The notes under the pieces: generated by a model | What the model was told of the DNA's origin: nothing | Database searches by the model: none | What the model saw: only the letters and a program-made list of their open reading frames with translations | Shown here: piece by piece, positions 1 through 64,000 of the stretch | How the letters are laid out: each line of letters starts with the position of its first letter | Position numbering within the stretch: position 1 is the first letter of the stretch | Made by a program: the position numbers and the translations under genes | NCBI GenBank assembly: GCA_009928785.1 | Contig: SABY01000006.1 | Location: 1,930 to 65,929, forward strand | Length of the DNA: 64,000 nucleotides | DNA from: Clostridia bacterium | GTDB taxonomy: Bacteria > Bacteroidota > Bacteroidia > Bacteroidales > 4484-276 | Direction: 5' to 3'

Positions 1-87
1 GTAGCTGTTCAATTTACCATGCCCATAAAATTTGCGCTGGGTACTGACAAAGATCAGAAAGAAGAAAATGCTGCCCCTGAAAAATAA
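1..87 (+). CDS. 3' end of an unidentified CDS entering from upstream of the window (partial)
   Basis: Frame 1 is open from base 1 to TAA at 85-87 and is followed by a hairpin plus T-run at 141-176. It is too short to identify. Confidence 0.3.
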   Translation, partial: VAVQFTMPIKFALGTDKDQKEENAAPEK

Positions 88-140
88 TCATTTCGATAAA
101 GTTTATTAGGGCGAAAGACCCTGGTAATCTATTTTTGCGT

Positions 141-176
141 AAGCCTGCTCAACAAATCAGCAGGCTTTCGTGTTTT
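141..176 (+). terminator. Rho-independent terminator candidate
   Basis: AAGCCTGCT (141-149) pairs with AGCAGGCTT (159-167), followed by TCGTGTTTT. Confidence 0.5.
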
Positions 177-201
177 AGAGCCAATCACAAAACATATTAT
201 T

Positions 202-1065
202 ATGAAAAATAAAACAACAATCTTTCTTTTCGCTTTCGCAATGGCTTTGATTTTCAGCGGGAGTTCAGCTATCGGACAAGCAACTGCCTCCGAAAAAGTA
301 AAGCAACTGTGGGCTACCGATCCGGTTTTTTTGGTGCCTGAATCGGTGTATTACGACGAAAACAATCAGGTTTTGTATGTTGCTAATATCAACGGAAAGC
401 CTACCGATAAAGATTCTAACGGTTTCATTTCGGCAATGGAGCCTGATGGCCGCATCACCCGCCTGGAGTGGGTTACCGGGCTGCATGCACCCAAAGGTAT
501 GGCCATGCTCGACGGCAGACTTTATGTTGCCGACGTCGATCGGGTAGCGGAAATCGACATTGAAAAACGTACTGTCGTGAAGTTTTATGAAGCTGCTGAG
601 ACTGAGTTTTTGAACGATTGTATCGTCGGCGACGAAGGACGGATTTATATAACCGATATGAAGACAGGCGCTGTGCACCGGATTGTTGACGGCGAAATTG
701 AAACATGGTTCCCGGCAGGTACTTTTGATAATCCCAACGGAATCAACTACCGCAATGGCTTTATTTATCTGGGTACTAAGGGGAAGATTATCCGCATCGA
801 TCCGTCAGATAAATCACAAACGATAATCGCCGAATTCGATGGTGGTGTGGACGGATTGGAAATAGATAAGGAGGGGAACTTTATCTTTTCGGATTGGAGT
901 GGCCTTGTGCGTCGTGTAGCGCCTGGTGGCAAGCCGGAAGTTCTTTTCAATACCACCGACCAAAAAGTAAATGCCGCCGACATCCATCTGATGACTGACA
1001 AAAATATTCTTCTCGTTCCAACCTTTTTCGACAACCGTGTGGTGGCTTATCAGATTTTAAAATAA
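202..1065 (+). CDS. Secreted beta-propeller-like protein (SMP-30/gluconolactonase/LRE- or NHL-like fold), function unknown
   Basis: N-terminal signal peptide (MKNKTTIFLFAFAMALIFSGSSAIGQ). Repeated short strand motifs ending in D/G (LYVANING, LYVADVD, IYITDMKTG, IYLGTKG, NFIFSDWSG) are typical of six-bladed propellers. The family call is by eye only. Confidence 0.45.
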   Translation: MKNKTTIFLFAFAMALIFSGSSAIGQATASEKVKQLWATDPVFLVPESVYYDENNQVLYVANINGKPTDKDSNGFISAMEPDGRITRLEWVTGLHAPKGMAMLDGRLYVADVDRVAEIDIEKRTVVKFYEAAETEFLNDCIVGDEGRIYITDMKTGAVHRIVDGEIETWFPAGTFDNPNGINYRNGFIYLGTKGKIIRIDPSDKSQTIIAEFDGGVDGLEIDKEGNFIFSDWSGLVRRVAPGGKPEVLFNTTDQKVNAADIHLMTDKNILLVPTFFDNRVVAYQILK

Positions 1066-1429
1066 TCAATAGAAGTTTTCGGGATAGGGGAGAAGTTGTC
1101 GGGTTGTAAAGTTGTCGGGTTAGCGGATATTTCCTGGTTCGCAGCCCCGAAGAGGATGCAATCGTTGTTTGAAATATGACGCGGGTTTGTATGCTTAAGA
1201 AAATCGTATTAGATATTTAGGGTTGCCATCTCTTTCAGGGCTTGCATCCCTCGCACTCAATGTTCAATTTCTGAGACCAGTCTAAAAAGCCGTAGATCCC
1301 CTAATTCCCCTAAAGGGAACCAGTTCAAACTACTGATTTTTTGTACTTCTTACGCAGGCTGGCGGATCAGAGGTAAAAAGGACTAAAAAACAGAAGATTT
1401 TGGGTTTTTCAATTAAACTCATTTCTACA

Positions 1430-1485
1430 TTCTACCCTCTAACTTCTACCCTCTAACTTCTACCCTCTAACTTCTTTCCTCTAAC
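1430..1485. repeat. 14-bp tandem repeat TTCTACCCTCTAAC, 3 exact copies plus 1 degenerate
   Basis: Exact copies at 1430-1443, 1444-1457 and 1458-1471; degenerate copy at 1472-1485. It overlaps the stop and last codons of the minus-strand reductase ORF. Confidence 0.9.
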
Positions 1486-2529
1486 CTCTTCTTTTTCGAT
1501 CATCTGCCTAAAAAAATCCACCACCGACACCTGCGCCGGGCGATAGGACATGCTTAGCTCCTCAATGCTTTTGGTGTTGTCGGCGCGGAAGGGATAACCC
1601 ATATTGTGGCTGATCATTTTTCGGGAAAACCCAGCCAGAGGCCCGATGAGCCATAGGAGCAACTTCGGGATTTTTCGTGTGGGAAAAGGATAGGCATTAC
1701 CATAAATATCCCGCAGCATCTTTGATATTTCCAATATGCTGGAGTTATGGCCGGAGATGATATAGCGGCCTTCGGCGGTGGGAGTGAAGCCGGCGGCAAA
1801 ATGTGCCTGTGCCACGTCGCGCACATCCACTATTCCAATTTCAAAATCTGGTGCGCCCATTTTCATGGTGCCGTCGCCCAGTTGTTTTATAATGTTAAAA
1901 CTCTCAGAAGTTATTTCGGGGCTGATTCCGGGACCCATCACCAGCGAAGGATTTATTACCACCAAATCCCAGCGCTGCTGCAGATTTTGAATTTTCCAGG
2001 CTTCTTTCTCTGCTATAGTTTTGGAGTAACTGTAAGGCTGATGTTGCAACGAAGAGGTTGTGTTCCAGGATTCTTCGGTAACGATTTGATCGGGCAATTC
2101 GAGCAGGTCCTTGTTATCGCCGTACATAGCTGCCACGCTGCTGGTAAGCACCACGCGTTTTACCGACGCAGTTTTGTTCACTGAGCTCAAGATGTTGCGG
2201 GTTCCTTTTAGCGCGGGGTCTATCAGATCGCGTTGCGCATCTTTTACACTCAAAACAAACGGTGAAGCGGTGTGAAACACCAACGTACATCCCTGCATGG
2301 CCTCATCGTAGGAACCTTCGTGCAGCAGGTCGGCTTCAAAATAGCGGAGCGTTCCTGGCGCTAAAGCAGCCAGCCTGTCGAGATATTGCGTTTTATTTTT
2401 ATCGTTTGGATTGCGAATGGGCGCATGAACAGTAAACCCTTTGTCGAGCAGAAGTTTTACCAACCAACCTGCTACATAACCCGTTGCGCCGGTGACCATG
2501 ACAGGCGTCTTTTTATCTATTTCTTTCAT
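1453..2529 (-). CDS. NAD(P)-dependent epimerase/dehydratase family oxidoreductase (dihydroflavonol/cinnamoyl-CoA reductase-like SDR)
   Basis: N-terminal Rossmann motif VTGATGYVAGWLV and extended-SDR YxxxK region (YSYSKTIAEK). The C-terminal tail (RGKKLEGRS) is encoded by the tandem repeat. Confidence 0.8.
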   Translation of the reverse strand: MKEIDKKTPVMVTGATGYVAGWLVKLLLDKGFTVHAPIRNPNDKNKTQYLDRLAALAPGTLRYFEADLLHEGSYDEAMQGCTLVFHTASPFVLSVKDAQRDLIDPALKGTRNILSSVNKTASVKRVVLTSSVAAMYGDNKDLLELPDQIVTEESWNTTSSLQHQPYSYSKTIAEKEAWKIQNLQQRWDLVVINPSLVMGPGISPEITSESFNIIKQLGDGTMKMGAPDFEIGIVDVRDVAQAHFAAGFTPTAEGRYIISGHNSSILEISKMLRDIYGNAYPFPTRKIPKLLLWLIGPLAGFSRKMISHNMGYPFRADNTKSIEELSMSYRPAQVSVVDFFRQMIEKEEVRGKKLEGRS

Positions 2530-2618
2530 CTTTTTTTTTGTTTATCAAATGTCGTCCCTTAAAGCATCGGCCAGCCTCCTTTGTTCATTTGGCTATCTTT
2601 GCAGCTTATTTTCATTTT

Positions 2619-3857
2619 ATGAAATTCGATCAATACAACATCCATGAGGGTATCAAAACCAGTTTGTCGAAGCTGGAATTTAAAAAACCCACCGACATAC
2701 AATATAAGTCGATACCTGCCATTCTGAAAGGGGAGGACGTGCTGGCGATAGCGCAGACAGGCACCGGAAAAACGGCTGCCTTTGCCATTCCTGTTTTGCA
2801 TTTGCTGCAAAGCCGTAGGATTTCCGGCAGGCCGGATGGTGTAAAATGTTTGGTAATGGCGCCCACGCATGAATTGGCGCTGCAAATCACCAATGTTTTT
2901 ACCACACTTGGCAAGCATACACGCGTCAGCACTTTTTGCATTCATGGTGGAGTAGATCAGCAGCCACAGATCGACACGCTGAATGAAGGCGTGGATGTGC
3001 TGGTAGCAACGCCCGGGCGCATGTTCGATCTGGTAAGCCAGGGCGCACTGCGGCTAAGCCGTGTGGAAATACTTGTACTCGACGAGGCCGACCACATGCT
3101 CGACATGGGTTTTATCAAAGATATCCGTGACCTGATGCGTCTGCTGCCCAAAAAACGTCAGACACTGTTTTTCTCCGCCACCATCAACGAAACCATCAAA
3201 GACCTGGCTTACTCGCTGGTGGTAAACCCGATACGCATTCAGATTTCGCCAAAAGACCCTGTGGCCAAAAACATTGAGCACGGGGTGGCCTTTGTGGAAA
3301 TGGACGACAAAAGGTTTTTTCTCGAAGATTTTATCCGTCAGAATCCTGATAAGAAAATGCTTGTTTTTGTTCGGACAAAAGTGCGCGCCGAGCGTGTTAA
3401 AGCCGCCATGGAACGCATCGGTATTGCAACGGAAACCATACACAGCGACAAAGAGCAGTCGGTGCGCGAGCTGACCATGAAAAACTTCAGAGCCGGCGAC
3501 CTCAAAATTCTTATCGCCACCGATGTGAGCGCCCGTGGCATAGATATTCCCAACGTAGAATTTGTTATCAACTACGATTTGCCCGACAGCGCCGAACAAT
3601 ATGTGCATCGTGTGGGTCGCACGGGACGCGGTACTGCCAAAGGTCAAGCCATTGCTTTTTGCAGCAGCGAAGAAAAACCCATGCTCGACGAAATTGAAGC
3701 ATCGCTCGGAAAACCAATTCATCGCATTGTGATGACCGGAAAGGAATATCACGAAGTGTTGCTTGAAGCAAAAACCCCAACCAACGATTGGCGCGCTTTG
3801 TTGGCTGAAGACGATACAATCGTTGAGAATAACAAAAAGAAACCAAAGAAAAAATGA
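2619..3857 (+). CDS. rhlE: DEAD-box ATP-dependent RNA helicase (RhlE-like)
   Basis: Q-motif region, Walker A AQTGTGKT, DEAD box (VLDEAD), SAT, HRVGRTGR, and a Lys-rich C-terminal tail. I prefer the ATG at 2619 (MKFDQYN...) over the TTG at 2538, which abuts the divergent upstream gene. Confidence 0.9.
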   Translation: MKFDQYNIHEGIKTSLSKLEFKKPTDIQYKSIPAILKGEDVLAIAQTGTGKTAAFAIPVLHLLQSRRISGRPDGVKCLVMAPTHELALQITNVFTTLGKHTRVSTFCIHGGVDQQPQIDTLNEGVDVLVATPGRMFDLVSQGALRLSRVEILVLDEADHMLDMGFIKDIRDLMRLLPKKRQTLFFSATINETIKDLAYSLVVNPIRIQISPKDPVAKNIEHGVAFVEMDDKRFFLEDFIRQNPDKKMLVFVRTKVRAERVKAAMERIGIATETIHSDKEQSVRELTMKNFRAGDLKILIATDVSARGIDIPNVEFVINYDLPDSAEQYVHRVGRTGRGTAKGQAIAFCSSEEKPMLDEIEASLGKPIHRIVMTGKEYHEVLLEAKTPTNDWRALLAEDDTIVENNKKKPKKK

Positions 3858-4089
3858 GATTCTACACGTTGCGCAGTTGATCTTTCGATTAATGTCGGGC
3901 TCTTTTTATCAATCCCAATCCAAAGCTTATTCCTATAACAAACGATCATTTTGCAAATTGCAAATAGTCCGATAATTAATATTATGTTAAATGGCAGTTT
4001 CTGGTACCTTCCTCTTTCAACTTCAATACTGCAGCCTTAACATGAAATTTATTGGCTCTGAAATAAAATTGTGAGGCTATTTAATCAAT

Positions 4090-4147
4090 AACACCGGCCT
4101 TTAGGCCGGTGTATAATTGGTGAGAATAATTCAGTGGGCTTTAGCCC
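4090..4147. repeat. Two REP-like short palindromes
   Basis: ACACCGGCC-TTTA-GGCCGGTGT at 4090-4111 and CAGTGGGC-TTTA-GCCCA at 4131-4147. Neither has a following T-run. The second recurs in inverted orientation at 30206-30224. Confidence 0.6.
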
Positions 4148-4194
4148 AAATAAAGTTGTTGCGGATAATTATCCTGAAAAATACTTTGAGAGGC

Positions 4195-4488
4195 TTATGT
4201 GTTCAGCCTCTCATTGATGCCCTTCACTTTTTCGGAATCGTGGGTCATTGTATAAACCTGGCGAAGCATCGAAAGGTTATCGCGGTTATCGGGCTTAATC
4301 TGGTCGGCTTTTTCGAGATGTTCAGCCGAGTGTTGCAACCATTGTGTTACTGAAGGGTCTGTGCTGCCACCACCCTTTGCAGCTTGCTCATAATAGAGTT
4401 TTCCCAACGCGTAATGCGGCTCAAATTGTGACGGAGTTTTTTCGATTTGTTTCTGGTAATGAATGCGTTTCTCTTCAAAAGTTTCCAT
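4195..4488 (-). CDS. Small TPR-like protein, partial paralog of the downstream TPR gene
   Basis: 97 aa. The C-terminus ...SEKVKGINERLNT parallels ...MDKVKGVNERLNN of the 379-aa neighbour, and it has helical-repeat composition. Confidence 0.5.
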   Translation of the reverse strand: METFEEKRIHYQKQIEKTPSQFEPHYALGKLYYEQAAKGGGSTDPSVTQWLQHSAEHLEKADQIKPDNRDNLSMLRQVYTMTHDSEKVKGINERLNT

Positions 4489-4582
4489 GATGTCGGTTTT
4501 TACAGTTATTAATAAAAAAATGGAGAGAATCGTTGACTGATCTCTCCATTTCGATTTTCTGTCTGTAAAACAGAATTTACTT

Positions 4583-5722
4583 TTAATTGTTCAGGCGCTC
4601 GTTCACACCTTTTACCTTATCCATCATACCCAGGCGGGTATAAATCTCCTTTAGGGTTTGCAAGGTTATCTGATCACTCTCCTGGATCGAGTCAGCTTTT
4701 TCGAGATATGGCAAAGCCTTCTGCATCATCACCTTACCCTCATCCATCATCTGGTCGTATTTGGCTGTTTCGTTGAGTGGTAAATTTCCGGCTTCGGTAA
4801 TCCTTTCGACTGCTTTATTGAAGTAAAGCGCTCCGAGGTTGTAGTTGGCATCGAAATAATTGGGGTCGGTTTCGATGGCGCTCACGTACATATCGCGTGC
4901 TTTTTCAAAATTGCCCATTTTATCGTAGATAGTTCCGGCAGCAAAAAACAGCGACGGATTGGTTTTGTCTTTTACGATGGCGAGATTCAGAACATCCAAT
5001 GCTTCCTGACTTTGGCCCGTAGCAAGATACAAATTGGCAGCATCAATGATCAGGCTATAATCTTCCGGAAATATCTGCCGGCCTTCGTTGATAACTACTA
5101 TGGCTGCAGATGTATCGCCCTCCACTTTATAAACGCTGGCCAGGATGCTGTAAATAGCAGGGTCACCGTACTTTAGCGCTTTTACCTGGTTCATGTAGAT
5201 GCGGGCAGTTTCGTAGTCCTTAGCAAGGTAGGCGCTTTGCCCTGCATAAAATGCTGAAACAGTGTCGATGGTGCCCACTTCCTGGCGAATTGTGGCTGCT
5301 TTGGCAAAAGCATCGGCAGCAGCTTTGTAATCCTGTTCGTTGTATTTGGACACTGCTTTATTAAAATACTGTTCGGAGCACACCTGAATTCTGTCTTCAA
5401 CCTGGTCGGAATATTCGTTTTTGGTGTCAAGCTCAAGGGATTTCGTGTAGGCTTCAAAAGCTTTCTCCAAAGGATTGGGATCGAGATTTTTATACTCCTC
5501 CTCTTCAGTCAATTGTATAGATAAATACACATTACCACGGTAAAACCAGGTTTTGGCATCGTCCATAGTTTTGGAATGTTCGGTGGCCTTGTCGATGGCT
5601 TCTTTTGCTTTGTCGAGTTTGCCACGGTTCAGGTAATTGTAGGCAGCCACAACGTTGTTGGGCTGCGCATAAACTCCTGAAAAAGCCATGACTGAAATTA
5701 ATAACACTGCGATTTTTTTCAT
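4583..5722 (-). CDS. Secreted tetratricopeptide (TPR) repeat protein
   Basis: Signal peptide MKKIAVLLISVMAFSGVYAQ. Repeated A/Y/F-rich 34-aa helical motifs (WFYRGNVY, AFEAYTKSLELD, YNLGALYFNKA). Confidence 0.7.
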   Translation of the reverse strand: MKKIAVLLISVMAFSGVYAQPNNVVAAYNYLNRGKLDKAKEAIDKATEHSKTMDDAKTWFYRGNVYLSIQLTEEEEYKNLDPNPLEKAFEAYTKSLELDTKNEYSDQVEDRIQVCSEQYFNKAVSKYNEQDYKAAADAFAKAATIRQEVGTIDTVSAFYAGQSAYLAKDYETARIYMNQVKALKYGDPAIYSILASVYKVEGDTSAAIVVINEGRQIFPEDYSLIIDAANLYLATGQSQEALDVLNLAIVKDKTNPSLFFAAGTIYDKMGNFEKARDMYVSAIETDPNYFDANYNLGALYFNKAVERITEAGNLPLNETAKYDQMMDEGKVMMQKALPYLEKADSIQESDQITLQTLKEIYTRLGMMDKVKGVNERLNN

Positions 5723-5822
5723 TTTCCTGCGAAGTTTAGTTTGTTAAAATTTATTTTGTTTTCAATAGTCATGCCATAAAGAATATCCTTTTTGGCTAAC
5801 CGCTATTTATTAAAATGGTTGA

Positions 5823-8360
5823 TTATTCTTCTGATGGTGTTTGTTGCTCATCGTCGGCTACAACGTTTTCATCATTGTTTTCAATATCCTCAGCAATGAT
5901 TTCCTCTTCTTCTTCCCGTGCCACATTAGCCACGGCAGCTATGGCATCCTCGTCGCGAAGATTGATCAAACGCACGCCCTGGGTGGCACGACCCATCACG
6001 CGCAGCTCGCTCACGGCCAAGCGTATGGTTAGTCCTGATTTGTTGATAATCATCAGGTCTTCGTTATCTGTTACGTTCTTGATGGCGATGAGCCCTCCGG
6101 TTTTCTCGGTGATGTTGAGCGTTTTCACTCCTTTGCCACCGCGGTTTGTCACGCGATAGTCTTCGAGTTTAGATCGTTTTCCATAGCCATTTTCCGAAAC
6201 CACCAACACGTCATATTCAGTAGTTTCCAGGCAGATCATCCCTACCACAGCATCGTTTGCATGCGCCAGCGTAATGCCTCTCACCCCGCTGGTATTGCGA
6301 CCCATCGGGCGAACTTTTTTCTCGTTGAAACGGATGGCGCGTCCCGACTGCAAAGCGATGATGATTTCGTTTTCACCATTGGTCATGCGTGCTTCAAGCA
6401 GTGCATCACCTTCGCGCACTATAATGGCATTGATACCATTTTGGCGTGGCCGCGAATAATCTTTGAGACTGGTTTTTTTGATGATACCACGCACAGTAAC
6501 CATCGTAATGTAATTGCTATTTACGTAGTCTTCATCTTTCAGGTCTTTGGTGTTGATGAAAGCTTTGATTTTATCTTCCGATGAGATATTGATCAGGTTT
6601 TGCACGGCTCTGCCTTTGGAGTGGCGTGTACCTTCCGGAATTTCAAAAACCCGTAGCCAGAAGCATTTTCCACTTTCGGTAAAAAACAGCATATAGTCGT
6701 GGTTGGAAGCTACAAACAGGTGTTCAAGGAAATCCTCGTTTCGAACCGCCGAAGCTTTCGAGCCGCGCCCTCCCCTGCCCTGCACTTTATATTCGGTGAG
6801 TGCAGTGCGTTTCATGTAGCCCATGTGCGAAATAGTTACCACCACCTCGTCGTTGGGAATAGTATCTTCAATGCGGAAGTCGCTGGCGGCATATTCGATG
6901 CGGGTACGTCGTTCGTCTTTGTATTTTTCTTTTATCTCAATAAGCTCATTTTTTATCAACTCCATGCGCATTTCTTCATTATCGAGCAAGAGCTTGAAGT
7001 AGGTAATGCGCTCCATCAGGGCGTTGTAGTCCTCTTTTATCTTGTCGCGCTCAAGGCCGGTAAGACGCTGCAAACGCATTTCAAGGATGGCCTTGGCCTG
7101 CACATCTGTCAGTTCGAAGCTGGTCATCAGACCATTTTTTGCTTCGTCGGGAGTTCGCGATTGGCGGATCAGTGTGATTACTTCGTCGAGATGATCCAGT
7201 GCGATGAGCAAGCCTTCGAGGATATGCGCACGTTTCTCGGCTTCGCGCAGATCGTATTGGGTGCGCCGCACTACCACCTCATGACGATGATCCACAAAAT
7301 GCCGGATCATATCTTTCAGGTTGAGCTGCATAGGCCGGCCTTTAACCAACGCGATATTATTGACGCTGAATGAAGTCTGCAAAGCTGTTTGCTGATAGAG
7401 CTTGTTGAGCACCACATTGGTAACGGCGTCTCTTTTCAGTTCATAAACGATACGAATGCCGTTGCGGTCGGATTCATCCCGGATATCCGTTATTCCTTCT
7501 ATTTTTTTATCATTCACCAGATCAGCCGTCTTTTTGATCATCTCCGCCTTGTTCACCTGAAAAGGGATAGAGGTGACAATAATTTGGTCGCGACCGCTAT
7601 TAGTGGTTTCTATAATGGCTTCGCCTCTGACAACCACTCGTCCCCGGCCTGTCAAAAAGGCTTCTCTTACTCCATCGTAGCCATAGATAATGCCGCCTGT
7701 AGGGAAATCAGGAGCTTTAACATATTTCATCAACTCTTCTATGGTGATTTCGCGGTTGTTGATGTAAGCAATTGTACCATCCACTACTTCTCCCAGATGG
7801 TGCGGTGGCATGTTGGTAGCCATCCCTACGGCAATACCCGAAGCGCCGTTGATAAGCAAGTTGGGGACTTTGGCAGGTAGCACTGTGGGTTCTTCGAGCG
7901 AATCGTCAAAGTTGAGCTGAAAATCGACAGTTTCTTTGTTGATATCTTCCAGCATCTCTTCTGCTATTTTACGCAGTCGCGCTTCGGTGTAACGCATAGC
8001 TGCCGGACTATCGTTGTCGATAGAGCCAAAGTTTCCCTGCCCGTCGATGAGTGGATAGCGCAGCGACCATTCTTGCGCCATGCGCACCATGGCGTCGTAA
8101 ACCGATGAGTCGCCGTGGGGGTGATACTTACCCAGCACCTCCCCTACTATTCTGGCTGATTTCTTAAATGACCTGCTGGAAAGTATGCCCAGATCGAGCA
8201 TACCAAATAAAATGCGGCGATGAACAGGTTTTAATCCATCACGAACATCGGGCAATGCCCGTGAAACAATTACCGACATCGAATAATCGATGTAGGCCGC
8301 TTTCATTTGATTTTCAATATTTACCCTAACTATTTTTTCGCCTTCCTGATTGTTTTCCAT
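5823..8360 (-). CDS. gyrA: DNA gyrase subunit A
   Basis: Canonical N-terminus ([27 protein letters not shown]), active-site Tyr motif [11 protein letters not shown]-terminal beta-pinwheel repeats and an acidic tail. Confidence 0.97.
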
Positions 8361-8642
8361 CTACTAACTTATTCAATAATAATACTTTAATACAAAAGTG
8401 AAATGACCAGCAAAAGTAGGCTTTTTTATGATTGTCGGCTACAGCTAAATCTTTTATTAACTAACAACCCTTGTTGATAAAAACGGCGGTATGGTAACAC
8501 TTAGCATCATCAAAGAACCTTTACTTTTGTCGGATTATCATTAATGCATCTAAAAGTGCCGTCAGAAAACTATTTACTAATTGGAACGTTATTTGATTCG
8601 TACGCTATTTTTAAGAAATAATAAGGAAAGGAATTAAATATA

Positions 8643-11228
8643 ATGGAAGCAAAATTTTCACAACGTGTTAAGGATGTCCTTAACTACAGCCGGGAAGAAG
8701 CTTTACGTTTGGAGAACGATTATATAGGCGTTGAACATCTGATACTTGGCATATTACGCGAAGGCGAAGGGCTGGCAATACAAATATTAAATTATCTGGG
8801 TGTAGATTTAAAAACCTACCGAAGCACCATCGAGCAATCTATTGGTAAACAAGGTGCCGCAGTGAAGGGTGAGAAAAAGATGGTTAATCTCCCATTGGTA
8901 AAACAAGCCGAGCGTGCGCTGAAGCTAACCTATCTCGAAGCGAAGCTTTTTAATAGTGATCTTATTGGTACCGAGCACCTCCTATTGGCCATTTTAAAAG
9001 ATGAAGACAACATTGTGACACAAACTTTTGCCTCTTTAGGAGTAGATTATGAGAGTGTAAAAGAAGAGTTGCAGGCCATCATGACAGGCCATCATCCCGA
9101 CAAGGCTGAAGAGGGCAAGGCTGCTCAGAAGATGGACCCTGTGGACGAATTCCCAGGCTCGATGGATGACGACTTTGAAGAAGGACGTGGATTTGAAAAG
9201 CAAAGTAAAAAGCCGGGTGAAGCAAAATCAAAAACACCTGTGCTCGACAATTTTGGCCGCGACCTTACCAAAGCTGCCGAAGAAGACCGCCTTGATCCCA
9301 TCGTAGGTCGCGAAAAAGAACTCGAACGTATTGCTCAGATTCTGAGTCGGCGCAAGAAAAACAATCCCATACTTATTGGCGAACCGGGCGTTGGTAAAAG
9401 CGCCATAGCCGAAGGATTGGCTTCACGGATAGTGGAACGTAAAGTATCCCGCGCTTTGTTCAATAAGCGTATTATTACACTCGACCTGGCTTCGATTGTA
9501 GCTGGTACCAAATACCGGGGTCAATTTGAAGAACGCATGAAAGCTGTCCTGAACGAGTTGGAGAAAAATCCCGACATCATTATTTTTATCGACGAGATAC
9601 ACACCATCGTTGGTGCCGGTAATGCTTCAGGTTCGCTGGATGCATCCAATATGTTTAAGCCTGCACTGGCGCGTGGCGAAATACAGTGCATCGGGGCTAC
9701 TACCCTCGACGAATATCGCCAGTACATCGAAAAAGATGGTGCGCTGGAGCGCAGATTTCAAAAGGTTTTGGTGGATCCGACTACTGCCGAAGAAACCGCC
9801 ATCATCCTTAATAATATCAAAGAAAAATACGAGGATCATCACCTCGTAAAATATACCGATGATGCCATCAAAGCCTGTGTGCATCTTACCAACCGCTATA
9901 TCAGCGATCGTTATTTGCCCGATAAAGCCATCGACGCACTCGACGAAGCCGGCTCGCGCGTGCACATTACCAATATGCACGTGCCATCGCAAATCATTCA
10001 AATTGAAAGCCGAATAGAAGAGGTGAAAACTGAAAAGGCGAAAGCTATCGGCGGTCAGAAATTTGAGGAAGCAGCACGCTTCCGTGACCTGGAGCGCAAG
10101 CTGATGCAGGAGCTGGAACAGGAAAAGAAAAAATGGGAGGAAGAAGCGCGCATTAATCGTGAGGTAGTTTCTGAAGATAATGTGGCCGAAGTGGTGGCCA
10201 TGATGACAGGTATTCCCATCAAGCGAATTGCACAATCGGAGGGCAACCGCCTGGTGAAAATGGAATACGAGCTGCAGGATTCGGTGATAGGACAGGATGA
10301 AGCCATAAATAAAGTGGTGCGTTCGATACGCCGCAACCGTGCCGGGCTTAAAGACCCCAACAAGCCCATTGGGAGTTTTATCTTTTTGGGACCTACCGGC
10401 GTGGGTAAAACGCATCTGGCAAAAGTGCTGGCACGCTATCTTTTCGATACCGAGGAGGCGCTTATCCGCATCGACATGAGCGAGTACATGGAGAAATTTT
10501 CGGTATCGCGTCTGGTGGGCGCACCTCCGGGATATGTTGGCTACGAAGAAGGCGGCCAGCTTACCGAAAAAGTGCGACGCAAACCCTACTCGATCGTTCT
10601 ACTCGATGAGATAGAAAAAGCGCACCCCGACGTTTATCACCTGCTTCTTCAGGTGCTCGACGACGGAATAATTACCGACAGCCTGGGGCGCCGCATCGAC
10701 TTCAAAAACGCCATCATCATCATGACCTCCAACATCGGGTCGCGTCAGTTGAAAGATTTTGGGCTTGGCGTAGGTTTCAACACCTCGGCACGCGAAACGG
10801 CCAAAGGTAAGCACTCGCAAAGTGTGATCGAAAATGCGCTGAAGAAAACCTTTGCCCCCGAGTTTCTCAACCGTATCGACGACATCGTAATATTTGATGC
10901 GCTGGAGCGCGAAGACATTCACAAGATCATCGATATCGAGCTTGGCCATCTGTACAAACGCGTGAAAGAAATTGGTTACACAATCGAAATATCGGACAAA
11001 GCCAAAGATTTCATCGTCGAAAAAGGCTGGGATGCCCAATATGGTGCAAGGCCACTAAAAAGGGCTATACAGAAATATGTAGAAGACCCGCTGGCCGAAG
11101 AAATCATCAAGACCACACTCTCCGAAGGCGATCATATTATGATAGAATCGGAAGAAGGTAAAGAGGAGCTGAACATCGGCATCCGCAAGGAAGTGGCTGT
11201 AGAAAAGCAATTGCCTTCGGCAAATTAG
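8643..11228 (+). CDS. clpC: ATP-dependent Clp protease ATP-binding subunit, ClpC-type (two AAA+ modules)
   Basis: Clp_N repeats, Walker A GEPGVGKS and GPTGVGKT, a UVR-like linker ([14 protein letters not shown]), and the ClpB_D2-small end. Confidence 0.9.
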
Positions 11229-11257
11229 GATTTTAGTAATTTATTGATAATAAAAAA

Positions 11258-11293
11258 CTGCACTGTTTCGGTTGAAACAGTGCAGTTTTTTTT
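11258..11293 (+). terminator. Rho-independent terminator after clpC
   Basis: CTGCACTGTTTC (11258-11269), GGTT loop, GAAACAGTGCAG (11274-11285), then T8. An A-run upstream makes it potentially bidirectional. Confidence 0.85.
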
Positions 11294-11331
11294 ATGGGAA
11301 ATCCCTGGCATGAATAGCGCGATAGCAAATT

Positions 11332-12060
11332 TTATAGTTTATCCATTAGCTCGGCTTGCAGTGTTGGTTGCTGAACGATTTGGCTGGTGGCCACGTTGCT
11401 CTCCCAGTGTTCGTCAACCAAACCAATAGTATTGGCATTAGCGCGCGACAGGTAGCTGAGTATAAGATAAAAACCATTGTACTCGCAGCGCAAAAAGCTT
11501 TGATTTTTACCACGAATCAAAAAGTCGGTGATAGTGGATTTGGTGCCATTGAGATACTTTTTTTGCAAAAGAATAACTAACTCCTCGCGACTTTCTGCAG
11601 TGGAGTGGTTGAAGGTAATCTGACCCATAAAAAAAATGCCATTGGCAAAGAAGAGATACTTCTTCATCTCATGGCCAAAAACCTGATTCTTATAGCCAAG
11701 AGCCTGCAGCTCGAATGCAGGGAAACGGTTAGCGTTGATACAAATTGGCGATGGAAAAGCGCGGATGACTTCCTTAAATTTTTTCCCGAAAGGGACGTCC
11801 GAAAATTCTATTTCCAATGCTGAATCGTAAACAGGCAGCGTGGGTTCAATTTTGTAACAACCAGCCAGGTGATTGATAAAATCGTCTTTGATACAATACG
11901 AATAGGGACTTTGCAGGGTGTAGCGCTTGTAGGTGGCAACATAGCGCGCGCTATATTTTCCAAAGAACAAGCGCGTGGTGGTGATGTGTAATAGTGGATA
12001 CATTCTGATAAAAATAATTACCAGCACCAACACTACAGCAGCAATAATAAGAAGGTTCAT
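11332..12060 (-). CDS. Hypothetical membrane-anchored protein
   Basis: I prefer the ATG at 12060 (MNLLIIAAVVLVLVIIFI..., a single N-terminal TM helix). No motif recognised. Confidence 0.5.
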   Translation of the reverse strand: MNLLIIAAVVLVLVIIFIRMYPLLHITTTRLFFGKYSARYVATYKRYTLQSPYSYCIKDDFINHLAGCYKIEPTLPVYDSALEIEFSDVPFGKKFKEVIRAFPSPICINANRFPAFELQALGYKNQVFGHEMKKYLFFANGIFFMGQITFNHSTAESREELVILLQKKYLNGTKSTITDFLIRGKNQSFLRCEYNGFYLILSYLSRANANTIGLVDEHWESNVATSQIVQQPTLQAELMDKL

Positions 12061-12254
12061 TTCGGTTCGGTTATAGTTTTTTGTGCAGCAAAATAAATCA
12101 TTTTTTGGAAGTTGAGCTACAATGGCCGCTGTAAAGACGAAAGAGTGGATGCACCACAGCATTCATCACTACAAAGATTAAATGATGGTATTTAACGTTT
12201 CGTCGTCATTGTGGGATAAGGTATTTGAAACTATGCCAAAAATAAAGCGTCCGG

Positions 12255-13139
12255 TCAGCCAATCGACATATCATCGTTCCACTTGATAGCCGAAGGTTTT
12301 GCGCCGATATTAATACCTTCGGTAAACATATCCACGCATTGTCGAAGATCGTCGTGGTAGCCGCCCTCCAGCACAGCGAAAACATTTTTGAAGGCTTTGC
12401 TGAGCTTGTATCCACATTCGTAATAGGCGTGCAACGAAAAATTCATATTCAGCAGTTTATCCTTGCGGTAACCGTCGAAGCCGGCCGAAATAGCCACCAC
12501 ATCGGGTTCAAACCTTGAGCCTGCATCGATGGCTTTTTGTAAAGCTTTAAAGAATTCCTTTTCTCCGCTGTTTTCAGGAATTGGAATGTTGAGGGTAAAA
12601 CCCAATCCGGCGCCGGCTCCAATTTCCATAAAAGTTCCGGTGTAGGGATAGCTGTTTTGCTGATGGATAGAGCAATAAAGAACTTTGTTACTTTCGTAAA
12701 AAATATTTTGGGTGCCATCGCCATGATGCCCGTCGATGTCGAGGATAAAAACCTTTTTTCCTTCCCCAACCAGTTTTTGTGAAGCAATGGCCACATTATT
12801 AAACAAACAAAAACCTGATGCTTTGCTTTGGCTGGCGTGATGACCGGGCGGTCGGATAACGGCAAAATCCCCGTTCTGCGATGCTTCTATGGCCAGGCCT
12901 ACGGCCAGACAAGCCGCCTGATAGCTCACCGGCGCAAGTTTTACTTCGGCAAATGCTGCACCTGTTTCACAATAATCTTTGATGGTGTCGATATACGATT
13001 GCGGATGCACCAAAGTAAGAAACTCCTCACCGCTGGCGTATCGGCTCTCCAGGTCGGCAAAGTCGCGCAGCCGGTAGCTGCCCTCGTAGGCACTGCCGAT
13101 GTTGTGATCGAGAAAGGTACGATTGAAAAGCAACTTCAT
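12255..13139 (-). CDS. Histone deacetylase-family protein (acetoin utilization/acetylpolyamine amidohydrolase-like)
   Basis: Motifs RPPGHHA, DIDGHHGDGTQ and LEGGY. Start taken at MKLLFNRTF (13139). Confidence 0.85.
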   Translation of the reverse strand: MKLLFNRTFLDHNIGSAYEGSYRLRDFADLESRYASGEEFLTLVHPQSYIDTIKDYCETGAAFAEVKLAPVSYQAACLAVGLAIEASQNGDFAVIRPPGHHASQSKASGFCLFNNVAIASQKLVGEGKKVFILDIDGHHGDGTQNIFYESNKVLYCSIHQQNSYPYTGTFMEIGAGAGLGFTLNIPIPENSGEKEFFKALQKAIDAGSRFEPDVVAISAGFDGYRKDKLLNMNFSLHAYYECGYKLSKAFKNVFAVLEGGYHDDLRQCVDMFTEGINIGAKPSAIKWNDDMSIG

Positions 13140-13226
13140 AGGTGAGGGTTTTTGTGAACAAGCCACTAAAGTAAATTATTTTTAGAAGGCATGTTCAAAA
13201 GCTTTTTATTTTTGAAAATTAGGAAA

Positions 13227-13267
13227 ACGAAAAACGCCGGATCATCTGAATGAGTCCGGCGTTTTTT
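13227..13267 (-). terminator. Rho-independent terminator closing the FKBP gene string
   Basis: ACGCCGGA (13234-13241) pairs with TCCGGCGT (13255-13262), flanked by an A-run and a T-run. Confidence 0.7.
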
Positions 13268-13285
13268 ATGTGTTTCGTGCAGCCC

Positions 13286-14158
13286 TTATTTTACAATGCC
13301 GAGCAGCTCTACTTCGAAAATCAATGGAGCAAAAGGCGGAATATCGCGACCGGCGCCACGTTCGCCATAGCCCATTTCGCTTGGGATAATCAATGTAGCT
13401 TTGCTGCCTACATTGAGCATGGCTATGCCTTCGTCCCATCCTCTTATCACGCGGCCTTGTCCGAGGTCAAATTCAAACGGAGTTCCTCTGTCAACGGACG
13501 AGTCGAATTTGGTGCCGTCGAGGAGCATCCCGGTATAATGAACTTTCACTTTGTCGCCGGCAACGGGTTTTGATCCGGTGCCTTCTTTGGTAACAATTAC
13601 ATACATTCCCGATTCGGTAGGCAGTGCGTTAAGATTGTTTTCCTGCACGTAAGCGGCTATTTTTTCACCTTCTTCGTCCCGCATTTTATTCTTCTCTGCT
13701 TCCATCTCCTGCATCACCTGTTCTTCAGTTTGAATTTTGGTAAGCATCACATTAAACTCCAGCTCTTTGAGGTCGGTGGCAAAGTCGGGGAGTTTAGGGT
13801 ATCCTGCGGTTTTCAGAAAGAAGGAGTCGGCAGCAAGTATAAAAGTGGCGCTGTCGCCCTGGTGTAGCATCGCCATCATCTCATAAAAATCGCCTGGATA
13901 AGTCGATTCCTGCATGGCAAGCATCATGTTCTGTTCGGGCATTTCAGCCGAATTAAAAAACAAGGTGTCAGGTGTTCCATAGGTCATTTTCATCGAAAGG
14001 ATGTCGCCCGCCGCAGGCATAGGCTGGTCTTCGTTAACCACATGAATTTGGTATTTCAGTCCGCTGTCGGTGGTTTTGTAACCTTGTCCGTTGCAGGCAT
14101 TCATCACAGTCAGCAGGGCGACTGCAACCGTCATAAGCATCAATTTGCTTCTCATCAT
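13286..14158 (-). CDS. FKBP-type peptidyl-prolyl cis-trans isomerase (exported)
   Basis: Signal peptide with a Cys (LLTVMNAC). C-terminal FKBP domain ([19 protein letters not shown]...[11 protein letters not shown]...[11 protein letters not shown]...[11 protein letters not shown]). Confidence 0.9.
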
Positions 14159-14209
14159 AATTTTACTTTTTTTAATTTGCTAATAATTGTCAGTTTATAA
14201 AATAGTTAA

Positions 14210-15070
14210 TCAATCTACAATTTCGATAAGTTCTACGTCAAAAACCAGTGGGCTGTAGGGTTTCACACCTTCTCGCTCGTAACTCCCGAAGGCCAGCGAC
14301 GAAGGCACGATCCACTTTGCTTTGCCTCCTTGTTTCATCAGCAGTATGGCCTCTTCCCAACCTGCCAGCATCTCGCCATTACCTACCACAAAGGTGAGCG
14401 GCATTTGGTGGTCGTATGTCGAGGAATAAATCGTGCCGTCGAGCAACGATCCGGTGTAGTTAACTTTTACGGTATCTCCGGCTCTCGCCCTGGGGCCGCT
14501 GCCCTCACGCACCGAAATAAAATACAACCCGCTCTCGGTGGGAGCCACTTCAATATTGTTTTGGCTGATGTAATCAGCAATAGCTTGTTTTTCCGATGAT
14601 TTCCTTTCGGTAGCTTCCAGGCGGCGGGCTTTTACATCGGGGGTTTCACTGGTGATTTTCATCACTTTCAGATCGAAATATATTTTATCCTCACCACTGG
14701 CATAATCCGGAACCTCCGGTGACTGCATCATTTTATTAAAAAAATCCTTTGTATTAATTACAAAGGTGGCGCTGTCGCCCTGGTGCATCAGCATGATGCC
14801 TTCGAGCAGGTCGCCTTCGTAGATCGGGTCGATCTGAAAAGGCACGGTGCTGTTGCCACTGGCAAAGAGCACACTATCCTTGGTGCGGTAGTTCATACGC
14901 ACTTCCACAATGTCGAAAAGTTTTACCTGTCGTGCTGTGTCGTGCTTAACATGAAACTTGTATTCCAGGCCACTGGCTGTTTGTTCAAATTTCTCCTGAT
15001 TATTGCAACTGAAAAGCATGATGGCAATAAAAATTCCTAAAAAATGCTTTATTACAAAAATTTTTTTCAT
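14210..15070 (-). CDS. FKBP-type peptidyl-prolyl cis-trans isomerase (exported lipoprotein-like)
   Basis: Signal peptide with a Cys (IMLFSC). FKBP domain (VKVNYTGSLLDGTIYSST...LAGWEEAI...PLVFDVELIEI). Same two-domain layout as the neighbour. Confidence 0.9.
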   Translation of the reverse strand: MKKIFVIKHFLGIFIAIMLFSCNNQEKFEQTASGLEYKFHVKHDTARQVKLFDIVEVRMNYRTKDSVLFASGNSTVPFQIDPIYEGDLLEGIMLMHQGDSATFVINTKDFFNKMMQSPEVPDYASGEDKIYFDLKVMKITSETPDVKARRLEATERKSSEKQAIADYISQNNIEVAPTESGLYFISVREGSGPRARAGDTVKVNYTGSLLDGTIYSSTYDHQMPLTFVVGNGEMLAGWEEAILLMKQGGKAKWIVPSSLAFGSYEREGVKPYSPLVFDVELIEIVD

Positions 15071-15085
15071 CTCTGTTTTAAAAAT

Positions 15086-15661
15086 TTATCTAAGCTCAAC
15101 AAGTTGAATGTCATACACTAAAGTTGATTTTGGGGGGACTTTATTTCGATCGCCGGTAAGCCCAAAAGCAAGGTGCGAAGGTAGAATAAATTTAGCACGG
15201 TCGCCTGCGTGTAATAATAATATTCCTTGATGAATCCCCGTGGGAACGGCGGCATCCTGTCCAATTCTAATGGTGAGCGGCTTAGTTTGGTTCGCACTGT
15301 AAATTATTTCCCCATTCAGCAGACTGGCCTGATAAGCTATTTTTGCCAGCATTCCATCCTGTGCCTGGAGGCCTGATCCATGTTCATAAATCATGTAACG
15401 CAGCCCGGTTCCGGTGGTTTTCATCTCCCATCTATACCGCTCCACGAAATCATCAATTTGTTGATCTTCTGTCCTAACAGCCTGACGATTGGCATCAAAT
15501 AGCTTTTCCTGCAGCACGGCGTCGTTTGATGGCTGTGCATGTGTGGTACCGTTTTGAGGATTGTGATAACATCCAAAAGAGATGAATCCTGCAACTATGA
15601 GTAGCAACAAAAGTTTCCTGTGGATCATCCGGGTTGGGTCAGATTTGATATTGTAATTCAT
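15086..15661 (-). CDS. FKBP-type peptidyl-prolyl cis-trans isomerase (short, lipoprotein-like)
   Basis: FKBP domain (AKIAYQASLLNGEIIYS...GIHQGILLL...STLVYDIQLVEL) and lipobox-like ISFGC. An alternative ATG at 15628 (MIHRKLL) would remove the overlap with the upstream gene. Confidence 0.85.
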   Translation of the reverse strand: MNYNIKSDPTRMIHRKLLLLLIVAGFISFGCYHNPQNGTTHAQPSNDAVLQEKLFDANRQAVRTEDQQIDDFVERYRWEMKTTGTGLRYMIYEHGSGLQAQDGMLAKIAYQASLLNGEIIYSANQTKPLTIRIGQDAAVPTGIHQGILLLHAGDRAKFILPSHLAFGLTGDRNKVPPKSTLVYDIQLVELR

Positions 15662-16694
15662 CCTGATACAACGGCAAAACCGATTTAATCTTTTCGATGG
15701 TTTCGTGCATGGTTAGCTCCGAATTGCCGCCGGCAGCGTTGTGGTGGCCACCACCATCGAAATGATCACGTGCAAGTTTATTTACTGCAAAATCGCCTTT
15801 AGACCTAAACGAAAGCCGAATCAAATTATCACGCTCGGTGAGCAGGATGGAAACATTGATGGTGCTGATCGACAATGGATAATTGACAATTCCTTCGGTG
15901 TCGCCGGGTTTGTGGTCAAATCGCTCTAATTCTTCTTTGGCGAGCCAGATAATGGCCGTGTGAAACGAATCCAGAATAATCAGCTTCTGATCGAAGGCAT
16001 AGCCCATCAGTCGTAGTCTCTTCTCAGAAAAGGTATCGAAAATCCGCCGGTGAAGCAACTCGGCATCTACGCCACGCTTTATCAAATCGGCGGTGATGAG
16101 ATAAATGTCGGGCTTGTTGCACGAAAAGCTGAATGAGCCAGTGTCGGTAATTATGCCTGTGTAAAGGCTTTCGGCTGCTGCTTTGTGGATGTGGTCGTCC
16201 ATTTGCAAAAGCTGCAAAAACTTATAAACCAGCTCGGCTGTGGAGGATGCCGATGTATCGGAATACAAATAATCGAAAGCATCCACCTCAGGCTGCGGAT
16301 GATGATCGATGAGTATTTTTATAGCGGGTGAGGCTTCAAGCGGTTTTTGCATCCCGTCACCCACACGCTTAAAATCATTAAAATCGAGGCAAAAGATCAA
16401 TCCTGCATCATCAAACAATCTGGTCATTTCTTCAGAATCTTGCGTATCATAAACTATGATTTCATCGCTGCGCTCAATCCAGTTGATCGATTCAGGAATG
16501 GTGTTGGGCACTATTACTATGCTTTTTATGCCAGCATCATTCAGCGTATGAAACAAGGCCATACTGCTTCCTATAGCATCGCCATCAGGGTTGTGATGTG
16601 TGGTAATAAGAATGTTTTCGGTAATTTGCAGCAGATGCCGGATGGCAGTAATTTGTGTAGTGGTCAAAGTGTTAGGATTATTAGCGATTTCCAT
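15639..16694 (-). CDS. nrnA: DHH-family phosphoesterase (NrnA-like oligoribonuclease/pAp phosphatase)
   Basis: DHH motifs (HHNPDGDAIGS, IDHHP) and DHHA1 GGGH motif (FDGGGHHNAAGG). Confidence 0.8.
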   Translation of the reverse strand: MEIANNPNTLTTTQITAIRHLLQITENILITTHHNPDGDAIGSSMALFHTLNDAGIKSIVIVPNTIPESINWIERSDEIIVYDTQDSEEMTRLFDDAGLIFCLDFNDFKRVGDGMQKPLEASPAIKILIDHHPQPEVDAFDYLYSDTSASSTAELVYKFLQLLQMDDHIHKAAAESLYTGIITDTGSFSFSCNKPDIYLITADLIKRGVDAELLHRRIFDTFSEKRLRLMGYAFDQKLIILDSFHTAIIWLAKEELERFDHKPGDTEGIVNYPLSISTINVSILLTERDNLIRLSFRSKGDFAVNKLARDHFDGGGHHNAAGGNSELTMHETIEKIKSVLPLYQDELQYQI

Positions 16695-16779
16695 TAGTCG
16701 GCAAAAATAATAAAAAACGTTAAATCACTGCGGCAGTTGGCAGTTTTGCTATTTTTGCCTCAAACAAAAACATCCCACA

Positions 16780-17220
16780 ATGAAAGGCAACATCACTTTT
16801 ACAATGATCAAACCGACGGCTATTGAGAGAGGCCATGCAGGTCATATTTTAACCAAAATCATCGATGCCGGTTTTCAAATCACAGCACTTAAACTTACGC
16901 GTCTTACCGTAAGTCAGGCCAAAAAGTTTTATGAGGTTCATGCTGGCAAACCCTTTTTCGACTCGCTCGTAGATTTCATGTCGTCAGGCCCCATAGTGGC
17001 TGCTATTCTTATGCGCGAAAATGCCGTGGAAGAGTATCGTCATTTGATCGGCTCTACTGATCCGGCCAAAGCCGAAGAAGGCTCGGTACGAAAGCTTTTT
17101 GGTACCAGCATGCAGGCCAATGCCGTGCATGGCTCCGATAGCGACGAAAACGCGCAGATAGAAGCCGCCTTCTTTTTCTCCACACTCGAGCGGTTTAGCT
17201 TTCAGGAGAATAAATGGTGA
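16780..17220 (+). CDS. ndk: Nucleoside diphosphate kinase
   Basis: TFTMIKP..., YEVHAGKPFF, and active-site NAVHGSDS. Confidence 0.93.
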   Translation: MKGNITFTMIKPTAIERGHAGHILTKIIDAGFQITALKLTRLTVSQAKKFYEVHAGKPFFDSLVDFMSSGPIVAAILMRENAVEEYRHLIGSTDPAKAEEGSVRKLFGTSMQANAVHGSDSDENAQIEAAFFFSTLERFSFQENKW

Positions 17221-17722
17221 AGGTTCTGTCGTTGTAGAAAATCACCATTTTTTCGATTTTTTTTCCGGGAACCTCCATCATGGATTTTTCTGCATAAATT
17301 CTTTGTTCCTCTGCTGAGGGGTGTTTTGTAGCAACATCCTCTTCATTTTCAATCTCTTCTCGCTTTTTCTGAAAATTTTTCGCCTCCGCTGGTTGCGATA
17401 TTTCCGGTGCCGTGTGTTGCGGCAAAGGATTCGCGGTGTCTCTGTCGGCTTTACGCGCCATCGACACTTGTGCCGGCGGATTATCTTCATCAAACAAAGT
17501 GTAGTTACCCGTCATCGAACCCTTGCCATTGATGAGCCACTCGGTGCGCACTTCCTTAAAACGTTCCAGAATCTTCGTTACCAAATCCAGGCTGGGTTTA
17601 TTCCTTCCTGAGAGGATGTGCGAGATATTACTCGGCTGCACACCAATGCTTTCGGCAAATACAGCATTGGTCATTCCTTTCGTGGCGATTAACAATTCTA
17701 TTCTCTCTTTGAGTTTATCCAT
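17195..17722 (-). CDS. XRE-family helix-turn-helix transcriptional regulator
   Basis: N-terminal HTH_3-like segment (TNAVFAESIGVQPSNISHILSGRNKPSLDLVTKI) with a long low-complexity linker. Its 3' end overlaps convergent ndk by 26 nt. Confidence 0.75.
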   Translation of the reverse strand: MDKLKERIELLIATKGMTNAVFAESIGVQPSNISHILSGRNKPSLDLVTKILERFKEVRTEWLINGKGSMTGNYTLFDEDNPPAQVSMARKADRDTANPLPQHTAPEISQPAEAKNFQKKREEIENEEDVATKHPSAEEQRIYAEKSMMEVPGKKIEKMVIFYNDRTFTIYSPES

Positions 17723-17739
17723 GTACCGTTGTTTTTAAC

Positions 17740-18127
17740 TTTACAAATGTACTCTTATTTGAATGGTTTCACTGTCAATGTGCAAATTTACATTTCTGCA
17801 AAGAGTTTACACATGTAAACTAATCACAGTCTGGTTTGAATATTTGTTTTAATGCATTGAATATCTATGTTTTATTTAGGTATTTAGAGCTAACCTTTTG
17901 ATAATAACCTGTTATGACTCTAAAGCTAATGTTTAAGTTAAGATAAATCATTTTAACCACTGGTTATTAATCATTTAAATAGTGTATCCATTCAAATGTT
18001 AATAATTTATCGCAACGATCTCTAAAATTTACAACTGTAAACCTAATCACAATTGTATTTCGCGTTTACACTTGTGAACAATATTGATATTCACGTTTGT
18101 CACCTTTGATAGATTTACAAATGTATT
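17740..18127. promoter_or_regulatory. Array of five 14-bp TTTACA-NN-TGTAAA-type palindromes in the AT-rich region upstream of the XRE gene
   Basis: Sites at 17740-17753 (TTTACAAATGTACT), 17806-17819 (TTTACACATGTAAA), 18028-18041 (TTTACAACTGTAAA), 18065-18078 (TTTACACTTGTGAA) and 18114-18127 (TTTACAAATGTATT). Sites 2 and 3 share the extension ACYTAATCACA. Confidence 0.6.
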
Positions 18128-18493
18128 TGTTAGCATCACACTATTTTTAAATGATAAAGACTGCTGCTCCTCCTCCACTTGGTGCTTCTGTAAAAAATCA
18201 ATCAAGCATGATATTAGAACAGGCCAATAGCTGCAAGTTCAAGCACTATGGTTTTAAATGAAGGTGTTGATATTATAATTTTAAACTTGATGAAGCACTG
18301 ATGGGAATGTAGATGGCTTCTCAAAATAAAGACCTATGGCTTAAATTTTCCAGACATCGATGCCTGCAGATGCTAATTGTTGAAGCTATTAGAAGATAAA
18401 ACTGGGTGGAAATGATGATTCTATTAATGTAAAAGGTTCAAAATGTGTTGAAATCAAACGTAAATCGTGATTGATTTTCTGTTTTAATAAAGC

Positions 18494-18520
18494 AAAAAAA
18501 AAGCCGGGAATAATCCGGCT
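18494..18520 (-). terminator. Rho-independent terminator after the S8 peptidase gene
   Basis: AGCCGG (18502-18507) pairs with CCGGCT (18515-18520), preceded on the plus strand by A9, which is the T-run on the minus strand. Confidence 0.7.
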
Positions 18521-18557
18521 GCTTACGTGTTTTGATTCTGATGAATGAGAATATTCG

Positions 18558-20267
18558 CTAAAGCGATTTAAGAATTTTGCGAGAGATCACCTCCCCTTCT
18601 GAGGAAATTTGGACAACATACACGCCTTTTTTGAGCGATTGAAGCTGTGGTATTTTAAAATAATTAAGCCCCTGTTTACGCGCTATATTTTCTGCGGTGT
18701 AAACCTGGCGTCCGTCCATATCAACGATTTGAATAGTCACAGCCTGCGTGTCGCTCGAATGATAAACGATGTTGATCTGGTCGGTAAAAGGATTGGGGAA
18801 GAGACTTATGTCGCTGTTGTTGACCACGCGGCTGGTGTTGAAACCCGAAAGGATAATGCCTGCCACAGCGTAATTGGGTATTCCGTATCCCAGCAAATAA
18901 TCGGGATTGTTGGCCTGGGTAGCGCTTTGCTGGATGGCAGTCATGATGTCGGTGTTGCGCAAGTCGGGCGCCATTTGCCAAAGGCAGGCGGTCATTCCGG
19001 CAATGATAGGCGACGAGAATGAAGTGCCGCTTGCCGCCGAAATACCACCATTGATCGAAGCTACCACCGTGCTGGCTCCCTGCGCTGCAACATTGGGTTT
19101 TTGACGACCATCGGCAGTAGGTCCAATGGAACTAAAGCTCACATATTGCCCATCGGCATTGACGGCGCCAATCGAAAAAACGCTGTCGCCATCAGCCGGC
19201 GAAGCTATCCAGGGCCAGTTGGTACCAGCAGAATTCCCGGCGCTGTTTACCACAATCATCCCAACATTTGCAGCGTGATCAGCTCCGATGGTAGCAGGTG
19301 CTGTATTGCCATCCATGTCAGCATACACATGATCCTGAGCCGGATTATCGAAAGTTTTGTAGCTCAGCGAGGAGTTGATAATATCGGCACCGGCGCTGTC
19401 GGCATATTCGGCACCAGCCACCCAGTTGTATTCTTCTACAAGATATTCGGTGGGTGTGTATTCGGTGCGGATAAGATGGTAAGCTGCTTTGGGAGCTGTG
19501 CCCACGATCTCACCCGGCAAATTGGCTCCCATGGTAGATAGCACCGAAGTGCCGTGGGTGCTCACCTGATACACATTGTTGCCAGGCTCAGTAAAGTCGC
19601 GGGTACTAAGAATTAAGCCATTGAGACGCAAACTATCGAACGCAATCATCTGATCGGTGAAAAGAAATCCGCCATCCAAGACGGCTATTACCATGCCCTG
19701 CCCCTGATAGCCATCGTCGTGAAGTGCCACGCCGCCAATCATATCTATCTGGTTGAGGCTGGAGCCATAGTCGAGGCTGGAAGTTGCCGAGGTGGATTTT
19801 TGCGTGGCTTTAATTTCATTAATAAACTCCTTCATTTCGTAAGGTTTGTTCATCCCGAAAATGTCTGTCTCTACTTGTTTCGATTGATCATTTTTAAAAC
19901 TGACATTTTTTACGGTATTTTTTACAAAAGGGAGCGCTTCTATCTCGGCAATCTTAGAGGGGTCGTTGGTTAGAATAACTATCCCGTTGAGCCATTTTGT
20001 GGGATAAGTAATGGCTACACCAATATCGGCTACAGCCTGAATATAGTCAGGATTTACAGGCAGATCGCTGATGTGTATTGGAATATTGAAACGCTCACGC
20101 CGTTCGATGGCCCGCTCCGAAAGAAATTCCTGAGGGTTTTCTATCGAAAAAGGTGAGTTGGCTTTGTCGGTAAATGCCACGAAATATTTGTCGCCCTCGT
20201 TGATTTGCGCCGAAGCAAATAATACTGAAAAGCCAAGAAAGAATAGTAGTGTTAGTTTTTTTAGCAT
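18558..20267 (-). CDS. S8 (subtilisin-like) serine peptidase with T9SS C-terminal sorting domain
   Basis: Signal peptide MLKKLTLLFFLGFSVLFASAQ (start at 20267). Catalytic motifs VIAVLDGGF (Asp), HGTSVLS (His) and SGTSFSSPIIAG (Ser). The tail ISLFPNPFTDQINIVY...GVYVVQISSEGEVISRKILK is typical of T9SS CTDs. Confidence 0.88.
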   Translation of the reverse strand: MLKKLTLLFFLGFSVLFASAQINEGDKYFVAFTDKANSPFSIENPQEFLSERAIERRERFNIPIHISDLPVNPDYIQAVADIGVAITYPTKWLNGIVILTNDPSKIAEIEALPFVKNTVKNVSFKNDQSKQVETDIFGMNKPYEMKEFINEIKATQKSTSATSSLDYGSSLNQIDMIGGVALHDDGYQGQGMVIAVLDGGFLFTDQMIAFDSLRLNGLILSTRDFTEPGNNVYQVSTHGTSVLSTMGANLPGEIVGTAPKAAYHLIRTEYTPTEYLVEEYNWVAGAEYADSAGADIINSSLSYKTFDNPAQDHVYADMDGNTAPATIGADHAANVGMIVVNSAGNSAGTNWPWIASPADGDSVFSIGAVNADGQYVSFSSIGPTADGRQKPNVAAQGASTVVASINGGISAASGTSFSSPIIAGMTACLWQMAPDLRNTDIMTAIQQSATQANNPDYLLGYGIPNYAVAGIILSGFNTSRVVNNSDISLFPNPFTDQINIVYHSSDTQAVTIQIVDMDGRQVYTAENIARKQGLNYFKIPQLQSLKKGVYVVQISSEGEVISRKILKSL

Positions 20268-20364
20268 AAGAATTTTTGAATTAGTAATGGAGCAAAGATA
20301 AACATTCGATTGCAACTGTTGCATGGCGGCATTTGGGTCGGAAACATTTCTTTTTTCTATAAAA

Positions 20365-20396
20365 ACAAAAAAGCCGGACACACCTGGCGTCCGGCT
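20365..20396 (-). terminator. Rho-independent terminator after hppA
   Basis: AGCCGGAC (20372-20379) pairs with GTCCGGCT (20389-20396), with an A-rich run on the plus side (T-run on the minus strand). Confidence 0.75.
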
Positions 20397-20417
20397 GATT
20401 TTTGATAGCTAATGGTA

Positions 20418-22844
20418 CTATTGGTTAATACGCATTTTGTAAAACGAGCGATACACAAAATAGAGTGCAACGAGCAGGAATACTACGCCCACATAAGGAG
20501 CATATTCGCGGAATCCTTCGGCCAGCGATATTTCCATGGCCAGCAAACCAAACAGTGTTGTAAACTTGATGATGGGATTAAGGGCAACGGAAGAGGTATC
20601 TTTAAAAGGATCGCCCACGGTATCGCCAACCACGGAGGCAGCGTGTAGTTCGGTACCTTTTTCTTTCATATCCACTTCAATTACTTTTTTGGCATTGTCC
20701 CACGAACCACCTGCGTTGGCCATAAAAATGGCCTGGTACAATCCAAAGAATGCAATGGAGATAAGATAACTTATAAACAGCGACACGGGCAGGTTGCTTT
20801 CGGAAGGTGCCGAGAGCAGTGCAAATGCCATCGCGAAGGAGAAGATAGCGATAAAGATATTCCACATCCCTTTTTGAGCATACACGGTACAAATTTGCAC
20901 CACCTGCTTCGACATTTCAACGTCGGCTTTCTTGGGAGCATTGGGATCGAGATTGATATTTTCCTTGATGAATTCAACAGCGCGGGCAGCTCCGGTGGAT
21001 ACGGCCTGAATGGAAGCACCCGTAAACCAATAGATGACCGCTCCGCCCAGCAGAAATCCCAAAATTGTGTAAGGATTCAGCAGATTGAGAATTTCAGCAG
21101 GATCAACACCCAGCGTATCTCTTATCACCAGAATCAGCGAAAAGATCATGGTGGTAGCGCCTACCACAGCAGTGCCTATTAAAACAGGTTTGGCCGTGGC
21201 CTTAAAAGTATTACCCGCACCATCATTGGCTTCGAGATAATATTTCGACTTTTCAAAATCGGGCGTAAAGCCAAAATCTCTTTCTATTTCAGCCGACACC
21301 CCTTCGCGTTCTTCTATCAGCGAAAGCTCATAAATGGATTGTGCGTTGTCGGTTACCGGGCCATAACTATCCACGGCAATGGTTACCGGGCCCATGCCCA
21401 ACATACCAAAAGCCACCAGGCCAAAAGCAAAGATGGAGGGATAGTCCATAAATGCGCCCAAACCAAAGGTGCTGGCATAATAGGCTGAAAACATCAACAC
21501 AAAAAATACCATGCCCAGCCAAAAAGCGCTGAAGTTTCCGGCTACCAATCCCGAAAGAATGTTGAGCGAGGCGCCACCTTTTTTGGAAGCTTCTACAACT
21601 TCATTTACATGTATCGACTTGGGGCTGGTGAAGAGTTTGGTAAATTCTGGAATGAGCGCTGCACCAAGCGTGCCGACGCTGATAATTACCGAAAGGATGA
21701 CCCAGAGGTTGCCAGGCAGATCACTAATGACGAAATAGCTAATGACAAAAGTTACAATTATTGAGAGCAAGGATGTAATCCATACCAGTGAGGTAAGTGG
21801 CTTCTCGAAGTCGAGGTCATCGGCATGTTGGTATTTTGCTTTGGTAATAGCATTGTTGATCCAGAAAGAAACTACAGAGGTTACAATCATCAGGATGCGC
21901 ATAAGGAAAATCCACATCAGCAACTGCACCTGCAGGGCTTCGCCCACTACAGCCAGAACGATAAAAGAGATCAAAGCTACACCGGTTACGCCATAGGTTT
22001 CAAAACCGTCGGCGGTGGGGCCGACGCTGTCGCCGGCATTGTCGCCCACACAGTCGGCAATGGTGCCGGGGTTGCGCGGGTCGTCTTCACCAATTTTAAA
22101 AATCACCTTCATCAGGTCGGAGCCGATGTCGGCAATTTTGGTAAAGATGCCGCCTGCGATCCTAAGCACCGAAGCACCCAACGATTCGCCGATGGCAAAA
22201 CCAATAAAGCTGGCGCCGGCATATTCGCCTGGTACAAAAAGCAAAATGATAAGCATCATGATCAGTTCGAGCGAAATCAGCACCACGCCGATGCTCATTC
22301 CGGCATTAAGCGGAATATTCAACAACTTGATAGGCTTACGCTCGAGCGATGCAAAAGCCATGCGTGAGTTGGCCAGCGTATTCATGCGGATGCCAAACCA
22401 GGCTACACTATAACTGCCCAGAATACCTACCACAGTCCAGCCCAATATCATCAACACGCCACCTACGCCAAAAGAATTTTCCATAGTTACTTTGCCTGTT
22501 ACAGCGTCGATAACCTCATGTTGCGATAGGTAGCCAAAATAAAAAGCTACGGCAGCGCCGATGAATAAAAACAAAATCGACAAAAATTTCCCTTGTTGTA
22601 TCAAGTAGGTTTTGCCGGTTTCGTAAATTACATGTGCCACATCGAGCATCGACTGGTGGGCTTTGATTTTTTTGACTTTTACAAACTGATAAAGCCCGAA
22701 CATAAAGCCAGCCAGTGTTATCAGAAAGCCCCAGTAAAGAATAGATTCGTCTTTGATGCCTGCAGGAATAACCAGGTTGGCTTCGCTTGCAAAAGACATT
22801 GCGGGTAGCAGAGCTGCTGCCACGAACGTAAGGATTTTTTTCAT
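20418..22844 (-). CDS. hppA: Membrane-bound proton/sodium-translocating pyrophosphatase
   Basis: Multi-TM protein with GDNVGD-type motifs (DCVGDNAGDSVGPTADGFETYG, VGDTVGDPFKDTS, GGSWDNAKK). Start taken at MKKILTFVAAALL (22844). Confidence 0.93.
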   Translation of the reverse strand: MKKILTFVAAALLPAMSFASEANLVIPAGIKDESILYWGFLITLAGFMFGLYQFVKVKKIKAHQSMLDVAHVIYETGKTYLIQQGKFLSILFLFIGAAVAFYFGYLSQHEVIDAVTGKVTMENSFGVGGVLMILGWTVVGILGSYSVAWFGIRMNTLANSRMAFASLERKPIKLLNIPLNAGMSIGVVLISLELIMMLIILLFVPGEYAGASFIGFAIGESLGASVLRIAGGIFTKIADIGSDLMKVIFKIGEDDPRNPGTIADCVGDNAGDSVGPTADGFETYGVTGVALISFIVLAVVGEALQVQLLMWIFLMRILMIVTSVVSFWINNAITKAKYQHADDLDFEKPLTSLVWITSLLSIIVTFVISYFVISDLPGNLWVILSVIISVGTLGAALIPEFTKLFTSPKSIHVNEVVEASKKGGASLNILSGLVAGNFSAFWLGMVFFVLMFSAYYASTFGLGAFMDYPSIFAFGLVAFGMLGMGPVTIAVDSYGPVTDNAQSIYELSLIEEREGVSAEIERDFGFTPDFEKSKYYLEANDGAGNTFKATAKPVLIGTAVVGATTMIFSLILVIRDTLGVDPAEILNLLNPYTILGFLLGGAVIYWFTGASIQAVSTGAARAVEFIKENINLDPNAPKKADVEMSKQVVQICTVYAQKGMWNIFIAIFSFAMAFALLSAPSESNLPVSLFISYLISIAFFGLYQAIFMANAGGSWDNAKKVIEVDMKEKGTELHAASVVGDTVGDPFKDTSSVALNPIIKFTTLFGLLAMEISLAEGFREYAPYVGVVFLLVALYFVYRSFYKMRINQ

Positions 22845-23100
22845 AAATAAATTGATGTTTTGTGTTAAGTTTTGTTTGCCGTGGGCAAATGTAGTTTTAT
22901 TGGCCACAAAGAAACATTTTCTTACAACAATTTAGAAGAAATTTAGATAAAAAATTGTAAGTGGCTCGGAGGCATACAAAATGAAGGCGGGATTTTTCGG
23001 TTTAAAAATGATTATTAAAAAAGGAAACAATGAATTGATTTATGTAAATCCAAAGTTGATGTTTTGATTTGCATAAATAAAATGTTTTACTTTTGCAACT

Positions 23101-24270
23101 ATGATCAAACGCAAAATTCAGCAAACGCTAGTAGAACTTGCATCGACATACCCGGTGGTTACAGTTACCGGACCCAGACAGGCAGGCAAAACCACCTTAG
23201 CAAAAATGGTTTTCCCAGACTATAAGTATTGTAACCTCGAACATCCGCAAACTCGTTTGCTTGCACAGCAAGACCCGGTAAGCTTTTTTAAGCAATATCC
23301 TGAACCATTAATCATCGACGAAATTCAACATGTACCGGGCTTGCTATCATACATTCAGGTTAAAGTTGATGAAAAGCGTGAAAACGGGCAATACATTCTT
23401 ACCGGAAGCCAACATTTAAATGTAAATGTGGCCATCACACAGTCACTGGCTGGCCGTACTGCATTGCTCACCCTGCTTCCGTTCTCTATCGAAGAAGCCA
23501 CTGAAGCTACTGAAAATAAGCTTTCGAGAGATGCCATGCTTTTTAGCGGGTTCTTACCTCGCATTTATGATCAGCACCAACAGCCAGGTGTTGCTTACCG
23601 AAACTACCTGCAAACGTACGTTGAACGCGACGTGCGGCAATTGCTAAACCTTAAAGACCTGCAAACTTTCGAAAAGTTCTTGCATTTATTGGCCGGGCGT
23701 ATCGGGCAGATCGTTAACCTTAATGCACTTGCCAATGACACAGGAGTTTCGGCAACAACAATTTCAAACTGGCTATCGGTGCTTGAAGCATCCTATATAA
23801 TTTACAGGCTTGCGCCCTTTTATGAAAACCTGGGTAAGCGCCTCATAAAATCACCTAAGCTCTACTTTGTTGAAACCGGTCTTGCCGGCTATCTTCTGGG
23901 CATTGAAGATCAAAAGATGGTAGCTCGGGATCCTTTGCTGGGTGGCTTATTCGAAAATATGATCGTTATTGAGGCGCTTAAACACCGACTCAACCAGGGA
24001 ATGAATCCAAATCTGTACTTTTACCGTGACAGCAATGGAAACGAAGTAGATTTAATTTTAAAAAGGGGTCGGGAATTGTATCCTGTAGAAATTAAAGCTT
24101 CAATGACATGGCATAAGGGTTTTACAAAAAACATTCACCGTTTTCATAAGCTTACCAATACTAATGCTGCCGGGTGTGTAGTTTTTGGCGGAGAACTTCA
24201 ATTTACATCCGATGATGGTGTAAAAGTTTTTGGATTTGACCATTTTTTAAACTATCTTGAAAACTTGTAA
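23101..24270 (+). CDS. AAA-family ATPase with C-terminal DUF4143-like region
   Basis: Walker A GPRQAGKTT and Walker B LIIDEIQ. The layout is common to the standalone 'ATP-binding protein' genes of Bacteroidota. Confidence 0.75.
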   Translation: MIKRKIQQTLVELASTYPVVTVTGPRQAGKTTLAKMVFPDYKYCNLEHPQTRLLAQQDPVSFFKQYPEPLIIDEIQHVPGLLSYIQVKVDEKRENGQYILTGSQHLNVNVAITQSLAGRTALLTLLPFSIEEATEATENKLSRDAMLFSGFLPRIYDQHQQPGVAYRNYLQTYVERDVRQLLNLKDLQTFEKFLHLLAGRIGQIVNLNALANDTGVSATTISNWLSVLEASYIIYRLAPFYENLGKRLIKSPKLYFVETGLAGYLLGIEDQKMVARDPLLGGLFENMIVIEALKHRLNQGMNPNLYFYRDSNGNEVDLILKRGRELYPVEIKASMTWHKGFTKNIHRFHKLTNTNAAGCVVFGGELQFTSDDGVKVFGFDHFLNYLENL

Positions 24271-24282
24271 AGTGAGGCTGCG

Positions 24283-24990
24283 CTACCCCGTGCGACTGAT
24301 GGTTTCGAGCTGATCGGGCATGATGATATTCAGCAAATTTCCTTCCATTACAATGAAGCCTTCACTTTGGAATTTGGCGAGTGCCTTGGCAGTACTTTCA
24401 CGCGTGATGCCAATCATACTGCCCATTTCTCTGCGCGTAAGCGGCAGTTCAAATGTATTATTACCGAACACGATGCGTGCAAAATAAAGCAGCACGTCGG
24501 CCACTTTTCCATAGGTTTGTTTTGCATTGATATTCAAGAACCGATGATGACCGCTAAGACTGTCGCGGCTAACCGAGGCGAGTATTTCGTAAGCAAATAC
24601 GTTGTTGGTGTGCACCAGGTTTTTGAAAGCTTCAACTTCGATCAAGCACACATGCAGGTCAGCGAGGGCTTTGTATGAATAATGATTAACACCCTCGCTA
24701 AATAACGAATGCAGCCCCAGATAGGAGCCACTCTTCACGATCTTTATAATGCGATTTCGCTGGCTATCGTCGCGATAATATTCCATCACCAATCCCTTTC
24801 GCAAATAGATAATGTGTGATGTGGGCATGCCCTGGTGGGAAAGATGCTCGCCTCGTGCCAGCCACTTTTCGTGCGAATTGTTTTGCAAAAGGCTTATCTG
24901 CGATTGAGAGAGAGAAACCACCGCACAGAAACCTTCGTTGCAAAGCAAGCATCCTGCATCAGCGACTTTTCGTTTTGTTTTGGCTGGCAT
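24283..24990 (-). CDS. Crp/Fnr-family transcriptional regulator with N-terminal Cys cluster
   Basis: cNMP-binding-like beta-roll and a C-terminal HTH (REMGSMIGITRESTAKALAKFQSEG). CLLCNEGFC lies near the N-terminus. Start taken at MPAKTKRK (24990). Confidence 0.8.
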   Translation of the reverse strand: MPAKTKRKVADAGCLLCNEGFCAVVSLSQSQISLLQNNSHEKWLARGEHLSHQGMPTSHIIYLRKGLVMEYYRDDSQRNRIIKIVKSGSYLGLHSLFSEGVNHYSYKALADLHVCLIEVEAFKNLVHTNNVFAYEILASVSRDSLSGHHRFLNINAKQTYGKVADVLLYFARIVFGNNTFELPLTRREMGSMIGITRESTAKALAKFQSEGFIVMEGNLLNIIMPDQLETISRTG

Positions 24991-25303
24991 CGTTCCAAAG
25001 TTTAATGGTAGCAAAGATAAACTTTTCGGTGGGGTGTGATATATTTCACACCCTGCTCATTGGGACATCATTGGTGTTTTTTGTCGGATTGGTTGCGTAC
25101 AACAGCAAAAAAGAAGATTGCGTCGGCACCATGCCCCAGCTTTGATCAGTTTGTTTTGGCCATACAATCGATCCTAAGATAATTCCCGATTGCAATCTTT
25201 TTGCACCGTTTTTCTTTAATAAAAAAAAGGAGCGATGGTTTCACCTCCACTCCCCTCTCCCATTAAAAAAGATGGTCTTTTTATAAATACGCAATCGACA
25301 GCA

Positions 25304-26989
25304 CTATTTTATTTTTCCATCCACCAGCGCCACAATTTCGTGTTCGAGTGCTTCGGCGGCTTTTTCTATCTCGCGGCCTTCGCTGATTAGTTTTTCCACA
25401 AAATCTTTATCATCAACACCCGAAGCATTGATGCGCACATTCATGTAGGCTCCTCTTACAGCAGCCCTGGCACAAAGTGCACCTACACCTGCATCCGATA
25501 CCGAGTTGGGATTGCCAACGGTGGCCATGGCTTTCATCACCTGCATCGACTCGTATGACTTTTTCATCACCCGGAAGGGAATCTGCATCGCATATTTCGA
25601 AGCCTCTTCGATGGCCTGCTTGCGATTGGCCTTTTCCTGGTCGCTGTTTTTGGGCATCCCGAAAGCATCCATAATTTTGTTGAAAGCGCGCGTATCTTCA
25701 TCCACCAGATGCAGCAACTCATCTTTACATGCCTGACCTTTTTCGGCCCAATCAGAAAACTCTTCCCAACGTTCGTCCCAGCCACGTTTGTGTGAACTCA
25801 GGTTGGCTACCATCGTACCCAACGACACACCCAATACGCCCGCATACGCTGCAATAGAGCCACCGCCCGGTGCCGGCGATTCAGAGGCCGTTTCGTCGGC
25901 AAAAGCTGTAAGGCTCATGTCCACCAGCTTTTTGTTCTGCTCGGCTGCAATCATGTATTCGATGATTTTTTCCTTTGGAATGAAAGGTTTCAGATCATCC
26001 AGCCCAAGAGATTTTACAGCAATTTTTATCAGTTCCGATTCCGAAACGCCAACAGATCGTTGCTGCTTGCGCAAAAAGTACTTTCCGGCGTCGAGTAGCG
26101 CCTTGAGCGGCACCAGACCTACCAGTTCCGATCCCGTAACACGCACACCACGCTCGGCAGCTTTGCGGCTTGCCTCTTCAAAGGCCACATGCACCGGCGT
26201 GATGCTGATGTTGGTAAGATTGAGCGAAATCTGCGCTATGCCGTATTCTTCGATAAACCAGCCAATACCTTTCACCGATTTAAGGGTTCCGGGCGTGAAA
26301 ACTTTATTGCCCTGTTGGTCAACAACTGCTTTGCCCGTAACGGGGTTACCTTCGCGCTTCACGCGACCTTTTTCGCGAATGTCGAAAGCAATTGAGTTAG
26401 CACGGCGGGTGGAAGTGGTATTAAGATTGACATTGTAAGCCACCAAAAAATCGCGTGCTCCTACGGCGGTAGCGCCACTGTGGGCATTGAACTCTGCCGG
26501 ACCAAAATCAGGTTTCCATTCAGGCTTTCCCAGCCTGTCGGCCAGTCCTTCGTATTCGCCTGCGCGGCATACAGCCAGGTTGCGGCGTTTATCAATCAGG
26601 GCGGCACTTTCGTAACAATACACTGGTATCTGCAACTCCTCACCTATGCGTTTTGCCAGTTTGCGTGCATACACTACAGTTTCTTCCATGGTAATGTTGG
26701 CCACCGGCACCAATGGACACACATCGGTGGCGCCCATGCGCGGGTGCTCTCCCTTGTGCGTGGTCATATTAATAAGGTGTGCTGCTTTTTTTACAGCCAG
26801 AAACGCTGCCTCTATCACCTCTTCGGGTGTGCCTACAAAAGTTACCACCGTGCGGTTGGTGGCTTTACCAGGATCCACATCGAGCAGTTTTACGCCTTCT
26901 ACCGTCTCTATCTCGTGAGTAATCTGCCGGATGATATTCATGTCGCGGCCTTCGCTAAAGTTGGGAACGCATTCGATTAGTTGTTTCAT
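25304..26989 (-). CDS. ftcD: Bifunctional glutamate formimidoyltransferase / formimidoyltetrahydrofolate cyclodeaminase
   Basis: N-terminus MKQLIECVPNFSEGR is diagnostic of formiminotransferase. The C-terminal ~200 aa helical domain (SESPAPGGGSIAA...) matches cyclodeaminase. Confidence 0.88.
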   Translation of the reverse strand: MKQLIECVPNFSEGRDMNIIRQITHEIETVEGVKLLDVDPGKATNRTVVTFVGTPEEVIEAAFLAVKKAAHLINMTTHKGEHPRMGATDVCPLVPVANITMEETVVYARKLAKRIGEELQIPVYCYESAALIDKRRNLAVCRAGEYEGLADRLGKPEWKPDFGPAEFNAHSGATAVGARDFLVAYNVNLNTTSTRRANSIAFDIREKGRVKREGNPVTGKAVVDQQGNKVFTPGTLKSVKGIGWFIEEYGIAQISLNLTNISITPVHVAFEEASRKAAERGVRVTGSELVGLVPLKALLDAGKYFLRKQQRSVGVSESELIKIAVKSLGLDDLKPFIPKEKIIEYMIAAEQNKKLVDMSLTAFADETASESPAPGGGSIAAYAGVLGVSLGTMVANLSSHKRGWDERWEEFSDWAEKGQACKDELLHLVDEDTRAFNKIMDAFGMPKNSDQEKANRKQAIEEASKYAMQIPFRVMKKSYESMQVMKAMATVGNPNSVSDAGVGALCARAAVRGAYMNVRINASGVDDKDFVEKLISEGREIEKAAEALEHEIVALVDGKIK

Positions 26990-27343
26990 TTTATAATTTT
27001 TTATCAATTTTGAAAAATCCAATTAGAAAACGGCAAAAGTAAGGAACACCGGGGAGGTGGCGAAATGTTTTTTATAAGTATCCGGCAAAATCTCAAAAGG
27101 CGCCGCAGTGCATGATTGCAATGTGAATTACTAAAAGAATTGAGGAAACAGGTATCAAAATAAAAAAACTATCTTTGCAACCGATTTATAATTTTGAGCT
27201 TTAGTTTACTAGATTACCTTGTTGTTCTTAGTACCTCACTGCCCGCTTGCATAAATCCATTTTAAACATTTTGAAGATTTTTGAGTTTAATATCTCAGAC
27301 ATTTTGAATTACAAAAATTACTTTAATTAAATTTTATCAGACA

Positions 27344-27604
27344 ATGAACATTTATGTAGGAAACCTTGATTTCAAGGTAAATGAAAACGACCTGGAAGGG
27401 TTATTCGAATCGTATGGCAACGTAAGTTCAGCCAAAGTTATCGTGGACAAATTCAGTGGCAGAAGCAAAGGTTTTGGTTTTGTTACCATGGATGATGATG
27501 AAGAAGCCAAACAGGCTATCAAAGAATTAAACGGCTCTGCATTCCAAAGCCGCGACATTATCGTGAACGAAGCACGTCCGAAAAGAACCGATTACGACCG
27601 ATAG
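27344..27604 (+). CDS. RNA-binding protein with single RRM domain
   Basis: RNP-2 IYVGNL and RNP-1 KGFGFVTM. Confidence 0.9.
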   Translation: MNIYVGNLDFKVNENDLEGLFESYGNVSSAKVIVDKFSGRSKGFGFVTMDDDEEAKQAIKELNGSAFQSRDIIVNEARPKRTDYDR

Positions 27605-27636
27605 TCGGAGCCATCAAGTGTGTGCCTCCGATTTTT
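27605..27636 (+). terminator. Terminator candidate after the RRM gene
   Basis: TCGGAG (27605-27610) pairs with CTCCGA (27626-27631), then TTTTT. The stem is short and the loop is 15 nt, so support is moderate only. Confidence 0.4.
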
Positions 27637-27858
27637 GCGGAAGCATTACATTTTGAAACACACGAAAGTCGGCTCAGGTTGCCGACATGCACAAACCGAA
27701 AAAACTTTAGAGAGGACAATACAACATTTGAAACCTTTAAATCGGAATTGATGACAATACCCATTCACGGCTGCGGCACGGGATGGGTATTGTTTTGATA
27801 TTAAGTCAGCTTTATCAGATTAAAAAAAATAAAAACTTAAAAGGATTGAAATAAATTT

Positions 27859-28308
27859 ATGGGAAGATCACAAGACACTTTTAACAAAAAAGAAGTAAGA
27901 AACAAGCAAGAGAAGAAGCGAAAAGAAAAAGAAAAGAAACGGCTTGCAAAGCGCGAAACTGACAAGAAAGGCGGCATGGATGATATGATTGCCTATGTGG
28001 ATGAGTTTGGTCGCCTAAGCGAAACGGCTCCCGATCCTTCCCAAAAACAAGTAATTAATGCCGAAGATATCGAAACGGGTGTTCCCAAACGCAACAACGA
28101 ACCACTGGATCCTATTCGCACCGGAACGGTAACTTTCTTCAACGACAGCAAAGGCTACGGTTTTATCCGCGACAGCGAAACCAAAGAAAGTGTTTTCGTT
28201 CATGCCGTCAACCTGCTCGAAGATATAACTGAAGGCAACCTGGTTCGCTTTGAGGTAGAAATGGGGCCCAAAGGCATCGCCGCTGTTCGGGTATCGATTA
28301 AAAAGTAA
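27859..28308 (+). CDS. Cold-shock-domain protein with Lys/Glu-rich N-terminal extension
   Basis: C-terminal CSD (GTVTFFNDSKGYGFIRD...VFVH) and N-terminal KKEVRNKQEKKRKEKEKKR. Confidence 0.85.
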   Translation: MGRSQDTFNKKEVRNKQEKKRKEKEKKRLAKRETDKKGGMDDMIAYVDEFGRLSETAPDPSQKQVINAEDIETGVPKRNNEPLDPIRTGTVTFFNDSKGYGFIRDSETKESVFVHAVNLLEDITEGNLVRFEVEMGPKGIAAVRVSIKK

Positions 28309-28318
28309 ACAATACCAA

Positions 28319-29992
28319 ATGTACAAATACTCCCCGCTGACCTTTGGCAGCATTTTGCCCGAGGTGGTCAGCAAATACAGCCAGATGCCCGCTCTGGGCT
28401 ATGTCGGCGAAACTCCTCTTACTTATCACGATCTGGGTCAGCATCTGAATGCCCTGATGGCTTTTCTGGAAGAAATCCACATCGTGCCCGGCAACAAAGT
28501 AGCTATCCTAAGCCAAAATATGCCCAATTGGGGCATCACTTTTTTTGCGCTTCAGCGCATGGGAATTGTCGCCGTGCCACTCCTCCCCGATTTTAGCACC
28601 CACGAAATTTCTAATATTATCCGCCACGCTGACCTGGAGGCCATTTTTGTATCGGAAAGTTTACAGTACAAGATTGATGCATTAGAAAATCCATTCGTCG
28701 GAAAAGTGATTCTTCTGGACGACTTTGATTTGATTAATAATGATAATAAAACGGTTTTTGATATTAATAAAAAACCAATCGAAAACTACTTTCCCACTGA
28801 AGATGAGCTGAGTATTCTGCTTTACACTTCCGGTACCACCGGTGAGCCAAAAGGCGTTATGCTTTCGCAGAAAAATGTGATCACCAACGCCATCCAGTCC
28901 AACGCCGTGCAGCCGATATTGCCAGGCGACAAATTTCTGAGCGTGCTGCCACTGTCGCACACCTACGAAAATACCATTGGCCTGGTGCTGCCAATTATGA
29001 AAGGCGCCAATGTGAGTTATCTGCGCAAGCCACCCACCGCCAGCGTATTGGTGCCGGCCATGCAAGCCGTACGCCCCGACATCATGCTTACGGTTCCTAT
29101 GATCATCGAAAAAGTTTATAAAACGAGCATCTTTCCGGAGATTCAAAAAAAGGCTACTACGCGGCTGCTCACCAGGTTTGCCCCTACCCGACGGCTGATA
29201 CATCGCCTGGCAGGGCGCAAACTGATGAAAAAATTTGGCGGAAGGCTTAAATTTTTTGGTATCGGTGGCGCCAAGCTCGATGCCACCGTCGAACAGTTTT
29301 TGCGAGAAGCACATTTTCCTTATGCCATAGGTTACGGTCTTACCGAAACGGCTCCGCTTCTGGCAGGGTCAAACCCACAAAACACGCGCCTGCAAGCCAT
29401 CGGCCCGGCAGTGGTTGATTGCGAATTGAAGATTGCTAACCCAAATCCCCGCACCGGCGAGGGCGAGATATGGGCCAAAGGCGCCAATGTCATGCTGGGA
29501 TATTATAAAAATCCTGAGCGGACAAGCGAAGTATTTTCAGAAAATGGCTGGTTCAAAACCGGCGACCTGGGCGTATTCGACAGCGACGGCTACCTTAGCC
29601 ACAAAGGACGCCTCAAAAATATGATCGTCGGCGCCAACGGTGAAAATATCTATCCTGAAGAGATTGAAACACTCATCAACAATTTCCGTCATGTGCTCGA
29701 GTCGTTGGTGGTAGAGCAAAAAGGTAAGCTGGTGGCTATGGTTCACTACAATCGCGAGGAGCTGGAGCTTAAGATGAAAGAGATGAAGGCCGACATTTCA
29801 CAAAAAGTGGATGAGAAAATCGAAGAGATCACAGCACGTGCCGACAAAGCCGTGGAAGAACTCACCCGCGAACTGCACCAATATATCAACAGCAGGGTCA
29901 ACAAAATTTCGCGCATCCACCTGATGGTAGAGCACCGCGATCCTTTCCAAAAAACCGCTACCCAGAAAATTAAACGATACCTCTACGGGTAG
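28319..29992 (+). CDS. AMP-dependent synthetase/ligase (long-chain fatty acid-CoA ligase-like)
   Basis: AMP-binding signature LLYTSGTTGEPKGVML, plus YGLTE and GWFKTGD motifs. Confidence 0.88.
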   Translation: MYKYSPLTFGSILPEVVSKYSQMPALGYVGETPLTYHDLGQHLNALMAFLEEIHIVPGNKVAILSQNMPNWGITFFALQRMGIVAVPLLPDFSTHEISNIIRHADLEAIFVSESLQYKIDALENPFVGKVILLDDFDLINNDNKTVFDINKKPIENYFPTEDELSILLYTSGTTGEPKGVMLSQKNVITNAIQSNAVQPILPGDKFLSVLPLSHTYENTIGLVLPIMKGANVSYLRKPPTASVLVPAMQAVRPDIMLTVPMIIEKVYKTSIFPEIQKKATTRLLTRFAPTRRLIHRLAGRKLMKKFGGRLKFFGIGGAKLDATVEQFLREAHFPYAIGYGLTETAPLLAGSNPQNTRLQAIGPAVVDCELKIANPNPRTGEGEIWAKGANVMLGYYKNPERTSEVFSENGWFKTGDLGVFDSDGYLSHKGRLKNMIVGANGENIYPEEIETLINNFRHVLESLVVEQKGKLVAMVHYNREELELKMKEMKADISQKVDEKIEEITARADKAVEELTRELHQYINSRVNKISRIHLMVEHRDPFQKTATQKIKRYLYG

Positions 29993-30057
29993 GTTTTGTG
30001 TAGCTCATCGGTAGCATTTCAATAACCCTACCTTTCATGGCCAGACCCCCCTCTAAC

Positions 30058-30258
30058 TCCTCCGTCAGCCGACGGAGAGGACGCCAGCACCCAAGCCATC
30101 AGGGAGGGCGGGGTCGGAAAGCACTGACTGAAACCGGTGGGCTTTAGCCCGCACTACTTTTACATCAGTCTCTTTCAACGAACTCATCATAACATGCTTT
30201 TTTTTTGGGCTAAGGCCCACTGAAATACTTTTGCCTTTTAATCCCCGGACATCCGGGG
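30058..30258. repeat. Cluster of REP-like short palindromes
   Basis: CTCCGTC-AGCC-GACGGAG (30060-30077), GGGC-TTTA-GCCC (30139-30150), TGGGCTAAGGCCCACTGAA (30206-30224, the inverse of the 4131 unit) and CCCCGGACATCCGGGG (30244-30258). Confidence 0.6.
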
Positions 30259-30339
30259 TTAGTGATCAGACTGTCACAATATTTTATATCCGAGCCATCC
30301 TACCACATTACCACCTCAACCAGTCTTTTACAGCCATTA

Positions 30340-30670
30340 AATTTGGAAATCTTTTTTCACCCATAGCCGATTTTCACCCAGTGTTTTCACCCAAATGGGT
30401 GAAAACACCCTGTCTGCAATATTCATCCAGCGCATCGATATTTTTATACAGAAAAATATTATCTCCTGCTATCTTGTTGGTTGGTAATATTTTAAATCAC
30501 ATTTCTTTATCAACAATAAGTAACCAAATGGATCGTGGCATTACAATTGACAAGCACCCTTCATTCTGACTGATTAAAACTATTCTGCTTCGCTTCAGTC
30601 ATTTTTTTAAAGGGTATTAGAGTATTATTGTACTGTTTTAATTATTAACATTTAAATCTAATTGTTTATG
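30340..30670 (+). repeat. Copy A of a ~330-nt duplicated upstream leader/promoter segment
   Basis: Aligns along its whole length with 37194-37521. Both copies end at TTGTTTATG, the start codon of unrelated genes. Confidence 0.9.
30371..30408. promoter_or_regulatory. Candidate operator: half-site TTTTCACCCA plus a perfect 13-2-13 palindrome
   Basis: Half-site at 30371-30380. Perfect inverted repeat GTGTTTTCACCCA-AA-TGGGTGAAAACAC at 30381-30408. Confidence 0.6.
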
Positions 30671-33600
30671 AAAAGAGAAATTACGAATCCCAGAACAAAA
30701 GCATCCGAGACCTACCGCAGTGGGTTAGCGATGCTGATCATCATTTTTACATTGTTTTTGTCTCCCTGGCAAAATGTGAAAGCACAATCGTGCTGTCCGG
30801 AGTTTGAGCTAAAGGATGCCGTGGAAATATGTCCGCCTGAGGGCGCCTGCCGCGATTCGCTAGATCCGGCACAAGGAGCTATCGGACTTGCTGCTTGTAA
30901 AGAAAGCGCACATGTTTACACAGTTTACCCAAACGATGGATCTTTTACCTACACCTGGACAGTAGTTGGCGGCACCATTGCAACCAATTCCGGCAATCCC
31001 AAAACGATCCTTTGGGGCACCTCTTCCACCGGAACCATAAAGGTGGTAATTAATACCGGCTTCTGTATCGACTCCATCACACGTCAGGTTTGTTTGATGG
31101 CTGGACCCAAAGCTGCTATCACTGCCGACAGGGACACGGTTTGCACCGACGATCTGGTGTATTTTACCAATCTTTCGTTAGGTGGCAGCACTCACCACTG
31201 GGACTTTGGCGATGGCAATACATCCACCTCGCCTGTAAATCCTATTGGACATGCTTATGCCAGCCCGGGAACTTACACTGTTACGCTCACAACTACCGAC
31301 ATGGGCGCAGGCCAATGGGTATTTGGAAGCGACTTACAATTTGAGTTGCTGGTTCCTTGCGGCTGCTCCGATACCGCCACCCTAACGGTGGTGGTACTTC
31401 CCGGCAAAGGCCCCGAAATTGAGACCGACTGCTGCTTTGGCACCGTTTGCCCGGACGAAACATCCGACTTTTGCGCAGTGGATAGTTGCAGTGTTTACAA
31501 TTGGAGCGTAACGGGAGGAACCATCACTGCCGGCGCCGGCACCAAGTGCATCACTGTACAATGGGATGCCACTTACAGCGTTCCTACCACCGTGAGCCTG
31601 ACCACACCTGGCTGCAGCCTGGCTCCATGTGCCGGCACCACCACGATTAATGTACCTGTGCTTTATCCTAACTTTCCCATCACCGGACCTACGGTACTTT
31701 GCCAATATGCATCGGGTTCGTTTTCGCTCCCAGTACTGCCCGGCACCTATTATAACTGGACTGTAACGGGTGGAAGCTACCAGTTCAATTTGCAGGATCG
31801 GAATACCGCTATAGTGAATATTACGTTTAATGATGCCGCCACCTATCAGGTGAAATGTGTTTACGACAATCCACTCGCAGGCTGCAGCGGCAGCAGCGTA
31901 TTTACGGTAACAGTTTTGCCTGAATTTAAGATTACTTCAGGCGAAGAAACCGTTTGCGAAAGCGATACCTGGACATACTCTGCCAATGGCTCGGCAAATT
32001 GGACGGTAAGTCCCGCCGCCGGTGCCACCATAGCTCCTGCCGGCAGCTTAGCCAATATTACCTGGAACACTCCCGGAACCTATACCATAACGGCAACGCC
32101 CACCAATCCCGCAGCATTTTGCAACAGCGCCGCCTACAAAGTCGTGGATGTGATAGCCAAACCTATCCTCAACAGCATTGTCGGCAACGACAGCATTTGC
32201 CCCGGCGAGAATTACACTTTTAGCATTTCCTCCAACATTTCCGGCAGCCCCTTTGGGTGGACGGTGACGATGGGAACCATCAATATCCTGTCTACTATGG
32301 GTGCCGACAACGATTCGGTGGTGGCCAGCTTCAGTGGCACCGGCCCCTGGCAACTGAGCGTTGATCAGGCGATAGAAATCACACCCGGAAACTTTTGTAC
32401 ATCGCTTTCGAAAGTGATCAATATCTATCCATTCCTGCCACCTGTTATCACCGGGCCGGCTACCGCTTGCGTGGATGATGTGGTAAATTATTCGGCAGGA
32501 GGCTCCAACGCCACGGGTGAGTTTGAGTGGACTATTACGCCTTCGAGCCAGGGAAGCATCATTGCCGGACCAGGCACATCCAATGTTACTATAAAATGGC
32601 ACGGCCCATCGGCATCAGCCGTTCTGAAAGTGGAATCCTGCACCGGCAGCGCCACAAAAACGATAATCATAACGGCGCCTCCCACGGCCATTGCTACCTA
32701 TAGCGTACTACCGGTATTTTGTCTGGACCCCACCAGCACCCAGTCGCTCACACTCTCTACGCCAAACATACCCGGCTATATGTATCAATGGTACAAAAAT
32801 GGCGTAATCATGCCACCAGAAATAGCCGCGACCCTCAACATCAACATCGGCACTTTTAGTTTGCCTGGCACCTATACTTATTATGTAGAAGTATCCATAA
32901 ATGGCTGTACTATTAAAAGCAACATCATTAATGTGGTGATAAAGGATTGTCAGAATGGTGGCTCGGGATACGGAAACTGCGATGTTTCGGCTTATTTCGA
33001 TGCGTACGTTACTTGCACGGGGGTAATCCTTACCAATTTGTCGCAGGCAATTCCGCCGGCTACCTTCACCAGTGCGTGGTCGGCAACAGGGCCAGGACCA
33101 GTTTCATTTTCTCCGGGGCCACCGATAACCATGACAGTTTCGCAATCGGGCATTTACACCATAAAACTTACCGTAACGTCATCGTCAGGATGTGTGGCTA
33201 CCTGGACTCAAAATGTCTCTATTCTTTTGCCCAATGCCGACTTTAGCTTTTCGGCGCCTGCCTGCGACAACGAAGAGGTGAACTTTACAGCAAATCCTTT
33301 GAATCCTGCGTACAATTATTTTTGGGAATTTGGCGACGGATTTACTTCCTATCAGGGCACTACCAGTCATATTTACGGATTGCCGGCTCCAGCTACCTAT
33401 AATGTAAAAGTCACCATCACCGATCCGTACGGATGTATTGCAACCAAAATAAAACCCGTCACCATTAATCCGTCGCCGGTGTGCACTATATCAGTAGCCG
33501 ATACGATGATTTGTCCCGGCAGCGGCGAAACACTTTCTGCCTCCTGCACAGGCATGACATCCTACCAATGGTATAAAAACGGAAATCCTATACCGGGACC

Positions 33601-36600
33601 GGGTGCCAATGCATATCAATACACAGCTACCAGCCAGGGCTATTATTTTGTAAAAATGCAAAACAGTAATGGCTGCTTTGGCAAAAGCAACAAAATTTAC
33701 ATGTACATGCACCCATTGCCTAAAGCAAAAATAGATGGCACCAAACGCACGTGTGCACTCCCCGGCGATGTGGTTGGATTCTCGTTGTGGACGATTAACA
33801 ATTCCAGCTATAGCTACCAATGGAGCTGCAGTTCGCCGGCTACCTTTTCGCCACAAGGATTCTCGTCCACTTATGCAACCATGACTGCTCCTGCAGCAGC
33901 GTTAATGCCTGCTAATTACGAATTTGTTGTAGAAGTTACCGACAACAACACCGGCTGCATTAACTACGATACCCTATGCGTTTCAATTTACGAAGCTCCC
34001 ACGCTTTCGGTGCCCACGCTGAACCTCTGTGAAGGAATACCGGTGACACTATCGCCCACTCCACTGGATACTACCAGGTACAGCTACCAATGGAACAATG
34101 GAGCTACCACGCCGGTGATAACGGTGCAAACGGCAGGTTTTTACAGCCTCACCATTACCGACAAAGCCAATGGCTGCCAGGCTTCCGCCAATGCCGGGCT
34201 GATATTTCCAAAGCCTGACCTGAGTTTGTTCCCGACCGGTTGCGCCTCAATATGCGATCCCGACACGCTGCATCTCTATCTGCCGCTGCCGCTCAATGCA
34301 CAATGGCCTAACAACACCTATCCGATGGCTTATCCATCCATCATCTGGTACGCCGACGGTACTTATATCGGCTCCGGCGAAAACCTGGCATATCCGGCCA
34401 CAGGTTCAGGTTATCACGAAATTTGGGCTGTGGTACAAAACAGCTTTGGATGCATGGATACTACGGCAGTATTTTGCCTAAAAGACGACGTGTGTTGCAA
34501 CATGATTTTCGATTGGCTAAAAACCACGGATGCCTCCTGCCCGCAACTGGCTGATGGCTCCTTTAGTTTCCTGCTCAACATAGCTTCTACAGTAGCTCCG
34601 TTTACGCTTACGCAGATGGCACCTCCGCCGGTGCAGTCGTGGAGTGTTACGCCGGGCGTACCCTTTACCACACCGGGACTTTTGCCGGGATTTTACGTCT
34701 TTCAGCTTTCGGATGCCACAGGCGGATGTACCAAGACTTTTGATATCTTGATCGGAGAGATGCAGGAATCCTGTTGTTTTGCTGCCATCGATTCATCGTT
34801 TATCCATATCACCGCCGATATCACTTACACTGCCGATAAAGTTTGGGATAATAAATATTACATCGATGATGGAGTGATGGTAACCGTGGACGGCGTGGTA
34901 TTGGATGTAACCAATGTGGATGTAGTGTTTGGCGAATGTGCCGGCATACAGTTTATCAACGGAGGCTATCTGCGCAGCAACAACTCGGTGTATCGTCCTT
35001 GCGACATCGACAAGACCTGGAGGGGTTTGCGCTTTTGGAGCCCCGGCAAGTTCGACAACATCATCAACGAATGTACCTTCAAAAATGCCGAAGTAGCGCT
35101 CTATTTCACCAGAAGCTCGGATGGAGTGGTTTCCAACAACCTTTTCTCCAACTGTAACTATGGCGTTCGCGTGGAGAACAACAAAAATTTCAATCATCCC
35201 ATCAGTGGCAACAGATTCGTGACGGAGCAGTTTTTCCCCGACTGGGCCTGCACTACCAAATACTCATTTGTTAATAACTTCAGTACTTATGGGATTTACA
35301 CACTTAACTCTAAATTGCTGGAACAGACCGCACACAATGAGTTTATCAACAGCAAAGGCACGGAGTGGCCACGCACTTATGGTGTGTATCAGATAGGTAG
35401 CGGTGGAGCTTTTTCCGAAAACACCTTTACAGATATTTCCATGGCGTTTTACGTACAGGGACAGAGTTATTACACCAGCATCGAAAACAATGAGATTGAA
35501 GTAAACCTGCAAGTGATGGGCAGCTTTGCCTCGATCTATGCGGTAAGTAATCAGGGACCGGTGATTGAAATTATTAATAACGAACTCCGCAACAACTTTC
35601 ATCAGTACCTGAGCTTCTCGGCTATCTATGCTAACCGGACTAACAATCTGAATATTTACGGCAACACCATCGATGGCTTCTCGTATGGGATCATCAGTCA
35701 GAGTGCTCCCAACTACCAGATCAGCAACAACGAAGTAGAAAATGCTGCTGTTGTGGGGATTTATGTGGCGGAACAGAAAGATAGCAAAGGCTTTATCACA
35801 TGCAACAAAATCAGGATGCGCAATTTGACGTCGAGCATTGGTATTGCTGGTTACACCATGACCAACCGCAGCCAGATCACCAGCAACTGCATCACCGATT
35901 GCAATGTTTCGATTAGTCTGAATGGTTTAATGACAGGTTCCAGTGCCCCCCTGCTTCCGCTGGTGCGCAACAACTTCCTGTATAATTACTATAGCATCGG
36001 AATCAACGTGCAGAATCACTCAGGAAACATTGGCACCTTTGCCAATCCGGGACTTAACACGCTGTGGAGTAATAGAAATACGGCTATCGACATCAACAGC
36101 AACCTGAACATAACCGTAGCCGACAATTTCGGGATGTTCAACATTGCTTTCCCGATGGTACAAATCACCAGCAATCGCCCGTATCATTCTACTGCCTCGT
36201 GTGGTCATCAGATTTTCAATATGCCTTCGCAAGGCAATCTCAATGTGAATTATGTTTGTGAAAATCTGGATGCAACACTTGCTCCTTTGACTCCTGCTGG
36301 CAACGGATTCGTTTTGATGCAGAATTATCAAAGCATCCTTTCCGATGGTTGGAATGATTTTGAAGAGGCTGCCTTGATCCTGGCTTCGGTATCCAATCCT
36401 GACCAGCAATTGCTGGATGAGTTGATAGCAAACACCCCGTTGAGCGATAACCAAAAGCAACTGCTCAGGTATCAATATTATTTGCAAATAGCCAATAGAG
36501 AAGCTGCTGCTGCAAGTCTTAGTAATTTTATTCCGACCGATGAAACCGAAGCCAACTTCAAATTCGTGGCACAAACCCAACTCAGCATCATCGACGACTG

Positions 36601-37036
36601 GAGTGAGGTAACGCCTGAGGTCATAAGCACGCTCGAAGGTATTGTGCAAACCAAAACCACAGTATCCAATGCGGCCATAACCCTGCTTAACAATTTGGCC
36701 GGATATCGTGATCAGTGGGTTGAAGAGCCTGAACTAAAAGCGGTAGAAGCTGCCGGCGAAACCCGTCGCATCGACGACGCCAATAGCTTCCTGCGTATCT
36801 TCCCCAATCCTGTGAAGCATACGGCTTTTGTGGAACTTGTGAACGATACCGAAGCCGAAAGCCAACTGCAACTGTTCGACATCAGCGGACGACTGGTCGA
36901 AAACTACGCGGTAGAAATCGTGGCGGGAGGCATCGAGATAGACATGAGCCGCCTCGACGACGGGATTTACTTTGTAACCCTCACCCGAATGGATAGTGGT
37001 GTGGTGCAGAAAGGTAAAATCCTTAAGATGAAATAA
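30668..37036 (+). CDS. Giant T9SS-sorted surface protein: Cys-bounded Ig/PKD-like modules, two canonical PKD domains, a right-handed beta-helix region and a T9SS C-terminal domain
   Basis: Signal peptide ending NVKAQ. About 6 repeated modules of the form C...Y.W.V.GG.I....I.V.W....C. PKD signatures WDFGDGN and WEFGDGF. YQWYKNG-type Ig modules. Parallel beta-helix repeats (NNLFSNCNYGVRVENN, ISNNEVENAAVVGIYV, VRNNFLYNYYSIGINV). Tail FLRIFPNPVKHTAFVEL...GIYFVTLTRMDSGVVQKGKILK. ATG at 30668 is preferred over TTG at 30662. Confidence 0.85.
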   Translation: MKREITNPRTKASETYRSGLAMLIIIFTLFLSPWQNVKAQSCCPEFELKDAVEICPPEGACRDSLDPAQGAIGLAACKESAHVYTVYPNDGSFTYTWTVVGGTIATNSGNPKTILWGTSSTGTIKVVINTGFCIDSITRQVCLMAGPKAAITADRDTVCTDDLVYFTNLSLGGSTHHWDFGDGNTSTSPVNPIGHAYASPGTYTVTLTTTDMGAGQWVFGSDLQFELLVPCGCSDTATLTVVVLPGKGPEIETDCCFGTVCPDETSDFCAVDSCSVYNWSVTGGTITAGAGTKCITVQWDATYSVPTTVSLTTPGCSLAPCAGTTTINVPVLYPNFPITGPTVLCQYASGSFSLPVLPGTYYNWTVTGGSYQFNLQDRNTAIVNITFNDAATYQVKCVYDNPLAGCSGSSVFTVTVLPEFKITSGEETVCESDTWTYSANGSANWTVSPAAGATIAPAGSLANITWNTPGTYTITATPTNPAAFCNSAAYKVVDVIAKPILNSIVGNDSICPGENYTFSISSNISGSPFGWTVTMGTINILSTMGADNDSVVASFSGTGPWQLSVDQAIEITPGNFCTSLSKVINIYPFLPPVITGPATACVDDVVNYSAGGSNATGEFEWTITPSSQGSIIAGPGTSNVTIKWHGPSASAVLKVESCTGSATKTIIITAPPTAIATYSVLPVFCLDPTSTQSLTLSTPNIPGYMYQWYKNGVIMPPEIAATLNINIGTFSLPGTYTYYVEVSINGCTIKSNIINVVIKDCQNGGSGYGNCDVSAYFDAYVTCTGVILTNLSQAIPPATFTSAWSATGPGPVSFSPGPPITMTVSQSGIYTIKLTVTSSSGCVATWTQNVSILLPNADFSFSAPACDNEEVNFTANPLNPAYNYFWEFGDGFTSYQGTTSHIYGLPAPATYNVKVTITDPYGCIATKIKPVTINPSPVCTISVADTMICPGSGETLSASCTGMTSYQWYKNGNPIPGPGANAYQYTATSQGYYFVKMQNSNGCFGKSNKIYMYMHPLPKAKIDGTKRTCALPGDVVGFSLWTINNSSYSYQWSCSSPATFSPQGFSSTYATMTAPAAALMPANYEFVVEVTDNNTGCINYDTLCVSIYEAPTLSVPTLNLCEGIPVTLSPTPLDTTRYSYQWNNGATTPVITVQTAGFYSLTITDKANGCQASANAGLIFPKPDLSLFPTGCASICDPDTLHLYLPLPLNAQWPNNTYPMAYPSIIWYADGTYIGSGENLAYPATGSGYHEIWAVVQNSFGCMDTTAVFCLKDDVCCNMIFDWLKTTDASCPQLADGSFSFLLNIASTVAPFTLTQMAPPPVQSWSVTPGVPFTTPGLLPGFYVFQLSDATGGCTKTFDILIGEMQESCCFAAIDSSFIHITADITYTADKVWDNKYYIDDGVMVTVDGVVLDVTNVDVVFGECAGIQFINGGYLRSNNSVYRPCDIDKTWRGLRFWSPGKFDNIINECTFKNAEVALYFTRSSDGVVSNNLFSNCNYGVRVENNKNFNHPISGNRFVTEQFFPDWACTTKYSFVNNFSTYGIYTLNSKLLEQTAHNEFINSKGTEWPRTYGVYQIGSGGAFSENTFTDISMAFYVQGQSYYTSIENNEIEVNLQVMGSFASIYAVSNQGPVIEIINNELRNNFHQYLSFSAIYANRTNNLNIYGNTIDGFSYGIISQSAPNYQISNNEVENAAVVGIYVAEQKDSKGFITCNKIRMRNLTSSIGIAGYTMTNRSQITSNCITDCNVSISLNGLMTGSSAPLLPLVRNNFLYNYYSIGINVQNHSGNIGTFANPGLNTLWSNRNTAIDINSNLNITVADNFGMFNIAFPMVQITSNRPYHSTASCGHQIFNMPSQGNLNVNYVCENLDATLAPLTPAGNGFVLMQNYQSILSDGWNDFEEAALILASVSNPDQQLLDELIANTPLSDNQKQLLRYQYYLQIANREAAAASLSNFIPTDETEANFKFVAQTQLSIIDDWSEVTPEVISTLEGIVQTKTTVSNAAITLLNNLAGYRDQWVEEPELKAVEAAGETRRIDDANSFLRIFPNPVKHTAFVELVNDTEAESQLQLFDISGRLVENYAVEIVAGGIEIDMSRLDDGIYFVTLTRMDSGVVQKGKILKMK

Positions 37037-37060
37037 ACCCTTTTCATGAACAAATCCCTG

Positions 37061-37096
37061 AACCGGTGGAGCACTTGCTTCGCCGGTTTTTTTTTG
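37061..37096 (+). terminator. Rho-independent terminator after the giant T9SS gene
   Basis: AACCGGTG (37061-37068) pairs with CGCCGGTT (37081-37088) with one mismatch, followed by T9. Confidence 0.7.
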
Positions 37097-37193
37097 TTGT
37101 AAGTCACACTGTGAATAACCCAGGGCCATTTTGAAAAAAACCTGAACATCTGTTTCATGCTTTCGCAGCATTCACGGTGTGACTGGATTTTAG

Positions 37194-37521
37194 AATTTGG
37201 AAATCTTTTCCATCCCTAGCCGATTTTCACCCAGTGTTTTCACCCATATGGGTGAAAACACCCTGTCTGCAATAATTATCCATCGCATCATTTTTGTGAC
37301 ACAGAAAAATATTATCTCCTGCTATCTTGTTGGATGGTAATATTTTAAATCACATTTCTCGATCAGTTAAGTAACCAAATAGATCGTGGCATTACAATTG
37401 AAAAGCACCCTTCATTCTGACTGATTTAGACTATTCTGCTTCGGCTCAGTCATTTTTTTAAAAGGTGTTTAGGCATTGTTGTACTGTTTTAATTATTAGC
37501 ATTTAAATCTATTTGTTTATG
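37194..37521 (+). repeat. Copy B of the ~330-nt duplicated upstream leader/promoter segment
   Basis: Aligns with 30340-30670 and ends at the ATG of the 513-aa ORF. Confidence 0.9.
37224..37261. promoter_or_regulatory. Candidate operator, copy B
   Basis: Half-site TTTTCACCCA at 37224-37233. Perfect palindrome GTGTTTTCACCCA-TA-TGGGTGAAAACAC at 37234-37261. Confidence 0.6.
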
Positions 37522-39054
37522 AAAATCCCATTTTTTATCGGCCTTTGCCTGAGCCTGCTTCTGGTATTACCAATGTGCGTAAAGTCACAAGTAGTGGTGC
37601 AACTTTATCAGCCTCCACCCAATCAATGGCAAATTGAGGATATTTGGAACTTAACACTTTTCAACACCACCAATCAAACTTTATCTGTGTATTTGCATGG
37701 TACGGTTGAAGAAGATGGGGAGGGGCTTATTTTTGAAGGAACAAGTGCAATTTTCGAATTACCGCCAAATTTTTCAGGACGAGTTAATCCTAGGGATTTA
37801 GAACCCGCAGATGCTGGATATGCCAATGGTGATTATGAAGAATATGTATTACGAACTGGCACAATGCCTGAGGGCACCTACACCTTTTGTGTGGCTGTAT
37901 TCAATTCAATTACTGATTTACAATTAGGGATAGACTGTTACACGCAATTCATTATCCCTTTCACCCCTCCTGAATTAATAAGCCCAGAGTATGAGTCTAT
38001 CGTAATCGAGCCGTTTCCTTTTTTTCTTTGGCTACCTCCTATGCCCTTAAATCCGGCAAATTCTTTCGTGTACCAGCTCAAAGTTGTGGAGCAACTCGAC
38101 GATCAGTTACCGTTTGAAGCCATGGAGGCCAATCCGGCATTCTTTATTCAACAAAACATCCAAAATACTTCGTTTCAACTTCCTGTTTCTGCAAGGCCCT
38201 TTGAGATTGGTAATAAATATGCGTGGCAAGTTACTGCATTCATTGGCATGTACGGTAAAGATGAAATAGGTAAAAGCGAAGTGTGGAGTTTTGAAAAAAT
38301 TGAGGTCATAGAGCCTCCTGATGCAGAATTGCCCGATTGCGATTTGTATTCAATCGAATTCAAGAAAACCATCACAGGCGACAGTTGCTATTATAAACTT
38401 AGCCTTATCAATAACGACTCCCTTGCCAGTGAGGATTTATTGCCTCAATCATTTACCCTGTCCATTAAAAACGACTCCATCAAGGCCTTTGATAAAAAGG
38501 CAGCCATAACCTGGGAACAAGCTCCGTCAAAGATAAACGATCCGCTTGCAAAAATGGATTGGAAATACAAACCAGGGCACATTCCAATTGGTAAAACTTA
38601 CATTGGTAAAGTCTTTTTGCAGGGAGAACCTGAAAATATTTTTCGGATCATCTATTCATGGAATGATAAGAAGGGAAAAACCATCTGTAAGGACTCAATC
38701 GCATTTAATGAACCCATTAGTTACTATGATTTAAGCAATCAACCTACGCAAGGTTATATCGGGATTTATGATGAAAAGCTGAACATCCGCTTCATCAATA
38801 ATTACGCACCATCAAAAGTAATCTACATTGGGATTTTTGACGCGCTCACCATGGAGTTGGCCGGAAGCCTCACAAGTGAAGATTTATTGGAAAACAACCC
38901 ATACTTTTTTGTAGGCCATGGGCTAAATCAACTTTCAATAAATCTTGAAGGTTTTTCTTTGCAGGAAGATACGCCCTACCTGCTAACACTTTATGACATT
39001 AAAAACTATCATTACCTAAAATTTAAAGCCCTTTTCAATCATGAAGAAAATTAA
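37519..39054 (+). CDS. Secreted hypothetical protein, first gene of the RHS operon
   Basis: Signal peptide MKIPFFIGLCLSLLLVLPMCVKSQ. No motif recognised. Its stop overlaps the next ATG by 14 nt. Confidence 0.7.
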   Translation: MKIPFFIGLCLSLLLVLPMCVKSQVVVQLYQPPPNQWQIEDIWNLTLFNTTNQTLSVYLHGTVEEDGEGLIFEGTSAIFELPPNFSGRVNPRDLEPADAGYANGDYEEYVLRTGTMPEGTYTFCVAVFNSITDLQLGIDCYTQFIIPFTPPELISPEYESIVIEPFPFFLWLPPMPLNPANSFVYQLKVVEQLDDQLPFEAMEANPAFFIQQNIQNTSFQLPVSARPFEIGNKYAWQVTAFIGMYGKDEIGKSEVWSFEKIEVIEPPDAELPDCDLYSIEFKKTITGDSCYYKLSLINNDSLASEDLLPQSFTLSIKNDSIKAFDKKAAITWEQAPSKINDPLAKMDWKYKPGHIPIGKTYIGKVFLQGEPENIFRIIYSWNDKKGKTICKDSIAFNEPISYYDLSNQPTQGYIGIYDEKLNIRFINNYAPSKVIYIGIFDALTMELAGSLTSEDLLENNPYFFVGHGLNQLSINLEGFSLQEDTPYLLTLYDIKNYHYLKFKALFNHEEN

Positions 39055-42000
39055 TCTGTTCATTGTAGCATTATTAATTGTTACCACCAGTTTGTCAGCA
39101 CAAACCGGCGGCCCCGGACAACCCGAATTCATGCAGTTCGAGCAGGCGGGCACTTCTGATATGGTGAGCCCTTCCACAGGTTCCTTTTCATACCAGATAC
39201 CGCTATTTACCATTGGCGGGTATCCGATGAACCTTACCTACCAGGCAGGCATACGGATGGAAGACGTGTCCACCATGGTGGGGCTTGGATGGAACCTGAA
39301 TGCCGGTACCATTGTCCGCTCTCTAAGGGGACTACCCGACGATTTTAGTGGTGATATTATAACAAAGGAATTTTCGGTCAAAGACAATAAAACATATGGT
39401 GGTAAAATTGATGTTGATCTTGAAATTGCAGGGATTGATTCTAAAAAATTAGCCGCTAGCGCCAGCGTTGGCGTAAGTGCGGGTCTTGGCTTATTTTACA
39501 ACAACTATAAGGGTTGGGGCGCCGAGGTTTCGATGGATGTTTCTTTATCTGCTAACAAAGGTGGTGGAAGTGCCTCCTTAGGTCTTGGTATTGCCGCAAA
39601 TTCACAATCAGGTGTGAATAAATACATTAGCCCCAACATAGGGTTTGCTATCGGGTCAGACAGCGATAAGATTGGTATTTCGCTGGGAAAAACCTGGTCT
39701 GTAAATTCCAGCGAAGGTTTAAGCTCCAGTTTAAACACAGGATTAAGTTATACCAGGTATTCAGATAAGAAAACTTCAAAAACAATGAGAAATGGCGAGA
39801 AAAAGGATGCCCCTGGTTCTGGATCAGCGAGTTTAATGGGATTTTCCAAGCAATCCTATCTGAACAACTCTTTTCAGCCCGACATTGACTATCCCTTTAT
39901 CAATACAGCAGGAACATATTCGGGGTCAATAGGCTTTGATGCTTATATGGTAGATCCGGGTATAAGATTTACAGGGTACTATTCCAAGCAGACACTGGCA
40001 ACAAAAATTCAAAAGTTCCCGGCTTATGGTATTATGCATGAAACAGAAGGTATGCCTGCAAATGCACTGATGGATTTCAACAGGGAAAAAAAGTTGCCCT
40101 ATTATGTAGGAGAATCCAAAATATTGCCTGTCCCCTACAAAACACCCGATGTATTTAACCTGAATGCCCAGGGGATTTCATTAACTTTTTCGGTGGGTAA
40201 GAACGATATAGGTATTGTGGGCGATCCAACTGCTGAGCTGAGCTCAGTTGGAAATAAAATCGGGGCTGAAGTGCATCTGGGCGGTGTATTTAAGGCTGGC
40301 GCCAATATAGGAGTAAATTCTACAACTCAGAAAAGCGGAAGGTGGATTCCTTCGGAACTGTCTGGTAAGTTGACTTTCAAACCAGATCAGGATGCTTATT
40401 CATTAAATTTGTATCAGCAGCATTATTTTAAGAATCATGGAGAAACCAACAGGTTTGACCATTCACTTTTTAAATATCTTAACAGTTATAAGCAATTTTC
40501 ATTTAGCCCAAAAGATGAACTAAGCCTGAACGGTGTTTTCGCCCACGGTAATAGTATTAAAACCGAATACATCAATAAGTTTCAACCCGTACGTCAAACC
40601 GCCATCAATTACCTGACTGCAGGCGAAGCAGATAAAATCGGATTTGATAAAAAAATCCTTTACTACAAATTCTCCAACAATTCTCAATCTGAGCTTGCCG
40701 AAAATAGGACCAGTTCAGTCCGCAAGGCCCATCATTTGTCAGAAATTTCAGTAAGCCAGCCCGATGGTATGAGATATGTTTTCGGAATACCCGTTTACAA
40801 TACCACAGAGAAAGAGGTAACTTTTAATGTATCTAAAAATACTGTCGATCCCATAAAAAACCTGGTGAAGTATGACAAATCAGATAATAGTACCGGTAAC
40901 ACAAAAGGGACAGACAATTATTTTGAATCAATGACTACCCCTGCTTATGTTACCCAATTCCTTATTACGGCAGTGCTCAGTCCTGATTACAGAGATCTGA
41001 CAGCTGATGGCATCAGCGATGATGATGTGGGGAACTATGTAAAATTCTCTTACTTTAAAGAAGATTTTTTATACAGGTGGCGTACTCCTTTCGAGCAAGA
41101 CCAGGCTACATATAGCAGGGGTTTAAGAAGTGATGATATGGATGATAAAGGAACTTATGTTTATGGTGAGAAAGAACTCTGGTACATCCGCTCAATAGAA
41201 TCCAAAACAGAAATTGCCAGGTTTTTTTATTGTGAACGTAAGGATGGTTTTGGTGTATTAGACGAAAACGGTGGAATTGATCAAAAAATGTTTTTACGTC
41301 AGTTGGATTCGATTGTTGTTTATTCGATGCATGATTACACAACAAACTATCTTAATGCTACACCCATAAAAACCATACATTTCACATTCGACCAAACCCT
41401 TTGTAAAGGCATTAACAATACAAGCACGGCTGGCGGTGGCAAGTTAAGCCTGAAAGAGGTTGCCATTACCTATGAAAACTCACAAAAAGGCCTGCTTACA
41501 CCTTATGCTTTTGATTATGGCAAAATGCCCGATGGCAATGTTATAAACCCGGATTATAGCACCAGGGATGTAAACCGTTGGGGCTATTACCAGGAAAATC
41601 CAACCAATGCCCTTAGTGATTGTGATGACAGCAAACCCCTCTCGAATATTGATTTTCCCTATGCTTCGCAGGATCGTGACATGATGAACAAAAATGCTTA
41701 TGCCTGGAACCTGACCCATGTTACCATCCCGGGTGGAGGAAAGATTATTGTGGAATACGAAGCCCTTGATTATGCTTACCTACAGGACAAGCAGGCAGGG
41801 CAGATGTTTTTAGTGAAGGGGTTAGGTAACTTGGGTCAATCCGACCTTAACTCCAACAACCTGAAAATATTTTTTGATATACCAACGACCATTAAGAGTA
41901 AAGATCAACTATTCAGGCACTGTCTTCTCGACATTACATCGGGACAGCCAAATTTATACTATAAATTCTATGTGAATCTCAATGGCAATGAGTACGACTA

Positions 42001-45000
42001 TATAACCGGATATGCCGGCGTTGTGGATTGGGGGGTTGATAAGAAAAATAATATCAATTACGGCTGGATAAAATTGGCGAATGTAGCACTGGACGATGAC
42101 ATGCCAAAGCTAAAGATTAAAACCAATACAATCCACAAAACTGCCATACAGTTTTTGCGGATTAACAGGAATAGCCTGGTTTTTTCAAGCGGACAGCCAA
42201 ATCCTTCAGGTAGTTTTGAAGGGTTTATCAACGGGCTTCCTGATGCATTCATTGCGCTTTCCGGTCAGTTAGAGGCATCGGCTTCCGGAGGGTTAAATAA
42301 TTATTGTATGATCAAAGGTTTCTGCAGCAAAATAGACATTAATAAAAGCTTCATCCGCCTTTTCAATCCCACAAAGGATAAAATTGCCGGAGGAAGCCGT
42401 GTGGCAAAGATCAGTATCAACGACCGTTTTGGCGAGATGACCGGTGGAGTGCATCAGAGTAAAGCATACACCACCTCGTATTACTATACAACAGAAGAAA
42501 TTAGTTCTTTTACCGGCGATACCATTACCATTAGTTCAGGTGTTGCCGATTATGAACCCATGATTGGCGGGGATGAGATTTCCCTGAAAAGGCCCATTTT
42601 TTATTCTGACAAAAAAAAGAAGGCCCCGGACAACGAATTCTATGTGGAAGAACCTGTGAATGAGTCTAATTTTCCATCGCCCCAAATCATTTACAGCAAA
42701 GTAGCGCAAGTTACCAATGAAGATGGACAGCATGTAGGCAAAACCGGAAAAGTTGTAAATGAGTTCTTTACAGCAAAGGATTACCCGGTAAAGGTTGACC
42801 GGACTATCGTGTATGAGCAACGCGATAAATCAAGTGGGATGGCTTTTACTATACCGTTTTCATCTAATAACCAGCAACATGATTTTGCAACAGTTGCCCA
42901 GGGCTATTCCATAGAACTGAATAGTGTGAGCGGTAACCAAAAGGCTACCTGGGTTTATAATGAAAATGGCGACAGAATTTCGGGCGAAACTTTTGAGTAC
43001 GCTGATGAAAATGACAATTTCACCACCATCGACAGGTATGGGGAGATACATAAAAACACCACGCTCGGCTTAACGGTAGAATATACTATCGACTGCAAAA
43101 AAAGTACTGATGAAATGAAGAACCAAACTTTTTCTGCCAATATAAATACCATCCTGGTTATTGGTCCAATCCCTATTCCGATACCACTTTACACACAAAT
43201 GTCAGAAAAAAAACAATTTCAATCCATCGTATGCAATAAGATCATCCATCGCAATGCCCTGGTGAAGCGCCACACCGTGTATAGTCAAACGGCTGCTGTT
43301 TCAACCGAAAATCTTGCCTACGACGAAGTAACAGGTGAGGTACTGCTAACAGTTACTACCAACGAATTCAACGATTCACTGTATTCTTTCACCTATCCTG
43401 CCTGGTGGATGTACCCTGGCATGGGACCGGCTTATGAAAATACAAGGATGTACATTAACAGAGGGAATTATAATACATTCAAACAATTTCTTAAGCCCGG
43501 CGATGAGTTAAGAACACCAAGCAATGGCAACAGGATATGGGTATCTTACAATACGGGTAATTTTTTAACTACTAAAAATCATCTGTTAGCTAAGCTACCC
43601 AATGCTACCTACCTGGTGTATTCTTCAGGCCACAAAAACCTTCTGAATGATAAGGCAGGGCAAGTCGTTACATGGAATTACAATCCCTTGAGCAAGGGTA
43701 AATATATTGATTTTAGTCAAAGTGCTATTTTAAACAGCAATGTGATTGAGTATGATAACGTGGCTGTAAATTATTGCTCGTATTGCCCAACAGAAGGAGA
43801 TCCAGACCAACCTGACGAACCTCCTCTTCCGGATGAAGATGATCCGATAATAGATACGACCTATCAAACACCAATTCAACCGGATGGTATATTTTACCAA
43901 AACGTAAACCCTGATACTTCACCTGAGCCAACTATAAGTCCCGACCTAATAGTAATTGATACCAGTATCCCCATCCAAAGTGGGACACAGGGATGGAATA
44001 ATAGTTCCAGTACGCCGGCACTTCCTGATCCCCCTCAAAACCCTATAGGATTGTCGGGCTCAGTAAATCCTTTTTTAACGGGCAGCAAAGGTACATGGAA
44101 GGCCAAAACTTCACGGTTTTTCCTGACAGAGCGAACACATGGAAATTTGAATACCGGAACCGGTGATATCAGGACCCAGGGTTTATTTAAAACATACAAC
44201 GATTTTTGGGTGGTGCCGAAAAGCCCAACTATGTGGGGCAAGGATTATAATAACTGGGAATGGAATGAAACGATAAACATGGTGGATGTGGATGGACAAA
44301 TCATCGAAACGGAAGATCGTATCGGGCGAAAAACAAGCAGCCTGTTGGGGTATAAAAATACAGTGATACTGGCACAGGCATCCAATGCCGGATACCACGA
44401 AATCTTTTATGATGGTTTTGAAGACTACCAAAATTCACCTTGCCCATCGGTTTGGTTTAGCGATCTTTCTAAAAGAGTTATTTCTACCGGGAATGGCATT
44501 ATTGATGCTACTGAGTCGCACACAGGAAAATATGCACTTCAGGTGTCCAATTCAGTTGTATTAAGGCCAAAAGCGCCTGTTGCAACTAACGACACGGCAT
44601 GTATCGGTGGCTGGTATCCCTACCATACTCAATCGGACATAACTTACCTGTTCTCTTGCTGGGTAAAAGTGGACAAACCCAAACCTGTTTTAAACTGCAG
44701 CGATGCTTCGGTAGTAATATCAAGTGCCGGACAAACGCTTACACTTCTTGCTGATGGCCCTGTGATTGAGGGCTGGCAAAGGGTCATGGGTACATTTGTG
44801 GTTGCCAGTCGAAACCTAAATATTACAATTTCGCTGGAAAAAGGAACTGCCAACACTTACTTTGATGATGTACGCATTATTCCTTTCGACGCAAACATGA
44901 CTGCATATGTGTATGATGATATGAACCTGCGGCTTACTTACATTTTGGACGAAAACAACTATTTCACCAGATATGAATACAACAACCAGGGTGAACTTAT

Positions 45001-45079
45001 CCGCATAAAAAAGGAAACGGAAGAGGGGATATTGACCATACAGGAAGCTTATCAGGCATTAGTTAAAAAAAGGAATTAA
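39041..45079 (+). CDS. Large secreted protein with SpvB/TcaC-N-terminal-like motif, C-terminal jelly-roll (CBM4/9-like) and terminal YD-type repeats
   Basis: Signal peptide MKKINLFIVALLIVTTSLSAQ. VSPSTGSFSYQIPLFTIGGYPMNLTYQAG...VGLGWNLNAGTIVRSLRGLPDDF resembles the SpvB-domain consensus (tG..s..iPl...P.L.L.Y....G.GW.L....I.R...GlP). C-terminal GWQRVMGTF...YFDDVRIIP is followed by YEYNNQGELIRIKKE. Confidence 0.7.
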   Translation: MKKINLFIVALLIVTTSLSAQTGGPGQPEFMQFEQAGTSDMVSPSTGSFSYQIPLFTIGGYPMNLTYQAGIRMEDVSTMVGLGWNLNAGTIVRSLRGLPDDFSGDIITKEFSVKDNKTYGGKIDVDLEIAGIDSKKLAASASVGVSAGLGLFYNNYKGWGAEVSMDVSLSANKGGGSASLGLGIAANSQSGVNKYISPNIGFAIGSDSDKIGISLGKTWSVNSSEGLSSSLNTGLSYTRYSDKKTSKTMRNGEKKDAPGSGSASLMGFSKQSYLNNSFQPDIDYPFINTAGTYSGSIGFDAYMVDPGIRFTGYYSKQTLATKIQKFPAYGIMHETEGMPANALMDFNREKKLPYYVGESKILPVPYKTPDVFNLNAQGISLTFSVGKNDIGIVGDPTAELSSVGNKIGAEVHLGGVFKAGANIGVNSTTQKSGRWIPSELSGKLTFKPDQDAYSLNLYQQHYFKNHGETNRFDHSLFKYLNSYKQFSFSPKDELSLNGVFAHGNSIKTEYINKFQPVRQTAINYLTAGEADKIGFDKKILYYKFSNNSQSELAENRTSSVRKAHHLSEISVSQPDGMRYVFGIPVYNTTEKEVTFNVSKNTVDPIKNLVKYDKSDNSTGNTKGTDNYFESMTTPAYVTQFLITAVLSPDYRDLTADGISDDDVGNYVKFSYFKEDFLYRWRTPFEQDQATYSRGLRSDDMDDKGTYVYGEKELWYIRSIESKTEIARFFYCERKDGFGVLDENGGIDQKMFLRQLDSIVVYSMHDYTTNYLNATPIKTIHFTFDQTLCKGINNTSTAGGGKLSLKEVAITYENSQKGLLTPYAFDYGKMPDGNVINPDYSTRDVNRWGYYQENPTNALSDCDDSKPLSNIDFPYASQDRDMMNKNAYAWNLTHVTIPGGGKIIVEYEALDYAYLQDKQAGQMFLVKGLGNLGQSDLNSNNLKIFFDIPTTIKSKDQLFRHCLLDITSGQPNLYYKFYVNLNGNEYDYITGYAGVVDWGVDKKNNINYGWIKLANVALDDDMPKLKIKTNTIHKTAIQFLRINRNSLVFSSGQPNPSGSFEGFINGLPDAFIALSGQLEASASGGLNNYCMIKGFCSKIDINKSFIRLFNPTKDKIAGGSRVAKISINDRFGEMTGGVHQSKAYTTSYYYTTEEISSFTGDTITISSGVADYEPMIGGDEISLKRPIFYSDKKKKAPDNEFYVEEPVNESNFPSPQIIYSKVAQVTNEDGQHVGKTGKVVNEFFTAKDYPVKVDRTIVYEQRDKSSGMAFTIPFSSNNQQHDFATVAQGYSIELNSVSGNQKATWVYNENGDRISGETFEYADENDNFTTIDRYGEIHKNTTLGLTVEYTIDCKKSTDEMKNQTFSANINTILVIGPIPIPIPLYTQMSEKKQFQSIVCNKIIHRNALVKRHTVYSQTAAVSTENLAYDEVTGEVLLTVTTNEFNDSLYSFTYPAWWMYPGMGPAYENTRMYINRGNYNTFKQFLKPGDELRTPSNGNRIWVSYNTGNFLTTKNHLLAKLPNATYLVYSSGHKNLLNDKAGQVVTWNYNPLSKGKYIDFSQSAILNSNVIEYDNVAVNYCSYCPTEGDPDQPDEPPLPDEDDPIIDTTYQTPIQPDGIFYQNVNPDTSPEPTISPDLIVIDTSIPIQSGTQGWNNSSSTPALPDPPQNPIGLSGSVNPFLTGSKGTWKAKTSRFFLTERTHGNLNTGTGDIRTQGLFKTYNDFWVVPKSPTMWGKDYNNWEWNETINMVDVDGQIIETEDRIGRKTSSLLGYKNTVILAQASNAGYHEIFYDGFEDYQNSPCPSVWFSDLSKRVISTGNGIIDATESHTGKYALQVSNSVVLRPKAPVATNDTACIGGWYPYHTQSDITYLFSCWVKVDKPKPVLNCSDASVVISSAGQTLTLLADGPVIEGWQRVMGTFVVASRNLNITISLEKGTANTYFDDVRIIPFDANMTAYVYDDMNLRLTYILDENNYFTRYEYNNQGELIRIKKETEEGILTIQEAYQALVKKRN

Positions 45080-45081
45080 TC

Positions 45082-48000
45082 ATGAAAAAATTAAAAGTAA
45101 TTCTATTTTTTCTTGCATTCATTATGGCATTTTATGCATCGGCAAGGGAATTCCCCAAGGTTACCCATACAATGCCGGGAACTACTCTTCTCGGCTTCTC
45201 TAAGGGCGATACATTGCGAATGGAAGTTGATATCCCGAATCTTAACCTGGCTGCATTGAATACAGTCGATAGAAAAACCAGCTACATCAATACGATAAAC
45301 CTTGTGCTGAACAATCACTCGATTGTGACCGAGGACGTGAAAGTAAGTATATCGGGAAGTGTTTTATACCAGATCATCACTACCGCAAACCCGCAAAGTG
45401 GTCCGGTTTCACTCGAATTGGATTTCAAATCGGGAGAGGCCACTAAAAGTGCCATCTCTGAGGCCTTTGTTTTTTCAAACGCCTGGAAAGTGGAACTCTT
45501 GATAACAGATGTGAAATTTGAAGGAGCAAATGGAGCAGGAATATCTGCCGGGTTAAAACAAATACTGGCATCGTTGCTCGAAGTGCAGGTAACATTTCAG
45601 GAAGAAAGTTTTGTAAAGATAGACTACAACGGCGTAGCAAGCAACCTGATTGCCTGCCACGACACCCGCACAGATGAAGTGGTAATTGCCTGGGACGAGC
45701 TTACTGAAGCTGAGTTTTACGAACTGGAATATACCTTTGTGGATGATTACACTTCTAAACTTAATATTCACCGCAAACCCAACACTATTCCTTTCAATTT
45801 CAGGAACAACAGCACCCGCGTTGTTTTAATTGATAGCTATTATCGTTTGCCCAAACTTTTCGAAAGAGGGTATCTGCTCTACAGGGTCAGGGCGGTTGGA
45901 AGGGGTGGCAACAATCTGCAAACTCCGGTTTACTGCATGTGGACCAACAATACCAATTCCGGAATGGTTGATTCCTTTCTTGACAAGATATTTTTATCGG
46001 CACACATGGACGACCAAATGAACTGGCAGGCATCCACAACGTTTGCCGAAGAAGGCAAACGCAGCGACGTAGTCAACTATTTCGACGGAACATTCAGGGC
46101 AAGACAAACCGTTACGGGTGTAAATCTTGGAAAAAAAGATCCCGTATTTCTATTTGAAAGCCAGGTAGCAACAAATATGACAGAATTTCCCAACCCGGCT
46201 GTACCCACTATTGTTGAGCCTGAACTTATTATAACTGTTCCCTGGTCGCCTTACAATACCGGTGCTACGCCCGGGACCGTTGATTATACACCCGCAACTA
46301 CGATATCTTATAGTTCTGTTAATTGCACCAATCGGGGCAGCAATCGAATAAGGGAAGTAATTGCCGGGGAAACCATATACGATTACCAGGGCCGATCGGC
46401 GGTAACTATCCTGCCTGTGCCCACCAACTCGATGAAGATAAGGTTTTTTCCAAAGCTCAATATCAGCGACAACTCTGGAAAGCCCTACAATTGGATAGAT
46501 TTTGATGCACCAAATAACAGTTGTGCTGCTCCCGCAAAACTCTCATCAAGCCTTTATGGCGGGATCATGGGCGCCGCTGCCTATTATTCACCCAACAATC
46601 CCAATAAGCTTGGCTTCAATGCCTTTATCCCGCAGTCGGAGGGTTTTCCCTTTTCCCAGGTTTCCTATCTGCAGGACAACACCGGCAGGATTACTGCGCA
46701 AAGCGGGATAGGAAAAACTTTTCAGTTTGGTACGGGCAACAACCGGGAAACCAGTTTTTATTATGCAGCGCCCAACCAGGCCGAGATCGACATGCTGTTT
46801 GGTACTGAGGTAGGCGAAGCCATCAGGTATCAGAAAAATGCAGTGCGCGATCCCAACGGACAAGTATCAGTAACATACCTTAATCCCGCCGGACAAACTA
46901 TTGCCACCGCCCTGGCCGGTGAAACACCCGATAACCTGCTTGCCCTCGATCACCAGATAACAAACCAAATTAACGTTTCACTGATAGGTAAAAACATCCA
47001 CGACACTGATGACAAAACCATGATAACCGAACACCAGTTCCTGGTAACATCCGACAATTCAAAATATACCTTCACTTATGATATCCTGCCCGAAACACTT
47101 TCACCGTCGGTATGCAAAACGGCCTACTGCATGGATTGCATTTACGATATCAGCCTTAGCCTTAACCACGTGGAAAGCTGCACATCAGTACCACTTTTCA
47201 GCTATTCGGGTACCATTGGCCAATTGCTGGACAATCAAAATCAGATAGATTTGCAATGTCAAAACAATACGGCCACCGGCAACTACCCACGCTCATTCCA
47301 GAAAACCCTGAATGTTGGCACCTACAACCTGACTAAAAAGATACAGGTGAACGAACAGGCTGCCCTGGCTTATGTTAACGAAATCATGAAGGACACCTGC
47401 ATGTTCGAAGACCTGTTGGCAAAAGAATTATCGGCCATCGACACCATGGACTGTTACCGCTCTTGCCTCAATTGCGATAAGCCACCGGTACTAACAGCTG
47501 ACTGCGATCCCTACTATTGCGAACCCGACCTCAACCGCTGCGAAATTATAAGAAACATGATGCTGGCCGATGTTAGCCCCGGCGGGCAGTATGCAAGCTA
47601 TACCAGGGATATCAACGGAAACCCAACATCGGGTGACGAATTCTCATATTTCCATGGAAAATTTTGGAGTTCTAATACACCAGCACAACAGATCAACAGT
47701 AGTTTTAGTAATTTTCCTGGCAATGCTGATGCAAAATATCTTTTGGACAACTGGCGTCCCGAATACGCTGAGGCACTGCTAATACTACATCCCGAATACT
47801 GCATGTTGGATTGGTGCAGTGAAGAAATTAAAACAACCCTCGATTTTGATGTTTTGTTGCAATCCACGCCTTACTATAGCGATGCCAAAAAGCTCGGATA
47901 TGTTCAGACAGGACTTTCTCCTGCTTATAAGTTATTGCTCGACAACGACCCATGGTTTGCGAATGGGAATAACCAGTCGATCAAAAGCGCCTTGCTTGCA

Positions 48001-51000
48001 AAATTGCAGCATTTCCCCTGCCCCAATAACTCACCTGCAAGTCCGAAACTTCCTATTGATGAGTTGGCCATGCAATTAGCCTACTGTGCATCCCAAAACC
48101 CTCCCCAAGGCCAGTTAAATATTTCGGGGGGCAACCCGGCCACAGTTAAAATGGGCAAACCACAAATCAATCAGCCTTCCAATGCACCTTGTAATGTGCC
48201 GCCAAATTACTTTGCTACCCACACATTTGGCTCAGACAATGCGCTCGTTGATTTGGAATGGTATTTCCTGCGCTCATTGTACCTCTCGGCAAAAAATGAC
48301 CGGATTGAAGAAAGCATGAAAGTGCATGAACATGCACAACAACCAGCTTGTGTAATCAGATGTATCGGAGCGAAAAAAAATTATAACCATTCCTTTTTCG
48401 GTCAGTTAGGAAGCCCTTGTAATTTTCCATCTAATCTTTCATTAAAAGACAAAGTAAGGCGCTTCAATTATGGTATGTCAGTTTACCTGAATGCCATGGA
48501 GGAGGCAGGTACCCCGCTTGATATTTCAAAAATAACCAACATTGACGACGCCTGCGCCATTAGCCAGGCAATATCTGAACAGGCCGGTACAATCAATGAC
48601 AATTTTAGCGAAAAGTATTACCCCAATGATTTGTGCTTTGATGCGACTGAGTGTGATACTTTATTGGCATTATTGGAGACTATGGACCAAATGCTCCAGG
48701 AATTGTTGGCGAATATATCGGGTACAATTGAGTACAGTAATGGTAATGGATTGCTACCAAACGAAATTATTGCTGCCGGTATCCAAAAAATTACAGCAGC
48801 CCGGAATTTAGCGCCAAAAGAAATCATATTCAATGTGGGTGATTGCATGACCATTACAATACCGTATCTTGAAATTGATACAGTTAAAATTGCCCCGGCT
48901 TCTATTTGTTGCATTAAAGACCTTGTATGTGATGAGTCTACAGGGGTATGCAGTTTCACGCTTGTAGTCATGTACGAAAACGGAGTTCAGCAAAGCATTG
49001 CAGTTTTAGATGCTTGTTCGTACTTATTCCAATCCTGTATTAATCCCGGGGCCAATGGTGGCGTTTCAAGATGTTTTCCTACCCCGGTATTCCATGAAAT
49101 CAAGGATTATCTGAACTGTATATTTATTTATTGTATTCCAGAACCACAGATTGACCTATTGAATTGTCTGCCAAATGGCTTGAAAACCTATTTGGGTGTA
49201 CAGGCAGATTCTGTTGACATTGTGATTGATGAAAATTATTTTGATTTAACCATCTTTTATATAAGCGATATTGGAGACACTATCAAATGCAAAATTTCGC
49301 TTATCCCGGTTAACCCGGTTTCTCCGAAATGGGCATGGGAAAGTGAAACAATCCCTAATATAGAGTGCCTGGAAGGCCCGCATTCTTTTTGTACTGCCAA
49401 TGTTATTTTAAACAATGGAAATCAAGCATCAATCACCTCAACTTGCTGGGAACTTTGCGAGAATATCCCCGGCGGCACAGCAACTCCCCCTCAAAGTCCC
49501 GCTAACCTTAATTGCGGCGGAGGTTCTTTAAATGAAATTAAGATGTACAATGCACCACATCGCCCGGATCCCTGTGTAAAGGCACTCCAGACAAAGGCCT
49601 ACGCCAACGCCTCCCACTTATACCGCCAATGGGCCGACAGTGTGCGGGCCGACCTCCTTGTGCGCTACTATGCCAAATGTATGGGCGCTACCGAAAATAT
49701 CAACATTGCATACGACGACAAGCAATACCACTACACCCTTTACTATTACGACCAGGCCGGCAACCTGGTAAAAACCATCCCTCCCGCAGGGGTGGAGATA
49801 CTGACCAATACAGCAGTTGCGCAGGTGCAGGCTTCACGGGCAGCGGCATACAATGCTGCTGTTTTGCCCGGCCATTTCAAGCAAACTGTTTACCACTACA
49901 ATACACTGAACTCGCTTGTAAAGCAAAAAACGCCCGATGCCGGCGAGAGCGCCTTCCTTTACGATGGCCTGGGCCGCATTGCCGCCTCACAAAACGCCAG
50001 GCAAAAAGCAGTTGATGCTTACAGCTATACGCTTTATGATATGCTGGGCAGGATGATAGAATCAGGTGAAGTAAAAACCCTACCCGGGATACTGGCTTCA
50101 AAGGTTAGTGATTTTGCCGGCTGGACTACATTTATTACAGGCCAGGCACAGCGCAGCGAAATAACAAGTACCCAATACGATACGCCATACACCACTGCCA
50201 TCAGCCAGAAATTTGGCAGCGGCGGGCAACGCAACCTGCGCAGCCGCGTGGCTACGGTGATGCATTTTGAAAACAGCAACAAACTTCAGGCGAAGCAATA
50301 CACCCACGCCACCCACTACAGCTACGACATTGCCGGCAATGTGTATAAAATCATACAGGACTATCCCAACGGGGTGATAAACGATAAGGTTCTGGTATAT
50401 GACTACGACCTGCAAAGCGGAAAGGTGAACAGCGTTAGCTACCAGCCGGGCAAAGCCGATCAGTTTATCCACCGCTATGGCTACGATGCCGCCAACCGAC
50501 TGATAAAGGTAAGCACAAGCGCCAACGGCCTGTTTTGGGATACCGATGCCGAATACTTTTATTATCGCCACGGCCCGCTGGCCCGCCTCGAGCTGGGTAC
50601 CGACAAGGTGCAGGGCCTGGATTATTTCTACACACTGCAAGGTTTTATAAAAGGCGTGAATGGCACAAGTTTTAATCCCGAAACCGATATGGGCCGCGAT
50701 GGGATTATCGCGACACCGGGCCAGGGTGGCGCGCAGCCGGCTCCGCAACCCGTTACCATAAACGGGCAAACTTTCCAGGTATTCAACCTGAGTATGATGT
50801 TTGGCAGTTCCTTTAAGGGCCCCGGCTACGGCGCCATGCACAGCGCCATGGCACGCGATTCGTTTGGCTATGTGCTTGATTATTTTAAAGAGGATTACAA
50901 ACCGGTAAGCCCAAATGCTTTCCTGAACGATCTGGCAACCACAAGCGGGCAGGTGAAATACCTGTACAACGGCAATATTGCACGTATGTACACCCAATTG

Positions 51001-52902
51001 CAAAGGCTGGGCAACATAGGCTTTAATTACCGGTACGACCAGCTCAACCGGCTTATTTCACAGGAAGGCTGGCAACTGAACAATGGCAGCATGGGATTGC
51101 TTGGACAGGCCTGGGCCGTGAATTTAAGCTACGGCCCCGACGGCAACATATTGGCCCTGAAACGCAACGGACACACCGGCAACACGGATATGGACGACCT
51201 TAGCTACCGCTACTATGCTGCCGACGGAAGCATATTTAATCCTGCGACAGGCGCCATACCCAAAAACGCCACCAACAGGCTGGCCGGTGTAAGCGATGCA
51301 GTGGCTGCCGGCTCTTACCCCGAAGCCAATTATACGTTTGGCACGGCAACCGACATCGACAACCAAACCACAAATGGCAATTATACCTACAACCCTATTG
51401 GGAACCTGATAAGCGATGTGGCCGAAGGGATTAGCGATATTAAATGGAACCTGCAAAACAAGATTAGCCAAATTGAAAAGAACGACGGCACTGTGCTTAG
51501 CTTTGAATACGATGCTTTGGGAAACCGTGTGATGAAAGCCGTTAAAAGCGCAAACACCGACCTAAAAACCTGGTATGTACGCGATGCACAGGGCAACACC
51601 ATTGCCGTTTATACCAAAAACGAACCTGCGCAGGCCGAACAAAAAGGATTGCGTTGGGCCGAAGCCCACATGTACGGAAGCAGCCGTTTGGGCTTGTATA
51701 AACCCGATATGGAGATGCCCTCCGCAACTACCGGAACGACCGTGGAACCCAATATGTACCCCACTGGTTTGTACGAACCCGGAAATGTACAAGCAGGGCA
51801 GGGAGATGTACAGCCATGGGAGGGAAACGCTACACAGGGCTTACTCACACCCCAAACAGCTACATCGCATACCCAGCCGGCAACAGGCACAAATTATAAA
51901 ACCACACGTGGCCACAGGCATTACGAGCTTAGCAACCACCTGGGCAATGTGCTGGCCACCCTAACCGACCGCAAACTGCCCGCTAAAGATAAGAACGGAA
52001 TTCTTTTTTATACAGCCGACCTAATCTCAGCACAGGATTATTATCCTTTCGGGATGTTGATGCCTGGCAGGTCATTCACTGGTTCTCAGGGCTATAGATA
52101 TGGGTTTGGTGGACAAGAAAAGGATAACGAAGTCAGCGGAAATGGAAATTCTTATACTGCCGAATATTGGCAATATGATGCTAGACTTGGTAGAAGGTGG
52201 AATAATGACCCGATTGTAAAAACATGGGAAAGTCCTTATGCTGCTTTTGGAAACAACCCTATTTATTATAACGACCCAAATGGAGATGATATTGATTGGG
52301 GAAAAGGTATGAAAGGATTTTTTAGAATGATTGGTACAAATATAAAATCTTGGTTTAACAAAGATTTAAGAGAAAACCTTAAAGAGTGGAGAAAACCAGG
52401 AACGATTTTCCACTTTGTTAAAAAGGCAGGAGAGCCAACTTTAGCTTCTGGTGGGAGAGCGGTTCCATGGAAAAAAACTGAAGGAAATACAAGTTTATAT
52501 TACTCTTCTCCTGGAGATGGATTGAGGAGTATTAGTTTTTCACTGCCTAATATGAAACTCCCGTCAATTAATTTGAATCTGCTTCAAGGTTGGGGAACTT
52601 TTTTTGCACCGAGGGGCAGCGGAATAGGAGGCTCCTATAATACTGCTCCACAGCACCTTTTTTCATGGGGCTTAGGTAATTACAAAAGATTTAATTCTCT
52701 TGGTTTCAGGAGACCTAGCTGGGGGTTTATGACGCCTGATGCTCGGATTGGAAGACCTGATAGAGGTTCGCTTTTTATGATTTCATGGAAAACTAAAAAA
52801 AATCCAAGAGTTTACAATTGGATTTCCATAGGTACTGCAATTCAAACAAAAGAAAGGATTATTAAATTTCATAAGGAGTTGCATTTTAAACGAAGAAGGT
52901 GA
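45082..52902 (+). CDS. RHS/YD-repeat protein with signal peptide, long Cys-rich N-terminal extension, RHS-associated core and a ~205-aa C-terminal tip of unknown function (candidate polymorphic toxin)
   Basis: Signal peptide MKKLKVILFFLAFIMAFYASA. YD repeats (YYYDQAGNLVKT, YDGLGRIAASQN, YTLYDMLGRMIESG, YSYDIAGNVYKI, YGYDAANRLIKV, YRYDQLNRLISQ, FEYDALGNRVMK). Core end YYPFGMLMPGRSF...YRYGFGGQEKDNE...YDARLGRRWNNDPI...NNPIYYNDPNGDD. The start lies 2 nt after the upstream stop. Confidence 0.88.
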   Translation: MKKLKVILFFLAFIMAFYASAREFPKVTHTMPGTTLLGFSKGDTLRMEVDIPNLNLAALNTVDRKTSYINTINLVLNNHSIVTEDVKVSISGSVLYQIITTANPQSGPVSLELDFKSGEATKSAISEAFVFSNAWKVELLITDVKFEGANGAGISAGLKQILASLLEVQVTFQEESFVKIDYNGVASNLIACHDTRTDEVVIAWDELTEAEFYELEYTFVDDYTSKLNIHRKPNTIPFNFRNNSTRVVLIDSYYRLPKLFERGYLLYRVRAVGRGGNNLQTPVYCMWTNNTNSGMVDSFLDKIFLSAHMDDQMNWQASTTFAEEGKRSDVVNYFDGTFRARQTVTGVNLGKKDPVFLFESQVATNMTEFPNPAVPTIVEPELIITVPWSPYNTGATPGTVDYTPATTISYSSVNCTNRGSNRIREVIAGETIYDYQGRSAVTILPVPTNSMKIRFFPKLNISDNSGKPYNWIDFDAPNNSCAAPAKLSSSLYGGIMGAAAYYSPNNPNKLGFNAFIPQSEGFPFSQVSYLQDNTGRITAQSGIGKTFQFGTGNNRETSFYYAAPNQAEIDMLFGTEVGEAIRYQKNAVRDPNGQVSVTYLNPAGQTIATALAGETPDNLLALDHQITNQINVSLIGKNIHDTDDKTMITEHQFLVTSDNSKYTFTYDILPETLSPSVCKTAYCMDCIYDISLSLNHVESCTSVPLFSYSGTIGQLLDNQNQIDLQCQNNTATGNYPRSFQKTLNVGTYNLTKKIQVNEQAALAYVNEIMKDTCMFEDLLAKELSAIDTMDCYRSCLNCDKPPVLTADCDPYYCEPDLNRCEIIRNMMLADVSPGGQYASYTRDINGNPTSGDEFSYFHGKFWSSNTPAQQINSSFSNFPGNADAKYLLDNWRPEYAEALLILHPEYCMLDWCSEEIKTTLDFDVLLQSTPYYSDAKKLGYVQTGLSPAYKLLLDNDPWFANGNNQSIKSALLAKLQHFPCPNNSPASPKLPIDELAMQLAYCASQNPPQGQLNISGGNPATVKMGKPQINQPSNAPCNVPPNYFATHTFGSDNALVDLEWYFLRSLYLSAKNDRIEESMKVHEHAQQPACVIRCIGAKKNYNHSFFGQLGSPCNFPSNLSLKDKVRRFNYGMSVYLNAMEEAGTPLDISKITNIDDACAISQAISEQAGTINDNFSEKYYPNDLCFDATECDTLLALLETMDQMLQELLANISGTIEYSNGNGLLPNEIIAAGIQKITAARNLAPKEIIFNVGDCMTITIPYLEIDTVKIAPASICCIKDLVCDESTGVCSFTLVVMYENGVQQSIAVLDACSYLFQSCINPGANGGVSRCFPTPVFHEIKDYLNCIFIYCIPEPQIDLLNCLPNGLKTYLGVQADSVDIVIDENYFDLTIFYISDIGDTIKCKISLIPVNPVSPKWAWESETIPNIECLEGPHSFCTANVILNNGNQASITSTCWELCENIPGGTATPPQSPANLNCGGGSLNEIKMYNAPHRPDPCVKALQTKAYANASHLYRQWADSVRADLLVRYYAKCMGATENINIAYDDKQYHYTLYYYDQAGNLVKTIPPAGVEILTNTAVAQVQASRAAAYNAAVLPGHFKQTVYHYNTLNSLVKQKTPDAGESAFLYDGLGRIAASQNARQKAVDAYSYTLYDMLGRMIESGEVKTLPGILASKVSDFAGWTTFITGQAQRSEITSTQYDTPYTTAISQKFGSGGQRNLRSRVATVMHFENSNKLQAKQYTHATHYSYDIAGNVYKIIQDYPNGVINDKVLVYDYDLQSGKVNSVSYQPGKADQFIHRYGYDAANRLIKVSTSANGLFWDTDAEYFYYRHGPLARLELGTDKVQGLDYFYTLQGFIKGVNGTSFNPETDMGRDGIIATPGQGGAQPAPQPVTINGQTFQVFNLSMMFGSSFKGPGYGAMHSAMARDSFGYVLDYFKEDYKPVSPNAFLNDLATTSGQVKYLYNGNIARMYTQLQRLGNIGFNYRYDQLNRLISQEGWQLNNGSMGLLGQAWAVNLSYGPDGNILALKRNGHTGNTDMDDLSYRYYAADGSIFNPATGAIPKNATNRLAGVSDAVAAGSYPEANYTFGTATDIDNQTTNGNYTYNPIGNLISDVAEGISDIKWNLQNKISQIEKNDGTVLSFEYDALGNRVMKAVKSANTDLKTWYVRDAQGNTIAVYTKNEPAQAEQKGLRWAEAHMYGSSRLGLYKPDMEMPSATTGTTVEPNMYPTGLYEPGNVQAGQGDVQPWEGNATQGLLTPQTATSHTQPATGTNYKTTRGHRHYELSNHLGNVLATLTDRKLPAKDKNGILFYTADLISAQDYYPFGMLMPGRSFTGSQGYRYGFGGQEKDNEVSGNGNSYTAEYWQYDARLGRRWNNDPIVKTWESPYAAFGNNPIYYNDPNGDDIDWGKGMKGFFRMIGTNIKSWFNKDLRENLKEWRKPGTIFHFVKKAGEPTLASGGRAVPWKKTEGNTSLYYSSPGDGLRSISFSLPNMKLPSINLNLLQGWGTFFAPRGSGIGGSYNTAPQHLFSWGLGNYKRFNSLGFRRPSWGFMTPDARIGRPDRGSLFMISWKTKKNPRVYNWISIGTAIQTKERIIKFHKELHFKRRR

Positions 52903-53068
52903 TTTGGTGGATGAAACAAAATCACATAATTATTATAAAAATGGTGTAACATTTTAATTGAATACAATAATCTGTAAATCCAGGCATATTATAAACTAAA
53001 GGAAAAAAACAAAAGAGATTGTATTGTATTTGAACTGTTATTTTGGTAAATTGTATAAATTTATTAGA

Positions 53069-53272
53069 ATGATAGTTATTGCTTTAGTACTGTCAATGTC
53101 GCTGTTAGAATATTCCTATTCTCAAGTAGATACGGTACAGACATTGTTGAACAACTCTTTCCCGTTGGACTCGCTTTTGATGAGTGATTTTAAATTCCCA
53201 GATAAAAAAAATTTATATGTTTGGTTGGGTGTTATCAGAAAGCAAATATGCTATGAATTCGGCAAAGAGTAA
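53069..53272 (+). CDS. Small exported hypothetical protein, candidate immunity protein
   Basis: 67 aa from the internal ATG, with signal-like MIVIALVLSMSLLEYSYSQ. It lies directly downstream of the RHS tip in the same AT-rich block. The support is position only. Confidence 0.35.
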   Translation: MIVIALVLSMSLLEYSYSQVDTVQTLLNNSFPLDSLLMSDFKFPDKKNLYVWLGVIRKQICYEFGKE

Positions 53273-53411
53273 TGCATCAAAAATGGAAAATAACGATGTA
53301 TGATTTTGAGTCAAAATTAGAATAAATTTAGTTGTTAATAAAAATTGTTTTTCCCCCGCCATCGCGGATTTGCAATCCACGCCAAAACGTCAATATAAAT
53401 GGAAGCAAATT

Positions 53412-53558
53412 ATGAAACGATATCGGCTTTTTGTAATAATCATTCTGTTTTTCCAATCGTGCGACCGTTGTGAAATTTTAAAGCTTGAGGGTGGGGTATT
53501 AATTTCAGATTTCAACAAAACACACAATGTTATTTATCAGAAACTTATAGAATCATGA
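53412..53558 (+). CDS. Small lipoprotein-like hypothetical ORF, second immunity candidate
   Basis: 48 aa from the internal ATG, MKRYRLFVIIILFFQSC with a lipobox-like Cys. Weak: it is short and lies in AT-rich sequence. Confidence 0.25.
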   Translation: MKRYRLFVIIILFFQSCDRCEILKLEGGVLISDFNKTHNVIYQKLIES

Positions 53559-53610
53559 ATAAACTCGCATCTCGTCCCATTTTATAAGCCTTTTTGCTGC
53601 TATGAAAAAT

Positions 53611-53818
53611 GAGATTTCTCCCTTCGGTAACAATGACAAGCAGGGATAGATTTCTCCCTCCGGCACTGGGCTGCGCCCGTGCCTTCAGTCGAAAAGACAG
53701 GGCTTTCATAGGGGGGTGGGGGAAGGGAAATCGGGCGCTCTGCGCCCGATTTCCCTTCCCCCTACTAATAACCAGACGGCTCTGTCATTTCGACGAGCGC
53801 AGCGATGGAGAAATCTAT
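53611..53818. mobile_element. MITE-like element, copy 1, with a perfect 21-bp-stem hairpin
   Basis: Ends GAGATTTCTCCC... and ...GGAGAAATCTAT are inverted. GGTAACAATGACA faces CTGTCATTTCGAC. Hairpin at 53718-53762: GGGGGAAGGGAAATCGGGCGC-TCT-GCGCCCGATTTCCCTTCCCCC. Confidence 0.6.
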
Positions 53819-54024
53819 TCTTTAAATGGTTTTCAAAAACTTGCCAATGGTAAGGAGCTCGCAGCTGTGAAATCTATTACAAAGAAAATGTTTTGACACC
53901 TCAGCTTGAGGATCCCTTCACCGTTCACACCCTAAAAGCTACCGTTTATGTAAGCACTTAATCCGTTCACACAATGGCTGGGTTTTTCGATTGGAAACAG
54001 TATAGTTTTACCTTTTTTTAAACC

Positions 54025-54123
54025 ATGAAAAATTTAAAAGCATTTCTGTTTCTTATCTTGTTGCTAATCATATCAGCAACATCGCAAGGCCAGGACAGCC
54101 CATCGCCTGTTCAGTTCCATGGT
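54025..54123 (+). pseudogene. 5' remnant of a paralog of the 55480 outer-membrane gene
   Basis: ATGAAAAATTTAAAAGCATTTCTG...GGCCAGGACAGCCCATCGCCTGTTCAGTTCCATGG parallels 55480-55578 (MKNL..GQDSP.PVQFHG). Similarity stops where REP-like sequence begins (~54124), and the frame closes at 54181-54183. Confidence 0.7.
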
Positions 54124-54406
54124 CCCGGCTGGCGCGGATTTTTAATCCGTGCCGGATATTTCCCTACCAGGTGGCATTTGTAATGCCGCTTAAAACAAAG
54201 CCTAAATTGTATATGGCAAAGGAAACTGCAAAGGCCAAAAGAGCATACACACTTTAGGTTTCGGCATCCTCTTGCCGGTGTTTTCGGTATCGCCGGCTGC
54301 ACAGGAGCTAAAGTTTCATGGCACCCCCGCCCGCCGGGCAAATTGCCAACATGCAGGGTTGTAGGCAGGAGTTGGTGGCAGAGTTTTTCAGGAACTGCCA
54401 GGCGGG

Positions 54407-54476
54407 GTTCGCAGAACCCAAACCTGACAGTGTTCGCAGAACCCAAACCTGACAGTGTTCGCAGAACCTGTCAGCG
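54407..54476. repeat. 25-bp tandem repeat, 2 exact copies plus a partial one
   Basis: GTTCGCAGAACCCAAACCTGACAGT at 54407-54431 and 54432-54456. Partial copy GTTCGCAGAACCTGTCAGCG at 54457-54476. Confidence 0.9.
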
Positions 54477-54528
54477 TTTACCAGGATGAATTTTTTACCG
54501 GATATTTATCAGATGAACAGACACAGTC

Positions 54529-54552
54529 AGGTCTTGCAGACACTGACAGGTC
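54529..54552. repeat. REP-like unit flanking the RayT-like gene (left)
   Basis: AGGTCTTGCAGACACTGACAGGTC. It is near-identical to 55233-55256 and in the same orientation. Confidence 0.7.
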
Positions 54553-54583
54553 AGACAGGTCGGTCGGGTCAGGTGTTCACGGT

Positions 54584-55180
54584 TTAATCCCCCTTTTTAT
54601 GATATTCGATAAATTCCGCCTTCGAGTTAAACCATCCCAAAACTTTTTCGCGCTGCAGGCAGGTTGGTTTTACTGAGATAATCGTCAGATATGAGGTCCA
54701 GGGATAGTCGATCAGATTTTCGACGAAACCATGTTTAACAGGATTGTTATGAATATAAAACACTACTTGTTTGAAATATTGCTCATCGGTAATCTTGATT
54801 CTACGGAAAGGGGTTTCAAACAGTGCACCGGTTCTTTCATACCTGAAGTTGAACGCTTTGGCATAAGCATCAAAAAGATGGGCAAACTGGCGTGACGGAT
54901 TGTATTTTTTCTTTTCAGGGTAAATCCGTTTATCTCCCTCTTTCGGCTTCATATACTGGATTTCATCCTCCGCCAGAATGCGAACAAGCAAATGGAAATG
55001 ATTTTTCATCAGGCACCAGGCAAATGTGTCGGCAATATGTACGATGTATTCATCATAAAGCCTTAGGAAGCGCAAATAATCATCCTCCCGGCGAAAGATA
55101 TCGGCGCCATTTATCCCACGATTGTAAATGTGGTAGTATGCATCGTATTCGACAGGTTTTGTTGTATTCAATGGTAACAA
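54584..55180 (-). CDS. IS200/IS605-superfamily Y1 (HUH) transposase-like protein, RayT/REP-associated type
   Basis: YHIYNRG..., HUH motif NHFHLLV, and a Tyr region FYIHNNPVKHG. Its ~198 aa size fits, and it is flanked by REP-like units. Confidence 0.7.
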   Translation of the reverse strand: MLPLNTTKPVEYDAYYHIYNRGINGADIFRREDDYLRFLRLYDEYIVHIADTFAWCLMKNHFHLLVRILAEDEIQYMKPKEGDKRIYPEKKKYNPSRQFAHLFDAYAKAFNFRYERTGALFETPFRRIKITDEQYFKQVVFYIHNNPVKHGFVENLIDYPWTSYLTIISVKPTCLQREKVLGWFNSKAEFIEYHKKGD

Positions 55181-55232
55181 TGTTTTTTCAAAAGTAGTTT
55201 ATTTTTTTATTTCTCTTTTCTTTGACACTGTT

Positions 55233-55256
55233 AGGTCTTGCAGTCCCTGACAGGTC
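55233..55256. repeat. REP-like unit flanking the RayT-like gene (right)
   Basis: AGGTCTTGCAGTCCCTGACAGGTC, which differs from the 54529 unit only in the central 3 nt. Confidence 0.7.
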
Positions 55257-55270
55257 TCATAGGTATCCAT

Positions 55271-55314
55271 GTTTTCACCCATGTGGGTGGTTTTACAGCC
55301 GGTTTTCACCCACC
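55271..55314. promoter_or_regulatory. Degenerate third copy of the TTTTCACCCA operator motif
   Basis: GTTTTCACCCA-TG-TGGGTGGTTTTAC at 55271-55296, plus GGTTTTCACCCACC at 55301-55314. It sits 166-209 nt upstream of the 55480 ATG. Confidence 0.5.
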
Positions 55315-55479
55315 ATGGTTTAATAATAATTAACTGAATTTTTTTCAAGAAATATGTTTTATTTTTAAATTACATCATATCAATCCTTTACAAAATCAAA
55401 AGACCATTATTATCCCTCAAAACAAAACAAGGCACACCCTTTGACTTATAGGTATTTGTAACCTATAAATGCAAGGAAA

Positions 55480-57588
55480 ATGAAAAATTTAAATATACTT
55501 CTGATTCTTATCTTGTCGCTAATGGTATCGGCAACATTGAAAGGCCAGGACAGCCCGTTGCCTGTTCAGTTCCATGGTTCCAACATATTCATCGGGCAGT
55601 ATTCTAACATGCAGGGTATTGGTCAGGAAATTCCCCCATCGTTTTACCACAACGAGTTGCAAATGACACTTACGGCTTACGATATTCCCGTGTCGGCAAG
55701 TTTTTTCGTTACTTCCCAGCAATCCGACATGAAGCAAAGCATCAATAATTTCAGGATTTATTTCGATTACCGCAAAATGCTACAAAACAAAGGGCTTAAC
55801 CTTAGCGACGATATAGTTACTGCAGCAGCAATGTCGGGTCTGAATAAAATTGAAAGCACCAAAGCAGAACTCGAAAAATCTGAGGATTTAATCAAAACTG
55901 ATATTACCGGTTTCCTTGGTGAAGTTGATGTGCAGCAAAAGATTTACATAAAGGCACAAAAGGAATTGGAGGAAGCGCAGCAGCGCGGGGATGTGGAGGG
56001 GGTGGAAAAAGCAAAGATGCGTATGGCTGAGGCAAAAGCTGCCAGGGAAAAAGCAATTTCCGCCTACGAAAACGCTAAATTAAAGATGGAAGAATTACAG
56101 GCAAAGCTTAAAACAACTTTAGAAGCTGTTGAAAAAGCCAAAGGCCTTGTCGAAAAGGCCAAATCACAAACCTACGATTCGAAAGCAATCAGGAAAAATG
56201 CTGAAGCCAAAGCCAGGGAAACCATGTTGCCAGGAGTTTCGCGCCTCATGTCAAATTTTACAACCTTCGAAATCGGGAGATGCCGCCCCAATTATAGCGA
56301 GCTTACCCTTAGGGGAGTACCGGTTTCGGGGGTAAATATCGAATTTACGCCGGGCAAGTTTTATTCGGCCTTTACCACTGGTAAAACAAAAAGACCCATC
56401 ACGCCCGATTCGATAACACGGCCGGTATATGAACAAAACATTTTGTTTGGTAAGTTTGGATATGGGAAAAAACAATCAACCCATTTTTACCTTAGTTACC
56501 TTCATGCCGAAGATGATATCAACTCGCTGCCTTCGCCCCCTGAGTCGGATACCACTTTGGTGGGCGCCAGATCAAACTATGTTATCGGGTCGGAATTAAA
56601 ACTTTCTTTTTTTAAACGAAAATTCATCATCGAGGGCGAAGGTGCAATGTCGATGCTTACACGCGATACACAAGCTCCTGAAATTGACTGGTCAACAACG
56701 GATGTGCCGGATTGGGCATCCGGGTTATTTGAACCCAACATGAGCAGCAGCGTTGATTATGCTTATAATTTGAAAGCGGATCTTAAGCTGAACAAAACAA
56801 ACATATCAGGAGGGGTGCAAATGACAGGCCCCGGATTTGTAACACTCGGCAATCCCTACCTCGTGAACGACAGGCTGACCTACCATGGCAGCATCAAACA
56901 AACATTTGCAAAAAGGCAGGTAAGCATAACCGCTTTTTACAAACAGCACACGGACAACCTGATCGAATGGAAAAAAAACACATCCCAAACTCATGCTTAT
57001 GGTATTACTACAGGATTTAGATTCAGGAAAGCTCCTTATCTGATGGTTAGCTACATGCCAATTTTGCAGGAAACGGCCAATGATACACTGGATTTGACAA
57101 ATCAAATTACCCTGATAAATATCACATCCGGATACAACTACAAGATTGGTAATTGTCGCAGCATGACCAGCTTCAGCTTTTTCTATCAGGATGCAAAAAC
57201 AGGCATGGACTCAATAGTTGATCCTGTAAAAAATAGTACTTATACTCTTACGGAGATACTTAACTTTACTAAGCCGGTGAGTATTTCCACCACCATATCC
57301 TATACCCAATGTGCATTTTTAGGCCAGGAAATAGAAAGACTCATGCTTTCACTTAGCGGCTCACTGATGGCTTTTAAAAATAAATGGAGCAACACGCTTG
57401 GCGTAAACTTTTCGCATCAGGATGTACAGCATCAGAAAATTGGTTTCTTCTGTGATTCCAGCTTGCAACTCTGGAAAGGCAGTGATCTTGGCCTAAGAGC
57501 CGAAAAAAATATTATTGATGATGTTTTTTATTCAGATGTCAGGGTTGACGAATTCATTGCCAAGCTTAGCATAAGATTTAGCTGGTAG
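55480..57588 (+). CDS. Predicted outer-membrane beta-barrel protein with an inserted Ala/Lys/Glu-rich coiled-coil segment
   Basis: Signal peptide MKNLNILLILILSLMVSATLKGQ. Coiled-coil-like stretch ~aa 110-235 (KAQKELEEAQQRGD...AKAAREKAISAYENAKLKMEELQAKLKTTLEAVEKAKGLVEKAK). The rest has an alternating beta-strand pattern and ends ...LSIRFSW, an aromatic C-terminus as in OMPs. Confidence 0.6.
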   Translation: MKNLNILLILILSLMVSATLKGQDSPLPVQFHGSNIFIGQYSNMQGIGQEIPPSFYHNELQMTLTAYDIPVSASFFVTSQQSDMKQSINNFRIYFDYRKMLQNKGLNLSDDIVTAAAMSGLNKIESTKAELEKSEDLIKTDITGFLGEVDVQQKIYIKAQKELEEAQQRGDVEGVEKAKMRMAEAKAAREKAISAYENAKLKMEELQAKLKTTLEAVEKAKGLVEKAKSQTYDSKAIRKNAEAKARETMLPGVSRLMSNFTTFEIGRCRPNYSELTLRGVPVSGVNIEFTPGKFYSAFTTGKTKRPITPDSITRPVYEQNILFGKFGYGKKQSTHFYLSYLHAEDDINSLPSPPESDTTLVGARSNYVIGSELKLSFFKRKFIIEGEGAMSMLTRDTQAPEIDWSTTDVPDWASGLFEPNMSSSVDYAYNLKADLKLNKTNISGGVQMTGPGFVTLGNPYLVNDRLTYHGSIKQTFAKRQVSITAFYKQHTDNLIEWKKNTSQTHAYGITTGFRFRKAPYLMVSYMPILQETANDTLDLTNQITLINITSGYNYKIGNCRSMTSFSFFYQDAKTGMDSIVDPVKNSTYTLTEILNFTKPVSISTTISYTQCAFLGQEIERLMLSLSGSLMAFKNKWSNTLGVNFSHQDVQHQKIGFFCDSSLQLWKGSDLGLRAEKNIIDDVFYSDVRVDEFIAKLSIRFSW

Positions 57589-58282
57589 CCACTTTTTGAT
57601 GATATTTCACTCTTTTGAGGCTGAGCAATTTTATAACTTGAGGCTGTAAATCTGAATTTCAATGCCTTTGGTAAACAAATCTACTCTGATGAACTGTACC
57701 TAAGCCCTTTAAATTCTTCTTTCTACGAATTTTTGCCAATTAGGCGAATTGTTGCGAATTATTAGATTATTAAAATTTCAATTTGCTTCTGCGTCCAGTA
57801 GCTGCGCGATGGAAAGTTGTACCCTCACTGCGACTTTCTATCGTCAATGAGCAACTGACATAGAAACGTCAAAAAAAAGCGGGAATGATTTTTCGTAAAA
57901 ATCCTTGTCAAGGTAAGGGTAATTCAATGAAGTAGGTTTACTATTTGGTGATAGGAATAAAGCTTAATGCAAATGAGACGCGTTGCAAACAGGCTGACTT
58001 TTGACATCAACCACATCAAGTTAAAGTTAAAAAATAGCCCATTGCATTGACATTTTCGTCGATCATCTGTTTTCTGTGGCACAAAATGCCCGGAATTAGT
58101 GGCACAATATCACCGGAATATCCAAACAGATTCAGCAAAGGTGAAGAATCATTTAATTGAAGACTCAAAACGCAGAAAAAAAACAGCCTAATTTTTGTCC
58201 ATTAGAAACAGTGATCAATTTTTTAGCCTAATTTTTGTCCATTATACCTTTATTTAGAATCACTACTGTTCGACTAAAAATT

Positions 58283-58534
58283 ATAGATTCTTCCCCGAAA
58301 AAGCGGGGCAGGCTGCTAAGCTAACAATGACATGTTTTTATAAGAGGCTGAATATTAAAGCATTAAACTGATATCTCAATCGCTTCGCTCTTTCGAGGTA
58401 ACAATGGCGTTGTGATTATGGGGGAGAGGAAAAAAAATCGCGAAGCGATTTTTTTTCCTCTCCCCACCCATTCGTAGTCCTGTCATTTCGACCAAGACAC
58501 ACAGCGAAGCAGTGTGTCGCCGGGAGAAATCTAT
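58283..58534. mobile_element. MITE-like element, copy 2, with a different perfect 21-bp-stem hairpin
   Basis: ATAGATTCTTCCCC... faces ...GGGAGAAATCTAT, and CTAACAATGACA faces CCTGTCATTTCGAC. Hairpin at 58421-58465: GGGGAGAGGAAAAAAAATCGC-GAA-GCGATTTTTTTTCCTCTCCCC. Confidence 0.6.
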
Positions 58535-58671
58535 TCCTCTTTGTCATCACCTCATTATGCACGAAAACTTTGGGTGAACTCGGACAGCAGTGTTTCCAAA
58601 TAGTGATATTGGAAATGATTCAGAAAGCGTTCACAGTGTCACTGCTTCGCGGATTGACTGATAAATCTTAT

Positions 58672-60603
58672 CTACTTCCGCTTCCCCGTCTTAGGATCGT
58701 AACCACGCTGCTTGGCCATATCTTCGAGGCGCTGCTGGAATTTCGACTTCTTGACAGTCCTTTTCTTGTTGGCCATAATCTTTGCTCTAATCTTATCTTC
58801 GTCGATAGAGCGACGGATGATGAAAATCTGTGCAAATGTGATCAGGTTGGCCAGCAGATAATAGTAGCTAAGTCCGGAAGCGTAATTATTAAAAATCCCC
58901 AAAAACATCACCGGCATAATGTACATCATGGTTTTCATGCCAGGCATCTGTGCGCTTGCCGAGCCCATCATTTCGTTGTTAACTTTGGTGTAAATGATTG
59001 TGGAGATGGTCATCAACAAAGTAAAAAGGCTCACATGATCGCCATAAAACGGAATGTTGAAAGGTAAACTCAGAATAGAATCGAAACTCGAAAGGTCGTG
59101 CGCCCACAGGAACGATTCCTGCCGCAGCTCTATCGACGAAGGGAAAAACCTAAACATGGCGATAAGGATAGGGAACTGCAACAGCATGGGCAAGCAGCCG
59201 GCCATCGGGTTTACGCCCACCTTTTTGTATAGCGCCATGGTTTCCTGTTGCTTTTTCAGTGCGTCCTCGGTTTTCGGGAATTTCTTACTTATCTCCTCCA
59301 CTTCGGGCTTGAGTACCCGCATGCGCGCCGACGAAAGATAGGTTTTGTAGGCTATCGGAAATAGAACCAACTTAAGCAGCAAGGTAAGAATAAGGATTAC
59401 GATACCATAATTCCACCCATAGCCGCCAAGCCAGTCGAAGACGGGTATAACCGCATAGATGTTGATCCAGGCAAGCAGGAAAAACCCCCACCCCAGCGGT
59501 ACCTGACGCTCCAGCTCAAGGTCGAATTTTTTGAGCGTGCGATATTTGTTGGGGCCAAAATAAAACCGGGTGCCAAAAGATTGATTTGGCTGGTTGTTGT
59601 AAGGTATCGCGATAAGCGCCTGCATCGTTTTCAGATAATGCTTATCCAGTTTTTGGGGATCGGTAAAGGTGCTGATTTGGGCATTGCGGAAAGCCTGATC
59701 GGCGATGATTGTGGAAAGGAAAAACCGCGACTTGAACGAAATCCATTTCACCTGGTTGGATAGCTTTTCTTCTGCATCCTTAGTTTCGGAGAGATAATCG
59801 GCATCGTCCTGGAAATATTTATAGTAGATCGTTGACTCGTTGCGCTCGTTGTCGAGGCTGGCCTCCTGACGGCGGAGGTCGGCTTTCCAGTTGAGGTCAA
59901 AGTATGCAGTTTCAGGGTCTATTACATTGTTCATCCCCACAATGTTCAGCCGGTAATTCATCATGTATTTATTTCCATAAAGGGTATAAATATATTCGAT
60001 GTAGCTGCCGGAGATTCCGTCGGGATGCAGCCGCATGGCAAAAGAAAGGCTGTCGTCGCCGGCTACAAAAAGCGAATCCTGCCCGTCGAAGCGGCTATCG
60101 GTATAGTGGGGCGCAAAATAAAGATCGTTGGTATTGATGCTTCGGTTGGCTGAAAAAAAGGTGTAACCAAAACGCGTCTCATCATTGTTATAGAGAAACA
60201 GAGGCAGCGAATCGTAGGTTTTATAATCCTTCAACTGCACATTGATTATTTTTCCACCTTTGGGTGAAATGAAAAGTTTTATTTTTTCATTTTCAATAAT
60301 AAAAGTCTTATCGTCACCGGAGGCTGCGCCGGCAAAATATCCCAGGCGGCTGGCCAGGGCGACTTGCTGAGCAGAGTCGTTTACTGTTGTTGCATCGGGT
60401 AAGCCGGCTTGTTGCTGCGGTTGTTCCAACTGGCGCGCACGCATGAGCGAATCGGCACGAGCTTGTTGGGCGCGCACCACACTTACAGAGTCAGCCACGT
60501 ATTGGCGCCGCAATTGCTCCTCTTCCGATGGTTGTGTGAAATAAATGTAGCCAACAAAAATGGCGAAGATCAAAACAAGTCCTGCAATTGTATTTCTATC
60601 CAT
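58672..60603 (-). CDS. yidC: Membrane protein insertase YidC (long Bacteroidota form)
   Basis: N-terminal TM helix, a large periplasmic domain, and the conserved 60-kDa insertase core (GWGFFLLAWINIY..., NPMAGCLPMLLQFPILIAMF), followed by a basic tail. Confidence 0.92.
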   Translation of the reverse strand: MDRNTIAGLVLIFAIFVGYIYFTQPSEEEQLRRQYVADSVSVVRAQQARADSLMRARQLEQPQQQAGLPDATTVNDSAQQVALASRLGYFAGAASGDDKTFIIENEKIKLFISPKGGKIINVQLKDYKTYDSLPLFLYNNDETRFGYTFFSANRSINTNDLYFAPHYTDSRFDGQDSLFVAGDDSLSFAMRLHPDGISGSYIEYIYTLYGNKYMMNYRLNIVGMNNVIDPETAYFDLNWKADLRRQEASLDNERNESTIYYKYFQDDADYLSETKDAEEKLSNQVKWISFKSRFFLSTIIADQAFRNAQISTFTDPQKLDKHYLKTMQALIAIPYNNQPNQSFGTRFYFGPNKYRTLKKFDLELERQVPLGWGFFLLAWINIYAVIPVFDWLGGYGWNYGIVILILTLLLKLVLFPIAYKTYLSSARMRVLKPEVEEISKKFPKTEDALKKQQETMALYKKVGVNPMAGCLPMLLQFPILIAMFRFFPSSIELRQESFLWAHDLSSFDSILSLPFNIPFYGDHVSLFTLLMTISTIIYTKVNNEMMGSASAQMPGMKTMMYIMPVMFLGIFNNYASGLSYYYLLANLITFAQIFIIRRSIDEDKIRAKIMANKKRTVKKSKFQQRLEDMAKQRGYDPKTGKRK

Positions 60604-60802
60604 TCCTAAATGGTAATATCAGGTAAAAAAGTAAAGTTAAAAACGGGCGCAAAGATAGGCTTTTTTATTGGCGGCTCAAATAGTAAGGTAATGCCGGGCA
60701 ACGGAACTGCCAGGCCGACAAATCAATCAAGAATTCTAAAAACCAACAACGGCAGCCTTCTATTATCGAAAGCTGCCGTTGCCAAAAAGTATAAAGCATT
60801 GG

Positions 60803-61276
60803 TTATTTTTTGCGCATAGAAACTACATCTTTGGTAGTTACGCTGCCATCTTTATTACCCCAGCTATTGAGGATATAGTTGACCACGTCGCGCACTTCGT
60901 CGTTGGTAAGCTCTACAGTAGTCATGATGCCACCGGGATAGGTTACACCATTCACCTTGATAGGCTCTTTTGAACCATACATGGTTTGTTTTACGGCGCG
61001 CATCTTATCGGCCACCAGGTAATCAGCTCCGGCAAGCGGCGGAAAAGTGGGCGGCAGTCCGGCACCATTCAGTTGGTGACATACCGAGCAAGTGCCTTTG
61101 CCTTCATAGATTGCTTTGCCGGCTTTGATGCTTGCAGCCAGATCGGGATCGCCGGCAGGTGCCATCATCTCTGTATTGGCTGCGTCGGAGCTTGTGCTCA
61201 TCGCTATCGGAATAAAACTATAGCTGATGGCTGCTACAAAGGCTACCACCACTGCGGATAAAATAAATCTTTTCAT
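60803..61276 (-). CDS. Class I c-type cytochrome (mono-haem)
   Basis: Signal/anchor MKRFILSAVVVAFVAAISY, haem motif CSVCH, and a distal Met region (VKQTMYGS). Start taken at 61276. Confidence 0.8.
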   Translation of the reverse strand: MKRFILSAVVVAFVAAISYSFIPIAMSTSSDAANTEMMAPAGDPDLAASIKAGKAIYEGKGTCSVCHQLNGAGLPPTFPPLAGADYLVADKMRAVKQTMYGSKEPIKVNGVTYPGGIMTTVELTNDEVRDVVNYILNSWGNKDGSVTTKDVVSMRKK

Positions 61277-62036
61277 GTGTTGAATGTTTGTTATTATTAA
61301 TATCAATGGATTCTTTACAACAAGCACCTGTAGAAGTTTGTTCGGTATTAATTTTTAATTTCTTTTCGGGTGGTGAGATGAAATGCACGCCCAATCCCAA
61401 CCCTTTGAGGATAAACCAAACCCCAAGCAGCACCATAAATGCCGGCACCAGCTTTCGCAATGATTTGCGCAAGGAGAGACTTACAAAATTGCCGGCCAGA
61501 TTGAGCGCCAGCATAATAGGCAGCGTGCCGAGCCCAAAGAGTGCCATATAAAATGCGCCATACAAAGCACTTCCGGCAGCCAGTGACAACCCGATGGCTA
61601 CATACACAGGGCCGCAGGGCAACAGTCCATTGAGCAGTCCGACAAGAAACAAAGTACCATACGTTTTGCGGCCAAAAAGCAAACCCAACCGGGCTTTTAC
61701 GCCATTTACCAGTTTGAACAATGGCGAGCGAACCAGCAGCCGGTCGAACAGCAATGGAAATAATACCGAAAGAATTATCACCACTCCGATCACGATCGAA
61801 AGCCCCTGCTGCATGCCGGCAAGTCGAAGTCCCTGTCCTGCCAGTCCAAAAACAAATCCCATGAGCGTGTAGGTGACTACCCGCCCCAGATTGTAAGTGA
61901 GGGCACTCATCACTCTGGCCCACCAACTGCTGCTTTTCAAAGGCAACGACAGTGCAATAGGACCACACATTCCGATGCAGTGAAACCCCGTGAGTAATCC
62001 AAAAATCAAAGCCGCCGAAACCAATTCTATTTGCAT
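61218..62036 (-). CDS. TauE/SafE- or DsbD_2-family membrane protein associated with cbb3 oxidase maturation clusters
   Basis: Multi-TM protein with the motif GFHCIGMCGPI. Its 3' end overlaps the cytochrome c start by ~59 nt. Confidence 0.7.
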   Translation of the reverse strand: MQIELVSAALIFGLLTGFHCIGMCGPIALSLPLKSSSWWARVMSALTYNLGRVVTYTLMGFVFGLAGQGLRLAGMQQGLSIVIGVVIILSVLFPLLFDRLLVRSPLFKLVNGVKARLGLLFGRKTYGTLFLVGLLNGLLPCGPVYVAIGLSLAAGSALYGAFYMALFGLGTLPIMLALNLAGNFVSLSLRKSLRKLVPAFMVLLGVWFILKGLGLGVHFISPPEKKLKINTEQTSTGACCKESIDINNNKHSTHEKIYFIRSGGSLCSSHQL

Positions 62037-62050
62037 GGTGCTAATATCGT

Positions 62051-62629
62051 TTAGTTTATGCTATCAATTATTAAATTGTACTTTTCCAAAAGTCCGGAAA
62101 TCCCATGAATAGAAAATTTTGCTTTCTTAATCCGATTTTTTTCCGGGTCTATCGAATAGTTGTATGAGGTGCGAAAATCAACCTTTTCAATAACTGTATT
62201 GTCAAATGTTGCTCTTGTCAGGTCGCAATTATCAAACAGCGAATCTGCCAGGTCACACTCCGTAAAATCGACTTCCTGTAATTGCGTGTTTTTAAAAATG
62301 GTTTTTTTTATTTTTGTCTTGAAAAACGTCGAATGATTTAAAATGCAATTTTCAAAGCTAAAGGAAAGTCCAAATTCATTACAACTATCAAAATGCAGCC
62401 CCAACATTTTACAATCTCGAAATTTTATATTTCGAAACGCGGATTTTGTAAGTTTAGCCAAAGTTAAATTGCATCCTAAAAACTCACAATCTGAGAACTT
62501 ACAATCAGACATATCCACATACGAAAAGTCGCAATTCAGGAATCTGCAATCCTCATATTCTCCTTTTGTTAGTGGATTGTTTTTGAAATCATATTTTTCA
62601 AATTTTTCTTCTATGAATGTTTGTTCCAT
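62051..62629 (-). CDS. Pentapeptide-repeat protein
   Basis: Runs of A(D/N)LxX-type pentapeptides (CRFLNCDFSYVDMSDCKFSDCEFLGCNLTLAKLT..., VDFTECDLADSLFDNCDLTRATFDN). Confidence 0.85.
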   Translation of the reverse strand: MEQTFIEEKFEKYDFKNNPLTKGEYEDCRFLNCDFSYVDMSDCKFSDCEFLGCNLTLAKLTKSAFRNIKFRDCKMLGLHFDSCNEFGLSFSFENCILNHSTFFKTKIKKTIFKNTQLQEVDFTECDLADSLFDNCDLTRATFDNTVIEKVDFRTSYNYSIDPEKNRIKKAKFSIHGISGLLEKYNLIIDSIN

Positions 62630-62686
62630 AATCGTAATTCGTCACTCGTCAGCAATCGGCATTTCCAGACGCACGTCCGTGCGTTT

Positions 62687-63157
62687 CTACAAAGCGCGGT
62701 CAAATTCAGAAATGTAAACCTCCTGTTCGGTAAAATAATAAACACCACCGTACTCCCAATCAATTTTTACAACATAAACGCCCAAATCAAGGTTGCCGGT
62801 GGGTATGATTTGGCGTCCGGCAGTGTCAGTCTTAATAAGCATCGTTACATCGCGGGTATTATCAGCCGGACGAAAAAGATGAATCGTGCCGACAAGGCTA
62901 TCTCTGTTGAATATTTGCGGAAAGCAGATGTCGATGATGCCATCGCCTTTCAGGATTGTAACCTCCTCTGGCAGGGTTGCCGCATTGTTGCGTTTATCGA
63001 TAAGCGTCTGGTGGGCAATCTCACGCGGATAATAGTCGTCGTACTCCAGATTGATGCTTTGCCTGAAGGCAATGGTTACCAACAGCGCCATGGCGCCCGC
63101 AAAAACTATTAGCACCAGCACAATGCCGGTACCCCATGTAAAGCGGAGTCGTTTCAT
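62687..63157 (-). CDS. FixH/CcoH-family protein
   Basis: Single N-terminal TM helix (GTGIVLVLIVFAGAMALLV) followed by a beta-sandwich-like domain. It lies immediately downstream of ccoG, as in cbb3 maturation clusters. Confidence 0.65.
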   Translation of the reverse strand: MKRLRFTWGTGIVLVLIVFAGAMALLVTIAFRQSINLEYDDYYPREIAHQTLIDKRNNAATLPEEVTILKGDGIIDICFPQIFNRDSLVGTIHLFRPADNTRDVTMLIKTDTAGRQIIPTGNLDLGVYVVKIDWEYGGVYYFTEQEVYISEFDRAL

Positions 63158-63163
63158 AAATTT

Positions 63164-64000
63164 TTATTTCTTAACATCAGGAGCCACAAAGGTAAGATCA
63201 ATTTCTTCTATGGGCGCTCCGTGCGAAAATACACCGATGCGAATGGGTATTTTGCCAGAGGTTTTGCTTATTTGCTGCGGATCGAGATAAACGAAAAATA
63301 CACTTTCGGATTTGCCTGCGGCCCGCACCACCATGTCGCCCGAAGGCATCAGGATTCGTCCAGGATGCGAGAGCAATTTTAAAGTTACGGGAGCCTCCTC
63401 GCGGGTTTTATTTACCACCTTGATATTGTAAAGATTGCTGATGGTGGCGTCGTCGTTTTGCTGATAAAGCAGCCCGGGTGTGCGCAAAATGGTAGCTTCT
63501 ATGTCGGCACGCGTAAAGAGCAAAAAAGTAAGGAACGACAGCAGTAGCACAAGTACGGCAGAATACGCCCACAGGCGGGCATTCATTCTCAGCCGGTTTC
63601 CGGTAGAGATCATCCTTTCGGAAGCAAAACGAATAAGTCCTTTGGGCAAACCGGAGCGCACCATGGTGGCGTTGCATGCGTCGATGCAGGCGGTGCAGTT
63701 GATGCATTCGAGCTGGGTGCCATTGCGTATGTCGATGGCCGTTGGACATACCTGAATGCAGGCACGGCAGTCGGTGCAGTCGCCTTTGCCGACAGCCGCG
63801 CGGTCTTCACCTTTACGAAATCCTCCACGAGGTTCGCCACGTTTGTAATCATAAGCCACCACGATGCTATTTCGGTCGAGCAAAACCCCTTGCAGACGGC
63901 CGTACGGACAAAGTATTACACACACCTGCTCTCTGAACCAACTATAAATAAACACCAAAAAAGCTGTGAGAATCATCAATCCGGTAAAAGCGCTGATGTT
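63164..64000 (-). CDS. ccoG: Cytochrome c oxidase accessory protein CcoG (4Fe-4S ferredoxin-type), 5' end outside the window
   Basis: Two ferredoxin Cys clusters (CTDCRACIQVCP, CINCTACIDAC), a TM segment, and a C-terminal Ig-like domain. The reading frame stays open to the window edge. Confidence 0.85.
   Translation of the reverse strand, partial: NISAFTGLMILTAFLVFIYSWFREQVCVILCPYGRLQGVLLDRNSIVVAYDYKRGEPRGGFRKGEDRAAVGKGDCTDCRACIQVCPTAIDIRNGTQLECINCTACIDACNATMVRSGLPKGLIRFASERMISTGNRLRMNARLWAYSAVLVLLLSFLTFLLFTRADIEATILRTPGLLYQQNDDATISNLYNIKVVNKTREEAPVTLKLLSHPGRILMPSGDMVVRAAGKSESVFFVYLDPQQISKTSGKIPIRIGVFSHGAPIEEIDLTFVAPDVKK

Follow-up and report, generated by a model that had tools for sequence, protein, structure and literature searches.

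How RHS toxins might be exported from Gram-negative bacteria when no type VI system is involved is the question raised by a locus in the 64,000-nucleotide stretch of DNA analysed here (the window), and the pair of giant exported proteins that it encodes, C and D, may reveal an answer. Our reading, held with middling confidence, is that the genes there specify an RHS toxin system that depends on Sec, with dedicated outer-membrane export or display modules that vary among lineages. The gene module is real and uncharacterised; as the preliminary description of this DNA had suspected, no paper describing the arrangement was found. Related proteins are on record: a 'SP + SpvB + RHS' class, Bacteroidetes included, was catalogued in 2012 (PMC3482391), and Sec-dependent teneurin-like RHS proteins have been reported in Gram-negative Myxococcota (PMC13018210), so the earlier view of WapA-type Sec export as known from Gram-positives alone no longer holds.

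Gene layout, signal peptides and a shared operator

The locus and its neighbouring adhesin gene comprise the following features.

30354..30405, no strand: operator cluster 1, four exact TTTTCACCCA copies (three direct, one inverted), ~260-310 bp 5' of the adhesin gene
30662..37036, + strand: 2124-aa T9SS cargo adhesin (PKD, beta-helix, Por_Secre_tail), adjacent to the system but outside its core
37060..37089, + strand: intrinsic-terminator-like hairpin (13 pairs and a T run) separating the adhesin gene from B-C-D
37224..37258, no strand: operator cluster 2, with a perfect 22-bp palindrome TTTTCACCCATATGGGTGAAAA at 37237-37258, ~260-290 bp 5' of B
37519..39054, + strand: B, 511/513-aa exported protein with Ig-like beta-sandwich domains (domain and family searches)
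39041..45079, + strand: C, 2012-aa exported giant protein (family search)
45082..52902, + strand: D, 2606-aa exported DUF6443-RHS polymorphic toxin (family, profile and synteny evidence)
55272..55312, no strand: operator cluster 3, two exact copies and a partial palindrome, 170-210 bp 5' of E
55480..57588, + strand: E, 702-aa predicted outer-membrane barrel of 26 strands, C-terminus ...RFSW (AlphaFold2 model)

The tight packing of B, C and D noted previously was reproduced by our ORF check (37513/37519-39054, 39041-45079 and 45082-52902, + strand), with a 14-nt overlap between B and C (11 nt in the relatives L001 and L002) and a 2-nt gap between C and D. When the + strand was scanned from 37.0 to 56.9 kb, the hairpin at 37060-37089, 5' of B-C-D, was the sole strong terminator-like site, and none of that strength fell within B-C-D. 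Sec signal peptides had been claimed for the adhesin and for B, C, D and E, and a heuristic based on charge and Kyte-Doolittle hydropathy agrees for 5/5 proteins (N-terminal positive charge, a hydrophobic region with a 10-residue mean of 2.9-3.4, and small residues just ahead of the likely cleavage site); the same pattern recurs throughout the C and D families.

The palindrome that had been seen upstream of three transcription units is likewise borne out. That is, TTTTCACCCA has 9 exact copies in the window, confined to three clusters 170-310 bp 5' of the genes for the 2124-aa, 513-aa and 702-aa proteins, respectively, and the complete site is the 22-bp palindrome TTTTCACCCATATGGGTGAAAA. Allowing <=1 mismatch gives 15 sites vs. 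7.5 expected, a count reached in 1/100 shuffles. Since this palindromic operator is common to B-C-D, E and the adjoining T9SS adhesin, these genes are probably switched on together in this genome; elsewhere, one degenerate copy was found in the closest relative and the site was otherwise not conserved. Neither PAAR, VgrG, Hcp nor TcA was found, in keeping with the preliminary description, in the window ORFs scanned with Pfam, which were 25 of the larger ones and excluded four (146-286 aa) between 14.2 and 17.7 kb as well as any from 60.8 to 64 kb.

The C-D pair and the architecture of its two proteins

At least 1620 homologs of C exist, every one annotated as hypothetical, and the protein is present in at least 582 species genomes of Bacteroidota and Ignavibacteria. 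D lies 3' of C in virtually every locus with enough DNA, and the two are adjacent in essentially every related locus, with 1-4 other genes between them in Flavobacteriia. Judging from this gene order and the tight spacing, C and D are an obligate pair and the invariant core of the system. D is organised as follows.

46339..46761, + strand: DUF6443 module, aa ~420-560, within a conserved N-terminal block at aa ~200-700 (Pfam)
49669..52038, + strand: YD-repeat shell, aa ~1530-2319 (profile)
52039..52287, + strand: RHS-associated core, aa 2320-2402, with two Asp motifs, NDPI ... DPNGD (NCBIfam and alignment)
52288..52902, + strand: variable tail, aa 2403-2606, 204 aa, basic and Trp/Gly-rich, the presumed toxin

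DUF6443 occurs in 22/22 D members (best 2e-12; 0.0026 at aa 518-556 in the window D), and a profile of the YD region matches solved RHS shells (SGS1 at 1.5e-26, RhsP at 1e-17, YenC2 at 1.5e-10). The window D has a weak Pfam RHS_repeat match (5.6e-6) and a TIGR03696 Rhs core match at aa 2320-2401 (1e-4, below cut-off); its core ends ...NDPIVKTWESPYAAFGNNPIYYNDPNGD with the catalytic motif intact. These data confirm the earlier outline of YD repeats, a core ending in DPNGD and a tail, put at ~205 aa and here counted as 204 aa. By its family, profile and synteny evidence D is a bona fide DUF6443-RHS polymorphic toxin, whose toxicity we infer. Its DUF6443 module, YD repeats (~790 aa) and core suffice for a separate shell, and D is therefore probably self-contained. 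An FN3-like signature can also be seen by eye at aa ~195-290. C is built differently.

39158..39355, + strand: SpvB/TcaC-N-like motif, aa ~40-105 (SGxFxYxIPL...YPxNLxYxSG...GLGWNLN...RGLPDDF)
39386..40345, + strand: candidate outer-membrane beta-barrel module, aa ~116-435, Gly/Ser-rich, ~12-14 long beta strands
44408..44890, + strand: jelly-roll lectin-type domain, aa ~1790-1950 (approximate; from relatives' domains at the same position)
44852..45064, + strand: terminal YD/RHS-like hairpins, aa 1938-2008, the only RHS-like part of C

The SpvB-like motif reported previously in C stands at the family level, where it is real but weak, but not for the window C, in which it has no Pfam, NCBIfam or PDB match. 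Among Pfam families, PF03534 alone recurs in C N-termini (15/42, best E 0.001), the similarity spans only roughly 40-70 aa, and hhalign against an SpvB-domain alignment pairs C aa 63-104 with SpvB aa 54-97 at E 0.009 and a probability of 4.6%. The module that follows shows strongly alternating hydrophobicity along its strands, with dyad values of 2.3-2.5 for aa 116-240 and 395-435, compared to 0.83 for the D shell and 1.46 for the E barrel; OMP-barrel Pfam families matched in 5 C members, and Foldseek matched the C model to autotransporter barrels (probability 0.97-0.98). This model spans aa 21-1220 only, at a pLDDT of 70.6 (50-76 in the barrel-like part), and the amphipathic sheet could instead pack on a protein core rather than lipid. 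About 1200 aa without a known family follow, and then, in relatives, lectin-type domains (CBM_4_9 in 8/33, PA14 in 5/33 at 3e-15, GLEYA in 4/33; precomputed PF02018 and PF07691) and a C-terminal RHS_repeat (7/33 members; E 0.025 in the window C).

It was proposed earlier that C and D are halves of a split TcB/TcC-like cocoon exported after Sec transport, C giving the SpvB-type N-terminal shell part and D the rest together with the toxin. The homologous N-terminal position of the SpvB-like motif, the strict pairing, and the YD-type hairpins that end C 2 nt before D starts would all fit, as would the only Foldseek matches of C aa 21-1220 at E<=0.001, to SGS1 (1.6e-7, probability 0.99) and TcdB2-TccC3 (7.9e-5). 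However, TM-scores of the C model to Tc-like structures are just 0.06-0.12, Pfam searches of each of 33 members detected no RHS repeats in aa ~400-1650, no TcdB mid or FG-GAP propeller domain was found in C, and full-length profile-profile comparison with the D shell aligned the terminal hairpin alone (3% probability). D, moreover, has a DUF6443 module and YD repeats of its own, the amphipathicity of the C module is unlike that of the D shell, each protein carries a separate signal peptide, and other genes intervene between the two in Flavobacteriia. Hence we find the proposal little supported and consider a split cocoon unlikely. C as a TcB half-shell was a candidate that we set aside as not demonstrable, only the short N-terminal motif being held in common.

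Candidate routes across the outer membrane

The N-terminal ~240 aa of B are conserved and DUF928-like (DUF928 in 15/32 members, best 1.3e-6), and B was found in 51/73 loci. The AlphaFold2 model of E (pLDDT 81.6, 26 strands) has the 26-strand MtrB as its top TM-score match and contains one conspicuous insertion.

55813-56166, + strand: helical hairpin of E, 2 x 58 aa, aa 112-229, inserted after strand 4

E is linked to the locus, as the preliminary description had it for its coiled-coil barrel: it was detected in 23/67 related loci, B-like domains are fused to E-like barrels in L024, L002, L003 and L075, and it has the operator in common. The gene order E-B-C-D is found in many loci. The five-gene set does not co-occur as a whole; of that earlier expectation, C-D holds universally, B frequently and E in a subset of loci.

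The C-D pair usually has putative parts of its own for outer-membrane export, and other lineages carry different genes at the same position. In Flavobacteriia, C-D is preceded by a paralog of Skp, a chaperone of outer-membrane barrels and autotransporters, and by a lipoprotein, often with a full T2SS/T4P-like secretin cluster. In 26 loci the gene directly 5' of C is the Skp paralog, whose profile matches E. coli Skp (1SG2) at 7.8e-12, and in at least 10 loci C is preceded by genes for a secretin (3e-22) and a PilB/GspE-type ATPase (3e-96). ORFs of the same clusters were taken, by eye, for pseudopilins, a platform protein and a prepilin peptidase.

From the gene families, their synteny and domains, the polymorphic tails and the folds predicted for them, we propose the following topology, binding partners and export route. 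After signal-peptide cleavage, mature C would begin with a highly conserved peptide and the SpvB-like motif, its barrel-like amphipathic module would probably be located in the outer membrane, and C would serve as an outer-membrane-anchored, target-binding carrier that may hold D at the cell surface via the YD hairpin. In this lineage B would be a periplasmic, Ig-like, DUF928-like adaptor and E an outer-membrane channel with a roughly 85-angstrom, presumably periplasmic, helical hairpin, together moving C, D or both through the outer membrane or into it; in other lineages the Skp paralog, lipoprotein and T2SS/T4P-like secretin machine would take their place. Neither a 26-strand barrel nor a secretin seems wide enough for a folded RHS shell, and therefore unfolded passage or another route would be needed.

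C might alternatively be a type V-like (inverse-autotransporter-like) adhesin whose N-terminal barrel exports its own C-terminal passenger, with D as separately handled cargo and E and B in other functions (e.g., porin, adhesin assembly). Such an adhesin could look like C, with its barrel-like N-terminal module, the long lectin-bearing passenger behind it and Skp paralogs nearby, but searches linked C by sequence to neither intimin/invasin nor autotransporter families, and its strict pairing with D and recurrent linkage to a separate channel, be it the E barrel or a secretin, speak against C being sufficient by itself. We therefore judge this explanation improbable, and about as much so as the split cocoon.

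The variable tail of D and the neighbouring T9SS adhesin

Under the preferred reading of a Sec-dependent toxin system, the YD shell and aspartyl-protease core of D would be expected to encapsulate, and then cleave off, a strain-specific C-terminal toxin, here the orphan 204-aa basic tail. In 22/22 complete D homologs the core motif is kept, and after it come 194-304-aa tails that do not resemble one another, some with the known toxin domain Tox-HNH-HHH (1.1e-13) and others with weak Gln_amidase, C39-like or lipase-like matches. In many loci small variable ORFs begin -6 to +30 nt from the D stop codon, vs. ~120-170 nt for the first ORF 3' of the window D, and L044 carries an orphan core-toxin cassette. 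Two putative immunity protein candidates follow D here.

53070..53272, + strand: small ORF with a signal-peptide-like N-terminus, MIVIALVLSMSLLEYSYSQ...
53412..53558, + strand: small ORF with a lipoprotein-like signal (..LFFQSC)

No homolog of the window tail turned up among 1.84 billion representative proteins, nor does this tail match a known toxin fold; no immunity ORF is tightly coupled to D, the D shell profile also matches teneurin-like proteins (6e-10), and C has lectin domains, all of which would suit a non-weapon in which D is a teneurin-like surface adhesion or kin-recognition protein with a non-toxic or degenerate appendage. We regard this as very unlikely, given that tail polymorphism across the D family starts exactly at the RHS core, that relatives of D carry known nuclease and peptidase toxin domains, coupled small ORFs and one orphan cassette, and that the window D retains its catalytic core motif.

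The adhesin (Por_Secre_tail 8.7e-13, TIGR04183 1.1e-10) had been counted as part of the system, but across 83 loci only generic PKD matches to it were found, and despite the common operator in this genome we rejected it as a core component. Equally remote is T9SS-dependent export of C and D through B and the neighbouring cargo, as hypothesised for TANFOR toxins, whose gene neighbourhoods show an enrichment of T9SS cargo (PMC7073777). Genes for T9SS cargo do flank this locus, with one between D and E in the closest relative, the adhesin has the operator in common, and B proteins show weak Por_Secre_tail (4/32) and TANFOR (2/32) matches, but these are far below threshold, the adhesin is not syntenic, C and, as stated earlier for the RHS protein, D have no T9SS C-terminal sorting domain by Pfam and NCBIfam, and it is dedicated outer-membrane components other than the T9SS that accompany the locus.

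The RHS toxin and its giant partner

ORF calling bore out the gene layout of the preliminary description, in which three genes (B, C and D below) are closely packed on the forward strand, with a 14-nt overlap between B and C and a 2-nt gap between C and D. The genes at issue are the following:

30662-37036 (+), adhesin gene, encoding a 2124-aa T9SS cargo protein
37513/37519-39054 (+), gene of B, a 511/513-aa protein
39041-45079 (+), gene of C, a 2012-aa protein
45082-52902 (+), gene of D, a 2606-aa DUF6443-RHS protein
52288-52899 (+), part of the D gene encoding its C-terminal tail (last 204 aa, aa 2403-2606)
55480-57588 (+), gene of E, a 702-aa predicted outer-membrane barrel

A strong terminator-like hairpin (37060-37089) marks the end of the adhesin gene, and a terminator scan found no comparable element on the forward strand inside B-C-D. 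The Sec-type signal peptides previously claimed for all five proteins were recovered as well, each comprising a charged stretch, a strongly hydrophobic stretch and a cleavage site with small residues; similar N-termini were found in 32 homologs of C and in 21 of the 22 of D. All calls of signal peptides and of membrane topology are heuristic.

By its family, D is an RHS polymorphic toxin. Taken alone, it gave weak matches to the Pfam RHS_repeat (5.6e-6) and to the Rhs core TIGR03696 (1e-4; aa 2320-2401, 22.6 bits, below the 32.5-bit cut-off). A profile of the YD region, built by aligning the 22 complete homologs from related loci to D aa 1500-2402 and searched against the PDB, matched the solved RHS shells SGS1 (1.5e-26), RhsP (1e-17), Tse5 (1e-16), RhsA (6.5e-15) and YenC2 (1.5e-10), as well as a teneurin-like protein (6e-10). 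The core with its two Asp motifs (NDPI...DPNGD) can be read directly in D, and the equivalent core motif (...DPL..S/TPY..N.P...D.DG) is kept in 22/22 homologs. Past the core, the homologs end in tails of 194-304 aa that share no detectable similarity with each other; one is a Tox-HNH-HHH nuclease (1.1e-13), and others resemble, by Pfam, a glutamine deamidase, a C39-like peptidase and a lipase. Many relatives have a small variable ORF whose start lies between -6 and +30 nt of the stop codon of D. One locus (L044:26501-27173) holds an orphan RHS core plus toxin cassette beyond the presumed immunity ORF, which we take to be the classical C-terminal displacement arrangement of rhs loci. The kept core, the unrelated tails, the toxin domains, the small downstream ORFs and this cassette together make up the signature of a polymorphic toxin.

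A conserved N-terminal block of D, about aa 200-700, contains DUF6443 (PF20041), ahead of the repeats, in all 22 family members (best 2e-12), which therefore places D in the DUF6443-RHS class of Bacteroidota; for the window's own D the match (aa 518-556, 0.0026) does not reach the gathering score. The following region (aa ~700-1500) is a long, Cys-rich and poorly conserved insert. An FN3-like signature was seen in D by eye, a Kelch insert occurs in one of the 22 members, and NHL matched none of them. Neither a PDB profile search with the N-terminal block nor an hhalign comparison of this block with the shell returned a match.

The tail of the window's D is basic and rich in Trp, Gly and Phe. 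It found no homolog among 5.8 billion clustered proteins (word-indexed search) or 1.84 billion representative proteins (exhaustive phmmer), and no Pfam domain. The nearest ORFs 3' of D encode two small proteins with export signals, starting ~170 and ~510 nt past the stop, and at 52-54 kb, just past the tail, the local G+C is down to 0.37. Given an orphan tail followed by such ORFs, we infer toxicity in this genome from the family only; that is, the tail would be toxic by family membership.

C belongs to a family of at least 1620 unnamed homologs of ~2000 aa each, from Bacteroidota and Ignavibacteria. Searches with C against Pfam, NCBIfam and PDB sequences, and with a whole-family profile against the PDB, gave no match. 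The SpvB-like motif reported earlier for C appears genuine but short. PF03534 is the sole family to recur in 42 C N-termini (15/42, weak, best 0.001), and hhalign against a five-sequence alignment (SpvB plus four TcB-type N-termini) placed aa 63-104 of C against aa 54-97 of SpvB, the register that was expected (E 0.009, probability 4.6%), that is, over only ~40 aa of a domain of ~300 aa. The window protein itself has no PF03534 match, and hhalign of the C N-terminus against the single SpvB sequence gave none either.

Further along the protein, per-member Pfam searches of aa ~400-1650 in 33 relatives showed nothing recurrent and no TcB mid-domains, FG-GAP propeller or RHS repeats. Averaged over the family, the alternating (dyad) hydrophobicity of the Gly/Ser-rich strands (aa 116-240 and 395-435) is 2.3-2.5, compared with 0.83 for the D shell, ~1.0 for the rest of C and 1.46 for the predicted E barrel, and weak OMP-barrel Pfam matches fall in this region in 5/42 relatives. 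We predict that aa 116-435 form an outer-membrane beta-barrel module, an assignment that is probable but unproven. The last ~420 aa matched CBM_4_9 in 8, PA14 in 5 (3e-15) and GLEYA in 4 of the 33 relatives. At the extreme C end an RHS repeat is found in 7/33, only the last ~70 aa being YD-like, and hhalign of full-length C with the D shell aligned this terminal hairpin only (3% probability). Accordingly, C can be read as a carrier in which an SpvB-like motif and a probable barrel module are followed by a large region of novel type, then by a lectin-type domain and finally by a YD hairpin.

Alternatively, C and D may form a split, Tc-like cocoon, as first proposed for this locus. Shared with the Tc BC pairs (TcdB2-TccC3, YenB-YenC2) are the two adjacent large genes, an upstream product that starts with an SpvB-type motif, and a downstream product that combines YD repeats, an RHS core protease and a variable, presumably toxic C-terminal tail. 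Moreover, the D profile matches YenC2, and an AlphaFold2 model of C aa 21-1220 (pLDDT 70.6) had only SGS1 (TM-score 0.12) and TcdB2-TccC3 (0.06) as Foldseek PDB matches at E<=0.001. However, C and D both carry signal peptides here, and D has a DUF6443 module of its own in the N-terminal part. In C, neither the TcB propeller nor RHS repeats (bar the terminal hairpin) can be detected, a barrel-like module and lectin domains are present, and the accessories are an outer-membrane barrel, an Ig-like protein, Skp or a T2SS-like cluster; TcA/VRP1 was absent from the Pfam-scanned window ORFs. We do not read C as a TcB half-shell: no propeller family was found over aa ~400-1650 in 33 relatives, the only RHS repeats detected are those of the hairpin, and the TM-scores are this low.

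It could also be that C acts alone, in the manner of an autotransporter. Next in the Foldseek list of C come generic outer-membrane barrels and autotransporter barrels, the latter with probabilities of 0.97-0.98 but E ~0.07-0.09; the model has a local pLDDT of 50-76 in the candidate barrel module (aa 116-435), for which these matches count as well. Set against this reading is that D follows C wherever there is sufficient locus DNA. A non-toxic, adhesive role would suit the lectin-type domains of C but not the polymorphic-toxin signature of D. We favor C as a carrier for the toxin D.

Envelope genes beside the pair

Scanning one genome per species, we found C encoded in at least 582 species. 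Synteny was assessed in 83 loci (80 from the species scan plus L001-L003), which take in Chitinophaga, Niastella, Flavobacterium, Tenacibaculum, Mesonia, Fluviicola, Saprospiraceae and Stygiobacter. By profile searches B is present in 51/73 and E in 23/67 loci, with E-B-C-D as the usual order; L089, which is the closest relative (77-81% identity), has a 173-aa ORF, a T9SS cargo gene and E after D. The T9SS adhesin, earlier counted as a component of the system, has to be dropped from it, the 2124-aa gene showing no synteny in the 83 loci. T9SS-dependent export is also an unlikely rival explanation, since the sorting domain (TIGR04183/PF18962 or type B) that this neighbour has is lacking in C, D and E.

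E has 48 homologs, all unnamed. In its AlphaFold2 model (pLDDT 81.6), four strands are followed by two 58-residue helices (aa 112-229) and 22 further strands, 26 in total. Foldseek returned 248 matches at E<=0.001, and among the matches listed almost all are outer-membrane barrels, the 26-strand MtrB giving the highest TM-score (TMq 0.44); E also has a signal peptide and ends in ...RFSW. Based on this model, E is predicted to be a large outer-membrane beta-barrel whose helical hairpin should point into the periplasm, because an even number of strands precedes it.

Direct searches of Pfam, NCBIfam and PDB sequences found no match for E or B. B is made up of Ig-like sandwiches: DUF928 occurs in 15/32 relatives (1.3e-6) together with several Ig-type families, Por_Secre_tail matched 4/32 B proteins far below threshold, and the B profile had no meaningful match in the PDB. 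ORFs that match both the B and the E profile (L024:23369-25828, L002:24570-25916, L003:15642-17084, L075:24732-26300) join a B-like Ig domain and an E-like barrel in one chain, which indicates that B and E are functionally linked. Stygiobacter and L075 have another B-like gene after D, which may begin a tandem second system.

Inspection of the loci that lack B and E led to another arrangement: in 26-30 loci C comes directly after the genes of a ~175-aa protein and of a ~210-aa lipoprotein. The ~175-aa family profile matched E. coli Skp (1SG2) at 7.8e-12, and this Skp/OmpH paralog is encoded immediately upstream of C in 26 loci (e.g., L066:8675-9202, L043:8867-9373, and from 8740 in L011); the lipoprotein, of no known family, follows the paralog in 30 loci. 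The combined order E-B-Skp-lipoprotein-C was observed in two loci (L011, L025).

At least 10 loci from several genera have, in addition, a T2SS/T4P-like gene set before the Skp-lipoprotein pair (L066, L047, L056, L065, L069, L020, L053, L007, L045 and L078), mostly on the strand of C and divergent in L045. On a Tenacibaculum sp. nBUS_03 chromosome (L066:319-9851) these genes are tightly arranged, with gaps of <=7 nt or short overlaps. They include a PilB/GspE-type ATPase (3e-96) and a GspD-type secretin (3e-22), both scored against solved structures; pseudopilins, a GspF-like platform, a prepilin peptidase and PilM/N/O-like proteins were recognised in the sequences by eye. In Bacteroidota, machines of the T2SS type are regarded as rare. 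With E and B here and Skp and a secretin elsewhere, C-D thus repeatedly occurs together with outer-membrane export or assembly genes that differ by lineage.

A few further variations on the gene order were also observed. In Flavobacteriia (regions L066:16135-20683 and L069:15714-20885) C is split, a 1274-aa gene corresponding to the C-terminal part of the window's C. A conserved exported protein of ~240 aa is encoded just before D in 20 loci and is absent from the window; in Stygiobacter a 237-aa gene (L002:15913-16626) has the same pre-D position. L069 has two identical tandem 476-aa genes before D, which the window lacks.

A candidate delivery pathway among known systems

We tentatively propose, at rather less than even confidence, that C-D with its lineage partners (E and B, or the Skp paralog, lipoprotein and T2SS/T4P-like secretin in Flavobacteriia) represents an unrecognised two-step secretion/display pathway for caged RHS toxins in the FCB (Fibrobacteres-Chlorobi-Bacteroidetes) superphylum. 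Under this model, an outer-membrane-anchored giant SpvB-motif protein presents the shell and targets it through its lectin domain, providing a contact-dependent weapon independent of T6SS, T9SS and TcA. The mechanism that we favor, at about even odds, has Sec bring C and D into the periplasm, from where C would insert in the outer membrane with its lectin-bearing part exposed. C would hold D, plausibly by means of its YD hairpin, while passage or assembly at the outer membrane would be the task of E and B or of the secretin machine; contact with a target cell would then let the toxin leave the shell. The passage of D across the outer membrane is the weakest step of the model: a folded RHS shell would be too large for either type of channel, and thus D would have to pass unfolded or be assembled outside the cell.

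The T6SS Rhs effectors (RhsA, Tse5, RhsP, Tse15) have the same shell and core as D and are among the best matches of its profile. They differ in their PAAR/VgrG linkage, which is missing here, and in that signal peptides are conserved throughout the D family; PAAR, VgrG and Hcp were not found among the scanned window ORFs. A cleavable signal peptide sends a protein to the periplasm, which is incompatible with T6SS loading from the cytoplasm.

Closer to the present system is a toxin class with a "TcdB/TcaC-like export pathway", defined computationally by Zhang et al. 2012 by a signal peptide plus SpvB, associated with RHS and with Bacteroidetes listed (PMC3482391). For that class an SpvB domain must be paired with an integrin-like beta-propeller (PMC3482391), whereas here there is a short SpvB-like motif only and no propeller, and the outer-membrane components fall outside that description. 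The Gram-positive WapA and the bacterial teneurin-like proteins also share with D a signal peptide, a YD shell with core protease, polymorphic C-termini with immunity genes (putative in the D family), and presumed display. Teneurin-like proteins are single polypeptides with an FN-plug, NHL propeller and TIP domain, reported from six phyla that do not include Bacteroidota, and they have no evident delivery machinery, their route being stated as unknown (PMC13018210). In contrast, our system has an obligate giant partner, dedicated outer-membrane genes and no detected NHL domain. The same study also makes outdated the view that Sec-dependent RHS export is restricted to Gram-positives (PMC13018210).

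CdiB-CdiA two-partner secretion (CDI) and chaperone-usher systems are functional analogues only, with no shared sequence or fold membership. The likeness is that the gene of a dedicated barrel in the outer membrane, accompanied here by that of a periplasmic Ig-like protein, sits beside the gene of a giant surface protein with a polymorphic C-terminal toxin and a receptor-binding region; unlike in CDI, E is a predicted 26-strand barrel without POTRA, and the toxin would be housed in an RHS shell, not on a filamentous haemagglutinin-type (FHA) repeat filament. Finally, the TANFOR proteins are Sec-dependent polymorphic toxins of Bacteroidetes that have T9SS cargo genes in their neighbourhood and for which no route across the outer membrane is established, the source only speculating on T9SS for the outer-membrane step (PMC7073777). 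They differ in not being RHS proteins. Only B shows a TANFOR-like match (TIGR02542 at aa 107-146, very weak, E 0.07, and also seen in one relative), and a remote B-TANFOR link is conceivable but unsupported.

The kind of system is therefore not new, as RHS toxins, Tc cocoons, WapA/teneurin-like proteins and the "SP + SpvB" class (PMC3482391) are already known. Nevertheless, the literature searched held no description of the C family, the C/DUF6443-RHS pairing, the E and B families, or the Skp/T2SS-like modules. How Sec-exported RHS/YD toxins cross the outer membrane and are targeted without T6SS or TcA is an acknowledged gap, for which the C-D module, with an invariant giant partner and with envelope components that vary by lineage at one genomic position, offers a concrete and testable candidate for the missing delivery machinery. 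Hundreds of Bacteroidota, both environmental and host-associated, carry the module, among them members of the cultured genera Chitinophaga, Niastella, Flavobacterium, Tenacibaculum and Mucilaginibacter. All of its components are now annotated as hypothetical. It contributes large families that Pfam does not cover (C, E and most of B) as well as a collection of toxin tails that are still uncharacterised.

Operator, the D-E junction and the origin of the contig

The 10-mer TTTTCACCCA has nine exact copies in the window, all within three clusters that precede the 2124-aa gene, B and E by 170-310 bp, so that three transcription units share an operator here. The full operator site is a 22-bp perfect palindrome (motif TTTTCACCCATATGGGTGAAAA), typical of a dimeric regulator; the repeated motif lies at:

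30384-30405, palindrome copy upstream of the adhesin gene
37237-37258, palindrome copy upstream of B
55272-55290, partial palindrome copy upstream of E

The motif is not conserved in the other loci, except for a degenerate copy in L089. A Crp/Fnr-type regulator gene (24283-25014, - strand) lies 5 kb upstream of the first operator cluster, and its product is one candidate regulator for the palindrome. A Y_Y_Y histidine kinase gene adjoins the operon in two related loci (L001 and L002), with a LytTR response regulator in L002. In a sigma-70 promoter scan the number of sites exceeded that expected from shuffled sequence by a modest margin only, and promoters in Bacteroidota are of other types; the scan is uninformative for both of these reasons.

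Between D and E lies a REP-associated tyrosine transposase gene (54584-55180, - strand; NCBIfam 5.4e-15), beside which REP-like palindromes and short tandem repeats (53600-54580; e.g., 53718-53760 and 54415-54470) are inserted. A duplicated 5' fragment of the E gene (54025-54130; MKNLKAF...QGQDSPSPVQFHG) is found upstream of the intact copy, and the closest relative has a similar E pseudo-fragment followed by the same promoter-like palindrome (L089:7850-7990). These fragments suggest that the D-E junction was rearranged in the past.

The window also contains a second T9SS cargo gene (18558-20381, - strand), encoding a subtilase with a Por_Secre_tail (5.9e-13). Together, the T9SS cargo genes and the taxonomy of the relatives suggest that the MAG labelled "Clostridia bacterium" carries here a mis-binned Bacteroidota contig.

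Follow-up and report, generated by a model that had tools for sequence, protein, structure and literature searches.

Organization of the locus

The window analysed here (the whole stretch of DNA, 64,000 nucleotides) contains a giant adhesin gene and an RHS operon that are each preceded by a copy of the same noncoding segment (Table 1). The 2122-aa product of the adhesin gene carries PKD, beta-helix, and Por_Secre_tail type IX secretion system (T9SS) sorting domains, and orthologs of the gene at loci L007, L028, and L056 have the same leader upstream, such that copy A occupies an orthologous position in three species. Copies A (30340-30670, 331 nt) and B (37194-37521, 328 nt) are identical at 299 of 333 columns of a global alignment (89.8%), with 27 substitutions and 7 gap columns, and they match each other in BLASTN at E=1.8e-122; a repeat search split the match into two blocks, which are 87% and 91% identical. 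This bears out the near-identity that a first-pass annotation had noticed by eye. The abrupt 5' edge, the end at the start codons, and the unrelated coding sequences that it described were likewise recovered: the likeness of A and B begins at AATTTGGAAATC and ends at the ATGAAAA of two unrelated genes, and protein comparison finds their products divergent past Met-Lys. The lengths of 2124 and 513 aa that were given for the two open reading frames hold if upstream TTG starts are used, while the ATG starts yield 2122 and 511 aa. Both copies lie in the same orientation and both end precisely at start codons, and they are the only full-length copies of the ~330-nt unit within the 64-kb window. Further downstream, a REP-associated tyrosine transposase-like gene is found together with REP-like repeats (54400-55262).

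Table 1. Positions of the genes and of the observed and predicted control elements in the window.
Feature	Position	Strand	Description
Sigma-54-type element, TPR gene	5762-5776	-	TGGCATGACTATTGA; about 40 nt upstream of TPR protein gene (4583-5722)
Sigma-54-type element, Clp gene	8582-8596	+	TGGAACGTTATTTGA; internal control; 47 nt upstream of Clp ATPase gene (8643-11228)
Copy A putative enhancer (UAS)	30354-30408	+	Three direct TTTTCACCC boxes, one inverted GGGTGAAAA
Copy A direct TTTTCACCC boxes	30354-62, 30371-79, 30384-92	+	
Copy A inverted GGGTGAAAA	30397-405		
Copy A perfect palindrome	30381-30408		GTGTTTTCACCCAAATGGGTGAAAACAC; built from last direct box and inverted GGGTGAAAA
Copy A spacer, enhancer to promoter	30409-30535	+	AT-rich, presumed looped out
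Copy A sigma-54-type -24/-12 promoter	30536-30550	+	TGGCATTACAATTGA; predicted start near 30562
Copy A predicted 5'UTR	30562-30667	+	~106 nt; weak hairpin, then T7, then near-invariant block
Copy A predicted hairpin	30567-73 / 30595-601		TGACTGA pairs with TCAGTCA; T7 at 30602-08
Copy A gene, T9SS cargo/adhesin	30668-37036	+	2122 aa from ATG, 2124 aa from upstream TTG
Intrinsic terminator after adhesin gene	37060-37099	+	13-bp stem, then T run; parts the two transcription units
Extra upstream module, copy B only	37102-37184	+	Inverted pair AGTCACACTGTGAAT / ATTCACGGTGTGACT
Copy B putative enhancer	37207-37261	+	Degenerate box 37207-16; TTTTCACCC at 37224-32 and 37237-45
Copy B inverted GGGTGAAAA	37250-58		Palindrome at 37234-37261
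Copy B sigma-54-type -24/-12 promoter	37387-37401	+	TGGCATTACAATTGA; predicted start near 37413
Copy B predicted 5'UTR	37413-37518	+	Hairpin 37418-24 / 37446-52, T7 37453-59, conserved proximal block 37470-37518
Copy B operon	37519-52902	+	511-aa secreted protein, 2012-aa protein, 2606-aa RHS/YD-repeat protein
First gene of copy B operon	37519-39054	+	511 aa from ATG, 513 aa from TTG
Site C, third member of control system	55271-55444	+	Palindrome GTTTTCACCCATGTGGGTG at 55271-89, second box at 55303-11
Site C -24/-12 element	55430-44	+	AGGCACACCCTTTGA; before 702-aa secreted protein gene (55480-57588)

Modular anatomy of the duplicated segment

The segment is modular. Among the four homologous leaders (A, B, L007, and L028/L056), conservation is limited to four blocks, namely the box array, GTGGCATTnCAATTGA (invariant in all four), the hairpin arms with their T run, and the last ~50 nt. 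The array is made of TTTTCACCC boxes, a sequence that occurs nine times in the window versus 1.0 expected, with all nine occurrences at sites A, B, and C. Within it lies a perfect palindrome, GTGTTTTCACCCA-nn-TGGGTGAAAACAC, and additional half-sites are located 13, 17, or about 31 bp from the palindrome. In A, B, and L007 the palindrome separates the third half-site from the promoter, whereas in L017, L069, and L073 this half-site is on the promoter side; since its position flips between loci, the array would be expected to function in either orientation, like an enhancer. Dyad symmetry, presence in multiple copies, and a palindrome centre 127-152 bp upstream of the promoter GG agree with what is expected of an upstream activator sequence (UAS), including a distance of 80-200 bp, and the comparison between loci also points to the face-of-helix dependence and orientation independence of such sites. 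The extra module of copy B is homologous to a 100-nt unit present as 2.9 tandem repeats upstream of the L007 adhesin leader. A full-text literature search for the box sequence returned unrelated primer matches only.

The spacer of copy A is 86% identical to that of copy B, 61% identical to that of L007, and 41% identical to that of the orthologous L056 leader; in the L028/L056 leader it is exactly 10 nt longer. The invariant -24/-12 sigma-54-type element of the duplicated segment is TGGCATTnCAATTGA, and its TGGCAT-N5-TTGA has the exact sigma-54 register (GG, 10 nt, G). A total of four matches to GGCAY-N5-TTGM are found in the window, all of them intergenic, gene-facing, and 40-131 nt before a start codon. 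The GG at -24 stands in a TGGCAC-like context (TGGCAT in A, B, L007, and L028; AGGCAC at site C), and GGCAC or GGCAT is present at -24 at 11 further independent sites. The -12 box has TTG at every site with the canonical C replaced by A or G (TTGA/TTGG); TTGC itself, the canonical form, is found in L092, an ortholog that is more distant. All 14 independent sites, as well as the Clp and TPR promoters, keep the GG-to-G spacing at exactly 10 nt. Judged by these elements, the promoters of A and B probably belong to the sigma-54 (RpoN)-dependent class. Because the palindrome array and the -24/-12 promoter 140 bp downstream are the conserved modules, transcription is predicted to start near 30562 and 37413, ~222 nt from the 5' edge of the segment, and only the last ~106 nt of the segment would be leader RNA. 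The first-pass annotation had named a transcription start downstream of the segment as an argument against its reading; the predicted start falls inside the segment.

Neither the window nor about 100 other loci yielded an rpoN gene, Pfam scans of all large window ORFs found no enhancer-binding-protein gene (PF00158 with HTH), and six-frame translations of about 100 loci contained no GAFTGA/ESELFG activator motifs. The Bacteroidota primary-sigma -7 box, TAnnTTTG, was considered as the shared promoter and rejected, being present only in A (30338) and L028 and absent from B, site C, and L007. Generic sigma-70 and terminator scanning, which is not applicable to Bacteroidota, returned low-scoring matches only.

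In the predicted leader RNA, the ~49 nt directly before the ATG of copy A (30619-30667) are nearly invariant. The arms of the hairpin are kept, while its loop varies and no compensatory change is seen; its predicted energy is -7.5 kcal/mol in copy A and ranges from -2.2 to -9.7 kcal/mol across homologs, and in L007 the hairpin is broken by an A-C mismatch. Since the hairpin before the U-run is weak, its reading as a strong attenuator is not adopted. A scan of 29900-37700 against Rfam 15 at E<=1 gave no match, and RNAalifold placed compensatory changes in 0 of 28 predicted pairs of the 5'UTRs, a comparison of four homologs with low power. The promoter model by itself does not account for how strongly the last ~50 nt and the hairpin arms are conserved.

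Recurrence of the palindrome and promoter in relatives

At site C, the sequence between the palindrome and the -24/-12 element is unrelated to that of A and B. The same pairing, counted as GG[CA]AY-N5-TTGN located 127-152 nt from a palindrome centre, recurs at 14 of 30 independent palindrome clusters in related Bacteroidota; the background of the promoter pattern (1.2e-4 per nt) leads to an expectation of about 0.2 matches in the 127-152 nt band. Elsewhere within 20-420 nt on either side of the palindromes, there is only one match. The palindrome-promoter distances are phased, with clusters at 127, 139-143, and 149-152 nt that are about one helical turn apart, and whereas the distance from palindrome to -24/-12 element is fixed, that from palindrome to start codon varies from 179 to 896 nt. 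Loci that share the palindrome and promoter with unrelated intervening sequence are site C, L009 (two), L017/L069, L041, L049, L051, L064, L070, and L073. A strict promoter match is absent at 16 of the 30 clusters, mostly in unrelated, GC-richer organisms, and some of these 16 have near-matches, such as TGGTAC-N5-TTGA at 148-149 nt. The genes downstream of the other sites mostly encode large T9SS cargo with Por_Secre_tail, HYR, GEVED, fn3, or subtilase domains. Since the palindrome-plus-promoter logic would also control other large T9SS-secreted surface proteins of the lineage, it would define a regulon.

The Clp and TPR promoters are both without TTTTCACCC boxes. In four species, the Clp ATPase gene has an invariant TTGGAACGTTATTTGAT upstream, and the rest of the intergenic region is poorly conserved; TTGA at -12 is therefore not peculiar to the genes downstream of the duplicated segment. 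In Flavobacterium psychrophilum, sigma-54 promoters were mapped at ClpB, GroES, DnaK, Lon, and the T9SS adhesin operon remFG-sprCDBF, the last of which was also confirmed by mutagenesis, and several of the sigma-54 promoters in this species have TTGT instead of TTGC at -12 (PMC9723704).

Preferred and alternative explanations

Each copy is probably a complete enhancer-dependent (sigma-54-type) regulatory region and not one long RNA leader. Among the earlier proposals for the segment, a shared promoter plus 5' leader and a portable promoter cassette come close to the evidence, except that the ~330 nt were taken as a single noncoding leader, a framing that the conserved modules do not support. 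It is unlikely that the palindrome is instead an ordinary transcription factor operator, with GGCAY-N5-TTGA read by another sigma factor or bound by a second DNA-binding protein in an enhancer-independent shared promoter region. The canonical C is never found at -12, neither an rpoN nor an activator gene was found in the window or about 100 loci, and perfect dyad symmetry would suit any dimeric regulator. Yet the GG-N10-G register with TGGCAC-like flanks is a sigma-54 signature, and looping activators, rather than class I/II activators or repressors, typically show a fixed, phased separation of ~140 or ~150 bp. Moreover, TTGA is kept upstream of Clp, which is part of a chaperone set that is sigma-54-controlled in another Bacteroidota species.

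A further possibility, which we consider very unlikely, is that the whole ~330 nt are transcribed from a promoter at or before the 5' edge, where TAAATTTG at 30338 resembles a Bacteroidota -7 box, and that they form a structured cis-regulatory RNA in which the 10-bp hairpin and competing TTTTCACCC copies provide alternative pairings. The whole leaders fold more stably than shuffled sequence (z = -2.9 and -4.6), the palindrome hairpin amounts to -14.1 kcal/mol, and a single GGGTGAAAA could be contested by three TTTTCACCC copies. The cis-regulatory RNA that the first-pass annotation had also offered nevertheless agrees poorly with the comparison: there is neither an Rfam match, even at E<=1, nor covariation (0 of 28 predicted pairs), and the middle ~130 bp are not conserved, with only 41-61% identity in orthologs. 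Likewise, the TAnnTTTG box of A is absent from B and L007, and site C retains only a 5-bp core of the hairpin. The palindrome keeps its distance to the -24/-12 element and not to the start codon (179 to 896 nt), and the orientation of the box array with respect to the gene is reversed at some sites. Finally, the segment, being a short noncoding intergenic repeat with a perfect palindrome inside, resembles MITEs and REP elements, and a REP-associated tyrosine transposase-like gene with REP-like repeats lies nearby (54400-55262). That a mobile or selfish repeat of this kind landed by chance upstream of two genes is barely credible when the 64 kb contain only two full copies, the unit is not flanked by terminal inverted repeats or target duplications, both copies share one orientation and end exactly at start codons, and copy A is orthologous in three species. 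In addition, the boxes are not related to the local REP sequences, which are of the CTGACAGG type. The earlier judgement that neither chance nor a generic REP or MITE accounts for the segment is upheld.

A putative enhancer-dependent mechanism

For the enhancer-dependent regulatory region, we infer sigma-54 as the sigma factor, an activator, the start site, and DNA looping. An activator of the bacterial enhancer-binding-protein kind would bind the TTTTCACCC-N4-GGGTGAAAA palindrome and the neighbouring TTTTCACCC half-sites, an array that has the predicted transcription start about 165 bp downstream of it. The ~130-bp AT-rich spacer would then loop such that the activator meets sigma-54 RNA polymerase on TGGCAT-N5-TTGA. 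Transcription would begin about 12 nt past the -24/-12 element, near 30562 and 37413, to yield an mRNA with a ~106-nt leader, the last ~50 nt of which would be under strong constraint. Both units, the giant adhesin gene and the RHS operon, would thereby be placed under identical transcriptional and leader-level control by the same regulator. Such regulation is of an ordinary bacterial kind. Tentatively, and with more doubt than confidence, a dedicated sigma-54 regulon with a non-canonical TTGA/TTGG -12 box may exist in this lineage, which is related to Lentimicrobiaceae. In it, one palindrome-binding activator would switch on giant T9SS surface proteins, the RHS toxin-like operon, and small peptides that have Shine-Dalgarno sequences in front of them; members might be recruited or homogenised by copying of whole regions, and the ~50-nt block, together with the hairpin and U-run at the 5' end of the mRNA, might form a second layer of control after initiation that the copies share.

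Enhancer-dependent sigma-54 promoters with upstream activator sequences include glnAp2 with NtrC, nifH with NifA, and Pu with XylR. The regions described here share with them a bipartite -24/-12 element in exact register and palindromic sites in multiple copies 100-200 bp upstream, as well as orientation independence, helical phasing, and a non-conserved AT-rich spacer, which here are known from sequence comparison. Unlike that class, the -12 box is TTGA or TTGG rather than TTGC, and giant secreted surface proteins and an RHS operon, rather than nitrogen, flagellar, or catabolic genes, serve as targets. In Porphyromonas gingivalis, the PorX/PorY/SigP system combines an ECF sigma factor with an atypical response regulator and mainly controls the T9SS machinery. 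It is similarly a case of dedicated transcriptional control tied to type IX secretion in Bacteroidota, whereas the regions studied here have a -24/-12 architecture, a distant palindrome, and cargo genes as targets. The sigma-54 (SM4) promoters of F. psychrophilum belong to the same phylum, serve a T9SS adhesin operon, exported proteins of unknown function, and chaperone genes, and often have a base other than C at -12 (TTGT in several) (PMC9723704). They come from a different order than the Lentimicrobiaceae/Bacteroidales relatives considered here, where a defined palindromic enhancer is found at a fixed distance from the promoter and a whole regulatory region has been duplicated between two unrelated operons.

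When Bacteroidota deploy very large T9SS adhesins and contact-dependent toxins is poorly known outside of a few model species. The cis-regulatory code of palindrome, phased spacer, and -24/-12 box could be used to predict regulons in uncultured Lentimicrobiaceae-like bacteria of anaerobic digesters and, through DNA-affinity methods or DAP-seq for instance, to retrieve the activator. The code would also enable annotation of sigma-54 promoters with TTGA at -12, which standard matrices built on TTGC would score poorly.

Probable origin of the duplication

The copying that produced A and B is recent, since the two are near-identical over their whole length, including an unconstrained spacer that is far more similar between them than to the orthologous leaders. 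It is likely, to judge from the alignments, that the regulatory region of the adhesin gene was copied onto the RHS operon by duplication or gene conversion, and the locus presents a clean natural case of a regulatory region transferred wholesale between unrelated operons. The RHS operon would already have been part of the regulon before this copying. Base composition gave no sign of a foreign origin for the RHS operon. At L091, an ortholog of the 511-aa gene (58% identity) was located by protein homology and not by DNA pattern; its leader, otherwise unrelated, has its own palindrome and, 139 nt downstream, GGCACAAGGGTTGA (GGCAC-N5-TTGA). No boxes were found at the orthologs in L094, L096, and L097 (41-43% identity), the ortholog in L095 is apparently rearranged, and the one in L090 has no DNA upstream of it.

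The duplicated segment and its probable promoter

A near-identical segment duplicated before two genes had been reported by the first-pass annotation, and the duplication is real and not a product of chance: copy A (30340-30670), ahead of a T9SS adhesin gene, and copy B (37194-37521), ahead of an RHS operon, agree at 299 of 333 columns of an end-to-end alignment (89.8%; 27 substitutions, 7 gap columns; BLASTN E=1.8e-122), and a repeat search of the window finds the same pair. The likeness runs from AATTTGGAAATC up to ATGAAAA. The segment is best read as a duplicated, complete enhancer-promoter-leader cassette of sigma-54 type.

In copy A, TTTTCACCC boxes at the 5' end of the segment make a perfect palindrome, GTGTTTTCACCCAAATGGGTGAAAACAC; the array recurs in copy B with a degenerate first box. 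The window holds nine such boxes against 1.0 expected, all at copy A, copy B or a third site (site C). Downstream lies TGGCAT-N5-TTGA, which is spaced like a sigma-54 -24/-12 promoter (TGGCAC-N5-TTGC) and departs from consensus at the -12 C. All four matches to GGCAY-N5-TTGM in the window (copies A and B, site C and a site before a TPR protein gene) are intergenic and aimed at the next gene. In all likelihood the element is a sigma-54 promoter whose -12 box is a variant typical of the lineage. In Flavobacterium psychrophilum, mapped sigma-54 promoters precede ClpB, GroES, DnaK, Lon and exported proteins of unknown function, as well as the T9SS adhesin operon remFG-sprCDBF, where the promoter was verified by mutagenesis; several of the promoters in the supplement carry TTGT at -12, e.g., TTGGCACGGTAGTTGTA (PMC9723704).

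Features of the window that bear on the cassette
Feature	Position	Description
Box array, copy A	30354, 30371, 30384; 30397	TTTTCACCC; inverted copy at 30397
Adhesin ORF	30668-37036	2122 aa; PKD domains, beta-helix, T9SS C-terminal sorting domain
Strong terminator	37060-37099	parts adhesin unit from RHS unit
Flank of copy B	37099-37193	~90 nt
Inverted pair	37102-37116 / 37170-37184	TCACCCCGTGAATAA / CATTCACGGGGTGAC; 100-nt unit
First gene after copy B	37519-39054	511 aa
ORFs 3' of 511-aa gene		2012 aa, then 2606 aa with RHS/YD repeats
Boxes, site C	55272-55311	TTTTCACCC
Element, site C	55430-55444	AGGCACACCCTTTGA; 49 nt before 702-aa gene
Element, TPR protein gene	5762-5776 (-)	TPR gene lies downstream of gyrA; without TTTTCACCC boxes
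Element, Clp ATPase gene	8582-8596	TGGAACGTTATTTGA; 47 nt before ATG; without TTTTCACCC boxes
Transposase-like ORF	54584-55180 (-)	NCBIfam NF047646, E=5e-15, below curated cut-off
REP-like repeats	54400-55262	flank transposase-like ORF; tandem 'gttcgcagaacccaaacctgacagt' units at ~54400-54470
Direct repeat	54025-54126 / 55480-55581	86% identical

Upstream of the Clp ATPase gene, TTGGAACGTTATTTGAT is invariant in four species (proteins 83-100% identical) while the intergenic DNA around it is poorly conserved; one of these Clp loci (L100) shares its MAG of origin with loci L007 and L017 below. Other activators presumably serve the Clp and TPR elements.

Orthologous adhesin loci were obtained by a palindrome scan of a genome collection (L007, L028) and by a metagenome scan (L056). 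L007 (Lentimicrobiaceae MAG) matches at 80% identity over the adhesin gene and likewise has the AMP-ligase as upstream neighbour; L028 (Bacteroidales MAG) is 86% identical. Four blocks are conserved in the alignment of both copies with L007 and L028/L056, namely the box array, an invariant GTGGCATTnCAATTGA ~140 bp beyond the boxes, both arms of a small hairpin with T7 after it, and the last ~50 nt ahead of the ATG. The spacer (~130 bp from the boxes to TGGCAT) is 61% identical to that of copy A in L007 and 41% in L056, is longer by exactly 10 nt in L028/L056, and is essentially without constraint between species. The ~50-nt block ahead of the ATG is nearly invariant, and the hairpin arms and T7 are kept within the predicted mRNA (+5 to +47). 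This hairpin is weak (-7.5 and -9.7 kcal/mol; -2.2 in L007) and showed no covariation in the compared leaders. Block and hairpin/T7 may form a second layer of control, acting on translation or mRNA stability.

Pairing of palindrome and probable promoter

Palindrome sites pooled from the window, the genome and metagenome scans, and L091, a locus obtained by protein homology alone, form 30 independent clusters. In 14 of these, a strict GG[CA]AY-N5-TTGN lies to one side of the palindrome, 127-152 nt from its centre, where ~0.2 matches would be expected (measured background 1.2e-4 per nt and strand); the 20-420 nt range on both sides holds just one further strict match. The spacings group at 127, 139-143 and 149-152 nt, about one helical turn apart, and the rule is kept despite unrelated sequence at site C and at L009a+b, L017/L069, L041, L049, L051, L064, L070, L073 and L091. 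Several clusters without a strict match have near-matches (e.g., TGGTAC-N5-TTGA at 148-149 nt); the rest come mostly from unrelated, GC-richer organisms, and one cluster of 23 loci includes human-gut metagenome contigs. An extra half-site is distal to the palindrome in copies A and B and L007 and proximal in L017, L069 and L073, which suggests that the array works in either orientation. Judged from sequence, the pairing is that of a classical UAS architecture, in which an activator bound at the palindrome would act on the sigma-54 promoter via DNA looping, with RpoN-dependent transcription from the proposed start site.

This pairing test is the decisive one. A non-sigma-54 promoter with a conventional regulator would accord with the missing -12 C and with the fact that no rpoN or activator gene was seen in the window or fetched loci, and is nonetheless unlikely. 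The cis-regulatory RNA among the proposals of the first-pass annotation, a 330-nt leader transcribed whole, could draw on whole-sequence folding z-scores of -2.9 and -4.6 and on a -14 kcal/mol hairpin. However, there is no Rfam match and no pair with a compensatory change, the middle is without constraint, the -7-like box is not in copy B or L007, the array is flipped at some sites, and the palindrome keeps its place relative to the -24/-12 element, not to the start codon, which is 179 to 896 nt away, making such a leader improbable. Least credible is a MITE or REP element, as terminal repeats were not found, the window holds no more than two copies, each of which ends at a start codon, and copy A is orthologously conserved.

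Proposed regulon and likely origin of the two copies

Downstream of the other paired sites lie genes for large secreted proteins that have Por_Secre_tail, HYR, GEVED, fn3 and subtilase domains, and the 702-aa protein after site C has a signal peptide. These genes tie the control unit to big T9SS cargo and surface proteins and the RHS operon; the sigma-54-type cassette is taken to be part of a T9SS surface-protein regulon specific to the lineage.

Since the spacer drifts between species yet is 86% identical between copies A and B, the copying is much younger than the split from the L056 and L007 lineages. The A-type leader fronts the adhesin in three species, and L091, which carries an ortholog of the 511-aa gene (58% identity), has an unrelated leader of its own that nevertheless follows the same palindrome-promoter logic. 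Most simply, the RHS operon would already have been in the regulon, and its regulatory region would have been replaced by a copy of the adhesin's, via duplication or gene conversion. A more distant 511-aa-gene ortholog (L092, 42% identity) has GGAATACCACTTGC, with the canonical C. Upstream of this 503-aa ortholog (L092/L093), a canonical GGAAT-N5-TTGC stands 93 nt before the ATG with no TTTTCACCC boxes, and so sigma-54-type control of the RHS operon may predate the palindrome-binding activator.

The abrupt start of the likeness at AATTTGGAAATC, as first annotated, is borne out, but not as an element boundary. Copy B keeps an upstream flank with an inverted pair; the matching 100-nt unit forms 2.9 tandem repeats immediately 5' of the L007 enhancer (L007 1802-2089), and it occurs once upstream of copy B and not upstream of copy A, so the start reflects a later breakpoint on the A side. 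The unit might hold further regulator sites. Points of interest include the TTGA/TTGG form of the -12 box, helical phasing that holds cleanly across metagenomes, and a whole regulatory region having passed from one operon to an unrelated one.

Other observations

Strong Shine-Dalgarno sequences are rare in Bacteroidota. At several palindrome-promoter sites (L009 at ~6080-6260 and ~6500-6580, L041, L049/L078, L064 and L070/L083), a strong AAGGAGG lies 40-60 nt past the -24/-12 element and is followed by a tiny ORF of 5-47 codons, with the large T9SS gene starting 400-850 nt further downstream. The tiny peptides of L009 and L070 share the motif CFVTP, and these products could be leader peptides or small secreted peptides.

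Near site C, an ORF resembles a REP-associated tyrosine transposase and has 'ggtcttgcag...ctgacaggtc' on both sides; the REP-like repeats around it bear no relation to the TTTTCACCC boxes. A second copy of the 702-aa gene's opening 102 nt, which cover the signal peptide and N-terminus, lies ~1.45 kb upstream, on the far side of the transposase-like gene and beginning ATGAAAAATTTAAAA, which looks like a truncated paralog or rearrangement remnant.

NCBI assigns the identical 511-aa and Clp proteins to a 'Clostridia bacterium' MAG contig, whereas the gene content includes T9SS sorting domains and all close relatives are Lentimicrobiaceae/Bacteroidales MAGs (80-86% nucleotide identity). Both point to Bacteroidota, which suggests that the label stems from an error in binning or taxonomy.

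Follow-up and report, generated by a model that had tools for sequence, protein, structure and literature searches.

What is the cargo of a giant RHS protein whose C-terminal tip resembles no known toxin, and which of the genes behind it, if any, belongs with that tip? This question is raised by a 64-kb stretch of DNA (the window, meaning the whole stretch analyzed), in which an RHS/YD-repeat protein continues past a DPNG motif into a basic tail and is followed by two tiny ORFs, here called ORF A and ORF B (Table 1). The original prediction took the tail for variable post-DPxG cargo and the two ORFs for candidate exported immunity modules, pointing to an envelope or periplasm target; the coordinates that it gave for the Asp codon at 52273 and both small ORFs are all correct.

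Table 1. Features of the RHS locus in the window
Feature	Position	Strand	Evidence
RHS/YD-repeat protein, 2606 aa	45082..52902	+	ORF (translation read from sequence), RHS_repeat, Rhs_assc_core, Cys distribution, orthologues L010-L014
Putative swappable cassette: last ~75 aa of RHS core + tip, AT-rich	52054..52902	+	Orphan homology start, GC drop
PxxxxDPxG boundary motif (P-IYYN-DPNG, then D not L)	52258..52284	+	Direct reading; TIGR03696 ends at aa 2401
C-terminal tip, 209 aa from Asp of DPNG	52273..52902	+	Homologues P0002, L008/L001 type; composition
Most conserved tip part, aa 7-41, IDWGxGxKGF...FNKxLRxNLKxWR	52291..52395	+	19 invariant positions; helices predicted amphipathic
Partner 5' stump: signal peptide + ~33 mature residues	53069..53225	+	tblastn at syntenic position, frame repair, shuffles
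ORF A as drawn earlier	53069..53272	+	First ~47 codons partner stump, remainder out-of-frame read-through
ORF B, 48 aa, lipoprotein-signal-like start (MKRYRLFVIIILFFQSC)	53412..53558	+	No Pfam/NCBIfam match; start rare in simulations
86% identical copy of first 102 nt of 702-aa gene	54025..54126	+	Repeat D1, self-blast
198-aa ORF, HxH + Y motifs	54584..55180	-	Y1_Tnp weak match (E 0.049); repeats D2, D3
Downstream neighbour, 702 aa: signal peptide, coiled coil, beta-rich C-terminus ...IRFSW	55480..57588	+	tblastn vs L010-L013, translation, relatives' ORF maps

A Sec-exported RHS carrier with a hypervariable C-terminus

The RHS protein starts with a Sec signal peptide (residues 1-21), followed by a Cys-rich region (~22-1600) that holds all 46 of its Cys residues, a YD shell and core (~1620-2397) and the tip. 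Its repeats are recognized by Pfam RHS_repeat (27.1 bits, E 5.6e-6, cut-off 22) and by TIGR01643 YD_repeat_2x (20.8 bits, cut-off 15.8). The core model TIGR03696 Rhs_assc_core covers aa 2320-2401 with positions 1-75 of its 76 and scores 22.6 bits, under its cut-off of 32.5; on the orphan tip homologue P0002 described below it reaches 38 bits, above the cut-off. The GAC codon at 52273 encodes Asp2398 within NNPIYYNDPNGDD, DPNG being residues 2398-2401, and the boundary reads PIYYNDPNG with D rather than L as the next residue, in a motif defined as PxxxxDPxG (PMC8636562).

Five orthologues (L010-L014; Prolixibacteraceae, Tangfeifania, Stygiobacter and others) align with the protein only up to query residues 2394-2412. 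Four close ones share 46-48% identity over residues 1-2401, with the alignment of one running on to 2412; the fifth, more distant, shares 30% up to residue 2394, so that the alignments end at about the DPNG motif. Beyond the core-end, the tails of the orthologues are unrelated to one another and to the tip in the window, which bears out the view of the tail as variable cargo. With its YD repeats, its hypervariable C-terminus and the deviant base composition of that C-terminus, the carrier has the architecture of an Rhs polymorphic toxin. Some tips of the orthologues have the look of low-complexity sequence and not of enzymes.

The carrier belongs to a conserved operon of 513-, 2012-, 2606- and 702-aa proteins found in Bacteroidota and Ignavibacteriota; no known domains were detected in its three partners. 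The 702-aa protein looks, from its predicted features, like an outer-membrane protein, and its gene directly follows the RHS stop in the close orthologous loci. In these four loci, 39-137 nt separate the RHS stop from the next conserved gene, and they hold no immunity gene. The toxin/immunity rule is thus unsafe as a default for this family of RHS orthologues, which may be something other than an interbacterial toxin system. In the window, a copy of the start of the 702-aa gene is the mark of a rearrangement and gives rise to a third stump ORF with a signal peptide (54025-54183); further on lies an ORF resembling an IS200/RAYT-like Y1 transposase by its motifs, with 41-nt direct repeats and 25-nt tandem repeats on its flanks.

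We found no PAAR, VgrG-binding or Eag-chaperone N-terminus and no T6SS context in the RHS protein or its neighbours within the window; with a Sec signal as its N-terminus, it does not qualify as a T6SS-delivered Rhs effector. Pfam and NCBIfam gave no match of the tip to a T9SS C-terminal sorting domain (Por_Secre_tail / type-B CTD); a neighbouring 2124-aa protein does match PF18962, so the sorting-domain model works in this genome.

A rare tip family in an AT-rich cassette

The tail from Asp2398 to the stop spans 209 aa, or a basic tip of ~205 aa in family terms. An initial search of a 5.8-billion-cluster database with the tip gave no match, and a HMMER search of 1.84 billion representatives gave one. 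A profile search returned P0002 (E 1e-37, 99% coverage), and tblastn against contig L001 aligned tip aa 1-60 and aa 60-203 (E 9e-20). Only two other lineages were located, 35-39% identical over the entire tip, both of them orphan "RHS-core-end + tip" cassettes from microbial-mat metagenomes. L008 carries an intact third lineage, while the tip is frameshifted in one metagenome lineage, on contigs L001-L004 and L009 from four samples, showing that the family does decay. Judged from these matches, the tip is a real but very rare domain that belongs to a small, previously undescribed RHS-CT family with three lineages found. By our own rough estimate from base composition, 209 open codons would arise by chance in 37% GC DNA with a probability of ~1e-6.

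Across the three lineages, on whose three sequences alone invariance is judged, 55 tip positions are invariant, and the window tip retains all 55; past D8, none of them is D, E, H or C. Identity among lineages reaches 49-71% in the first 45 aa vs 31-41% in the remainder, and the hydrophobic moment peaks at aa 8-25. Two AF2 runs gave models too poor for use (pLDDT 38.5 and 32.1), both of which place helices at aa 7-41 with low confidence.

Base composition and homology place the same boundary upstream of the tip. GC content falls from 0.468 in the RHS body to 0.382 at 52054-52902 and to 0.298 at 52903-53560, in agreement with the AT-rich block of the original prediction. The drop occurs at ~52050 and coincides with the start of homology to the orphan modules (L001, L008), all of which begin at window positions 52054-52060; window 52090-52293 is 79% identical at the nucleotide level to the orphan core-end in L008. 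Donor-like contigs have a GC content of 0.33-0.37. Taken together, the cassette from 52054 onward looks as if it was imported by recombination.

The exported partner is reduced to a stump

In other copies of the tip (L001, L005, L008), a partner gene encoding 362-376 aa with a Sec signal starts 2-12 nt past the tip stop, and the three intact metagenome versions share a conserved cleavage-like site after the signal, between [FY]S and Q. Identity between the two partner types is 45% (E 2e-103), and the divergence of tip and partner runs parallel across lineages.

The N-terminus of ORF A is homologous to this conserved neighbour. When searched against the whole window by tblastn, P0003 (E 1.9e-4) and the 376-aa partner (E 0.008) both hit the syntenic position. 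Removing one A from the A8 run at 53204-53211 produces an ungapped 52-residue match and raises the ungapped score from 79 to 100 with P0003 and from 67 to 93 with the 376-aa partner, values equaled by 0/500 shuffles in either case. Homology stops at 53225, just ahead of the conserved GE[FY]H motif, and the remaining ~300 partner codons are absent from the 64-kb window. ORF A thus retains ~14% of the ~365-aa partner gene, with its final ~20 codons in a different frame from the homologous reading. On this homology, ORF A as drawn is no gene; it is a frameshifted, truncated 5' remnant of an exported partner of ~365 residues. With the partner decayed to a stump, the window would encode no functional cognate immunity. 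An intact partner copy could exist outside the 64-kb window.

The length of ORF B is at chance level: simulated sequence contains ~0.9 ATG-ORFs of 45 aa or longer in every 698 nt. Its start, MKRYR-LFVIIILFF-QSC, occurs in 0.03-0.1% of simulations, for a pattern defined post hoc. The score of ORF B against the partner lies under the shuffle mean; it has no homologue in the retrieved loci or the window and no match in Pfam or NCBIfam, and no counterpart was found 3' of any other tip copy. ORF B is possibly another stump and is not demonstrably part of the tip system.

These results make it very improbable that the tip is an active periplasm-acting toxin neutralized by ORF A and/or ORF B as small exported immunity proteins. 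Both ORFs do fall within the AT-rich block that immediately follows the tip, the signal peptide of ORF A is intact and homologous to that of the cognate partner, and the lipoprotein-like start of ORF B is rare by chance. Against this, ORF A holds ~33 of ~340 mature residues, carries the A8 frameshift and has nothing from GE[FY]H onward, and ORF B is unlike the partner and has no counterpart beside other tip copies. The proposal of two tiny immunity modules is not supported. Conservation of the small ORFs with the tip extends to the N-terminus of ORF A, which matches the conserved partner, and not to ORF B. The broader idea of an exported cognate neighbour, and hence of an envelope or periplasm target, is strengthened by the Sec-signal partner in the three intact metagenome versions.

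The partner carries paired GxxH-type motifs in the order GE[FY]H ... RE ... GxxH, a pattern that we take to be like that of the Tiki/TraB/ChaN/erythromycin-esterase superfamily. Membership was rejected: the partner has no Pfam or NCBIfam match to these families at E <= 10, its only match being the unrelated Sld3_N (E 0.047), a PDB profile search gave no match and hhalign against E. coli YbaP (TraB family) returned a probability of 0.15%. For an immunity protein the partner is of large size, and it falls into no recognizable family, so that its role as the immunity candidate of the cassette is assigned by position only.

How the tip may act

The window tip has a pI of 10.7, 25 Gly, 29 aromatic residues and no Cys, and all three lineages are similarly basic (pI 10.3-10.7) and Gly-rich (12-15%). 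None of the three tips contains a TM-grade hydrophobic segment on the Kyte-Doolittle scale (maximum 19-residue mean 0.63-0.88; GRAVY -0.47 to -0.66), which makes a classical helical pore unlikely; the strongly hydrophobic or membrane-inserting segments of a Tse5-like pore-forming Rhs-CT are absent from all three.

We found no known domain in the tip. Zero Pfam or NCBIfam families match the window tip at E <= 1, and zero match the tip portions of P0002 and the L008 orphan at E <= 10, the sole domain match of these two proteins being Rhs_assc_core in the core-end. The tip has no match among PDB sequences, and a PDB profile search yielded noise only (E ~0.7). HNH, GHH, deaminase, ART, peptidase and Ntox/Tox identities were rejected, as no curated toxin domain in Pfam or NCBIfam matches, and the claim that the tail belongs to no known toxin family stands.

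The Sec signals of the partner, the high pI and Gly content of the tip and its lack of an invariant D, E, H or C past D8 lead us to guess at a non-enzymatic, envelope- or membrane-directed action, by binding or permeabilization rather than as a nuclease, deaminase, ART or peptidase. A different reading makes the tip a new-fold enzyme of the target cytoplasm, acting for example on nucleic acids, with the partner as an unrelated or accessory cassette gene. The tip is indeed very basic (pI ~10.7), and the paired GxxH-type motifs of the partner resemble an enzyme more than a binder. Nuclease, ART and deaminase activities are common among Rhs-CTs (PMC8636562). This reading nevertheless appears decidedly improbable given the absence of invariant D, E, H or C past D8, the tight spacing of tip and partner (2-12 nt) and their parallel divergence in every lineage, both typical of toxin-immunity pairs, and the failure of the partner enzyme lead in Pfam, NCBIfam, PDB profile and hhalign comparisons.

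We consider it fairly probable that the tip is polymorphic RHS cargo on an imported cassette, with an exported partner that has decayed here and an envelope-directed, non-enzymatic action. The family travels as a three-part cassette made of ~75 aa from the end of the RHS core, the ~205-aa basic tip and the 362-376-aa Sec-exported partner. A cassette from a low-GC donor would have replaced the 3' end of the conserved RHS gene, with the recombination point in the core-end, from ~52054. By analogy with characterized Rhs and TcC proteins, the shell would enclose the tip, and the aspartyl-protease activity of the core would release it by a cut between DPNG and D. As the partner is an exported immunity candidate, the site of action would be the periplasm or envelope. 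Here, the partner gene has decayed to the frameshifted 5' stump seen as ORF A. If the tip were an active toxin able to reach kin cells, losing the partner would be hard to understand.

The tip could instead be a relic or non-toxic cargo here, its partner having decayed after capture of the cassette because the tip has no activity, does not reach kin or is aimed at non-bacterial cells. The truncated partner would fit, as would the four orthologous loci without an immunity gene, the low-complexity appearance of some orthologue tips and the frameshifted lineage of the four metagenome samples. We hold this to be unlikely: the 209-codon frame of the window tip is intact and keeps all 55 shared positions, and an intact partner could lie beyond the window.

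Returning to the imported cargo cassette, we would call it doubtful that the two genes form a new kind of envelope-acting toxin-immunity pair, in which a non-enzymatic, basic Gly/Trp-rich toxin is matched by a large, possibly enzyme-like periplasmic immunity protein on a T6SS-independent, Sec-exported RHS carrier. If so, the carrier system, which is normally without an immunity gene, may target something other than kin.

Comparison with known systems

The RHS cocoon is shared with the TcB-TcC component of Tc toxins, which acts with TcA and autoproteolytically releases a hypervariable C-terminus (PMC7861908). Tc toxins are likewise encoded beside a second giant protein and typically lack an immunity gene because their targets are eukaryotic. 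In contrast to Tc toxins (TcA + TcB-TcC), the 2606-aa and 2012-aa proteins have no Pfam match at E <= 5 to SpvB, TcdB_toxin_mid (midN/midC) or TcA-type domains and no match in a PDB sequence search, and we rejected this identity.

Tse5 (PA2684), a Rhs protein of P. aeruginosa whose CT is a pore-forming toxin, provides a precedent for an encapsulated, non-enzymatic Rhs CT that kills at the membrane, preferentially from the periplasmic side (PMC10684867). The tip described here has no sequence similarity to that of Tse5, and its delivery is not via a T6SS.

The closest parallel is with the orphan rhs-CT/immunity cassettes of Enterobacteriaceae, Pseudomonas and Photorhabdus, which share the YD-repeat shell and a PxxxxDPxG motif before the hypervariable C-terminus (PMC8636562). 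Also shared are the deviant GC content of the CT, a tightly coupled downstream partner gene and orphan modules that start inside the core-end and so carry the homology needed for recombination. Koskiniemi et al. reportedly described such orphan displacement in Rhs cassettes in 2014. Unlike these cassettes, the present carrier has a Sec signal and a ~1600-aa Cys-rich region in place of PAAR, VgrG-binding or other T6SS/T7SS adaptors, stands in a window without T6SS genes, and has operon partners (513, 2012 and 702 aa) without known domains. Further differences are a core HMM score under the cut-off, a D in place of L after the motif, an exported partner of large size (362-376 aa) and close orthologues that have no immunity gene. 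The tip family is thus new, yet it falls within the well-known scheme of Rhs toxin cassettes.

RHS protein and its C-terminal tip

The RHS gene encodes a 2606-aa protein whose N-terminus is a Sec-type signal peptide MKKLKVILFFLAFIMAFYASA. The protein scores 27.1 bits against Pfam RHS_repeat (cut-off 22) and also matches the NCBIfam model TIGR01643, and TIGR03696 (RHS-associated core) spans residues 2320-2401 over nearly the whole model, at 22.6 bits versus a cut-off of 32.5. This last match stops at ...NNPIYYNDPNG, whose Asp codon lies at 52273, as the original prediction had placed it; its description of the tail, the AT-rich block and the two small ORFs (ORF A and ORF B) is likewise correct as observation. 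Its view of the tail as RHS cargo also holds: a Sec-exported RHS shell would very probably enclose a C-terminal cargo of ~23 kDa marked off by PxxxxDPxG. Release of the cargo would occur through the aspartyl-protease activity of the core, as in characterised Rhs and TcC proteins (PMC8636562, PMC8765631). All 46 Cys of the RHS protein fall within residues 1-1600 (45082-49881) and none in the shell or tip, suggesting a disulfide-rich, extracytoplasmic N-terminal region.

A rare tip family found in orphan modules

The 209-aa tip, counted from the Asp of DPNG, matches no Pfam, NCBIfam or PDB-sequence entry, and a word-indexed search with the tip alone against 5.8 billion protein clusters returned no homologue. 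A complete HMMER search of 1.84 billion representatives yielded a single protein, P0001 (138 aa), which matches tip residues 1-45 and is located on four near-identical metagenome contigs (L001-L004). There, tblastn recovered the rest of the tip in another frame (47% over residues 1-60, 33% over residues 60-203; joint E 9e-20), and this copy is frameshifted. A two-sequence profile retrieved an intact homologue, P0002 (283 aa, E 1e-37, 99% of the tip covered), and a metagenome scan identified an intact version of the L001-type tip on contig L008. A first scan of genome contigs with the tip found nothing, nor did tblastn of the tip and of its partner (described below) against plasmids.

The P0001, P0002 and L008 copies are "orphan" modules, in which a short ORF starts inside the RHS core-end and runs into the tip; residues 12-80 of P0002 score above the TIGR03696 cut-off. 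The tips are 35%, 39% and 48% identical in pairwise comparison, with the first 45 residues 49-71% identical and the remainder 31-41%, and 55 positions are invariant. The tip is a genuine but very rare domain. Its orphan copy is frameshifted in L001-L004 and L009, from four samples, and intact in L008, either as a pseudogene circulating in the mat population or as strain-level variation. The mat contigs also carry arrays of orphan core-end and tip modules, and in one of these modules an unrelated 280-aa tip precedes a TPR lipoprotein, which is a further candidate for exported immunity.

An exported partner and its remnant in the window

In L001, L005/L006 and L008, an ORF of 376 or 362 aa starts 2-12 nt past the stop codon of the tip. 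The two partner types are 45% identical (E 2e-103), carry an N-terminal Sec signal peptide with [FY]SQ[VL]DT common at the predicted cleavage site, and match no Pfam, NCBIfam or PDB-sequence entry; a profile search with the partner retrieved only P0003, the partner itself. A Tiki/TraB/ChaN-like protein was considered and rejected (hhalign probability against E. coli YbaP 0.15%; no Pfam match). Tip and partner diverge in parallel, and from this, their tight coupling and their conservation in three lineages we infer that the partner is a putative immunity protein.

The partner N-terminus matches ORF A at the exact syntenic position, with E-values of 0.008 and 1.9e-4 against the whole 64-kb window, reciprocal E-values down to 6e-6, and a score reached by 0 of 1000 shuffles. 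When the three frames are read, the match moves to the +1 frame past an A8 run; once one A is removed from this run, 52 residues align without gaps, up to IYMFG, and the score rises from 79 to 100 against P0003 and from 67 to 93 against the 376-aa partner, values that 0 of 500 shuffles reach. The homology ends at 53225, just before the conserved GE[FY]H motif of the partner. No further pieces of the ~365-aa partner occur anywhere in the window, which also holds no extra orphan core-ends or partner fragments. The frameshift, the end of homology and the lack of other pieces together show that ORF A is a frameshifted, truncated partner remnant, not a tiny immunity gene. The original interpretation is supported in part: relatives do encode an exported cognate partner, but immunity conferred by the tiny ORFs is not supported. 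More generally, larger genes can leave stumps that pass for "tiny exported ORFs" downstream of a toxin tip, a point that matters when immunity genes are annotated.

Like ORF A, ORF B has no Pfam or NCBIfam match, and it has no homologue in the fetched loci or elsewhere in the window. Nothing comparable lies downstream of the partner in L001, L005 or L008. A displaced 3' end of the partner was considered and rejected, since ORF B aligns to the partner with a score under the shuffle mean. Chance alone would produce ~0.9 ORFs of this length per 698 nt of the AT-rich block. Its MKRYR-LFVIIILFF-QSC start arises in 0.03-0.1% of Markov simulations, an optimistic figure since the pattern was set after seeing ORF B. 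Two stumps with signal peptides, ORF A and 54025-54183, can be demonstrated in the same intergenic stretch, and on the most economical reading ORF B may be another exported-protein remnant.

Capture of the cassette

The homology of the orphan modules to the window starts at 52054-52060 in all cases, the same place at which GC content drops from 0.47 to 0.38. Window positions 52090-52293 share 79% nucleotide identity with the core-end of a different L008 orphan, and the donor-like contigs have a GC content of 0.33-0.37. Taken together, these observations indicate that a cassette from a low-GC lineage, comprising the last ~75 residues of the core, the tip and the partner, probably recombined within the core-end and so took the place of the RHS 3' end. 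The locus provides a worked example of cassette capture, in which the core-end crossover and the change in GC can be seen and metagenomes supply donor-like orphan modules.

Debris of 2.6 kb lies between the RHS stop and the next conserved gene. It includes a duplicated start of the 702-aa gene, which created the 54025-54183 stump and may have its origin in the donor locus or in an old rearrangement. A 198-aa IS200/RAYT-like ORF, given its direct and tandem repeats, looks like a RAYT/REP unit. Both sites of a 20-nt element adjoin rearrangement breakpoints; the 54134-54153 site forms a good hairpin (z -2.6) and the 53364-53383 copy is degenerate. Part of the GC-rich repeat block is 75% similar to 58476-58547. 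Over 52000-56000, Rfam gave chance matches only, to a perfect palindrome.

Coordinates of features in the window and, where a locus prefix is given, in related loci
Feature	Position	Strand	Description
PKD/beta-helix protein	30662-37036		2124 aa; Por_Secre_tail (T9SS sorting) domain
Carrier operon	37513-57588; L010-L013		513-aa, 2012-aa, 2606-aa RHS and 702-aa OMP-like proteins
RHS gene	45082-52902	+	2606 aa
Debris 3' of the RHS gene			partner stump, ORF B, palindromic and REP-like repeats, duplicated gene start, IS200/RAYT-like ORF flanked by repeats
ORF A	53069-53272	+	partner stump
A8 run	53204-53211		
20-nt element GCGGATTTnnAATCCryGCC	53364-53383, 54134-54153		only two sites in 64 kb; 0.02 expected by chance
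ORF B	53412-53558	+	48 aa
GC-rich repeat block	53600-53830		perfect 21-nt palindrome at 53718-53762
GAGAAATCTAT motif	53642, 53808, 58524		
Duplicated gene start	54025-54126 vs 55480-55581		86% identity to first 102 nt of 702-aa gene
Stump ORF	54025-54183		52 aa, signal peptide
Repeats at 198-aa ORF	54398-54472, 54520-54560, 55224-55264		41-nt direct repeats and three 25-nt tandem repeats
IS200/RAYT-like ORF	54584-55180	-	198 aa; HxH and Y motifs; weak Y1_Tnp (IS200-like) match, E 0.049
Orphan tip, frameshifted	near L001:8400-8455		
Orphan tip, intact	L008:88-825		
Orphan module arrays	L008:2092-3153, 3182-3994; L001:10123-10380		RHS core-end + tip
Distant RHS relative	L014:7689-20006		4105 aa; PT-HINT pretoxin domain ahead of tip
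DUF3885 protein	L014:20008-20541		2 nt downstream of the 4105-aa relative

The carrier operon

A genome scan identified five RHS orthologues, in a Prolixibacteraceae MAG, a Tangfeifania MAG, Stygiobacter electus, a metagenome chromosome and a distant Bacteroidetes MAG. Four are 46-48% identical to the RHS protein, with alignments that extend to query residue 2401, or 2412 in one case; the distant fifth is 30% identical and ends at residue 2394. Their tails are unrelated to one another and to the window tip, and have no Pfam match except the PT-HINT domain in the distant one, which alone among the relatives has a neighbour of the classic immunity-like type, the DUF3885 protein.

The 2012-aa and 513-aa genes upstream and the 702-aa gene downstream are conserved with the orthologue loci, and the operon is common to Prolixibacteraceae and Tangfeifania (Bacteroidota) and Stygiobacter (Ignavibacteriota). 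For the 2012-aa protein, identity to three of the relatives is 58-59%. Beyond RHS repeats and signatures, the operon proteins match no Pfam, NCBIfam or PDB-sequence entry. A literature search for DUF6443 returned nothing. Just upstream lies the gene for a PKD/beta-helix protein whose Por_Secre_tail domain shows that the organism is one of the Bacteroidota that possess a T9SS.

In each of the four close orthologues, 39-137 nt separate the RHS stop from the start of the next conserved gene, and no immunity gene is present. The lack of an intact partner in the window may mean that a complete copy lies elsewhere in the genome, that the tip does not reach kin cells, a reading suggested by the orthologues without immunity genes, or that the tip is a relic. 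Members of the tip family do decay, as shown by the frameshifted tip on contigs from four samples of one metagenome lineage.

Predicted mode of action

Since the partner is exported, the periplasm or envelope is the most likely site of action of the tip. The tips have a pI of 10.3-10.7, with Gly making up 12-15% and aromatics 12-14% of the residues, and contain hardly any Cys. Past D8, no Asp, Glu, His or Cys occurs among the 55 invariant positions, which argues against the usual nuclease, deaminase, ADP-ribosyltransferase (ART) and peptidase chemistries. No tip has a TM-grade hydrophobic segment, so a helical pore former like Tse5 (PMC10684867) is not indicated. On the strength of residue composition, the lack of invariant catalytic-type residues and the lack of a TM segment, we tentatively favor, with low confidence, a non-enzymatic action on the envelope or membrane surface. 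Among candidate membrane- or target-binding elements, the best is the conserved, amphipathic stretch formed by the first ~40 residues. AlphaFold2 models of the tip were unusable, whether from the single sequence (pLDDT 38.5) or a 3-sequence alignment (32.1). A T9SS C-terminal sorting domain was rejected as an identity for the tip (no model match). If the tip is toxic from the periplasm, the P0002/P0003 pair offers a tractable entry point.

Comparison with known systems

The carrier operon is a more unusual object than the tip cassette, and the wider value of the locus lies there: a Sec-exported RHS operon across two phyla, with ~5,800 domain-less residues and close orthologues without immunity genes. 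A Tc toxin was considered and rejected, as no SpvB or TcA domains were detected. In Rhs proteins, a PxxxxDPxG(L) motif divides the shell from the Rhs-CT (PMC8636562); the 2606-aa protein fits this motif, but with D in place of L. The proposed replacement of its 3' end likewise matches the core-end recombination described for Rhs-CTs (PMC8636562). What is new is one RHS-CT family, found in orphan modules, and one partner family, which add to the catalogue of polymorphic toxin cassettes within standard Rhs cassette logic.
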